From NCBI GenBank assembly GCA_027622665.1, contig JAQBYT010000039.1, forward strand, positions 1 through 34,976: a stretch of DNA of 34,976 nucleotides. The letters run 5' to 3'. The notes under the pieces were generated by a model. The model saw nothing but the letters and a program-made list of their open reading frames with translations, was not told the DNA's origin and ran no database searches. The stretch is from Verrucomicrobiota bacterium. Its GTDB lineage: Bacteria; Verrucomicrobiota; Verrucomicrobiia; Opitutales; Seribacteraceae. Of this stretch, positions 1-34,976 are shown in pieces (positions within the stretch are counted from its first letter, which is position 1; each line of letters begins with the position of its first letter). Made by a program: the position numbers and the translations under genes.

Positions 1-830
1 ACGCGACCGACGTCGACACGGCATCCGCTTCGTTGACTTGGAGCGTTTCCTCTCCTGCGACGTCCGGTACTGCAACGGTCGCGGGTTCGGGAGCATCCCC
101 TGCCATCTTCACCTATGTCCCCACTGCTAATTTCAACGGTATCGATAGTTTCTCCGTTAGAGTCTCCGACGGGACCCTAACCGACACGATTGTCTTCAAT
201 TTGGTGGTAACCGCGATTGGCGACGCTCCCGTAATCACGGAAGGAGATAATCCCTTGATGATTTCGATGTCCGAGGATGGAAATCCAACGGCATGGATCG
301 CGCCTTCGTTGAACGCAACCGATGCAGACGGTGATACCTTGACTTGGCGAATATCCTCCGCAGCCTCGAACGGGATCGCAATGGTCTCGGGATCAGGAGC
401 CTCCCCCTCGAACTTCAGCTATTCCCCCTCCCTGAATTTCAACGGGGACGACAGTTTTGTGGTTCAGGTATCCGATGGAGTCCTAACCGACACCATTTCC
501 GTGAACGTAAACGTGGTCGCAGTGGACGACCCTCCCGTAATCACACAGGGAGATGCCCCCCTATCCAACATCGTTGCAGAGAATGCGACCACCGCTTGGA
601 CCGCGACCGAGTTGAACGCAACCGACGTCGACACGGCATCCGCTTCGTTGACTTGGAGCGTTTCCTCTCCTGCAACGTCAGGTATCGCTACAGTCTCAGG
701 ATCGGGAAGCTCGCCCTCGACCTTCACCTACGCCCCCGCCACTAACTTCAACGGAAACGACAGTTTTGTGGTTCAGGTCTCCGATGGGAGCCTGACTGAT
801 TCGATCACGGTGGACGTTACCGTGATTGAA
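1..830 (+). repeat. Tandem Big_9-like repeats (~307 bp) within CDS 1
   Basis: nt 1-68 match 616-683 almost exactly (accgacgtcgacacggcatccgcttcgttgacttggagcgtttcctctcctgc). ttcaacgg..acgacagttttgtggttcaggt.tccgatgg occurs near 438-478 and 747-788. Confidence 0.85.
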
Positions 831-3800
831 ATGAACGCCACTCTGGTCGTCGCCAACCCGATCGCCGACATTGTTGTTTACGAGAATGCGGAAGACAAGG
901 TGATCGATCTTTCAAATGTCTTTGAAGATGAGGACGACGACAACGGATTGATCACTAAGACCGCCAATTCGAGCAATGCTTTACTGGTGACTGCAACAGT
1001 CAGCGGAGAGACATTAACGCTGAACTATCAAACCAACCGTAGCGGGACTGCAACTATCACGGTGACGGCGACCTCCAATGGGCAAACGATCATTGATGTC
1101 TTTACGGTAACGGTGAAGGTTTCAAGCGACCCCTATTTTGTAAGCACCCCAATCATTACGACAGCCGGCGATGTCGACTACTTCTATAAGGCCGAGGCTG
1201 CTGATCCGGATGGAAACCAAACGATCAAAATCTCTTATGTGGGAAGACCACCTGTCTGGCTCACTGCGCATACCGACGACGACAACCTCTCGATTGTCTT
1301 GAGTGGCCGAGCATCAAAAAGTGATGAAGAAGCATCAGCGGGGAACCCTTACCATATAAAGTTCGCCGTTACCGATGACCGGAACGTGACCGTCTACCAA
1401 GAGTTCGATATCAAGGTGTCCATTAACTACCCACCCGTCTTCGCGAACGGCCCTTATTCCACAACGATGAGCGAAGACTCCGATCCAGTGGGCTGGACAC
1501 CCCCAAGCATTATTGCCACCGACGACAAAGGCGCCCCACTAACTTGGTCCATCGCCACGCAACCCGAAAATGGGATTGCCGAGGCCAATGGCACCGGATC
1601 TTCACCGGAAAACTTCACATACACTCCCAATGCCAACTACTACGGCATGGACAACTTTGTCATACGAGCGTTCGACGGAGTCCGTCACACGGACGCCAAC
1701 GTAAGCGTCATGATATCCCCAAAAGCCGATCCGCCATTCTTTGCCTCAACCCCCCCCACCTATTCTCGCGCAGGCCAAGAGTTTCGTTATGAAGTTACCG
1801 TGATCGACCCCGACGGCGGCGACACCACCATACGAAACTTCGGTCTTCCCAAGGAGTGGCTTAACTTTTATGATGAGAACGCCTCCGACGGCATCGCCTC
1901 CATCGTGGGAATCCCCCCCGTACAGATGGAGGGCAAGACCTATGCCATTAGTCTCGTGGCTAATGATCCAACCGGTCGACTCGTCTTTCAATCCTTCATT
2001 CTCAAAGTCGCACCATGGAACATACCCCCGGTTATCGCCGAAGGAGACAAATTTGAGGTAACTGTATCCGAGGACGTCCCAAGTTCTTGGTCGGCTCCTG
2101 TATTGAATGCCACTGATTCGGACGGGGACACGATGAGTTGGAGTATTGCAGAGGGCCAAGAACCAAACCACGGCATCGCAACGGTAGAAGGCAACGGCTC
2201 AAGGCCCACTACCTTCAATTACATTGCCGATGCAAACTATTCGGGAGAGGATAGTTTCGTGATAAGAGTCCGGGATGGTTACGAAGACTTGAATGCTACC
2301 ATCAACGTCACCGTTTCTCCCATAAACGATGCACCCGCATTCACTAGCGCTCCCATCACTGTCGTCAATGATGGATCCACTTATTCGTATTCGATTACTA
2401 CGATCGATTCCGATGGCGATGGCCACACGACTCTATCCGCACCGGTGTTGCCAAGTTGGCTTACGCTGGAGAATCATGGTGACGGGACCGCCACCTTGAG
2501 CGGATCGGTTTCCGGACAGTTGGGAGTTCACGAAGTCGTACTATCGGTTTCCGATGAAATTGATTCCTCATCCCAAATATTTACAGTGACTGTAAATAAT
2601 TTGCCGCCTGTCATTACTCAGGGGACAGAGATTAACGCAGAGATGGACGAAGACGGTTTCCCCTCCCCTTGGATTCCACCCACGTTGACGGCCACCGACC
2701 AAATTGAAACCTTGCTCGTCTGGTCACTCGATGCGAATGCTAGTCACGGGCAAGTCGTGATCGAGGGCAATGGCTCATCCCCTCTCATTTTCACTTACAA
2801 ACCCGATGCCGACTTCCACGGGATCGACAGTTTCGTGGCAAAAGTCAGTGATGGCGAGTTGAGCGACAAAGTAACTGTCACAGTGACCGTTTCACCAAGT
2901 AACGACCCTCCATTCCTATTGGAGGCCCCCCCACTGACAGCAAGGGAAGGCAGCAACTATTCCTTCACACTAAGGACAGGTGGCAACTTAACGGATCAAC
3001 CACTAACTCTATCCCTCACGCAAGGTCCGGAATGGCTGAACCTGGAGAACTTGGGGGATGGCACAGGACTACTGCAAGGTACCGTTCCGTTGGGCAATCG
3101 AGGCAAGCACCACTTGCATATAACTTTAACCGACGATGAAAATGCAACGAGGAAACTGGCCTTCATGATGGAGGTGATAGACGGAGTAGCCCCCACCCTC
3201 TCGCTCAAGGGTACTTCCCACATTCGTCACCCCAAGGGCGAACCCTTCCAAGATCCGGGTTACGTCGCCTCCGACGACCTGGGCGAGGATCTGACCTCCG
3301 CCGTGGTCATCTCCGCCCAGGTGGATGCAAATACTTCCGGCGTCTACACTCTAATTTATGAGGTTTCCGACCGCGACGGCAACAAGGCGACACCTGTGAC
3401 TCGAGAGGTTTATATTCCCGACCCAAGTCAAACGCCACGGGCGCTGCAAGTGGTCAGCCCCAAAGGGGCCGTAGAGACTGTCGCCGTTGCAGTCGATCAA
3501 AATGGAGTCCGCTACCTCGCAGGATCCTTCCGCGACACCGCGGTCTTCGATGCCATCATCCTCCAAGCCGAAAACAGCGACGCTTTCCTGATCTGCCTCG
3601 AAGCCAACGGTTCGGTTCGCTGGGCCAAAAGTTTCGGAGGACTGGGACCAGACGAGGCGACCGACGTCGCAATCGGACTCGATGGTTCGATATACCTTTC
3701 GGGTGCCTTTGCTGGCCTCGTTCAAGTTGATGGCATCTCTCTCATCTCATCCGGGGGCGCAGACGGCTTCCTCATCAAGCTAGATCCAGAGGGCTCTCTT

Positions 3801-6680
3801 CAATGGGGGCAAACCATCGGCGGTCCCGGCGAGGACAGCGGGAAATCCGTTACGGTTGCTTCGGACGGTTCCGTGCGTTGGGTCGGTAACATTACAGAAC
3901 AAGCGGTCTTGAACGGCAGTCCCCTTGCATCCTCGGGCAACGACGATGTCTTTTTGGCTAAGCTTTCCCCTGCAGGGGACGTCGATTGGGTGCAGACCGC
4001 AGGGAGTGAAAATATAGATCGGGCCCAAGCAGTGGTCACTGATCCGATCACCGGTTTCACCTACGTGGGTGGCGGAGTGAGCGACGGATCTAAAAACAAC
4101 GCTTTCCTTCTCCAGTACGATGACAACGGAACGCTACTCTGGGAGGAGAAGATAACTGGAGTAATGAACAATCAAATACTCGACCTCGCGGCAGACGAAT
4201 CGGGAGTATATCTTGCCGGCAATTTCGAGGGCGAAGCCACCATCGGGAACTTGACAATGACCTCCGGAGGCAATTCCGACGGCTTCCTCGCAAAACTCGA
4301 CCCAGAGGGGAAACCTCAATGGACGCAAACGATTGGCGGCGCTGACAACGACTACGCCCATGGCGTGGAGATCGACCCTTACGGAGACCCCGTCCTCGTG
4401 GGCCATTTCCTAGGCTCCGCTTCCGTAGGCGGCCACTCCATTGAATCGGCGGGCAGCTCCGACCTCTTCCTACTCCAGGCAAGCGGCGACTCCGGCGGGG
4501 TCATGCGCATTCGTTCGATGGGCGGTACGGGTTCTGAGCAAGCTGGCGAACTGGCCGTCGACGAGAATGGCGCCATCCACGTTTCCGCCCATCATGGAGG
4601 CGAAGCCACCGTGGACGACTTTCCAGTCACCAACGAAGGCAAACCCGGCTCATTTCTGGTCATGGCGGGAGGCCCGCACGGTCTCCCCACGACCACCATT
4701 CCCTCACAATTGTCCATCGTACCCGGGAAAAGCTTCGCTCTGGATATCAACGCCTCCATGCCCGATGGCCCAAAACCTTCCTTCTTTATCCCGAACGCAC
4801 CGGATTGGCTATTCCTTCAAGACAACGGAGATGGCACCGCCATTCTCTCGGGTACGATTCCGGCTTCAGCCAAAGGTGACCTCACTACAACCATTCGCGT
4901 AAGCGACCTCGAAGGCGGAGTGGTGGAAAGACAGTTGATCCTCAAGACGGGCATCCCCGTCACCCATACGATCTCGGTTACCGTCGTACCCGCGGGTGCT
5001 GCGACCATCGGTGGAACGGGAACCTACCGACACGGCGAACAAATCACCCTCACGGCAATTCCTCTAAATGGGTATCGCCTCTCCCACTGGTCCGGTGGCA
5101 GACTAACCTCACCAATTGCAATCGCCCAAACATTGACCGTCACCGAGGATCTCACACTCACGGCAACCTTTGATCTCGAACCGAGCATCCCCGACACCCA
5201 TACGGTATCGGTCTCCGTCGTACCTGCCAATGCCGCGATCATCGAAGGGGCGGGAACTTACGAGCACGGCAAGCAAATCACACTTACTGCGATTCCTCTG
5301 AGCGGTTATCGCCTTTCTCAATGGTCCGGCACTGCCCTAACCACACCGGATGCGATCACTCAAACCTTAACTGTAACCGACGATATCACCCTTGTCGCCA
5401 CCTTCGAACTCGACCCGAACGCCGGCACACTAGCCTCTGTTTTTCATGCCCAAGATCTTGGTAATTCCTGGTACAGAAGTTCATGGTTCGGGGATTTCCA
5501 CCAAACGACCGAAAACTGGATCTACCATCTTGATTTCGGCTGGATATATTCCACAACTTCAAACGTTAACTCACTCGGTCGCCGAAGACGCAGCTCCAAC
5601 GAAAACAACGGTGTCTGGTTCTGGCAAGAGGAGTTGGATTGGGTTTGGACCACCTCCGACATATTCCCACACCTATATCAAGCCAACGCGAACGAGTGGC
5701 TCTTTTACCGTAAAGGTTCCTCCAAACCCGCAATCCTCTATGACTATGATAACAGCGAATGGTTTACCATTTCCCTCCCCCGCTTCGGGATTGAAACGAT
5801 CGTTTTTCCGGAAGGAGGAGGCGCAGTCGTGGGAGGGGGTTCGCACAAGGGGGGCAACCGCGTTTACCTTGTGGCCAAACCCAACAATGGATATATTTTT
5901 GCAGGTTGGGAGGGGGATGCTGAAGGATCTGAAAATCCCCTTGCGCTAGACAACCTAAGTGAAAGCGTACAGATCGTAGCTCGTTTCAGAGCTATCTCCA
6001 ACGGTATTCAAGGAATTGCCTCCGTGATCCAATCAGCAACCCATCTGACCAACGACGAGAAACGAAACGCCCTGATCCAAATCGCACTTACCGGGACTTC
6101 CCCTCTAGTGAGCATTGGTTCCGGAAATAATGGAAACTCCCCCAATATCCTCTCCCCAACTCTTGACGACAGCTCGAAAAAAATGAATCCGGAAGCGTTC
6201 GGGCCCAGCTCCGCCCAAATGGAGCATGCCTTTCTCCCTTGGAAATCGGGATGGTCGGGGGAAGTCGACCAGGAGGGGGGGCAGAGACTCTCGATACAAA
6301 CAACAAAAACCGAAAAAATCTACGGCGTAAATTGTTTCTTAGTTGAAAGCACTGCGGGGAACGGTTCATGGAAAAGCAGATGGTTCGCCCGCGACCTAAA
6401 GGGAACGATTTGGCTCATCCGCGAGACACGAGGACAAAGGCTTGTCGACATCGCCCAGCCTTTTATTCCTTTACACCCCGAAGCAGGATGGAAGAACTGG
6501 ACCGACGCTTCCGCCATTCCCAACGAGTTTGTGGTCATCGGCAGCACAACCTCAGCCGTTCGACTTTCCACTGGCGAAATTCTTGAGAATTGTCTCCGTT
6601 TAATCGTACACTCGTCCGAGGGCACTCTGATCGAGTACTATGCCAAGGGTCGCGGGTTAGTGAAAATTGAAAATCCGTGA
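3..6680 (+). CDS. Giant secreted/surface protein, 5'-truncated by the window (Big_9-like and dystroglycan-type cadherin-like repeats, DUF5011/HYR-like domain, SBBP-type beta-propeller, InlB B-repeats, Trp-rich module, C-terminal DUF3108-like domain)
   Basis: The frame is open from nt 3 (ATDVDTASASLTW) and begins mid-repeat, so the track's TTG at 33 is not the true start. Motifs: FTYxPxxNFNGxDSFxVxVSDG (Big_9-like); PxFxSxP...DPDG...PxWL...LSG (cadherin-like/He_PIG); APTLSLKG...GEPFQDPGYVASDD...GVYTLIYEVSDRDGN (DUF5011-like); repeated DxFLxKLDxxGxxxW...GG (propeller); TLTAIPxxGYRLSxWSG (InlB B-repeat). Stop TGA at 6678-6680. Confidence 0.92.
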   Translation, partial: ATDVDTASASLTWSVSSPATSGTATVAGSGASPAIFTYVPTANFNGIDSFSVRVSDGTLTDTIVFNLVVTAIGDAPVITEGDNPLMISMSEDGNPTAWIAPSLNATDADGDTLTWRISSAASNGIAMVSGSGASPSNFSYSPSLNFNGDDSFVVQVSDGVLTDTISVNVNVVAVDDPPVITQGDAPLSNIVAENATTAWTATELNATDVDTASASLTWSVSSPATSGIATVSGSGSSPSTFTYAPATNFNGNDSFVVQVSDGSLTDSITVDVTVIEMNATLVVANPIADIVVYENAEDKVIDLSNVFEDEDDDNGLITKTANSSNALLVTATVSGETLTLNYQTNRSGTATITVTATSNGQTIIDVFTVTVKVSSDPYFVSTPIITTAGDVDYFYKAEAADPDGNQTIKISYVGRPPVWLTAHTDDDNLSIVLSGRASKSDEEASAGNPYHIKFAVTDDRNVTVYQEFDIKVSINYPPVFANGPYSTTMSEDSDPVGWTPPSIIATDDKGAPLTWSIATQPENGIAEANGTGSSPENFTYTPNANYYGMDNFVIRAFDGVRHTDANVSVMISPKADPPFFASTPPTYSRAGQEFRYEVTVIDPDGGDTTIRNFGLPKEWLNFYDENASDGIASIVGIPPVQMEGKTYAISLVANDPTGRLVFQSFILKVAPWNIPPVIAEGDKFEVTVSEDVPSSWSAPVLNATDSDGDTMSWSIAEGQEPNHGIATVEGNGSRPTTFNYIADANYSGEDSFVIRVRDGYEDLNATINVTVSPINDAPAFTSAPITVVNDGSTYSYSITTIDSDGDGHTTLSAPVLPSWLTLENHGDGTATLSGSVSGQLGVHEVVLSVSDEIDSSSQIFTVTVNNLPPVITQGTEINAEMDEDGFPSPWIPPTLTATDQIETLLVWSLDANASHGQVVIEGNGSSPLIFTYKPDADFHGIDSFVAKVSDGELSDKVTVTVTVSPSNDPPFLLEAPPLTAREGSNYSFTLRTGGNLTDQPLTLSLTQGPEWLNLENLGDGTGLLQGTVPLGNRGKHHLHITLTDDENATRKLAFMMEVIDGVAPTLSLKGTSHIRHPKGEPFQDPGYVASDDLGEDLTSAVVISAQVDANTSGVYTLIYEVSDRDGNKATPVTREVYIPDPSQTPRALQVVSPKGAVETVAVAVDQNGVRYLAGSFRDTAVFDAIILQAENSDAFLICLEANGSVRWAKSFGGLGPDEATDVAIGLDGSIYLSGAFAGLVQVDGISLISSGGADGFLIKLDPEGSLQWGQTIGGPGEDSGKSVTVASDGSVRWVGNITEQAVLNGSPLASSGNDDVFLAKLSPAGDVDWVQTAGSENIDRAQAVVTDPITGFTYVGGGVSDGSKNNAFLLQYDDNGTLLWEEKITGVMNNQILDLAADESGVYLAGNFEGEATIGNLTMTSGGNSDGFLAKLDPEGKPQWTQTIGGADNDYAHGVEIDPYGDPVLVGHFLGSASVGGHSIESAGSSDLFLLQASGDSGGVMRIRSMGGTGSEQAGELAVDENGAIHVSAHHGGEATVDDFPVTNEGKPGSFLVMAGGPHGLPTTTIPSQLSIVPGKSFALDINASMPDGPKPSFFIPNAPDWLFLQDNGDGTAILSGTIPASAKGDLTTTIRVSDLEGGVVERQLILKTGIPVTHTISVTVVPAGAATIGGTGTYRHGEQITLTAIPLNGYRLSHWSGGRLTSPIAIAQTLTVTEDLTLTATFDLEPSIPDTHTVSVSVVPANAAIIEGAGTYEHGKQITLTAIPLSGYRLSQWSGTALTTPDAITQTLTVTDDITLVATFELDPNAGTLASVFHAQDLGNSWYRSSWFGDFHQTTENWIYHLDFGWIYSTTSNVNSLGRRRRSSNENNGVWFWQEELDWVWTTSDIFPHLYQANANEWLFYRKGSSKPAILYDYDNSEWFTISLPRFGIETIVFPEGGGAVVGGGSHKGGNRVYLVAKPNNGYIFAGWEGDAEGSENPLALDNLSESVQIVARFRAISNGIQGIASVIQSATHLTNDEKRNALIQIALTGTSPLVSIGSGNNGNSPNILSPTLDDSSKKMNPEAFGPSSAQMEHAFLPWKSGWSGEVDQEGGQRLSIQTTKTEKIYGVNCFLVESTAGNGSWKSRWFARDLKGTIWLIRETRGQRLVDIAQPFIPLHPEAGWKNWTDASAIPNEFVVIGSTTSAVRLSTGEILENCLRLIVHSSEGTLIEYYAKGRGLVKIENP
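3470..4665 (+). other. Beta-propeller region (SBBP-like, about 7 blades) within CDS 1
   Basis: Repeated VxVDxxGxxYxxGxF...S.GxxDxFLxKLxxxGxxxW.xxxGG units in the translation. Confidence 0.75.
4962..5415 (+). repeat. Two tandem InlB B-repeat-like units (234-bp period)
   Basis: acccatacg...gtcgtacc at 4962 and 5196; protein THTISVTVVPAGAATIGGTGTYRHGEQITLTAIP vs THTVSVSVVPANAAIIEGAGTYEHGKQITLTAIP. A third, divergent copy lies at ~5780-5990. Confidence 0.85.
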
Positions 6681-7936
6681 TTCGCCGCCAAAATAGAAAG
6701 ACTCCCGCTAGACCGTCACTCCCGACTTTAGCTCTAGTGCTGTTTCTGCTCTCACCAATACATGGGCGAGCAGAAAGCCTGTTCGGGACTGTACAAAAAG
6801 ATTCCATCAGCACGATAAACGATGGACTGCTACAGCTCGAAAAAGATTTGGCAGACTTGAAGAAGATTAAGGAGAAGGAGGAGAAGATTAAGGAGAAGGA
6901 GGAGAAGATGAAAGAGAAGGAGGAGAAGATGAAGAAGGAGCGAAAGACAGCCTTTCGCCAACCTGCCGCCGCCATTCCGTCAGTGATTGAGAAAACAACT
7001 CCCCCGCCTCTATCCGACACAAGCCAGTCGAAAAACATCAGTTCGCTGAGCGAAGAATTAATTATCATCGAAAAAGAATTACTTCGATTAGGCAGGGAAC
7101 AAGAGAGGAAAGCATCCGTCCAGAAACCACCCGCCACAATTCCACCGGCGATTGAAAAAACAACTCCCCCAACCCCATCAGGTTCCAGCCAGTCGAAAAA
7201 CATCAGTTCACTGAGCGAGGAACTAATTATCATCGAGAAAGAATTGACCGAAATCAAGAGAGGGGAAGAAAGTAGAAAACTAAAGCGAGTGCCATCCACG
7301 GCTAGAATTACTCCTGAATCGAGGAGCGTGGTAATTGTTCGCCCATCGGGACATTACTTCCTTCTCCTCAACTCCGGAATAGCTTTTGCACAAGATAGAG
7401 AATTTGCATCTTCGTACGCATCCCTGTTACGCACACGCCCCGGAGTCGAGTTGTCCGTAGCCTTCGGCAGGCAGTTCGGTCCATGGACGATCGGACCAGA
7501 GATCGGTTATCGCCGACTGGAATACAAACAGTTCATTGTGCAGGGTCTACCTACGTCCTCATTTTCCTCAATTGACGCGACAGGTAACTCCAGCTCCTAT
7601 TCATTGGCCATGTACGTTGGGCGAGATTTTCAATTGGGGCATTCTTGGCACCTACATTCAGGTGTATCGTTGGGTGTATCCGAAAGTGACGAATTCTTGT
7701 CTGTTCAGGTTTCGCCTACATCTTCGGCTCCTACCTTCACTGGCAGGCGCGTCTATGCCGATGGTTCCCACTTCCAAGGAAGCATCCGAACGGCATTGCA
7801 GTACAGTTTTTCGGATCTTTTCGCTGCCTATTTGGGATACCGGTTCACCTATGTCGACGACCTCGAAGACTTTGAAGTCAAATTTGACTCCCTTCTTGTT
7901 CACCAAGCTGAACTCGGGTTGCGCTGGAACCTCTAA
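6677..7936 (+). CDS. Outer-membrane beta-barrel protein (probably 8-stranded, OmpA/opacity-like) with signal peptide and N-terminal coiled-coil/Pro-rich repeats
   Basis: GTG start overlaps the CDS 1 stop (GTGA). The N-terminus is basic, then hydrophobic (LPTLALVLFLLSPIHGRA). The C-terminal ~195 aa are alternating amphipathic strands (GVELSVAFGRQF, WTIGPEIGYR, WHLHSGVSLGVS, IRTALQYSF, AYLGYRFTY) ending ELGLRWNL. Confidence 0.8.
   Translation: MIRRQNRKTPARPSLPTLALVLFLLSPIHGRAESLFGTVQKDSISTINDGLLQLEKDLADLKKIKEKEEKIKEKEEKMKEKEEKMKKERKTAFRQPAAAIPSVIEKTTPPPLSDTSQSKNISSLSEELIIIEKELLRLGREQERKASVQKPPATIPPAIEKTTPPTPSGSSQSKNISSLSEELIIIEKELTEIKRGEESRKLKRVPSTARITPESRSVVIVRPSGHYFLLLNSGIAFAQDREFASSYASLLRTRPGVELSVAFGRQFGPWTIGPEIGYRRLEYKQFIVQGLPTSSFSSIDATGNSSSYSLAMYVGRDFQLGHSWHLHSGVSLGVSESDEFLSVQVSPTSSAPTFTGRRVYADGSHFQGSIRTALQYSFSDLFAAYLGYRFTYVDDLEDFEVKFDSLLVHQAELGLRWNL
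6862..6934 (+). repeat. 21-bp tandem repeat (~3.5 copies) encoding the heptad K(I/M)KEKEE
   Basis: gaagattaaggagaaggagga at 6862 and 6883, gaagatgaaagagaaggagga at 6904, partial copy at 6925. Confidence 0.95.
6938..7267 (+). repeat. Two 165-bp (55-aa) direct repeats in the OMP stalk
   Basis: agccagtcgaaaaacatcagttc at 7022 and 7187; protein IEKTTPP...SQSKNISSLSEELIIIEKEL occurs twice. Confidence 0.93.
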
Positions 7937-8384
7937 GTAGTTTTTAGTCCGAATTTCTTAAAATCGACATATGGAAAGGATGCTTATTCGGTGCTCCTTT
8001 ATCGCGAAGCGCTTGGATTCTTTTAGCAAAAAGGCTTCATTCTCCAACCGTCACAGTTCATACCGCCATAAGCGGGCGAATTACTTAAACGGTAAATCCG
8101 GTTTGACTAGCGACTTTTCCCACTGTCCGAGCGTGAATTGAGCAAGATGATCTATCGCCAAATGATCAGATCGACATCAAATGACTTTTGAATGTTGGCA
8201 TGGAAGTCATTTCCCGGCGAAAAAAGCCCACATCACATCCGATTTAGGATCCATATCAATGTGACGATGTACAGAAAACAAGGCGTATTGTACTCGTCGT
8301 TGATTTCGGGATTTTTTTACAGCTAAACAATTGAGGCCATTACGCCAAATGAATTTCACCCCTTATTAATTACGGGTTAAGATG

Positions 8385-8414
8385 TTGATAATTCATACTT
8401 TGAAAAAGTATTTT
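8385..8414 (+). promoter_or_regulatory. Candidate sigma70-type promoter with overlapping palindrome
   Basis: TTGATA (8385-8390), 18-nt spacer, TATTTT (8409-8414). A perfect inverted repeat ATACTTT-gaa-AAAGTAT spans 8395-8411, in an AT-rich region upstream of the giant ORF. Confidence 0.35.
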
Positions 8415-8441
8415 AAAGAAGTTGCCTTACAGATGCAATAT

Positions 8442-8468
8442 TTGACAGACTTTGGCTAATAGTAATGT
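8442..8468 (+). promoter_or_regulatory. Alternative candidate promoter
   Basis: Consensus TTGACA (8442-8447) and TAATGT (8463-8468), but the spacer is only 15 nt. Confidence 0.25.
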
Positions 8469-8701
8469 GATTTAACAGTTTAAGTTTTGAAATAAGAACT
8501 TTCACTGGTTCCAATGTTGAAAGAATTCCCAATTCCTAGAGTTTCAGTTGATCTTCTCGAAAGAGAGGCCTTTGGTCGCTTTTTATTTGTTAGCGCGCGT
8601 ATGCTCGACAAGCATAATGCATTAAAACATGCGCCTGATTTTTTGACCAAAACTCGATATACTTTCACTCGTAATCGAAACTTCACAAATAATTGGGGGA
8701 A

Positions 8702-11700
8702 ATGAACTTGGTGAACAAACCACTGATTACCAGCATTACCCGACTGGGATTGACGATACTTTCGTTTATCAGTGGTTTCTGGATAGCGCCCGGTGCCAGA
8801 GCCAATGCAGTTAGACCGGTCATCACAGTAACCTCCCCTACCTATGCCTATCCTATCCCTGTTGGAGTAACCTTCCAGCAGGACGGTGACGCCAACGTGT
8901 CAGTCACGGGTTTCGACGTATCCGATCTCAACGTAACGAACGCCAACGTTGTCGCGAATAGTTTCAGTGGTTCGGGCCATGCTTACACCTTCAACCTCAC
9001 GCCGACTTCCGATCCTGCCCGAATTACGGTATCCATTCCCGCCGGTGCCGCCAACGGCGACGGCAACGCCTCCGTGGCCAATTCGATGACAATCGAATAC
9101 TTTTGGCTTGAAGTAACCCGCTCCGCCGACCTCGCGCTATGGTACAGATTCAACGAGACGTCCGGCGGAACTGCATTAGATTCAAGTGGGAATGGCCAAG
9201 ACGGAACCCTGAGAAACATGGACGATGCCGATTGGGTGGATGGCAAATACGGCAACGCCATCGATCTCGACGGAAACAACGACGATGTCCTCACTCCGCT
9301 CGACGGACATCATAACATGGACTACTCATGGTCTGTCTGGATCAATACCACCGATGGCAATGGAGGTATATTGAGCATAACGGAAAACAACTGGAGTCAG
9401 GGCGGGAAGGGTCTATACGTCAGCGGAGGCAATCCCCAGATCGATGCGGGCTGGGTAAGCAACGGCATAGGCCCGATCGCGCTAAACGATGGATCGTGGC
9501 ACCACGTTGCCCTTACGATAAAGGATTCCCAGAGCAACTCGGATCCCTACGTCATCTACCTCGACGGTGTGTCCACTAAGTCCGGTGCTATGGATTGGTT
9601 CCAGTTCGACGGCACCGCTCAGGATCTTCGAGTGGGGTATATCGGAATTGATGACGGCAAAGCACTCGCAGGCAAACTGGACGACCTCCGGATCTACGAG
9701 GGCGTCCTCACCCCCAACGACGTCGCGGCCATCTACGCCGGGGATATAGGTACTCCGAAAATCTCGGGGCCGGCTACCGCTAGCGCCAACCCCGGTTTTC
9801 CCTTTAGCCTTTCCGACTTCAACGCCACTGTCACTAACTCTCTTTTCCCTCCCACATGGTCTGCCTCCGGCCTACCTGCAGGCTTAACCATTGATGCCTT
9901 AACCGGGGTAATCTCGGGAACTCCAACGGGCACCCCTACCGCAGCCGGCACCAAGAGCGACGCCAACGTGACTGCCACCAATGGTTACGGAAGCACTAAA
10001 CACACTCTCGCCATCACGCTCTTCCCCTTGCCCTCGGTCGCCACCGTCGCTCCGGCCACCGACTTGTCCTTATACGGGGCGAAGGCGAATGGTTCCTTCA
10101 CCGATGCAACAGGTACTGCCTGCATAGCAACCGTCTACGTGGACACTACCGACAAAGGGACATCCGACGCATCGGCGTGGAGCTACTCCTTTCCACTTGG
10201 TACAGTCGAGTCCGGCGATATCAGTCGCGAAGTGACGGGGCTAGCCATCGACACCACATATCGTTATCGTTTTTCCGTGGCCAATGCAGGCGGCATCCCG
10301 GTCTGGACGAACGCAGCCGGCTCGTTCACCACCTTGCCCCAACTATCCCCTCCCCTTTTGGGCGAAGTCAACGCCTCAGACACAACTTCCTACTCATCCA
10401 CCGTCAACGGCATGCTCGCCGACACCGGAGGAGAGACCCCCACCGTGACCATCGTGTGGGGTGACGAGGATCGTGGCACCGACTACGCCGACCTCGACAT
10501 CTGGGACAACAAGGTCACCCTCGGTTTGATCGGCTCGGGCACCTTCTCTATCAACCTGACCGGCCTCCAGTTAGGCAAGGTCTATTACGCCAGGACCGCC
10601 GCCGCCAACGTTGCGGGTAAAATCGTCTCCACGAGCATGGCCGTGCTTACACCATCCTTCAAGCCCTTGGCATCTATTTCTCCGAGCAACTATGCCGGTC
10701 TCCAGATCTGGTTTGACGCAAACGATTCGTCCACACTGTGGCAAGACGCGGGCGGGACTTCACCGGCCGGCCCCGGCACCGCTGTCGAGCAATGGAACGA
10801 CAAGTCCGGCAACGGACATACGGCCACGCGCACCGCGGGCACATTGTCGCTTGTCGGCAACCAAATCAACGGCATGTCGGTGGTTAATTTCGCCGACAAC
10901 ACCTATGCCAACGTCACGGGAAGCATCCATTCCAAGCAACAGTACTTTGTGTTCAACCTGTCGAACGTCGGCGACTGGGGCAGTGTTCTGGGTAGCCAGC
11001 AGCGGAGTGGATACATGCTCAATAGAAACGGCTACATGTGGGATCTGAATTACCCGGCAGCCGTCAAGCAGAACGGTGGCGCCGAGTTGAGCGGCAACTT
11101 CCAGTTGAGCAACATAAGCAACTTCATGATCGTCAGGGTCACCGGGAATAACACAAGCGTCAGGTCGGGGTGGGCTCTAGGTCGACAAGAAGGCTGGGGG
11201 AGGCTTGATATGAACTTGGCCGAGGTCATCTCCTTCGACACCACCTTGTCGACGATTGAAGAGTACGAGCTGGAAGGCTACCTTGCGCACAAATGGGGAC
11301 TGGCCGACAAACTCCCCACTTCCCATCCATACAAGACTGCCGCACCCCCTCCCGCCATCACCAGTCCCGCCACATCAAGCGCTACCGTGGGGCAGGCATT
11401 CGGCTTTCAAGTGACTTCAAGCATCACTGCATCCTACTACGCATACAACCTGCCTCCGGGTCTGACCTGCAACCTGTCCACCGGGTACATATCGGGTACG
11501 CCGACGGTAGGCGGCGTCTACGCAGTGACTCTTCTGGCCGAGGGCGCTTCGGTTTCCGCCACGGGCAGTCTCACCATCACTCTACCCACTTCCTCTCCGA
11601 TCATCACCACTGCCTCCGCCACAAACGTCGTAGCCAATGCCGCCACGTTGATTGGCCAGATCACCAACACCGGCGGACGCGACGCCAACGTAACCGTCTA

Positions 11701-14700
11701 TTGGGGCACAGTCGACGGAGGGCAAGGCTCTTGGCAGAATGAGCAGAACCTCGGAATCAAGGGAATCGGCGAAATCGTCCTTAATGTTTCGGCACTTCTT
11801 CCGGGGCAACTGTACCACTATCGTTTCAAGGCGGACAATTCTCAGGGCGGGACAGGCGGCGCAGTCTGGACAGTCGGCGGTAACTTCACGACAACTTCCT
11901 CCGCTCAATCCCCAACCCTAGGCAACGTATTCTCGGTCACCGACGTAACCAACAGTTCCGCCAAGCTGACCGGTTCGCTCGCCGGAACCGGTGGAGATAC
12001 CGTCACATACACCTTCCACTGGGGCCCGACGGACGGGAATCAAACAGTGGCAAACTGGGCAAACCACATCGCCATAAACAATGCCGCGATAGGTAACTTG
12101 AGCGCAGAAATCACCAGCGTCATGACCCCTCCCGCCATTTACTTCGCCCGAGGTGAAGCCAGTAACTCGGTCGGTTCCATCTGGACTGAAACCATGCTGG
12201 TATTCAGCCCGGTAAAAATGGGTTCCGCCGGTTTGATGACCACTTTCCCCGGTCTCAAGCTTTGGCTTAAGGCAGACGCCGAAGCAGACGGAGCTAATTG
12301 GCTCGACCAGTCGGGCAACGCCAACCACGCGACCAAGCAAGGCTCTCCCACATTAGTGGAGAACACCTTGAACGGCTTGCCCGTAATGCGCTACAGCGGG
12401 ACCAACGGCGAGTATCACGGCTTCACCAACATGACCGACATAAGAACCGTGTTCTGGGTCGTAAAGCGGAACACCGGATCTCCTTCTTTTCTGCTGGGAG
12501 ACAACAACGTATATCATTTCCACTCGGACGGCAGCTCGACGTTTGAAGGTAGGTCGAGCCCCAACGCAAGGAACGGCTCCCTTGCGTTCAACGGCGCGAC
12601 TACCACATATCAAACACCTATACCTAGCGCCATGACCGTGATCTCCCTGCGCACCACCGGAGACGTCGAAGCCAACAGTTTTTCCAACGACCGAAACATC
12701 GGAGGGAGATATTGGAACGGCGACTTGGCCGAGTTATTGATCTACGACACTCCCCTAAACGACGCCGAGATACGCAACACCGAGGGCAGTTTGTCCTGGA
12801 AGTACGGTCTGCAGGGAGACTTGGTCTCCGACCATCCCCACAGGAACGCCGACCCGTCGTCACCCCAGCCCGTTATCTCAATCACCAATTCTCTTTCGGC
12901 TGAAGCCGCCAAGGGAATGGCCTTCACATACCAAATCACTGCTACCGGTTCGCCCACCTCATACGGTCTCTACAACACCCCCTCTTGGCTCGACTTAAAC
13001 GCGAGCACCGGAGTTATTACGGGAACCCCACCCATCGGCGGCGTGTACAAAGTCAGCATCTCCGCTGCCAATAGTCTTGGTTCAGACGTCAAGGAGATGA
13101 CCATAATTGCAGGTGACAACGCCCCCTTCGAGTACTCGCTAGACATTACTCCCGATTATGCCGGCTCCAATCAATTGACCGATTGGCATATGCTAATCAA
13201 ACTGAGCGAGAGCAACGCGACCCTATACAACCTAGGCTTTCGCTACAAGCAGTTCAAGGCCGGCGGGGCCGACCTGCGCTTCCAGACAACCGCAGGAGTC
13301 GAGTGTACTTACGGGATAAGCCAATGGAACCCGCAGGGTGAGTCTACCATTTGGGTGCGCGTACCCACCCTCTCGGCGGGTGATAAGATCATAATGCGCT
13401 GGGGAAACCCCAACGCCACTGCGCCCGCATACAGCGACAACTTCCAACTACCTTCGGCCTCGCCTCCATCCCATGTCCCGGAGGCAAGCGACTACGACGT
13501 CGCCTATGCCTTGGACATCCCGACTTCGGCTGGCTGGAACTCCAAGGCAATCCCTTACTCGGCGGACACCTCAGCCGACATCGTCAACGGGTCCTTCACT
13601 CGCATTGCCTACTACATGGAGCTTGTGGACGGAAGCGGGACGAAATGGGTTTGGGTGTCCATGGATAAATTTACTGACGATGCCAGGCTACTGGGCGTGC
13701 CCAATACCTCATCGGGCGAGTTTTGGCATTACGGCATAACCGGCCCGATAACAAACGCCAACATCCTCTCCAACGCTAATGGAATAACTACCGGAAACGG
13801 GATCAACACCGTCAATCTGGAGTTCTGGCCGAGCAACTACAACGGAAGCAATGGTTACGGCGTTCCGGGAGCAAACGCAGGCAAGCATGACTTTGGCGAC
13901 GGCGGTGCAGGAACCAACGCCGGTTATGCATCCATGCAGGTGCACAACTACGGAGCCGGCCAAACCCTCTTCGCCTACAACTCTTGGGGTTCCGGCAATG
14001 GCGAACTGGGAATCGGCAATCGAAGCACGGGCGAACCCGATTGGACCTTCTCCAACAATATCGGAAGCTATTCGGCAAGAAAGCTCATGGTCTTGGTCTT
14101 CAGCGGTAGTAAACCAGACGCCCTCGCCTTCTCCGGCTTTCAAGGTCCGCCGTTTTTCGTGGGCTCCGCCAACCTTTACGGAAAGAAGGGCTCACCCTTT
14201 TCCCAACAACTCGACTACCGAGGCTCAGACCCAATGGTATACTCGGCCGTTGGTCTGCCTCCGGGACTATCCCTAAACGTAGTCACCGGCGAGATCAGCG
14301 GCACGCCACTTACAACCGGGGAAACCGGCATCACGGTAACGGTAGACGGACAAAACGCCTCGGGAACCCCTCGTTCCGAGACGCGCTCCTTCTCCATCAA
14401 GTTGTCCGATCCATCGGCCTTTCCCATGAAAATGGCCCTTACCCTATCGGGCTATGACGGTAATTCGACACTGAAGGATTTCCCCGTCCTGATCGACTTT
14501 CATCCCGGCTTAAACAACTTTTCCTACTCCACTTTCCTATCCTCGACCGGAGGAGACCTACGTTTCTTCGGAAAGAACGGACAAGAACTTCCTTACGAGA
14601 TCGAGAACTGGGACGTCACGGGACGTTCCCGCATTTGGGTGAAGGTCTCCTCCGTATCCGGAGTCAACACCTCGATCACCGCGGCATGGGGCAACCCCGC

Positions 14701-17700
14701 AACCGGCGCTGATCCATCCTATTTCATCGACGGTTCAACTTGGGGCAACGGATTTTCGGGAACTTGGCACTTCACCAATGTGGTTGCCGGAAGTTTTTCC
14801 GATTCCTCTCCCCTCCGCAACCACGCCATTAACAATGGGGCGACAGTCGACACCGTGGGCGAAATTGGTCCGGCAGCCGACTTCAATGGCGCCTCCACTG
14901 CTTCCGTCGTTTATTCACCCTCTCTCAACCCCTCGAAGTTTTCAGCCAGCGCATGGGTGAAAAGAGCAATCCCTCCCGCCAACGGAATAAATGGCTTCCT
15001 AGGCTTCGGCTACGAACAGAACATAAACAACAATTACTTCGAAGACATCGAGCTCCTAAGAGCCCTCACGCCGAACGGCTCGAACTTCGTCCTAGGCGAG
15101 CCCGACAATCCCGAAGGCAACGGATTCTTCTTCGATGGGGATGCGGACTTCCAAAACGCAGGGATCGGCATTTCCAGAAACGACCAGTACATGGATCTTT
15201 GGTCGGCCAATTTTAATGCTCCGGAAAACGGCAACTACTTCTTCCAGATGGATCAGGCGGACGACTCCGCCGCCATATGGGTGGACCTAGACCAAGACAA
15301 TCTCTTTGAAACCAACGGTACCAACGGTAACGAAAAGATAGGAGGTCCCTCTAATTTCACCTCTAGCGCCATCGCCCTCGTCGCGGGACAAACCTACAAA
15401 ATTGCACTGGCCCATGGTGAGGGAGGAGGAGGATCTAGGTTTAGGGCATGGATTCAGACGCCTTCGCTATCCATGCGCGTGATTAAACCGTTCGAGCCTG
15501 CGCAAAACGGCTTCTTCACCAACGATCCCCTACTTAAAGACAGCACGATTTTCTCCACTCAAGACAAGAGTGGGCCAAACGGATACGCGCTACACTCAAA
15601 AAACGGCAAATTCCAGTTTCGGTCAGGAGGAAACGCCGACCCACAAGTGGCCCACAACAACGACGTATGGCACCACCTCGGCATGACTTACGACGGAACA
15701 ACCAAACGTCTCTACCTTGATGGGAGTACCGCCGGAGAAAGCGTGATGACGGTCGACCGAAACACCGTCTCCGACTTCAACATCGGTTCCGCTTGGGACG
15801 GTCTCATCGACGAATTGCGAATATCCTCCACCGTTCGCTCTGCCGACTGGATCCAGGCATCCTTCGACAACCAGAGGCTCGCCTCCGACTTCGTGAGCTA
15901 CGGGAACGTAACGAGCCCACGCTTAATCACCAGTACGCTCAACGCCTCCGTCTCTGCGTGGGATGCCTTCGACTACAATGTCACCGCCGTGGGTTCTCCC
16001 TATCTCTACACCGCCTTCAACCTACCGAACGGTCTCCAATTCAACGCCACTACGGGCAATATATCAGGAAACCCCACAATCGCGGGATCATTCCCAGTCT
16101 CCCTCATGGCCTTCTACGCCAACGACGATGGAAACGTCACCGACTCGGACTCAATCCCCGACGTAGTGGGTTCCACCGACTCCACTGAACCCGCAAAACA
16201 AGTCATTCTACAACTGAACGTTATATCCACCCCACCCGTAATTCAAACTACCGAAGCTTCCTCCGTAAGCGCTAATTCCGCTTCCTTCAACGGAAACGTC
16301 ATCAGCGATGGAGGCGACCCACCCACCGTAAGAATTTACTATGGGACTCAAGACGGTGGGATCGATCCTACAGCTTGGCTAAACATGCTCGAAATCGGTA
16401 AAAAGGGGCAAGGGACCTTCGGGCATATAATTGGCAGCCTTATTCCCGAAGTCACTTACCATTACCGCGTGCGAGCCTTCAACTCCGCCGCACCGGACGG
16501 CGTTTGGGGTTCCGGAACTTTTGTTCCGGGAGCCAAGGCAACCGGCAGCATCGAAATAACGGGCGACCCAAATGAAGGACCGCCCCGAACCGGTCTCATC
16601 GGCGAATGGCTTTTCGATGGAGACAACGCCAACGACACCTCCGGCAATGGATATGACGGCAACTCTTCAGCCAACGTCGTATACAGCGCAGACACTCCTT
16701 GGGGAACCGGCAAGTCCGTAAACCTCAACAACAACGCTTACATAACCGTTGACGACGGGACGGCAAATCAGAGCATCTTTGATCTCGATAGGCTTTCGAT
16801 ATCTTTCTGGGCCAAGGAATGGCCCTCTAATGGATGGGGTGCTTACGTCGCGAAATACGGAGAAGGAGGCCAAGGCTACCAAATCCGAAGAAACGGTGGC
16901 GATGCATCCAAACTATCTTGGACTCTTCGAGGACCGAGCAACGACGATTGGAATGCAGTCGTTAATGATGGCGGGCAGTTCAACAAATGGGTTCACGTCT
17001 TGGCCGCCTTCGGAGACGGAATCAGAAAGCTGTTCTTAAACGGAGTAGAAAAAGGTTCAGAAAACCGTGGTGGCAACATAAACGACACCACTTCAATGCT
17101 AGCCTTCGGATGCAAGGACAACAACGGCAACTTTGCCTTCGCCCCAGGAGCTTATTCCAATGCCTTCATGGACGACATCCGTATCTACGACAGGCTCCTC
17201 ACGGAAAATGAAATCTCACGACTTTCCGCGATTGCTTTACAGATAACAATTCCCTTGAGAACGGGTGGAAGCATCGTGTACGGCGGAGGCCCACTGGAAG
17301 ACTTGAATGCAACACCTCCTGTCTGGAAACATACCGGGACGCCTGCAGCAATCGCAGCATCGCTCAAAGCCTGTATCGAGGACGACGGTGGACACAATGG
17401 AGAAATCACCGTAACCAACCCCTCCACGGGGAACTTGACTCTGACCCAATCGAATACGGGGATTTTCGCCCAGTCGATCACTGGTAACCTAGGCGGACAA
17501 AACGCAAACTACTTGTCGGGCTTTACTGGTGGAATCAACGATAGTGATCCTTCCAAGACCTTCACGACCCCGTCCTCCGATCTTCCCGTAGTCGACAACG
17601 GTAACCTTCGCGACGTTAGTGATACAGGAGCCACCCTTACTGGATTGGTTCCGCATATTGGAGCAGGCGCCGTAACCAACGAGGATTTGAGATTCAGCGC

Positions 17701-20700
17701 CGACAAATTTCAAAACCTGATGTTTTGGGTGGACGCTAACAATAGTGAATCGCTAGACAAAGGGGGCTCTTTCGGTTCGGAAGGCTCTCCCGCCAATGGA
17801 GATACGGTCGGCTACTGGGGCGACCTAAGTGGCAACAGCAACAATGCAACTCCTCACTTGGGAGATTCAGCCCGAGAACCCACTTACCTCGCTGCGGGAC
17901 TTAACGGTAAACCCGCGATTTATTTCGACGGGACCGACGACGTCCTTGTCGCTCAAAACTCTGCGACCTTTGACGACTGGGAAAACCTCACCGTCTTTAT
18001 TGTCGCCGAGGGCAACAACACGGCGGACTGGTCTCCGCTGATTTCCAAAAATGGAGAGGATAATCAAGGTTGGCTGTTCGGGAAACGAAACGGAGCCCAA
18101 TCTCGTTGGCGTGTGCACGGCACCTCCGGCGCTGTGGATCAAAACTTAAATCTCACCCCTAACGCCATTAGAATCTGGTCTCTTACATATGGCGATGGCA
18201 CCCGAAAAAGTTTTGGGGACGGTCTTCTTCAAGCTTCTTTGACGGATACGGGTAAGATCGCAGCAGCTCCAAACAGTCCGCTTGCGATTGGGGCTCTCGT
18301 GAGAAACAACGGAAACCTTGAAAGTCATGCAAATCTTCTTGTTTCTGAGGTTTTGGTTTTCAAAAAGAGTTTCGCCGACAAGGATCGGCATTTGGTGGAA
18401 GGATACTTAGCCCACAAGTGGGGACTCACCGGGAATCTGGATTCTTCCCATCCCTACAAAAGCATGAAACCGGGAGAACCTTCAAATGGGGTCGACCTCA
18501 CTTTGTACTGGGGTTCCTCGGATGGTGAAACAACTCCAAACCACTGGGAGAATTCAATCGAACTTGGAAAGTATTTCTCGAAAAGGACAAGTAGCGGATT
18601 TCAGGGGACAGGCTACCTTGTAAACCCGAATGGCAACTACTTCAATGACATTGAAACCCTTAGGTCTCTGTCTTCTCAACTTCCTCCCAAGCTCATAAAT
18701 GGAGAACCCGATGATTCCGCGACAAACGGTTTTTATTTCGACGGTGACGATGACTTCAAAAATTCCGGAATAGGAATCAACCGGAACGACAATTACATGG
18801 ATTTATGGATAAGCGACTTCTGGCCAAAAGAAACCGGATACCATATCTTTCGCATGGACCGGAAGGACGACTACGTGACCATATGGATAGACCTAGATCA
18901 AAATGGTCTTTTTCAAACGACCGGCGACAAAGGCAACGAAAGACTTGGCGGAACGAACAATTTTGATTCTGCTCCAATTCCTCTGATTGCGGGGCAATCC
19001 TACAAAATTGCGCTCGCCCATGGAGAAGACCAAGGAGGATCCGGTTTCAGGGCATGGATAGAAACACCCACCCTCTCCGACCGCGTAATCAATCCTCTCG
19101 AACCTGCTCAAGACGGATTGTACGCAGCTGTTCTGGGTTTATCCAACGGGGCTCCGCAAAACTCTCAGATAAAACTGGAATCCACTCTCAGCAACCTACA
19201 ACCCGGCCAGACCTACCACTACCGCCTGCACGGTTCCAACTCACTCGGAAGCGTTTGGGCCGATACTACCGCAGTCTTCGTAGCCGAAAAGAAAATCAAT
19301 CTTTCCACCGGTTCCCTTACCTTTAAAACGGATGGTCCCATTCCAAACTGGTACACGACCTCGGGCCAAAGCGGAACAGGTGAATTAGTATCGAATTCCT
19401 ACATCGACCAAGAAGGGAATACAATAAGCTACGATGTCGCGAAATTCGAATTCGCCTCATTGTATGTTGGAGATGGGGCAAAAGTGCACTTGCAGGGAAA
19501 TAATACTCTGGAAATTGCAGTTTCAGGAGACGCAACGATTCTGGTCCCCTTAGACCTCAACGGTTCCGAGGGAACCGATGCCGGAAACAGCAATCTACCC
19601 GGGCGCCTGGGTGGAGGCCACGGAGGCCACGAATGGAAAAATGCTGCTGACCCTTGGGGACGAGGAGGCGACCCGGCCAACCTCACCACGGTCTCAAGTT
19701 TCAATTCGGGAGGGAAACCACTCGCCGGTATGAACGGGAATGCCGGTCTCGCAACAGGGCAGGAACCCGGGGGCGGTGGATTTGGTGGACGAGGTGGACG
19801 TTCTGAAACAGTCGTTGCGAGCGGTGAACACCAACTTGTTCAGCCTGGAGGTCAAACCTACGGCGACGCAGATATTACACATCTTTTCGGAGGTTCCGGC
19901 GGAGGAGGTGGAAACGAACGTTCGGGCGGCACGGGCGGAGGCGGCATCAAGATTGTGGCTGGTGAAACGCTTACCATCGGCGGAAGCATTCATGCCATTG
20001 GGGGTAAAGGGGGAGCAAGACCCAACGAGGCGCGACAAAGCGGTGGAAGTGGATCCGGAGGAGCTATTTATCTCAAGGGCAAACACATAGTCATACAACA
20101 AGGAGTGAGCATCAAAGCAGATGGCGGAGACGGCGCCACCGGCATAACCAACGGAAACACCTATGTCACAGACGGCATTGGAGGCGGGGCAGCAGCAGGT
20201 GGCGGTGGAAGAATTTTCATGGAGGCAACCGAAAGCTTGCTGAATATCGAAAGTTCAACCAACTCCAATTTTTCGACCAACGGAGGCATAAGCCCCGGAT
20301 ATCGTCACGGTGTATCGGGATCCATGAAGATTCTTAAGCCGCAGGTCACCGAACTGGTATTTCATTCAGGTACTATCACCATCGACACCGACAAAGGCAC
20401 GATCAACCACTCGGATGGTTCGTTTCTCGCGGGGTCGCTAACGGAAAACTTTTTCTTAAGCTCGGCCGGAACCGCCTACCCTTACAAGATCTGCACCTTC
20501 ATCGCCGACCGAATCAACCTTGGCGTAAACCTCAGCGTAAATCTCAAGGGTACCGCCGCCCTATCGTTGAGGACTCGTAATCACGGCGACATAATAATAT
20601 CCGCGAACATCGTGGCCAATGGAGGAAACAATCCCACCGACGACGATGGAGGGATAGGACGTCTCGCCGGCTGGGACGGCGGCAAGAAACAAAGGGATGG

Positions 20701-23700
20701 GCAAGGCCCCGGCAAAGGTAAGGACAGGACCCAAAGCAATATCGGTGGCGGTGGTGGTTACGGTGGTCCGGGTTGGACAAACCAGAACCAGTTGCTCACT
20801 CATGGGCTCTCCTACGGCGATTCCAAGGTGACCCATCTGATAGGTGGATCCGGAGGCGGTGGCGGTGGCAACAAAGGAGGTGGTGCCGGCGGAGGAGCCA
20901 TCGAGCTGATGGCCGATGGTGTGGGAACGATCACGATTGGAGCGACGGCCAAGATCTCCGTAAACGGTGGGGACACCACAGACAAAATCGGAGGTGGTGG
21001 CGCGGGGGCAGGAGGATCCATTCGTCTAATCGGCGCATCTATCGTCAACAACGGCACGCTAGAGGCCACTGGGATGGCAATCACGTCGGACATGAATGGC
21101 GGTGGCGGGCGCATTGCCTTTGTGAGTGATGGAAAGTTGATAGTGGGGACCACAAACGTGACCGGTTTTCAACCCGGCACCGTATCGGTCTTGGGCAACA
21201 ACGACGTAACCGACTTGGCCTTTTCGACCGGCACCCTCTTCATTAATACTACGAACGGCACTTGGCATCATAGCGACGGCAAGCACGGGACGGGCGTAAT
21301 CTCTATGGGAGACGACTCCGGAATTCCATACGGCATATGCGCCTACACCTTCGACTCCATCAATTTGCCGGCCGGACTCACCGTGGTACTGGAAGGCCAT
21401 AACGCCCTCATTCTAAAGACGCGTAACCACGGGAACATAGTCGTTGAAACCGACCTCAAGGCCGACGGCGGCAATTCCGTCGACGCCGACGACCCTTGGG
21501 GAAACAACTTGTACACCTACACCGGCGGGAAAGGGAAACTTGGCGGGCATGACGGCGGTCCGAGCAACGCCAACGGAACCGGCCCCGGCAAGGGCAAGGC
21601 CAGTGTCGGCAACGGCGAAGGCGGGGGCGGAGGCTACGGCTCGGCAGGAGCCGGCAGCGATGAAGCCACATACGGAATGACCTACGGAGGCGAGGCCCTG
21701 AGCCACCTCCACGGCGGTTCAGGCGGCGGCGGAGGCGGCAATCGCGGCGGAGGGGCCGGAGGAGGAGCCATCTCTCTCGAGGCCGACGGCAACGGGACCC
21801 TCACCATTGGCGCGGGAGCGACTATTTCGGCAAATGGCGGCATAAGCACCAGGGGCGACAACGAAGGCGGCGGCGGCTCTGGCGGCTCTCTTCGTTTTGC
21901 AGGCAAGTCCATAACCAACAACGCCACGATCGAGGCCAAGGGCGGCGACGTAGTAGGGAACGGGAACCAGAGCTACGATGGCGGCGGCGGCCGGGTTGCC
22001 TTCAACTACAGTTACAACCTCAACCAAGGCACTGTAGACATAGGGACCGGAAGTTATGCAGGCACCATAGCGGAGAACACACCTCCCATAATCGTGGGCG
22101 ATCTCAATGCCACAGCGACCTACTCGAATGAAAACTATCCGCCTCCCGTAACCCAGCAGGAGCATTTGACGGGTTGGTGGGAATTCGACAATCCGACAAA
22201 CCTCGGTGAGGATTCGAGCGAAAACCTCAGTCATCTTAACGACAACGGAAACCCGACGTTTCATGCAACAGGTAAATGGGATGGTGCCATTTATCTAGAC
22301 GGGAACGATATGCTCGAGCAAGGAGCAGTCTTTCCATCGAACGTCCCAACAGGCGGAACAGCCTACTCTATCTCCTGCTGGATCAATCCTGACCAAGGTG
22401 GTAATCGCGGCATTGTCGGCTGGGGAACTTACGGCTCAGCAAGCAGAGTGAACGCCCTACGAATGAACGGAAACAACGATATTTACAATTACTGGTGGGG
22501 TAACGATCTGAACGCCGGGTCCGGTGGAGACTTACGAACAGGCACGTCTCCAGACGGCTGGCATTATATATTGGCCACATACGATCCGGCGCTAGGGTCG
22601 AACCGGCAGAAAATCTATATCGATGGCTTGATCAAAGCCCAAAGAAACGCAAGCGGCCTAAATGCCGGGGCGGGAAGCTTCACAATTGGAAGAACCGGTA
22701 CGAACGAATATTTCCAAGGCCTACTTGATGATCTTCGCATATACGCAACCGCTCTCACCACTAGCGACCTTGCGCAAATATACGCCGGCGACATAGTCAA
22801 AGCAATTCCTTCCATCAACTTCGCCGTCACGGCCCTGAAGGGCCCGCAAAGCTATTCTGCCATCGATCTGCCGGATGCGCTTACCATAAATCCGACAAGC
22901 GGCCTAATATCGGGAACCACGATGGCGATCGGCGAACACAACGTCACCATTCAAGCATCCAATCTTTCGGGAGCAAGCGCTCCTCAGACACTCGTCCTGA
23001 CTGTTCGCCCGAACATCCCGATATTGCTCGACCTCAACGCCAGTACGGTGGGAGCCACCTACGCCATGGTCGACTTCTCTATATTGGACACCGGTGGCGA
23101 GAATCCTGCGTTGACTCTTTTCCACGGCACGACGGACGGCAACCAAACATCCGGCGACTGGACAGCCAACGTCCCCTTGGGAACTCTTGGGTCGGGAATT
23201 CATTCGGCCTCACTGACCGGACTCACGAACAATACTCAATACTTCCTCCGCGCTAGAGCCGTCAATTCAGCGGGAACGGTTTGGACTGTGGACCACAACT
23301 TCACCACAAGCGCGTTGGTGGGACCACCGATCATTGCGACACTCCCGTCAACCTCCGTCACCACCACGAGCTCCACGATCAGCGGCAACCTGTTCTCCTA
23401 TGACGGCGGTGATCAGCCGAACGTCACCTTATATTACGGGGACGAGGACAACGGAACCAATGACTCGGCATGGGACAATTCGGTAGTCATTGGATCCAAG
23501 GGCATCGGCACCTTCACTCACAACCTGACCGGCTTCACCCCCGGCACTCGCTATTTCTACCGGTTCAAAGCCGTCAACAGCGGGGGGACCGCCCACTCTG
23601 CCGGTGCGGGGGCATTCGTAACCATCGGCACGCCGGCGATCGAGGACAAGCCCGCCACCAACCTAACCGAGACCAGTGGCACCCTTAATGCCCGGATCAC

Positions 23701-26700
23701 TGCTCTTGGCGGCGTAACCTACTTTATCGGCGCCCCGTTCAACAACGCTTCTCTTCCCGGATTGATCATGTGGATGGACGGCAACGACCCCAACGGCGAC
23801 GGCACGTCCGACACAAACACTTCCAATATCACCGTCTGGAACGACAAGTCCGCAGACGCACGTCACCTTGCTTGGACGCGGGGCGATCCGCAATTCGAGG
23901 CCAACGTGCTCAACGGCATGGGCGTGGTCGACTTCGACGGCAACGACGGCATCGGGCAGAACGACAAGACCATGTACAACGACACCGCCAACGGCTTCTC
24001 CATGTTTGCGGTATCCCGTTACGATGGCACCGACAGCGAGCGCGTCATCTCTTCGATCGAGAACTGGAACTGGCATTTCGCCGGGCATGGGCAGTACCAC
24101 ACACGCATAGCAAATTTCAATGGTTGGGGTTACCTAGGGACGGACACCGAGCAGGATAATAACGACTGGCACATCTACGAGGTCACCCACACCAACACAG
24201 ACAGGGGCAACTACTGGCTTGATGCCGTGAAAGTCGGCACCGACACAACTGGTTCCGGTGACGGAGACAATTGGCGCCCCAAAAGGATTCGTTTCAGCGG
24301 CTGGCAAGAGGGTAATTTAGAGGAGTCCCAGTGCCAGATCGCCGAGTTTCTCACTTTCAATCGTGTTCTTAGCGAGGAGGAGCGCCTGAAGGTGGAAGGC
24401 TATCTCGGACAAAAGTGGGGACTCCACGCCACAATGTTCGCCAACAACCATCCGTACGTCTCAGTAGACCCCTTTCATCCGCTCATCACGCAAGGAGGAG
24501 AACAGGCTAGCGTCACCTTCTACTGGGGCGACGACAACGGAAGCGCCAACGGCAACGTCTGGGACAACAACCATGGAGTCGCCGGCACCCACGACCTCGG
24601 TCTGATCAAGCACGATCTGACCGGACTAACCAAGGGAGCCACCTATTACTATTCCGCAAAGGTATCCAACTCCGGAGGCGACGCCTGGGCACAGACGAGA
24701 ACCTTTGCTCCTGCCAATCGCCTTTTGGGCAAAGACACGATATCCGGGCTCGTGCTATGGCTAGACGCATCAGACATGGATGGCGACAACAGCATCGACG
24801 ACTTGGCCAACGGTTCCGCCATCGCATCATGGACTGACAAATCGAATCAAGCCAACCAAGCCCTTCAAACAATAGCAGCCAATAGGCCGACCTATAAGAA
24901 ATCGGTATTCGGCGAGAAGCCGGGAATTAATTTTGATGGAACTGGAGATTTCCTCTATCTTGTCGATAGCCTCAGATTAACCGCAGGCCCAATCAGCGCC
25001 TACGTGATGTCCAAGCGGGACGTTCAAGGAGGGGATTCGGCAGCCTATCTTTTAGGCGAGAACATTTGGAACCTTACGGCAGGTCCGGGCAACTCTCCCT
25101 ACTCCCCCGAAATAAAGAAGTTTTCGGCTTCTTCGGGCAAAACCATCACGAACCTAAAAATCGGCAAGGACGGAACGAGTTCCAGTTTCGACTTCGCCGG
25201 TGACATCGCCGAAGTACTGATTTTCGACAGGGAACTCACTTCCGAAGAAACAGATCAAGTCGAGGGTTACCTAGCCCATCGTTGGGGAGCCAGTGCTTCC
25301 CTCTTCTCAAACCATTCCTATCGCGAATCCCCCCCCAGTTTCGACAATTCCCCGAAAATCACGATGAAGCCCTACGTCTCCCCAGTGGGAGTAGTGCCGA
25401 TTCCCCTTAGCCCGGCTATTATTTCGTCCATGAACGTATGGTTCGACGCGAACGACAGCTCGACCACCAATACAAACTGGAGCGACAAATCCGGAAACGG
25501 GCATACAGCCACGCGCACCGCTGGCACCTTGACACTCGTCGACAACGCGCTCAACGGCATGCCGGTGGTTAATTTCGCCGACAACACCTATGCCAACGTC
25601 ACGGGCAACATGTATTCCAAGCAACAGTACATAGTCTTCAACCTGCCGAACGTCGGGGACTGGGGCAGTGTTCTGGGTAGCCAGCAGCGCAGTGGATATA
25701 CGTTCAATAGAAGCGGCTACATGTGGAATACTAATTACCCTGCAGCCGTCAGGCAGAACGGTGGCCCCGAGTTAAGCGGCAACTTCCAGTTGAGCAACAT
25801 AGGCAACTACATGGTCGTTAGGATCACAGGAAACAATAACAACACGAGCGTCAGGTCAGGCTGGGCTCTCGGTCGCCAAGAAGGATGGGGCAGGCTTCCC
25901 ATGAACTTGGCCGAGGTTGTCTCATTCGACACCACCTTGTCGACGATTGAAGAGGACGAGTTGACAGGCTACCTCGCTCACAAATGGGGATTGGTCGGAG
26001 ATCTTCCGGCATCACATCCATACAAATACCTTCGCTTCAAAAGCTCAAAGCGTTACGTATTGCACGTGGGAACCCCTATGAATCTCCAAGTGGAAACCAC
26101 CAAGGGACCGGAATCCTATTCGGCCGGTTCCACTCTCGGCCAATATGGCCTCAGCATCAACTCGAACACAGGCTTGATCTCAGGTACTCCCGACAAACTG
26201 GGCGACTTCAACTGCACTATCTCGGTTCTAAACTCAAGCGGCTCAGACACAAAGTCGTTCTTTTTCCGCGCACTCAAGGGAACAAAAAGCATAAACTGGG
26301 ACCAAAGCTTGGTGGGGCTTACCTACGGTGACGCCCCCGTCGAACTAAACGCCTCCGCAACGCTTGGTGGCGTAAGTTATTCCTCTTCCGACGAGACCAT
26401 CGTTGCCTTTGGCGGCCAAGAAGTGCGAAACCCGATACTGGAGAATGGGCTGGTTCGGTATTGGGCATTCGACGAAGCAAACGGAAGTACCACCGCCTCC
26501 GACGTCCGGGGTTCATTCGATGGCGCATTAGCTGGCGGCGCTGCGTTTGTAGCAGGAAAGTTCGGTAACGCCGTAGAGTTCGACGGAAGCACTGCGGAAG
26601 TTGACTTCGGCTTGGGCGCTGGTGATCTAGGAGACAAGTTCACGATTTCGGTTTGGGTAAAATGGACCGGCGCCGATTCGCCCGCCAACGCAATGCGAAT

Positions 26701-29700
26701 TCTGGAAAATAAAAATGATTCTAATTCAACCGATGGCTGGGCCATTTTCACTGAAAGCAACAACGACACCAATGTCCTTGTTCGCGGTTCTTCCAACGCC
26801 GCCATTTCTCCGAACGTAACCTCTTCCTGGAAAGCGAACAATTGGCATCACGTAGTCGCGGCTTTCAACTTCGCAAACGTCGAGGTCTTTGCTGACGGAA
26901 TATCCCGGTCTTCGGGGGGCGTCGACCCCGTGAAACCCGGTGGTAAATCTCTTAAAATGGGCAAATGGCATAACGGCAACGGCAACACCTTTGAGGGGCT
27001 CATGGATGATCTGCGACTTTACGACAAGGTCTTGACGGCCAATGAGGTGGTCGCACTATTCGGAGGTGGTTCGGGCGACTTCGCGCGTTCGTCGACCGGC
27101 ACTGCCGCAACGATTAAGAATAGCGGCACAGTCACTCTTACAGCTCACGCTTCCGGAACCAAGTCCATGTACTCCGCGAACACTGTGAGCAAAACGGTGA
27201 CCATCGGAAAAGCTCCCTTGACGCTTACTGCCGACGACAAGACACGGAACGTCGGGGTAGCCAACCCGCCTTTGACCCATTTCGTAAGCGGTTTCGTAAA
27301 CGACGACAACGAAACCACAGGTCTCACATCGACCATTTCGCTTAGCACTGAAGCCAATGCTTCCAGCCCGGAGGGCACCTATGCAATCGTTCCAAACGCA
27401 ACTGCAGACAAATATTTCATCACCTACCTGAACGGATCCTTAATAGTTAGCAACAAGACCTCACAGTCGATCTCCTGGACCCAAGACTTCTCTAATATCG
27501 CCTTAAACCAGTTCGTGGACCTCAACGCGAGTTCTACTTCCGGATTGCCGGTGCTCTATGCCATTGCGAATCCGGACATCGCCGAACTCGCCGTATCACT
27601 CCAAGGAAACTTGGATGCATGGTGGAAGATGGACTCTCCTTACGGTTCCACCATATTCGACTCCTCGGGCCAGGGCGGAACCGTTCGCAACGGCATCCTC
27701 CAAGGAACCGATGGTTCATCCTCCAGAACCGTAGGCAAATTCGGAAACGCACTGATCCTAGATGGTACGGATGATCATGTGCTGATACCCGGATATGCAG
27801 GAATAACCGGAAAAAGTCTCCGGACCATTGCGCTCTGGTTCAAAACCACAGTGGACAATCGCCCGCTGCTCTCCTATGGAGGACCGGGCAACGGCGCATT
27901 GTTCGCAATCTCTCTAAACTCGGGCAAGGTGTCTCTCGACTTGGGAGGAACCACGCTGGAGGGCGGGACCAGCCTCGCGGACGGCGCATGGCACCACTTA
28001 GCCGCAGTCGCTCCAATGGATGCGGATGCCTCGGAAGTAAAGCTCTACGTAGACGGAGCGCAAGTGGCTTCGGGAAGCGGAACAACCTCCATAAACACCG
28101 CTGCATCTAGCTTTGTTAAACTCGGAACGGACGGAGTAAACTACTTCAACGGCCAACTGGACGACGTTCGCTTCTACGCCGCCGACCTGAACGCCAACGT
28201 AATAGCCAAAGTGTACGGAGCAGGCATTGGTGACTTCAACCGCATTCGCATGAAGGGTGCGGGAACCACCTTCATAACCGCTAGCCAACCGGGAGACGCA
28301 ACCTTCTCATCAAGCACCAACGAGAGCACTCAGATTACGGTTGGCAAACTCGATCAGACCATCGCCTTCGCTCCCCTGCCAAACAAATCCATTGGCGACT
28401 TCGACTTCGATCCGGAAGCAGAAGCCAGTTCCGGTTTATTCGTCACATACCAAAGCTCAAACCCGCTGGTCGCCTCTGTCGAAGGAATTACCCCGGGGAG
28501 TCAGACCATCAAGATCCGCACTGCCGGCACCACGACGATAACCGCCACTCAACCCGGCGACTCATCCCACAACCCCGCAACAGCAGCCAGCCAAGTTCTA
28601 TCTATTGGTTACTACAAGCTTTTCAAGGAATCGATTTCCGGCATGGAACTGTGGCTCGATGGAAACAACGTGAACGCAGATGCGCTCTCCGATTCCATAA
28701 CAAGCGGTTCTCCCCTTTACATTTGGAACGACTCATCCGGGAACAACCGCAATGCCATACAGGCAACACCTGCCAATGCGCCAATATATAAAAAGAACGC
28801 CTCCGAGCTCACGGGAAAAGGCTTTGTCGTTTTTTCTTCCGTTACCAAAATTCTCGAACTGCCTGCAGTCAACGGTCCCAAGACCATCTTTGCGATATTC
28901 AGGCAAACGGGACTTGCCGCTAAAACCAAGTTACTCGGCGGCGATCTCGTCTCCACCTCGACGAGCGGAAACGTAGCCCTACAAAGGGAAGGTGGAAATC
29001 CCTTGATCGACTCATCAACTTCAGCGGCATCCTTTCACATAGTAACTTGGCAAGGTGACGCCGGAGCCTATGCCTTACACGTGGATGGCGCGGCAAAGGG
29101 CTCGGGAACGGATGCGCAGTCATTGGCGTCACTCACCAAAGTCGGCAACGGCTTGATCGGTCAGGTGACCGAAATCGTCGTCTACAACCGTGTGCTCCCC
29201 TCACCCACCCAGCGAAAGATCGAAGGTTATCTGGCTCACAAATGGGGACTCCCAAGCCAACTGCCAAGCGTACACCCCTACAAGAATCTACTGCCAACCT
29301 TTGGCGGAGAACAACAGCTCTATTTTCAGCCGATATCCGACAAACCGGTTGGAAACAATTTCCCGTTAACCGTCACCTCGGACTCTGGTCTCACTGAGTT
29401 CACCTACGACAGCAACGACTCAAGTATCGCCTCGATCACAGGAAACATCGTGTCCACCCATAAGGAAGGAAAAGTAACGATCACCGCCATCCAACAAGGC
29501 GACTACAACTGGTTTCTTGCCTCTGCCACTAGAGTACTCACAGTAACCTCCACACCTAGAAACGAACAAACCATAACCTTTGGGCCGCTGCCGGACAATA
29601 CTGCTCTCGACGCTCCGTATGATCTCAATGCCACCGCGTCGTCCGGCTTGCCCGTAAGCTACCAGAGCTCGAATCCGGCCGTCGCTACGATCACAGGATC

Positions 29701-32700
29701 GAATGTAAGTATCGTATCTCAAGGCATCACCACCATACGAGTCTCACAAGACGGTAATGGAAACTTTAACGCGGCTCCCTTCGTCGAACAGCAACTAACC
29801 GTAACAAAAGTCCCCCAAACCATCAATTTCGCACCTCCTCCCGCTCAGCCTCTCAGCACCGGAGCATTCATACTCGAAGCCAACGCCAGTTCGGGACTCG
29901 GCATCACCTTCGTCAGCGACACCCCATCAGTCGTCTCTATCGCAGGAAACATGGTCTCTCTCTTAGCAGGCGGCACAACGAGAATCACGGCTATACAACA
30001 AGGCAACGCAACCTACGAAACCGCTCTGGACGTTACCCGGACCCTTACCGTTGTAGATGTCTTCGCAAACATGCCCCCAACAGTCGCCAACACCCTTCCG
30101 GACCTGAACGCCATCGAGGATGACGCCAACGTATTCGTCAACCTAGCCAACGTATTCGACGATGAAGACGACAACAACAGTATCATCACCAAAACGGCAG
30201 TCTCCGGAAACGCGATCCTTCTAGCCGTAACGGTCACCGGCAACACACTCGAGCTAGACTTCCAACCCGACATGTTCGGCTCCACCATCGTCACCGTAAC
30301 GGGAACGTCAAATGGCATGCCGGTAAACGACTCGTTCCTCGTCAACGTCGCCCCGGCAGACGACTCGCCGGTAACGGCAAACGAAATCACCGATGTAAAC
30401 GTGACTGAAGACGCCTCCGACACTTTGATTAACCTCTCCAACGTATTCAACGATGTTGACGATGACAATACAACCATCGCCAAGACGGTGGTTTCCACCG
30501 ATCCATCTCTGGTAACGGCTACGGTAAACGGAAACATCCTAACGCTCGAATATCAGGCGGAACAAAACGGTACGGCAACGATCACGGTGACGGGAACATC
30601 GAACGGACAAACTGCCGTCGACACCTTCACTGTTACGGTCATGAGCGTGGACGACCCACCGATTGCAGTAATTGCGATTGCCGACGTCACCGTGAATGAG
30701 GATGCGGCCAACACGGTGATCAACTTATCGAACATGTTCAATGATCCTGACAACGACAACACATTGATCACCAATACCGTAGTCTCAAGCGTTCCCACTT
30801 TAGTGATAGTCTCGGCAAGCGGCAACACAGTAACTCTCGACTATCAACCTAATCAGTTCGGCTCCGCGACGATCACAGTAACGGCGACCTCGAACGGATT
30901 GACGGTCGATAACAACTTCACGGCGACCGTCACTTCAGTCGATAATCCTCCGATAGTGGTAAACCAGATTGCCGATGTGAACGTAACCGAGGACGCATCT
31001 GATTCGGCTATAAACCTCTCAAACTTATTCAACGATCCGGACGACAACAATACTTCGATCACGAAGGCGGCGGTTTCGAGCACCCCGTCCCTGGTAACGG
31101 TTTCCGTAAGCGGCAACACCTTGACGCTCGACTATCAGGCGGAGCAAAACGGCACCGCAACGATCACGGTGACGGGAACATCGAACGGACAAACTGTCGA
31201 CGACATGTTCACTGTTTCGGTAACGAGCGTGGACGATCCGCCGGTGGTGGCAAACGCGATCACAGACGTAAACGTACTCGAAGACGCTGCCGACACCACG
31301 ATCGATCTCTCTAACATGTTCAACGACATCGACGACAACAACGCATCGATCACAAAGACGACAGTTTCAAGCGACCCATCTCTGATCACGGCTACGGTCA
31401 ACGGAAACATCCTGACGCTGGACTATCAACCTGATCAAAACGGCACAGCTACCGTAACGGTGACGGGAACCTCAAATGGACAAACGATTGACGACACTTT
31501 CACTGTTGCGATAACCAGTGTGAACGATCCTCCGGTGGTGGCCAACGCGATCACCGACGTAAACGTACTCGAAGACGCTGTCGACAGCACGATTGATCTG
31601 TCTAACTTGTTCAACGACGTGGACGACGACAACATGTCGATCACAAAGACGGTGGTGTCAAGCGACCCATCTCTGGTAACGGCTACGGCAAACGGAAACA
31701 TCCTGACGCTGAACTATCAACCCGAGCAAAACGGCACCGCTACGGTAACGGTGACGGGAACCTCGAATGGACAAACTATCGACGACACTTTCACTGTTGC
31801 GATAACGAATGTGAACGATCCGCCGGTGGTGACAAACGCGATCGAAGACGTAAACGTGATCGAAGACGCCGCCGACACCACGGTCGATCTGTCCAATTTG
31901 TTCAACGACGTGGACGACGACAACGTATCGATCACAAAGACGGCGGTTTCAAGCGACCCATCTCTGGTAACGGTCTCAGTAAGCGGCGACACCCTGACGC
32001 TGGACTATCAACCTGATCAAAACGGCACCGCTACGGTAACGGTGACGGGGAACTCAAATGGACAAACTGCCGACGACACTTTCACTGTTGTGATCACGAA
32101 TGTGAATGATCCACCCGTGGTGGCAAACCCGATCAGTAACATCAATGTAAACGAAGACGCTGCCGACAAGACTATCGATCTCTCGAATATATTCAACGAC
32201 GTGGACGACGACAACGCATCAATCACTAAATCAGCGGTTTCAAGCGATGCGTCCCTAGTGGCGGCATCGGTAACCGGCAACACACTCACTCTTAGTTTCC
32301 AACCCAATCAATTCGGCACCGCTACGATTACGCTAACGGGAACCTCAAACGGTCATACCGTTGACCAAGCATTCACGGTGACTGTGACGATCGCCAACGA
32401 CCCGCCGGTGGTGGCAAACCTGATCACCGACGTAAACGTACTCGAAGACGCTGCCGACACCACGATCGATCTCTCCGACGTATTCAACGACGTGGACGAC
32501 GACAACGCATCGATCACGAAGACGGTGGTTTCAAGTGCCCCTTCTCTGGTAACGGTTTCCGTAAGCGGCGACACCCTGACGCTCGACTATCAGCCTGAGC
32601 AAAACGGCACCGCGACGATCACGGTGACGGGAACATCGAACGGACAGACAGTGGACGACATCTTCACTGTTACGGTGACTAGCGTGGACGATCCGCCGGT

Positions 32701-34976
32701 GGTGGCAAACGCGATCACCGACGTAAACGTACTCGAAGACGGTGCCGACACCACGATCGATCTCTCCAACTTGTTCAACGACGTGGACGACGACAACGCA
32801 TCGATCACGAAGACGGCGGTTTCAAGCGACCCATCTCTGATCACGACTACGGTGAGCGGAAACATCCTGACGCTCGACTATCAGGCCGAACAAAACGGCA
32901 CCGCTACGATCACGATCACCGGAACATCGAACGGACAGACAGTGGATCACACCTTCAGTGCTACGATGACTAGCGTGGACGACCCACCGGTTGTGATAAA
33001 AGCGATCGCGGACTTGACGGTGATGGAGAACGCTCCCAACACAGTGACGAACCTCGCGAACGTATTCAACGACGTCGACGACAATAACGCATCAATAATC
33101 AAGACCCTGCAAGCCAACAGTGATCCTGGTCTCGTCACCGCGACCATCGCTGGAAACGACCTGACCCTCGATTTTCAACCTAACCGGTTCGGATCCTCCA
33201 CTATCACCTTGCTGGCCAGCTCGAATGGAAAAACAGTGGAAGACTCCTTTGAGGTGAATGTTTCGCCCGTCGACGACGCCCCCGAGGTGATCAACGGCAT
33301 AGCCGACGTTTCGGCCGAAGAGGATGCCGACGATTTCATCGTTTCGCTTGCAAACGTATTCAACGACATCGACGACGACAACGCGTCCATAGGCAAGACC
33401 CTACAAACCAACACCAATCCCGGACTGGTCGCCGCGACCATCGTGGGCGACGAGCTCACCCTCGACTTCCAACCGAACCAGTTTGGATCCACGACCATCA
33501 TGGTGCGAGCCACTTCAAACGGAAAAACCATAGAGGATTCATTCGAAGTGAATGTTACTCCCGTTGACGACGGTCCCGAGGTGAGCATCGGTGTAGTAGA
33601 TGTTTCGGTCGAAGAAGACGCCAACGACTTAGTCGTTTCGCTTGCAAACGTATTTAACGACGTCGACGACGACAACGCATCAATAGGCAAGACCCTACAA
33701 GCCAACAGCGATCCCAGTCTCGTCACCGCGACAATTGCAGGAAACGAGCTCACCCTCGACTTCCAACCGAACCAGTTCGGGTCTTCCTCAATCACCGTGC
33801 TGGCCAGCTCGAATGGAAAAACAGTGGAAGTCTCCTTTGAGGTGAATGTTTCGCCCGTCGACGACGCCCCAGAGGTGGTCAACGGCATAGCCGACGTTTC
33901 CGCCGACGAGGATGCATCCGATTTCATCGTTTCGCTTGCAAACGTATTCAACGATATCGACGACGACAACGCGTCCATAGGCAAGACCCTACAAACCAAC
34001 AGCAATCCCGATCTCGTCACCGCGACCATCGTGGGCGACGAGCTCACCCTCGACTTCCAACCGAACCAGTTCGGATCCACGACCATCATGGTGCGAGCCA
34101 CTTCAAACGGAAAAACCATAGAGGATTCATTCGAAGTGAATGTTTCTCCTATCGACGATCCCCCCGTCGTCTTAAACCCTATTGCGGATTTGGTATCCTT
34201 GAACACCGGGCCGAATATAACAATCAACCTATTCAATGTCTTCAACGATGTGGACGACGACAACGCATCCATCCAAAAAGCAGTTATTTCCGGCAACCCC
34301 TCCCTCGTCACCACGAGCATCGATGCCGATATCCTCACCCTCGATTTCCAAGCGGATGCAAACGCCTCGACGACGGTAACGGTAACCGCTACATCAAATG
34401 GTCAGGCAGTGGACGCAGTCTTCAACGTAGGCGTGTTCGAACCGAACGCTCCTCCCGTCACCGCCAACCCCATCGCCGATGTCGAGGTATTGGAGGACGC
34501 CCCCGACAGAACAATCGACTTGGCCCAAGTATTCGACGATCCTGACGACGAAGGCATCACAAAAACCGCGGTATCCAATCCCCCCTTCCTCGTCATCGTT
34601 ACCGTCGTAGACGATGCCCTCAGTCTAAACTTTCAACCTAATTCATTCGGCACTGCTACAGTTGTGGTGACGGGAAATTCCCGAGGACAAACCGTGGACG
34701 ACGTCTTCACGGTGACGGTCGCCCCCGTGGACGACGCTCCCGTCGTGACAAACGCGATCTCAGACGTTTTCGCAGACGAGGACGACCCCGACTTCGTTCT
34801 GTCCTTGATGAATGTATTCAACGACGTCGACGACGACAACACGTCCATACTCAAAACAGTACAAGCCAACACCAATCCCGGACTGGTCACCGCGACCATC
34901 GTGAGCGACGAGCTCACCCTCGACTTCCAACCGAACCAGTTCGGGTCTTCCTCAATCACCGTGCTGGCCAGCTCGA
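8702..34976 (+). CDS. Giant (at least 8,758 aa) Sec-exported multidomain adhesin/lectin-like protein, 3'-truncated by the window
   Basis: In-frame TAA at 8690-8692, then ATG 8702. Alternative starts TTG 8708 and GTG 8711 are better spaced from GGGGGA at 8695-8700. Signal peptide MNLVNKPLITSITRLGLTILSFISGFWIAPGARA|N. The same frame still reads DFQPNQFGSSSITVLASS at 34922-34975. The ORF track lists no + ORF in this frame after 8702, consistent with no internal stop, and manual translation gives coherent domains throughout. Confidence 0.95.
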   Translation, partial: MNLVNKPLITSITRLGLTILSFISGFWIAPGARANAVRPVITVTSPTYAYPIPVGVTFQQDGDANVSVTGFDVSDLNVTNANVVANSFSGSGHAYTFNLTPTSDPARITVSIPAGAANGDGNASVANSMTIEYFWLEVTRSADLALWYRFNETSGGTALDSSGNGQDGTLRNMDDADWVDGKYGNAIDLDGNNDDVLTPLDGHHNMDYSWSVWINTTDGNGGILSITENNWSQGGKGLYVSGGNPQIDAGWVSNGIGPIALNDGSWHHVALTIKDSQSNSDPYVIYLDGVSTKSGAMDWFQFDGTAQDLRVGYIGIDDGKALAGKLDDLRIYEGVLTPNDVAAIYAGDIGTPKISGPATASANPGFPFSLSDFNATVTNSLFPPTWSASGLPAGLTIDALTGVISGTPTGTPTAAGTKSDANVTATNGYGSTKHTLAITLFPLPSVATVAPATDLSLYGAKANGSFTDATGTACIATVYVDTTDKGTSDASAWSYSFPLGTVESGDISREVTGLAIDTTYRYRFSVANAGGIPVWTNAAGSFTTLPQLSPPLLGEVNASDTTSYSSTVNGMLADTGGETPTVTIVWGDEDRGTDYADLDIWDNKVTLGLIGSGTFSINLTGLQLGKVYYARTAAANVAGKIVSTSMAVLTPSFKPLASISPSNYAGLQIWFDANDSSTLWQDAGGTSPAGPGTAVEQWNDKSGNGHTATRTAGTLSLVGNQINGMSVVNFADNTYANVTGSIHSKQQYFVFNLSNVGDWGSVLGSQQRSGYMLNRNGYMWDLNYPAAVKQNGGAELSGNFQLSNISNFMIVRVTGNNTSVRSGWALGRQEGWGRLDMNLAEVISFDTTLSTIEEYELEGYLAHKWGLADKLPTSHPYKTAAPPPAITSPATSSATVGQAFGFQVTSSITASYYAYNLPPGLTCNLSTGYISGTPTVGGVYAVTLLAEGASVSATGSLTITLPTSSPIITTASATNVVANAATLIGQITNTGGRDANVTVYWGTVDGGQGSWQNEQNLGIKGIGEIVLNVSALLPGQLYHYRFKADNSQGGTGGAVWTVGGNFTTTSSAQSPTLGNVFSVTDVTNSSAKLTGSLAGTGGDTVTYTFHWGPTDGNQTVANWANHIAINNAAIGNLSAEITSVMTPPAIYFARGEASNSVGSIWTETMLVFSPVKMGSAGLMTTFPGLKLWLKADAEADGANWLDQSGNANHATKQGSPTLVENTLNGLPVMRYSGTNGEYHGFTNMTDIRTVFWVVKRNTGSPSFLLGDNNVYHFHSDGSSTFEGRSSPNARNGSLAFNGATTTYQTPIPSAMTVISLRTTGDVEANSFSNDRNIGGRYWNGDLAELLIYDTPLNDAEIRNTEGSLSWKYGLQGDLVSDHPHRNADPSSPQPVISITNSLSAEAAKGMAFTYQITATGSPTSYGLYNTPSWLDLNASTGVITGTPPIGGVYKVSISAANSLGSDVKEMTIIAGDNAPFEYSLDITPDYAGSNQLTDWHMLIKLSESNATLYNLGFRYKQFKAGGADLRFQTTAGVECTYGISQWNPQGESTIWVRVPTLSAGDKIIMRWGNPNATAPAYSDNFQLPSASPPSHVPEASDYDVAYALDIPTSAGWNSKAIPYSADTSADIVNGSFTRIAYYMELVDGSGTKWVWVSMDKFTDDARLLGVPNTSSGEFWHYGITGPITNANILSNANGITTGNGINTVNLEFWPSNYNGSNGYGVPGANAGKHDFGDGGAGTNAGYASMQVHNYGAGQTLFAYNSWGSGNGELGIGNRSTGEPDWTFSNNIGSYSARKLMVLVFSGSKPDALAFSGFQGPPFFVGSANLYGKKGSPFSQQLDYRGSDPMVYSAVGLPPGLSLNVVTGEISGTPLTTGETGITVTVDGQNASGTPRSETRSFSIKLSDPSAFPMKMALTLSGYDGNSTLKDFPVLIDFHPGLNNFSYSTFLSSTGGDLRFFGKNGQELPYEIENWDVTGRSRIWVKVSSVSGVNTSITAAWGNPATGADPSYFIDGSTWGNGFSGTWHFTNVVAGSFSDSSPLRNHAINNGATVDTVGEIGPAADFNGASTASVVYSPSLNPSKFSASAWVKRAIPPANGINGFLGFGYEQNINNNYFEDIELLRALTPNGSNFVLGEPDNPEGNGFFFDGDADFQNAGIGISRNDQYMDLWSANFNAPENGNYFFQMDQADDSAAIWVDLDQDNLFETNGTNGNEKIGGPSNFTSSAIALVAGQTYKIALAHGEGGGGSRFRAWIQTPSLSMRVIKPFEPAQNGFFTNDPLLKDSTIFSTQDKSGPNGYALHSKNGKFQFRSGGNADPQVAHNNDVWHHLGMTYDGTTKRLYLDGSTAGESVMTVDRNTVSDFNIGSAWDGLIDELRISSTVRSADWIQASFDNQRLASDFVSYGNVTSPRLITSTLNASVSAWDAFDYNVTAVGSPYLYTAFNLPNGLQFNATTGNISGNPTIAGSFPVSLMAFYANDDGNVTDSDSIPDVVGSTDSTEPAKQVILQLNVISTPPVIQTTEASSVSANSASFNGNVISDGGDPPTVRIYYGTQDGGIDPTAWLNMLEIGKKGQGTFGHIIGSLIPEVTYHYRVRAFNSAAPDGVWGSGTFVPGAKATGSIEITGDPNEGPPRTGLIGEWLFDGDNANDTSGNGYDGNSSANVVYSADTPWGTGKSVNLNNNAYITVDDGTANQSIFDLDRLSISFWAKEWPSNGWGAYVAKYGEGGQGYQIRRNGGDASKLSWTLRGPSNDDWNAVVNDGGQFNKWVHVLAAFGDGIRKLFLNGVEKGSENRGGNINDTTSMLAFGCKDNNGNFAFAPGAYSNAFMDDIRIYDRLLTENEISRLSAIALQITIPLRTGGSIVYGGGPLEDLNATPPVWKHTGTPAAIAASLKACIEDDGGHNGEITVTNPSTGNLTLTQSNTGIFAQSITGNLGGQNANYLSGFTGGINDSDPSKTFTTPSSDLPVVDNGNLRDVSDTGATLTGLVPHIGAGAVTNEDLRFSADKFQNLMFWVDANNSESLDKGGSFGSEGSPANGDTVGYWGDLSGNSNNATPHLGDSAREPTYLAAGLNGKPAIYFDGTDDVLVAQNSATFDDWENLTVFIVAEGNNTADWSPLISKNGEDNQGWLFGKRNGAQSRWRVHGTSGAVDQNLNLTPNAIRIWSLTYGDGTRKSFGDGLLQASLTDTGKIAAAPNSPLAIGALVRNNGNLESHANLLVSEVLVFKKSFADKDRHLVEGYLAHKWGLTGNLDSSHPYKSMKPGEPSNGVDLTLYWGSSDGETTPNHWENSIELGKYFSKRTSSGFQGTGYLVNPNGNYFNDIETLRSLSSQLPPKLINGEPDDSATNGFYFDGDDDFKNSGIGINRNDNYMDLWISDFWPKETGYHIFRMDRKDDYVTIWIDLDQNGLFQTTGDKGNERLGGTNNFDSAPIPLIAGQSYKIALAHGEDQGGSGFRAWIETPTLSDRVINPLEPAQDGLYAAVLGLSNGAPQNSQIKLESTLSNLQPGQTYHYRLHGSNSLGSVWADTTAVFVAEKKINLSTGSLTFKTDGPIPNWYTTSGQSGTGELVSNSYIDQEGNTISYDVAKFEFASLYVGDGAKVHLQGNNTLEIAVSGDATILVPLDLNGSEGTDAGNSNLPGRLGGGHGGHEWKNAADPWGRGGDPANLTTVSSFNSGGKPLAGMNGNAGLATGQEPGGGGFGGRGGRSETVVASGEHQLVQPGGQTYGDADITHLFGGSGGGGGNERSGGTGGGGIKIVAGETLTIGGSIHAIGGKGGARPNEARQSGGSGSGGAIYLKGKHIVIQQGVSIKADGGDGATGITNGNTYVTDGIGGGAAAGGGGRIFMEATESLLNIESSTNSNFSTNGGISPGYRHGVSGSMKILKPQVTELVFHSGTITIDTDKGTINHSDGSFLAGSLTENFFLSSAGTAYPYKICTFIADRINLGVNLSVNLKGTAALSLRTRNHGDIIISANIVANGGNNPTDDDGGIGRLAGWDGGKKQRDGQGPGKGKDRTQSNIGGGGGYGGPGWTNQNQLLTHGLSYGDSKVTHLIGGSGGGGGGNKGGGAGGGAIELMADGVGTITIGATAKISVNGGDTTDKIGGGGAGAGGSIRLIGASIVNNGTLEATGMAITSDMNGGGGRIAFVSDGKLIVGTTNVTGFQPGTVSVLGNNDVTDLAFSTGTLFINTTNGTWHHSDGKHGTGVISMGDDSGIPYGICAYTFDSINLPAGLTVVLEGHNALILKTRNHGNIVVETDLKADGGNSVDADDPWGNNLYTYTGGKGKLGGHDGGPSNANGTGPGKGKASVGNGEGGGGGYGSAGAGSDEATYGMTYGGEALSHLHGGSGGGGGGNRGGGAGGGAISLEADGNGTLTIGAGATISANGGISTRGDNEGGGGSGGSLRFAGKSITNNATIEAKGGDVVGNGNQSYDGGGGRVAFNYSYNLNQGTVDIGTGSYAGTIAENTPPIIVGDLNATATYSNENYPPPVTQQEHLTGWWEFDNPTNLGEDSSENLSHLNDNGNPTFHATGKWDGAIYLDGNDMLEQGAVFPSNVPTGGTAYSISCWINPDQGGNRGIVGWGTYGSASRVNALRMNGNNDIYNYWWGNDLNAGSGGDLRTGTSPDGWHYILATYDPALGSNRQKIYIDGLIKAQRNASGLNAGAGSFTIGRTGTNEYFQGLLDDLRIYATALTTSDLAQIYAGDIVKAIPSINFAVTALKGPQSYSAIDLPDALTINPTSGLISGTTMAIGEHNVTIQASNLSGASAPQTLVLTVRPNIPILLDLNASTVGATYAMVDFSILDTGGENPALTLFHGTTDGNQTSGDWTANVPLGTLGSGIHSASLTGLTNNTQYFLRARAVNSAGTVWTVDHNFTTSALVGPPIIATLPSTSVTTTSSTISGNLFSYDGGDQPNVTLYYGDEDNGTNDSAWDNSVVIGSKGIGTFTHNLTGFTPGTRYFYRFKAVNSGGTAHSAGAGAFVTIGTPAIEDKPATNLTETSGTLNARITALGGVTYFIGAPFNNASLPGLIMWMDGNDPNGDGTSDTNTSNITVWNDKSADARHLAWTRGDPQFEANVLNGMGVVDFDGNDGIGQNDKTMYNDTANGFSMFAVSRYDGTDSERVISSIENWNWHFAGHGQYHTRIANFNGWGYLGTDTEQDNNDWHIYEVTHTNTDRGNYWLDAVKVGTDTTGSGDGDNWRPKRIRFSGWQEGNLEESQCQIAEFLTFNRVLSEEERLKVEGYLGQKWGLHATMFANNHPYVSVDPFHPLITQGGEQASVTFYWGDDNGSANGNVWDNNHGVAGTHDLGLIKHDLTGLTKGATYYYSAKVSNSGGDAWAQTRTFAPANRLLGKDTISGLVLWLDASDMDGDNSIDDLANGSAIASWTDKSNQANQALQTIAANRPTYKKSVFGEKPGINFDGTGDFLYLVDSLRLTAGPISAYVMSKRDVQGGDSAAYLLGENIWNLTAGPGNSPYSPEIKKFSASSGKTITNLKIGKDGTSSSFDFAGDIAEVLIFDRELTSEETDQVEGYLAHRWGASASLFSNHSYRESPPSFDNSPKITMKPYVSPVGVVPIPLSPAIISSMNVWFDANDSSTTNTNWSDKSGNGHTATRTAGTLTLVDNALNGMPVVNFADNTYANVTGNMYSKQQYIVFNLPNVGDWGSVLGSQQRSGYTFNRSGYMWNTNYPAAVRQNGGPELSGNFQLSNIGNYMVVRITGNNNNTSVRSGWALGRQEGWGRLPMNLAEVVSFDTTLSTIEEDELTGYLAHKWGLVGDLPASHPYKYLRFKSSKRYVLHVGTPMNLQVETTKGPESYSAGSTLGQYGLSINSNTGLISGTPDKLGDFNCTISVLNSSGSDTKSFFFRALKGTKSINWDQSLVGLTYGDAPVELNASATLGGVSYSSSDETIVAFGGQEVRNPILENGLVRYWAFDEANGSTTASDVRGSFDGALAGGAAFVAGKFGNAVEFDGSTAEVDFGLGAGDLGDKFTISVWVKWTGADSPANAMRILENKNDSNSTDGWAIFTESNNDTNVLVRGSSNAAISPNVTSSWKANNWHHVVAAFNFANVEVFADGISRSSGGVDPVKPGGKSLKMGKWHNGNGNTFEGLMDDLRLYDKVLTANEVVALFGGGSGDFARSSTGTAATIKNSGTVTLTAHASGTKSMYSANTVSKTVTIGKAPLTLTADDKTRNVGVANPPLTHFVSGFVNDDNETTGLTSTISLSTEANASSPEGTYAIVPNATADKYFITYLNGSLIVSNKTSQSISWTQDFSNIALNQFVDLNASSTSGLPVLYAIANPDIAELAVSLQGNLDAWWKMDSPYGSTIFDSSGQGGTVRNGILQGTDGSSSRTVGKFGNALILDGTDDHVLIPGYAGITGKSLRTIALWFKTTVDNRPLLSYGGPGNGALFAISLNSGKVSLDLGGTTLEGGTSLADGAWHHLAAVAPMDADASEVKLYVDGAQVASGSGTTSINTAASSFVKLGTDGVNYFNGQLDDVRFYAADLNANVIAKVYGAGIGDFNRIRMKGAGTTFITASQPGDATFSSSTNESTQITVGKLDQTIAFAPLPNKSIGDFDFDPEAEASSGLFVTYQSSNPLVASVEGITPGSQTIKIRTAGTTTITATQPGDSSHNPATAASQVLSIGYYKLFKESISGMELWLDGNNVNADALSDSITSGSPLYIWNDSSGNNRNAIQATPANAPIYKKNASELTGKGFVVFSSVTKILELPAVNGPKTIFAIFRQTGLAAKTKLLGGDLVSTSTSGNVALQREGGNPLIDSSTSAASFHIVTWQGDAGAYALHVDGAAKGSGTDAQSLASLTKVGNGLIGQVTEIVVYNRVLPSPTQRKIEGYLAHKWGLPSQLPSVHPYKNLLPTFGGEQQLYFQPISDKPVGNNFPLTVTSDSGLTEFTYDSNDSSIASITGNIVSTHKEGKVTITAIQQGDYNWFLASATRVLTVTSTPRNEQTITFGPLPDNTALDAPYDLNATASSGLPVSYQSSNPAVATITGSNVSIVSQGITTIRVSQDGNGNFNAAPFVEQQLTVTKVPQTINFAPPPAQPLSTGAFILEANASSGLGITFVSDTPSVVSIAGNMVSLLAGGTTRITAIQQGNATYETALDVTRTLTVVDVFANMPPTVANTLPDLNAIEDDANVFVNLANVFDDEDDNNSIITKTAVSGNAILLAVTVTGNTLELDFQPDMFGSTIVTVTGTSNGMPVNDSFLVNVAPADDSPVTANEITDVNVTEDASDTLINLSNVFNDVDDDNTTIAKTVVSTDPSLVTATVNGNILTLEYQAEQNGTATITVTGTSNGQTAVDTFTVTVMSVDDPPIAVIAIADVTVNEDAANTVINLSNMFNDPDNDNTLITNTVVSSVPTLVIVSASGNTVTLDYQPNQFGSATITVTATSNGLTVDNNFTATVTSVDNPPIVVNQIADVNVTEDASDSAINLSNLFNDPDDNNTSITKAAVSSTPSLVTVSVSGNTLTLDYQAEQNGTATITVTGTSNGQTVDDMFTVSVTSVDDPPVVANAITDVNVLEDAADTTIDLSNMFNDIDDNNASITKTTVSSDPSLITATVNGNILTLDYQPDQNGTATVTVTGTSNGQTIDDTFTVAITSVNDPPVVANAITDVNVLEDAVDSTIDLSNLFNDVDDDNMSITKTVVSSDPSLVTATANGNILTLNYQPEQNGTATVTVTGTSNGQTIDDTFTVAITNVNDPPVVTNAIEDVNVIEDAADTTVDLSNLFNDVDDDNVSITKTAVSSDPSLVTVSVSGDTLTLDYQPDQNGTATVTVTGNSNGQTADDTFTVVITNVNDPPVVANPISNINVNEDAADKTIDLSNIFNDVDDDNASITKSAVSSDASLVAASVTGNTLTLSFQPNQFGTATITLTGTSNGHTVDQAFTVTVTIANDPPVVANLITDVNVLEDAADTTIDLSDVFNDVDDDNASITKTVVSSAPSLVTVSVSGDTLTLDYQPEQNGTATITVTGTSNGQTVDDIFTVTVTSVDDPPVVANAITDVNVLEDGADTTIDLSNLFNDVDDDNASITKTAVSSDPSLITTTVSGNILTLDYQAEQNGTATITITGTSNGQTVDHTFSATMTSVDDPPVVIKAIADLTVMENAPNTVTNLANVFNDVDDNNASIIKTLQANSDPGLVTATIAGNDLTLDFQPNRFGSSTITLLASSNGKTVEDSFEVNVSPVDDAPEVINGIADVSAEEDADDFIVSLANVFNDIDDDNASIGKTLQTNTNPGLVAATIVGDELTLDFQPNQFGSTTIMVRATSNGKTIEDSFEVNVTPVDDGPEVSIGVVDVSVEEDANDLVVSLANVFNDVDDDNASIGKTLQANSDPSLVTATIAGNELTLDFQPNQFGSSSITVLASSNGKTVEVSFEVNVSPVDDAPEVVNGIADVSADEDASDFIVSLANVFNDIDDDNASIGKTLQTNSNPDLVTATIVGDELTLDFQPNQFGSTTIMVRATSNGKTIEDSFEVNVSPIDDPPVVLNPIADLVSLNTGPNITINLFNVFNDVDDDNASIQKAVISGNPSLVTTSIDADILTLDFQADANASTTVTVTATSNGQAVDAVFNVGVFEPNAPPVTANPIADVEVLEDAPDRTIDLAQVFDDPDDEGITKTAVSNPPFLVIVTVVDDALSLNFQPNSFGTATVVVTGNSRGQTVDDVFTVTVAPVDDAPVVTNAISDVFADEDDPDFVLSLMNVFNDVDDDNTSILKTVQANTNPGLVTATIVSDELTLDFQPNQFGSSSITVLASS
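9125..9745 (+). other. LamG-like jellyroll (Laminin_G_3-type) domain; related copies at ~14735-15880, 16590-17225, 22160-22795, 26440-27080, 27605-28235
   Basis: LALWYRFNETSGGTALDSSGNG...GNAIDLDG...SWSVWI...NDGSWHHVALT...IYLDG...GKLDDLRIYEGVLTPNDVAAIY. Confidence 0.85.
10690..11340 (+). other. Second LamG-like subtype (WxDA...EGYLAHKWG...HPY); related copies at ~12245-12850, 17710-18470, 23755-24460, 24745-25335, 25430-26030, 28635-29290
   Basis: GLQIWFDAND...WNDKSGNG...NGMSVVNF...LAEVISFD...EGYLAHKWGL...HPYK. Confidence 0.75.
13125..13430 (+). other. DUF2341-like domain (second copy ~14420-14705)
   Basis: GADLRF...YGISQWNP.GESTIWVRVP...MRWGNP and GDLRFF...ELPYEIENWD..GRSRIWVKV...AWGNP. Confidence 0.75.
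14990..15517 (+). other. PA14-like domain (second copy ~18595-19123)
   Basis: DQYMDLWSANFNAPENGNYFFQMDQADDSAAIWVD...IALVAGQTYKIALAHGEGGGG, with the PA14-type DD motif at 15260-15265 (18866-18871 in copy 2). Confidence 0.7.
19290..22080 (+). repeat. Three tandem Gly-rich units (~290-350 aa; starts ~19290, ~20345, ~21200)
   Basis: Each contains GGGG(F/Y)G...(T/S)YG...HLxGGSGGGGG...GG(A/T)GGG(A/G)I...GGxIxL...GGGGR(I/V). Confidence 0.85.
27205..27450 (+). other. MBG-type Ig domain
   Basis: KAPLTLTADDKTRNVGVANPPLT...SGFVNDD...ANASSPEGTYAI...YLNGSLIV. Confidence 0.75.
30068..34976 (+). repeat. Array of at least 17 tandem cadherin-like repeats (291/294 bp; 97/98 aa; unit 16 is 285 bp), continuing past the window
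   Basis: Unit starts at 30068, 30359, 30650, 30941, 31232, 31523, 31814, 32105, 32396, 32687, 32978, 33272, 33566, 33860, 34154, 34445, 34730. Consensus DDPPVVANxIxDVxVxEDAxDxxIDLSNVFNDVDDDNASIxKT...LTLDYQP.QxGTATITVTGTSNGQTVDDxFTVTV. Confidence 0.95.

Follow-up and report, generated by a model that had tools for sequence, protein, structure and literature searches.

A probable divergent PglB-type N-glycosylation system and sequon-rich giant surface proteins in a marine family of the Opitutales

Introduction

Dense N-glycosylation of large surface proteins is carried out by archaeal AglB (S-layers) and by eukaryotic STT3 (cadherin and Ig ectodomains), both of which use the plain sequon N-x-S/T. 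The closest described counterparts of the system reported here are the pgl systems of Campylobacter, in which exported and membrane proteins are modified at the extended sequon D/E-x-N-x-S/T (PMC9816155; this and the other articles given by PMC number are cited for their accessible parts). PglB is known outside Campylobacter as well, including systems of Desulfobacterota and of deep-sea vents (PMC7313396, PMC4894442). These other systems belong to epsilon- and delta-proteobacteria, Deferribacter and Aquificae, and several of them have a relaxed rule for position -2, whereas the proteome signal described below points to a strict requirement for D/E at -2.

In this study, a DNA stretch of 34,976 nucleotides (the window, which is a whole contig, C34) was analysed together with the genome that it comes from (G000; assembly of 4.52 Mb, 93.5% complete) and with related genomes. 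Judged from sequence, the marine Opitutales family to which we refer as f1 very probably has a divergent PglB-type general N-glycosylation system, whose substrates have gained sequons and whose donor sugar is probably a different one. An initial annotation of the window had described N-glycosylation as uncharacterised in this lineage, and a literature search, outside which most subscription papers and supplements lay, found no description of PglB or N-glycosylation for Verrucomicrobia or Opitutales. Verrucomicrobia are unmentioned in the accessible parts of PMC4894442 and PMC12229607, as is glycosylation in that of PMC8857213; a verrucomicrobial PglB homolog could stand in the sequence tables of PMC4973528, which is likewise accessible in part, or of PglB surveys. 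The system and its substrates appear to be undescribed, while the STT3-domain label was already attached to these proteins in Atlas clusters.

Results and Discussion

Gene content of the window

Three genes were found in the window, all on the forward strand. The first, CDS1 (3..6680), is truncated at its 5' end and encodes a giant surface protein, of which the C-terminal 2225 aa are present, with Big_9/cadherin-like, Ig-like and InlB-B/Flg_new_2 repeats. The second (6677..7936) encodes a protein of 419 aa with an N-terminal hydrophobic segment, a coiled-coil/linker and a C-terminal part that resembles, by eye, an outer-membrane beta-barrel; no Pfam family matched it. The third, a giant ORF (8693..34976) that is open at its 3' end, encodes at least 8761 aa with LamG, He_PIG, PA14/GLEYA, DUF2341 and MBG_2 domains, Gly-rich regions and a cadherin-like array of 17 units of ~97 aa (30068..34975). 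Its start and a Sec-type signal peptide are likely encoded at 8702..8803, where an ATG stands behind GGGGGA and the peptide, delimited by eye, ends in A-R-A. Pfam searches of the window proteins returned Big_9, cadherin-like, Ig-like, LamG, He_PIG, PA14/GLEYA and MBG domains.

An apparent tandem duplication was observed: the giant tail and the OMP-like gene at 3-7936 of the window have a paralogous pair at G000:C1:1-6836, in which an ORF (C1:1-5841) with 55.7% identity to CDS1 over 1994 aa is followed by a paralog of the 419-aa gene. The window's giant ORF probably continues in C1 (the array type matches, with no exact overlap), and the paralogous tail on C1 would then probably complete the giant, which would exceed 10,000 aa.

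A Trp/Tyr-rich domain of ~100 aa is encoded at 5442..5765 (+) within CDS1 (aa 1814-1921). A custom HMM of this domain retrieved 29 proteins of G000, in which it mostly lies close to the C-terminus and which together contain 446 extended sequons (51 expected), as well as 18 fetched ORFs of the family and one ORF from outside it. The domain residues of CDS1 have no Pfam match, and in Atlas they fall into unnamed Verrucomicrobiota clusters with a low recognition score. Possibly, it is a candidate sorting or anchoring domain of the Opitutales.

Excess of extended sequons in the window proteins

Extended sequons (D/E-x-N-x-S/T, where x is not Pro) were counted in the window proteins and in their shuffled versions. 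CDS1 contains 35 N-x-S/T sites, and the same 18 of these that the initial annotation had counted are extended, against 2.4±1.5 in whole-protein shuffles (maximum 7, n=300) and 2.7±1.7 in local shuffles of 50 aa (maximum 9). In the giant ORF, 72 of 162 N-x-S/T sites are extended, against 13.1±3.2 (maximum 23) after whole-protein shuffling and the same expectation after local 50-aa shuffling. Since the non-repetitive residues 1-7126 contain 41 extended sequons (8.4±3.1 expected), the excess is not confined to the repeat array, which has 31 (5.0±2.1 expected). The 90 sites of the window are encoded by 84 different 15-nt codon strings and therefore do not represent a DNA-repeat artefact.

Control motifs behaved differently. 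The reversed motif occurs twice in CDS1 and seven times in the giant (2.5 and 13.0 expected), the motif with Gln for Asn zero times and once, and that with A/G at +2 is flat (2 and 13). The motif with D/E at -3 exceeds its expectation in the giant (29 against 13.7), and this probably stems from DDDNAS runs.

The individual sites that had been listed for the giant were recovered at 8888, 8924, 9059, 9815, 9959 and 10364, although the list of its early stretch was incomplete, as ENNWS at 9383 had been missed. Likewise, 16 of the 17 array units carry at least one extended sequon (unit 1 taken from its site list). Two other remarks needed correction: D and E, thought to make up about one residue in seven, account for 12.1% of CDS1 and 10.3% of the giant, and the OMP gene, which had been contrasted with its neighbours, does lack extended sequons, but only 0.2 are expected in it and it was dropped as a negative control.

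Genome-wide pattern

The excess over shuffled sequences extends from both window giants to the whole genome. Among the 3259 ORFs of G000 (obtained with a simple longest-ORF script, so that starts and compartment classes are rough), 1624 extended sequons were found against 692 after shuffling (2.35x), and 1542 of them have distinct 9-mer contexts. The ratios for control motifs were 0.89 (reversed), 0.91 (Gln), 0.92 (K/R at -2), 1.01 (D/E at -1) and 0.91 (D/E at -3), and non-extended N-x-S/T gave 0.85-1.07 in every protein class. Depletion with Pro at the flanking positions had been proposed as a test, and the excess is indeed gone when Pro is present (1.09 with Pro at +1, 0.99 with Pro at -1). 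A bias for D over E, T over S and A/G at ±1 was also recorded, close to DQNAT, the peptide used with C. lari PglB (PMC12229607).

The comparison of secreted with cytoplasmic proteins, also proposed initially, separated the two: among complete proteins shorter than 1000 aa, 383 sequons against 200 expected (1.9x) were counted in the exported/membrane class, 220 against 182 in the ambiguous class and 133 against 137 (0.97x) in the soluble class. Flagellar proteins, a control that bypasses the periplasm, gave 2 sites against ~5.0 expected, in only seven proteins picked by eye.

A sequon excess with P < 0.001 was found in 52 of the 3259 ORFs. The highest-ranked include giants (80 against 5.0, 56 against 3.2 and 52 against 2.5), while SecDF, YidC, SecG, an FKBP, NfeD and an ExbB-like protein rank lower; in SecG, the FKBP and the ExbB-like protein the sequons cluster in terminal tails. 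Substrates of the densest kind would carry up to 92 sequons per ORF, compared with the 33 glycoproteins, 9 of them multi-site, of C. hepaticus (PMC9816155). Among other large proteins of G000 are a 13,428-aa ORF (C2:14213-54499, -) with 71 extended sequons against 15.3 expected, a 2388-aa protein (C30:114103-121269, -) with 31 sequons and a tandem repeat of units around DEGNQT/DDGNQT, and a protein of 4164 aa on C14 in which there is no enrichment (6 against 4.9).

The PglB homolog and its altered donor site

The initial annotation had named an STT3/PglB homologue as the gene to look for, and an intact one, the lone STT3 gene of the genome, is present at G000:C43:2660-5920 (-). The predicted protein of 1086 aa matches PF02516 (STT3; 71.9 bits) and PF21436 (STT3-PglB_core; 74.7 bits), both above cut-off, and its best PDB matches are C. 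lari PglB (E 5e-43; profile E 6e-215). As in the PglB proteins of C. lari and C. jejuni (PDB 3RCE, 5OGL, 6GXC, 3AAG), the equivalents of catalytic and acceptor residues are conserved. Residues D123, R218, D225/D227, E451, R463, R529 and W631 are invariant and W630 and D632 nearly invariant in 26 aligned sequences; they map to D56, R147, D154/D156, E319 (TIxE), R331, R375 and WWD463-465 of C. lari PglB, whose metal/catalytic, acceptor and donor roles have been described (PMC7226087, PMC4894442). Equivalents of the WWDYG motif (contact to the +2 Ser/Thr; 630-634 in G000) and of R375 (pyrophosphate) are thus present, and so is, in the profile alignment, that of R331 (R463), which contacts the acidic residue at -2 and which alone does not set the -2 rule (PMC4894442).

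On the donor side, the protein departs from Campylobacter. Y468, described for C. lari PglB as an essential residue with strict conservation (PMC6215017), is replaced by Ser, and DGGK, a conserved motif with a presumed role in binding the lipid-linked donor (PMC8342417), by TSPA, in all 12 aligned sequences of the family. The family proteins are also longer (1040-1145 aa against ~712 aa), as they have an insertion in EL5 (CxCxxC in G000) and extend further at the C-terminus, and the G000 protein reaches 196.6 bits on the NCBIfam PglB equivalog NF050801, well below the cut-off of 1300. DGGK was reportedly called essential by Barre in 2017. Among 35 aligned homologs, 20 combine Ser/Thr at the Y468 position with the absence of DGGK and 15 combine Tyr/Phe with DG[GSA]K; six of the 20 are more distant homologs outside the f1 clade. 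The homologs P0013-P0021 share the donor site with Ser/Thr for Tyr and without DGGK. Three further homologs (P0028, P0034 and P0046) are 1549-2213 aa long, one of them with a weak Sel1 match.

The two replacements, together with the lack of a pgl cluster linked to pglB, would fit an enzyme that is inactive or repurposed (e.g. as a hydrolase freeing oligosaccharides), with the sequons as a relic. We regard this as improbable, since the reading frame is long and open in nearly all genomes of the family, catalytic and acceptor residues are invariant at 50-89% overall identity, and sequons are still gained and lost among orthologs and paralogs; moreover, that both replacements go together in 20 of 35 sequences is better accounted for by a changed donor site than by decay. 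The PglB-like identity is well supported on the acceptor side, and the sugar is uncertain because two donor-binding features differ; the Ser/TSPA site probably signifies a reducing-end sugar other than that of Campylobacter. As to the expression of pglB, none of 14 listed runs contained half of the query words, and in four RNA runs the gene was covered by short contigs only (9-17 of 30 bins), whose reads could be DNA.

Distribution and genomic context of pglB

PglB was found in 22 of 24 genomes of family f1 and in none of 16 from other Opitutales families; in an overlapping sample, a PF21436 search found it in 16 of 18 genomes of the family and in 0 of 282 other Opitutales genomes. Close matches carry titles of Opitutia/Opitutales/Puniceicoccaceae MAGs. 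The taxonomic placement follows from these titles and from Atlas taxa, as a 16S search of the assembly gave no match; f1 may correspond to MB11C04 of GTDB. Within the family, it was missed in G002 (51% complete), G016 (91%) and G300 (86%); G002 and G016 are still enriched in sequons (18 against 2.6 and 6 against 1.9), and the misses are therefore consistent with assembly gaps. In G024 the gene has internal stops, and at that locus (L166, G024:C8) pglB and several adjacent genes are in pieces, probably through assembly errors. A survey of 400 Verrucomicrobiota genomes gave four partial, weak matches (E 1e-14 to 8e-4), which we treat as distant STT3-like genes. Such genes, of ~710 aa, were observed in another family of the Verrucomicrobiota, f76 (L155 and L156, in G440 and G371).

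In 14 of 15 fetched regions of the family, covering four genera, pglB lies directly behind one conserved upstream gene (the ORF was not called in G258). The two membrane-protein genes upstream (L002:5979-9984, G000:C43) are conserved across four genera, have no informative Pfam match and resemble MotA/ExbB and ExbD, by eye, at their termini. Both occur in five of five Opitutales genomes from outside the family, and in all three of these where the next gene is visible it is not pglB. A FastTree phylogeny (59 rows, five rows of the family left out) unites the PglBs of the family in a single clade with support 100, placed among homologs from the environment; its rows are without taxon labels, and no donor lineage is named. 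We infer a single gain of pglB in the ancestor of the family.

Directly behind pglB lies a gene for an FG-GAP protein with a (PGDGNFTD)n repeat (G000:C43:1-2435, -, L002), in which 43 of 45 N-x-S/T sites are extended. It runs off C43 and probably continues on C57 (G000:C57:21098-22582, -; 12 more sites), the contigs joining within the repeat. The start of this gene is found behind pglB in genus g1 (G000, G003, L004) and is absent there in G007 and in other genera. From its repeat, the protein looks like an N-linked mucin-type stalk.

The co-distribution of pglB and sequons represents one lineage event, and many genes are specific to this family, so that the enrichment might be driven by a different enzyme or binding partner, likewise specific to the family and recognising D/E-x-N-x-S/T. 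This alternative is highly improbable in our estimate: the exclusion of Pro and the preferences for T over S and D over E are the known acceptor rule of PglB, and the family-restricted gene at hand is a PglB with its acceptor-binding residues intact.

Genes for glycan assembly

In Campylobacter, PglC, D, E, F, A, J, H and K are encoded beside pglB in a single locus; here, no such cluster adjoins pglB, and no glycan genes were recognised next to pglB in the 15 regions. A similar separation is known from H. pullorum, where pglB is apart from some or all of the glycan genes and the pgl genes form five loci (PMC6025236). Elsewhere in G000, three Bac_transf phosphoglycosyl transferases, a WecA-like gene, 22 GT4-type matches, dehydratases and aminotransferases were found, and PglD_N was not found in this 93.5% complete assembly. 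One cluster, on C13, contains genes for a PglK-like ABC transporter (E 3e-92, below cut-off), a small phosphoglycosyl transferase, a dehydratase and a LegC-family aminotransferase. A single-protein query detected the PglK-like flippase in 10 of 19 genomes of the family and in 2 of 13 others, and this patchy distribution does not support it as a dedicated partner of PglB. From sequence, none of the matches in G000 appears assignable to N-glycans. Pathway genes for pseudaminic acid (PseB and PseI, both above the NCBIfam cut-off) were observed at G000:C40:7819-9898 (L163).

Comparison with PglB-lacking families

Raised counts of D/E-x-N-x-S/T could also be a structural feature of Ig and cadherin folds (an Asx turn, a Ca2+-binding loop or an N-G turn) that is unrelated to glycosylation. 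In the array unit, DDNAS-type sites sit in the acidic loop 32-40 and D/EQNGT at the end of the loop 66-70, while EVNVS/DVNVT lie in strands. An AlphaFold2 model of one unit is a cadherin-like beta-sandwich (pLDDT 94) that matches dystroglycan/cadherin folds (E 1e-4); its DNNAS falls within the block modelled with least confidence, loop 32-40, and its DQNGT ends loop 66-70. The strand-located sites would be open to modification, if ever, only in the unfolded protein. The fold is like that of N-glycosylated eukaryotic ectodomains; unlike AglB and eukaryotic STT3, however, the enzyme here belongs to the bacterial PglB type, and no enrichment of plain N-x-S/T is seen.

Homologous proteins from families with and without PglB were compared; these sets contain orthologs that are not independent, and the contrast between f1 and the others is one evolutionary event. 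For Big_9 giants, 20 regions with long open frames were picked per group from the 150 listed Big_9 matches. The ORFs of at least 900 aa from f1 loci (26 ORFs, 58,416 aa) contain 453 extended sequons against 78.8 expected (5.8x), with a non-extended ratio of 1.00, whereas those from outside (30 ORFs, 74,553 aa, one shadow ORF dropped) contain 84 against 74.2 (1.1x). Big_9 domains placed on the CDS1 profile gave 76 against 5.6 in the own set (37), 138 against 17.7 in f1 (121) and 19 against 12.6 outside (95). For array-unit homologs, the counts were 39 against 7.2 (own) and 10 against 3.4 (outside); seven of the outside sites are at the N-G-T turn, and the DDNAS column holds 19 own sites and none in outside units.

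The difference is not limited to these folds. YidC has 44 sites in 15 f1 orthologs (no ortholog was matched in G009) and none in 15 from outside; the sites change position among orthologs, with the D/E-x-N-x-S/T pattern retained. SecDF has 48 sites in 16 f1 orthologs and 16 in 15 outside ones, and one DANxT site is common to 30 of 31 orthologs, 14 of these being among the 15 outside ones; without it, 32 and 2 sites remain. The other genes shorter than 900 aa in the fetched f1 loci (SecDF and YidC filtered out by pattern) gave 118 against 32.6 for exported and 8 against 14.2 for soluble proteins, and those in outside loci 8 against 9.0 and 9 against 8.4, respectively. Thus, homologous domains and orthologs of PglB-lacking families, a comparison that had been suggested at the outset, show no enrichment comparable to that of f1 (Big_9, YidC).

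Several observations agree with the structural explanation: giants that lack PglB have a mild surplus of N-x-S/T (783 against 646), DDNAS sits in an acidic loop, the SecDF DANxT site is nearly universal, and the column-70 site of the array occurs as DWNGT in G051, from a PglB-lacking family. In G051, the N-G-T turn gives seven extended sites, and an ORF (L082, G051:C29) with the Trp/Tyr-rich domain has 11 sequons against 3.8 expected; these sites may be structural N-G turns, or the contig may be misbinned or transferred. A minority of sites (the array N-G-T turn and one SecDF site) are indeed structural turns that are also found without PglB. For the bulk of sites the explanation is refuted, since the excess in homologous Big_9 giants and domains is 1.1-1.5x outside f1 against 6-14x inside, extends to YidC, to linkers and terminal tails (SecG, ExbB-like protein, FKBP) and to tandem repeats, and is gone with Pro at ±1; as a full account of the pattern it is extremely improbable.

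Within f1, five related Big_9 giants (L179, L180, L182, L183 and L184; ~3,030-3,240 aa) of genera g3 and g5 show no excess (22 against 21.7), though both genera carry pglB. A different export route was considered and rejected as the cause, as these proteins seem hydrophobic at the N-terminus and in most cases carry the Trp/Tyr-rich domain at the other end.

Proposed model and significance

The proposal of a PglB-like general N-glycosylation system with giant substrates is supported by the sequon statistics, the enzyme and its distribution, and has to be amended in that the donor side departs at Y468 and DGGK and some sites are structural. The system is best read as a variant of PglB-type N-glycosylation that is Campylobacter-like on the acceptor side, as judged from sequence statistics and conserved residues, and differs at Y468, DGGK and locus structure. 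According to this model, the ancestor of the family would have gained an orphan PglB-type oligosaccharyltransferase, presumably by horizontal transfer. As an inner-membrane enzyme, it would transfer a lipid-linked glycan in the periplasm to the Asn of D/E-x-N-x-S/T on Sec-exported proteins. Selection would then have added a few sequons to housekeeping membrane proteins (YidC, SecDF, SecG, the ExbB-like protein and FKBP), dozens to Ig/cadherin giants, including the two of the window, and one per unit to tandem repeats such as (PGDGNFTD)n. Giants would pass from Sec export through glycan transfer by PglB to surface display, and the benefit may lie in protease shielding, solubility or stiffening of surface fibres.

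A more far-reaching version is tentative, and we think it somewhat doubtful: the enzymes would form a distinct N-OST subtype with a strict D/E-x-N-x-S/T acceptor, a rebuilt donor site and a reducing-end sugar without a C2-N-acetyl group, used for a eukaryote-like glycocalyx in which cadherin/Ig fibres, bearing up to ~2 N-glycans for every 100 residues, would occur together with N-linked "mucin" bottle-brushes, among them the (PGDGNFTD)n protein. If this were true, proteome-wide sequon excess could detect hidden N-glycosylation systems from sequence alone.

PglB glycoengineering is limited in that the enzyme prefers donors whose reducing-end sugar carries an N-acetyl group (PMC6215017); the altered donor site is relevant to this limit and makes f1 PglB a concrete candidate enzyme. 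If the preferred reading of a divergent PglB-type system is true, peptides of glycosylated adhesins would be missed by standard metaproteome searches. The family, which has PglB and sequons where its relatives have neither, would also be a clean natural experiment in proteome adaptation after the gain of a modifying enzyme. General N-glycosylation would reach a phylum without listed cases in the literature found, its carriers being marine heterotrophs, and the density of sites would greatly exceed that reported for Campylobacter; heavily glycosylated giant adhesins could matter for the attachment of these bacteria to particles.

Follow-up and report, generated by a model that had tools for sequence, protein, structure and literature searches.

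MpIBP combines an extender rigidified by Ca2+ with sugar binding through PA14 (PMC5550230). The giant protein that we describe here resembles MpIBP, LapA and SiiE in being a very long beta-sandwich chain with an acidic extender, and it also shares PA14 domains and a marine setting with MpIBP, within what the cited account covers (PMC5550230). RTX/Bap adhesins are anchored at the N-terminus, bind ligands with C-terminal domains and carry RTX repeats and a T1SS signal, whereas the giant has the reverse order and a Sec-type signal; the likeness to LapA and MpIBP proposed in an earlier note on this DNA therefore fails on polarity.

A second comparison is with SprB, which is bound to the barrel SprF, the proposed surface anchor (PMC9143113). 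To the extent that this source describes the pair, the giant is similar in its Sec signal, its size, its conserved C-terminal module and its putative barrel partner. It differs in that we found neither a T9SS CTD match nor SprA, the barrel is of OMP_b-brl type and not PorP-like, and where binding is demonstrated for SprB-SprF, here it is proposed from gene pairing. BapP of Pseudoalteromonas tunicata has a predicted Sec/SPI signal, Big_9 and cadherin-like DxD repeats and a propeller, and its export route was left open (PMC12153261). The giant shares the type of signal, the Big_9/cadherin-like repeats, a propeller and the open export route, but BapP has 1,600 aa, an N-terminal propeller and a putative T1SS beside it, and the cited account, as far as it goes, describes no Trp domain, tag or barrel (PMC12153261). 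InvL of Acinetobacter baumannii, an Ig-like adhesin that needs T2SS for surface display (PMC9245377), likewise has no barrel of its own in that account; unlike the giant, whose first Cys is residue 474, with none near the N-terminus, it is a lipoprotein, of the intimin-invasin family. Finally, proteins of at least 10,000 aa are frequent in Verrucomicrobiota, and Omnitrophota giants lie near T2SS-like loci (10.1101/2023.11.21.568195). The Omnitrophota giants, as portrayed there, have transmembrane segments and SecA-like and enzyme domains, none of which we credibly detected in the giant. Its size is ordinary for the phylum, and the same genome holds a complete frame of 13,430 codons. How Verrucomicrobiota move large Sec-exported proteins across the outer membrane and retain them there is unsettled in the open-access papers that we retrieved.

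The giant frame and its domains

The window, by which we mean the whole 34,976-nucleotide stretch of DNA analysed, is an entire contig (C34), so the giant gene is cut by the assembly. The host is a marine Opitutales. Upon re-translation, the single uninterrupted plus-strand frame that the earlier note had read from 8702 to the window end contains 8,758 codons and 0 stops (Table 1). A listing that admits open-ended ORFs reports it as 8693..34975, 3'-open, and it was probably absent from the earlier ORF track because the default listing skips ORFs that run off a contig. Base composition puts the chance of such a stop-free frame at about 10^-149, and the GC content at the three codon positions (0.53/0.48/0.64) indicates a coding-like codon bias.

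Assembly support differs along the gene, as our comparison with sequencing runs covered 15000-34976 and the segment 8702-15000 rests on orthologues. In the former, 30 of 30 bins were covered in each of four runs from four studies, and near-identical contigs from these runs together cover the 3' 20 kb of the ORF. One run supplies a single 9,800-nt contig over 15793-25592, and none of the listed metagenome pieces spans the whole region. The listed indels amount to a +1/-1 pair that cancels out plus two gaps of 3 nt. One of the four runs has 0 differences to C34 and may be the source sample. For 8702-15000, orthologues align at 43% over aa 3-651 and 77% over aa 1808-3687. The giant contains internal near-duplicates, its stalk repeats are up to 91% identical at the DNA level, and contigs of four relatives (L013, L016, L065 and L133) are each interrupted by one in-frame stop, in frames that are orthologous or related, all of which could be expected if the long frame were an assembly chimera or a dead gene. 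Against this stand the stop-free length, the codon bias, the overlapping contigs from four studies and collinear orthologues at 59-88% identity, and we consider a chimera or dead gene extremely improbable. Some relatives' copies may be decaying or mis-assembled. The giant ORF is thus confirmed as a real gene.

Table 1. Features of the window (all on the plus strand).
Feature	Position	Basis or remark
Upstream gene	3..6680	5'-open, 2,225 aa; tail paralogous to that on C1
Trp-rich domain, window's own copy	5436..5771	unnamed, ~100 aa, all-beta
Helical-hairpin-like tag	5967..6119	on Trp-domain proteins preceding a barrel gene
Last domain	6195..6677	unnamed, ~160 aa; common to three ORFs of the genome, all barrel-adjacent
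Outer-membrane barrel gene	6677..7936	signal peptide, amphipathic helices, Pro-rich linker, OMP_b-brl-type barrel
Giant ORF	8702..34975	8,758 aa, running off the contig; continuation most likely G000:C1:1-5841 (1,946 aa)
Predicted Sec/SPI signal peptide	8702..8803	cleavage after A34; sequence, hydropathy, orthologue N-termini
N-terminal Ig-like domain	8810..9106	Big_12, below cut-off
Five LamG/ConA-like domains, type A	9131..28216	Pfam Laminin_G_3, repeat map
Type A copies	9131-9736, 16607-17224, 22166-22783, 26450-27061, 27611-28216	
Seven LamG-like domains, type B	10688..29296	repeat map
Type B copies	10688-11347, 12245-12856, 17702-18472, 23750-24472, 24737-25333, 25418-26032, 28628-29296	
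Two DUF2341 domains	13151-13432, 14414-14986	flank an unassigned ~230-aa domain, 13439-14131
Two PA14/GLEYA-type domains	14999-15541, 18605-19129	Pfam PA14 E 2.3e-8, GLEYA E 9.2e-8; self-match
Three glycine-rich blocks	19274..22018	25% Gly; 12 GGxGG motifs vs 1 elsewhere
MBG_2 and Big_2-like Ig domains	27209..30055	lead into stalk
Stalk, 17 repeats of 97-98 aa (last cut)	30065..34975	Big_9/tandem-95 type

Judged by eye, the N-terminus of the giant is basic at K6 and R14 and has a hydrophobic stretch and an A-x-A at 32-34. Three orthologues have a hydrophobic N-terminus and an A-x-A at the same place within diverged sequence. A G-rich stretch lies just 5' of the ATG, and a promoter and terminator scan of 7900-8750 stayed at chance level. 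Pfam and NCBIfam scans and the repeat map place 12 LamG-type domains, 2 PA14 domains, the glycine-rich blocks and numerous Ig/Fn3 domains in the head, with the 17 acidic Big_9 repeats after them. When four type B LamG-like copies were searched singly, one matched Laminin_G_3. The glycine-rich blocks belong to no Pfam or NCBIfam family and in the Atlas hit only unnamed clusters. NCBIfam matches to TafC and LipL53 are far below cut-off and reflect the LamG and propeller folds.

The stalk begins at about aa 7,121, where the earlier note had placed the boundary. Its repeats have conserved acidic positions and D/E-x-N-x-S/T sequons, and Big_9 matches 10 of 16 of them. A sequence search of the stalk against the PDB gave no credible match, and a structure predicted without an alignment was uninformative (pLDDT 40). 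On the stalk, Pfam also listed ATP-grasp_4, Ribosomal_L19 and PipB2_N, with 0 passing stretches each; we treated these matches as noise summed over the repeats. Domain scans and N-terminus agree on a Sec-type exported protein with lectin-fold domains N-terminal to an acidic cadherin-like stalk. The picture of a distal head on an extender holds in that lectin folds precede a stalk, but the head is a 7,100-aa string of some 50 domains with no compact tip, and the stalk makes up only about one fifth of the chain. Judging from motifs, the stalk may be stiffened by Ca2+ and the head may bind ligands.

The missing 3' end and its modules

Among the 76 5'-open frames in the genome, only those on contigs C1 and C50 begin with stalk repeats, and C1 repeats 1-2 are the closest to the last repeats of the giant (73-77%). 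In a sister genome, a single 4,408-aa frame (G005:C77) runs across both pieces, matching the giant over aa 5238-8488 at 69% and C1 over aa 1-1724 at 70-75%, vs 57% only for the paralogue upstream of the giant; because of this frame, the missing tail is most likely the 1,946 aa on C1, and the giant would likely have at least ~10,700 aa. Another contig of that genome (G005:C66) starts with the last domain, the barrel and the same downstream gene as on C1. Orthologous frames in G007 and G001 likewise pass from stalk into C1-type sequence. Against the join, the number of stalk repeats varies from 9 to 22 between genomes.

The extension proposed in the earlier note has thus yielded a candidate tail with a stop and C-terminal modules, but the gap stays unbridged: C34 has no exact overlap with any contig end, C1 included, no read joins the two, and a 24-nt pattern from close to the end of the gene had 0 matches in a metagenome scan. 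If C1 were not the continuation, and the true tail were unassembled or another paralogue's, the lack of overlap in a genome that is 93.5% complete would be explained. Tails are also duplicated and shuffled among the giants, and the genes upstream of the giant differ in G005. Yet the other contig ends are excluded and the orthologue in G005 is contiguous, as are the G007 and G001 frames, which makes this very unlikely. Three other joins were rejected: C50 pairs with C32 (a complete relative of 1,957 aa matches them at 77-84%), C22, where the only further 3'-open end with stalk repeats lies, shares 23 nt with C3, and the start of C34 has a different repeat type from its end, which excludes self-circularisation.

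The C1 tail contains a Trp-rich domain (aa 1527-1640, E 1.6e-28) about 300 aa before the end, which is the giant's only if the C1 join holds, then the helical tag, and is directly followed by a gene for an 8-stranded outer-membrane barrel. The window has a paralogous arrangement upstream of the giant, where gene 3..6680 encodes Big_9/cadherin and Ig domains, an SBBP-type propeller, InlB B-repeats, the Trp-rich domain, the tag and the last domain. Its stop is overlapped by the start of the barrel gene 6677..7936, itself paralogous to the barrel gene that follows the tail on C1.

The Trp-rich domain occurs in 35 ORFs of the genome, no more than 15 aa from the C-terminus in 23 of them and in 128 of the 150 top library matches; in six of the 35 it is internal by more than 100 aa, and in one it lies near the N-terminus. 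At E<=0.001 it comprises 4,668 clusters, and of 201 genomes from the order, 62 have it. Some paralogous giants resemble this one in their head domains but finish with another conserved tail. The domain has no family in Pfam or NCBIfam, matches only unnamed Verrucomicrobiota clusters in the Atlas, with a low recognition score, and has one weak match in a PDB sequence search (E 0.034). Its model is fair (pLDDT 77) and consists of all-beta hairpins; Foldseek found no match at E<=0.001 and the best VIA Z was 4.1, which does not imply a novel fold. The last domain has no matches in Pfam or the PDB. By comparison, the Trp domain and the tag are unrelated to each other.

We next consider how the tag relates to the barrel. 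The genome has eight barrel paralogues, five of them (one divergent) directly after a Trp-domain gene and three without such a neighbour. Among 40 barrel loci in 12 relatives, 15 have a Trp-domain gene upstream (14 strong, 1 weak), 4 further loci follow a truncated C1-type end, and 18 have no such neighbour. A tag profile trained only on the relatives ranks the four barrel-adjacent Trp-domain ORFs first of 19,760 ORFs, although three of these matches are weak (E 0.077, 0.29 and 0.32) and the strong fourth is an orthologue of a training sequence. Tag and adjacent barrel coincide in 4 of 4 barrel-adjacent vs 0 of 31 other Trp-domain ORFs (Fisher p 1.9e-5, or 1.7e-4 with the C1/C34 duplicates counted once). 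In a held-out test with duplicate loci counted once (L004=L013, L005=L017, L007=L097, L009=L021, L012=L062), the tag was not found in 5 of 5 distinct Trp-domain proteins without a barrel, and one held-out barrel-adjacent protein, L121, had no tag score. In a barrel tree, in which one row is a mis-cut fragment (L116), the coupled barrels cluster with about four changes; this points to shared descent and is no sign of binding. Linkage alone could explain the tag-barrel pattern. In another genus, the orthologue (G013) carries the Trp domain with no tag and no barrel gene beside it, which means that a barrel is no requirement. The N-terminal helices of an 8-stranded barrel stay on the periplasmic side, which leaves the face for binding ambiguous and counts against docking. 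That the helical tag docks on the downstream barrel and so retains the giant is a tentative proposal, to which we give a little less than an even chance.

Export routes and location

Type I secretion, with which the earlier note had contrasted the Sec signal, is not indicated. Neither the ORF nor C1 contains a match to GGxGxD-hydrophobic, no RTX family appeared in the Pfam scans, and in the draft genome (93.5% complete) the HlyD/TolC-type models TIGR01843 and TIGR01844 have 4 and 6 matches, none over cut-off. The N-terminus is Sec-like, and the neighbours of the giant are the barrel gene and unrelated genes, with no T1SS among them. The autotransporter barrel PF03797 has no match in C1 or the genome, while the controls responded, so that scans for a canonical autotransporter or T1SS C-terminus are negative on the C1 tail; their relevance to the giant hinges on the join. 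No TPS domain matched in the ORF, and the single TpsB that turned up is next to its own TpsA, on C9. For the T9SS CTD, Pfam gave nothing on whole C1 and NCBIfam nothing on the C1 Trp domain and the last 246 aa; SprA was found in 0 of 4 genomes of the genus (2 matches in the positive control), and in the PorP search the control was silent. A stray Por_Secre_tail gene lies on C5. Slam (PF04575) had 0 matches with a silent control, and for PEP-CTERM there is no hydrophobic helix at the C1 end and no NCBIfam match in the last 246 aa.

The genome does encode a complete T2SS, in an operon on C47 with GspG, N-methyl pseudopilins, GspK, a secretin with Secretin_N, GspE and GspF. With this machine and a likely tail, the export route that the earlier note called unexplained is narrower, but still open. 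No linear signal defines T2SS cargo, and we know of no T2SS substrate of the giant's size. In a by-hand comparison of lists, GspK is present in 60 of 62 Trp-domain genomes, but about 83 of the 139 genomes that lack the domain have it too, and it is thus not specific.

An alternative is that the Trp-rich domain is the export signal of an undescribed lineage-specific translocon, analogous to T9SS, with the barrel as cargo shuttle or anchor and T2SS uninvolved. The domain has the many cargoes, C-terminal position and order-restricted distribution typical of a sorting domain, as well as no fold match, and the cargo-plus-barrel gene pairs recall SprB-SprF. Two Trp-domain genomes also lack a GspK match, and a second secretin operon, of PilM type, directly precedes two Trp-domain giants on C55. 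However, no candidate translocon is in hand, the domain's internal and near-N-terminal occurrences do not fit, and the two GspK-negative genomes are drafts, 91-94% complete. We regard this alternative as unlikely.

If instead the protein left the cell to form part of a glycoprotein matrix, sheath or S-layer-like coat, or served as an envelope scaffold in the wide periplasm, the barrel would be a hitch-hiker. Neither the giant nor C1 has a transmembrane or lipoprotein anchor (top 19-residue hydropathy ~1.5), sequons are dense, barrels without Trp-domain neighbours exist, and BapP, with its predicted Sec signal and Big_9, is largely extracellular in the cited account (PMC12153261). The polar layout, from lectin folds at one end through a stalk to a conserved tail, argues against this, as does the restriction of the tag to barrel-adjacent proteins in the genome and its absence from the held-out proteins without a barrel, and we consider it quite unlikely.

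We therefore favour, at somewhat better than even, a Sec-exported surface adhesin tethered at its C-terminus, similar to SprB-SprF without T9SS, that probably crosses the outer membrane via T2SS. The N-terminal sequence and the orthologues predict Sec export as the first step. Periplasmic N-glycosylation by PglB/STT3 may follow: STT3 is over cut-off in the genome, and the giant has 72 D/E-x-N-x-S/T sequons vs 12.8 +/- 3.8 when shuffled, a PglB-type excess that fits periplasmic transit. The folded bead-string would then cross the outer membrane, most likely through the T2SS that the genome encodes, although we put its use for this cargo at rather below even. Retention might be by the C1 tail, through the Trp-rich domain that many exported proteins have in common and, in this subset, through the helical tag paired with the downstream 8-stranded barrel, a step to which we likewise give less than an even chance. 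About 22 acidic Big_9 repeats would stiffen in seawater Ca2+ and lift the LamG/PA14/glycine-rich chain, which, judging from the domain families, may bind glycans on particles, algae or other cells. Against this picture, most cells of one marine Opitutales family, to which the host may or may not belong, were reported as solitary and free of attachment during a bloom (PMC8857213).

More broadly, marine Opitutales might have an uncatalogued surface-display system, in which Sec-exported, N-glycosylated giants bear a Trp-rich mark and some of them are docked by a helical tag on a dedicated, co-encoded 8-stranded barrel, as an independent invention of the SprB-SprF principle; we think this somewhat unlikely. 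If true, a megadalton adhesin would be handled without T1SS, T5SS or T9SS. Passage of a glycosylated chain of ~1 MDa through a secretin would stretch the cargo expected of T2SS. The tail ends in lineage-specific modules. The T2SS operon, the domain of ~100 aa, the tag of ~45 aa and the small barrel are defined parts open to expression and assay, and if tag and barrel do bind, they would be a new anchoring pair with a possible use in surface display.

The giant frame and its probable continuation

The window comprises all of contig C34 of a 4.5-Mb draft genome in 66 contigs. An earlier note had claimed a single unbroken ORF of more than 26 kb beginning at position 8702, and re-translation bears this out: the frame runs for 8,758 residues from an ATG with 0 stops, which by base composition has a chance probability of ~10^-149, and its codon-position GC is coding-like. 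We also looked for misassembly, which the note held would count against the frame. Contigs of four runs from four studies cover 30 of 30 bins of 15000-34976 and their listed indels give zero net frameshift, with the whole stretch spanned by no single contig and one run possibly being the source. At least half of the words from the 3' end of the giant are present in 20 of the 24 runs among those listed, all aquatic or marine. Related frames occur in seven of eight other genomes of the genus, three of them at 87-89% identity. The 765-nt intergenic stretch upstream is AT-richer (GC 0.43 in 8001-9000), and a promoter scan of it gave no promoter-like excess above shuffled sequence.

The N-terminus is predicted to be a Sec-like signal cleaved after A34, and the A-x-A site is kept at the same place in three orthologues. 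A ligand-binding-rich region followed by a cadherin-like stalk had been proposed, and domain searches agree. After the signal, the first 7,120 residues (the head) carry LamG domains of two types, with five copies of the first and seven of the second. They also contain two PA14/GLEYA domains, two DUF2341 domains, about seven He_PIG and about ten Fn3-like domains, and MBG_2 and Big_2-like domains; the second LamG label is partly inferred, because only one of four copies run alone matches Pfam. These searches found no credible catalytic domain in the head. Three glycine-rich blocks, whose nearest Atlas clusters lack names, are possibly polyglycine-helix domains, which is a guess. The stalk consists of 17 repeats of 97-98 aa of the Big_9/tandem-95 type (Big_9 matches in 10 of 16), with conserved acidic positions that we take to resemble cadherin Ca2+ sites.

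When all contigs of the genome were compared, none overlapped C34 exactly. Among 76 5'-open frames, those beginning with stalk repeats are on C1 and C50 only. C50 was rejected as the continuation, as C50 and C32 jointly match a relative's complete 1,957-aa protein; C22, considered as a stalk-bearing partner, overlaps C3 instead. C1 opens within the same stalk repeats and reaches a stop after 1,946 residues. In a sister genome (G005), one 4,408-aa frame matches both the giant (69%) and C1 (70-75%), and on its next contig the barrel of C1 and the gene downstream of it recur. C1 very probably continues the giant. Since at least 14 residues are missing from the repeat cut at the end of C34, the joined protein would have a minimum length of about 10,720 aa. 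Extending the contig, as the note had proposed, would thereby supply both a stop and a C-terminal region.

Coordinates and contents of features (G000, the source genome; other G numbers, relatives; C, contig; L011, a fetched locus)
Feature	Location	Content
Trp-rich domains with inserted loop	window 5436-5771; L011:4561-4950	paralogous; four consecutive arginines, absent from most copies
Barrel gene	window 6677-7936 (+)	with upstream gene, tail-plus-barrel pair paralogous to that of C1
Intergenic stretch	window 7937-8701	
Giant ORF	window 8702-34975 (+)	open at contig end
Glycine-rich blocks, three	window 19274-22018	GGxGG motifs, no catalogued family
Putative tail	G000:C1	in order: five stalk repeats, He_PIG, Big_9, Ig domain, propeller, InlB B-repeats, Trp-rich domain, helical tag, last domain without name
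Phe-Asp/Glu-ending Trp-domain proteins	G000:C22:73149, C61:181847, C66:1333, C13:4151; G013:C35	
Trp-domain genes followed by exported proteins	G000:C22:1600-3975, C12:51023-48654, C35:33018-31702, C57:20915-14466	exported proteins with similar ends
PilM-type operon (L082) and giants	G000:C55:386361-421148	1,254-aa secretin; giants of 4,457 and 3,984 aa
Por_Secre_tail gene	G000:C5:59442-60800	
Complete giant	G000:C2:54505-14216 (-)	13,430 codons
Split giant	G000:C14; C28	3'-open, 4,174 aa; 5'-open, 4,393 aa

The Trp-rich domain, the tag and the barrel

The ~100-aa Trp-rich domain has no Pfam or NCBIfam entry and no clear PDB match; a structural model suggests beta-hairpins. It occurs in 35 ORFs of the genome, within 15 aa of the C-terminus in 23, and most of the complete ones have an N-terminal hydrophobic stretch. 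The library contains 4,668 clusters with it; among 201 genomes of the order 62 carry it, against just 10 of the 301 sampled across the phylum. Our search of the open-access literature, supplements aside, returned no paper on this domain, the tag or the barrel pairing.

The genome encodes eight barrel paralogues, each with a signal peptide, an amphipathic helix, a Pro-rich linker and an OMP_b-brl-type barrel, and five follow a Trp-domain gene. We took 40 of the 115 barrel loci listed outside the source genome, from 12 relatives: 15 lie after a Trp-domain frame and 4 after a truncated end of the C1 type; another 2 are orthologous to divergent cases, 18 lack such a neighbour and 1 is unresolved. 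A profile of the tag, the C-terminal helical segment, trained on proteins of the 12 relatives only, ranked the four barrel-adjacent Trp-domain ORFs at the top of 19,760 ORFs, three with weak scores. None of the other 31 Trp-domain ORFs has a tag or an adjacent barrel. At held-out loci, five proteins had neither, one had both, one had a barrel without a scored tag, and none had a tag alone. Docking of the tag on the barrel would account for this co-occurrence, which could also reflect shared descent of a gene cassette; against docking, the orthologue in G013 has neither tag nor adjacent barrel.

Several Trp-domain proteins without an adjacent barrel terminate, after an InlB B-repeat, with a short acidic amphipathic motif whose last residues are Phe-Asp/Glu; this may be another kind of tag. 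Besides the barrels, there is a second type of recurring neighbour: four Trp-domain genes are followed by genes for exported proteins, possibly FecR-like.

Possible routes across the outer membrane

We found no autotransporter barrel, RTX repeat, TPS domain, T9SS CTD or transmembrane anchor in the giant ORF and C1, and genome searches gave no autotransporter, no T1SS-type HlyD or TolC match over the cut-off, and no SprA. A canonical autotransporter or T1SS C-terminus, which by the note would have made export ordinary, was therefore not found, provided that C1 is the tail. Judged from sequence, the giant lacks the marks of T1SS, T5SS or T9SS cargo. Though SprA was not found, one isolated gene encodes a T9SS Por_Secre_tail domain; it may have come from Bacteroidota by transfer or have strayed into the bin.

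The giant contains 72 D/E-x-N-x-S/T sequons versus 12.8 expected. This excess extends to most other large exported proteins of the genome and is not seen in several large proteins without exported-protein domains. The genome also has an STT3 gene. The excess fits periplasmic transit and speaks against one-step type I export.

The general outer-membrane machines found in the genome comprise a complete T2SS (C47), a secretin operon of PilM type (C55), BamA, and a TPS pair that has its own cargo. Of the 201 genomes of the order, 143 have GspK; among the 62 carrying the Trp-rich domain it is present in 60. This distribution is compatible with a T2SS route but not specific. As described in the available part of PMC9245377, InvL, a T2SS-exported Ig-like adhesin, offers a precedent, although it is far smaller than the giant. 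The T2SS is our tentative first choice, and an unknown translocon ranks next. The C55 operon lies immediately upstream of two Trp-domain giants, a possible dedicated export locus.

Likely place among giant adhesins

Size is not the novelty of this protein: one complete frame elsewhere in the genome has 13,430 codons, and proteins this large are reportedly frequent in Verrucomicrobiota (10.1101/2023.11.21.568195, available part). That frame has head domains in common with the giant and a different conserved tail, and comparable frames reach 13,257 aa in G007 and 13,499 aa in G005. C14 ends in nearly the same peptide with which C28 starts, and the two are probably a third split giant of more than 8,000 aa with that same other tail type.

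Weighing against a tethered adhesin, one in-frame stop each splits orthologous or related giant frames on contigs of four relatives (L133, L013, L016 and L065), whether by decay, strain variation or assembly error. Going by its predicted architecture, the giant would act as a very large adhesin tethered by its C-terminus. Its logic would come nearest to that of SprB-SprF (PMC9143113), and its component parts to those of MpIBP and BapP (PMC5550230, PMC12153261), so far as the available portions of these sources describe them. MpIBP has more than 130 domains and measures 0.6 um (PMC5550230, same portion); scaled from it, about 22 stalk repeats would reach roughly 0.1 um.
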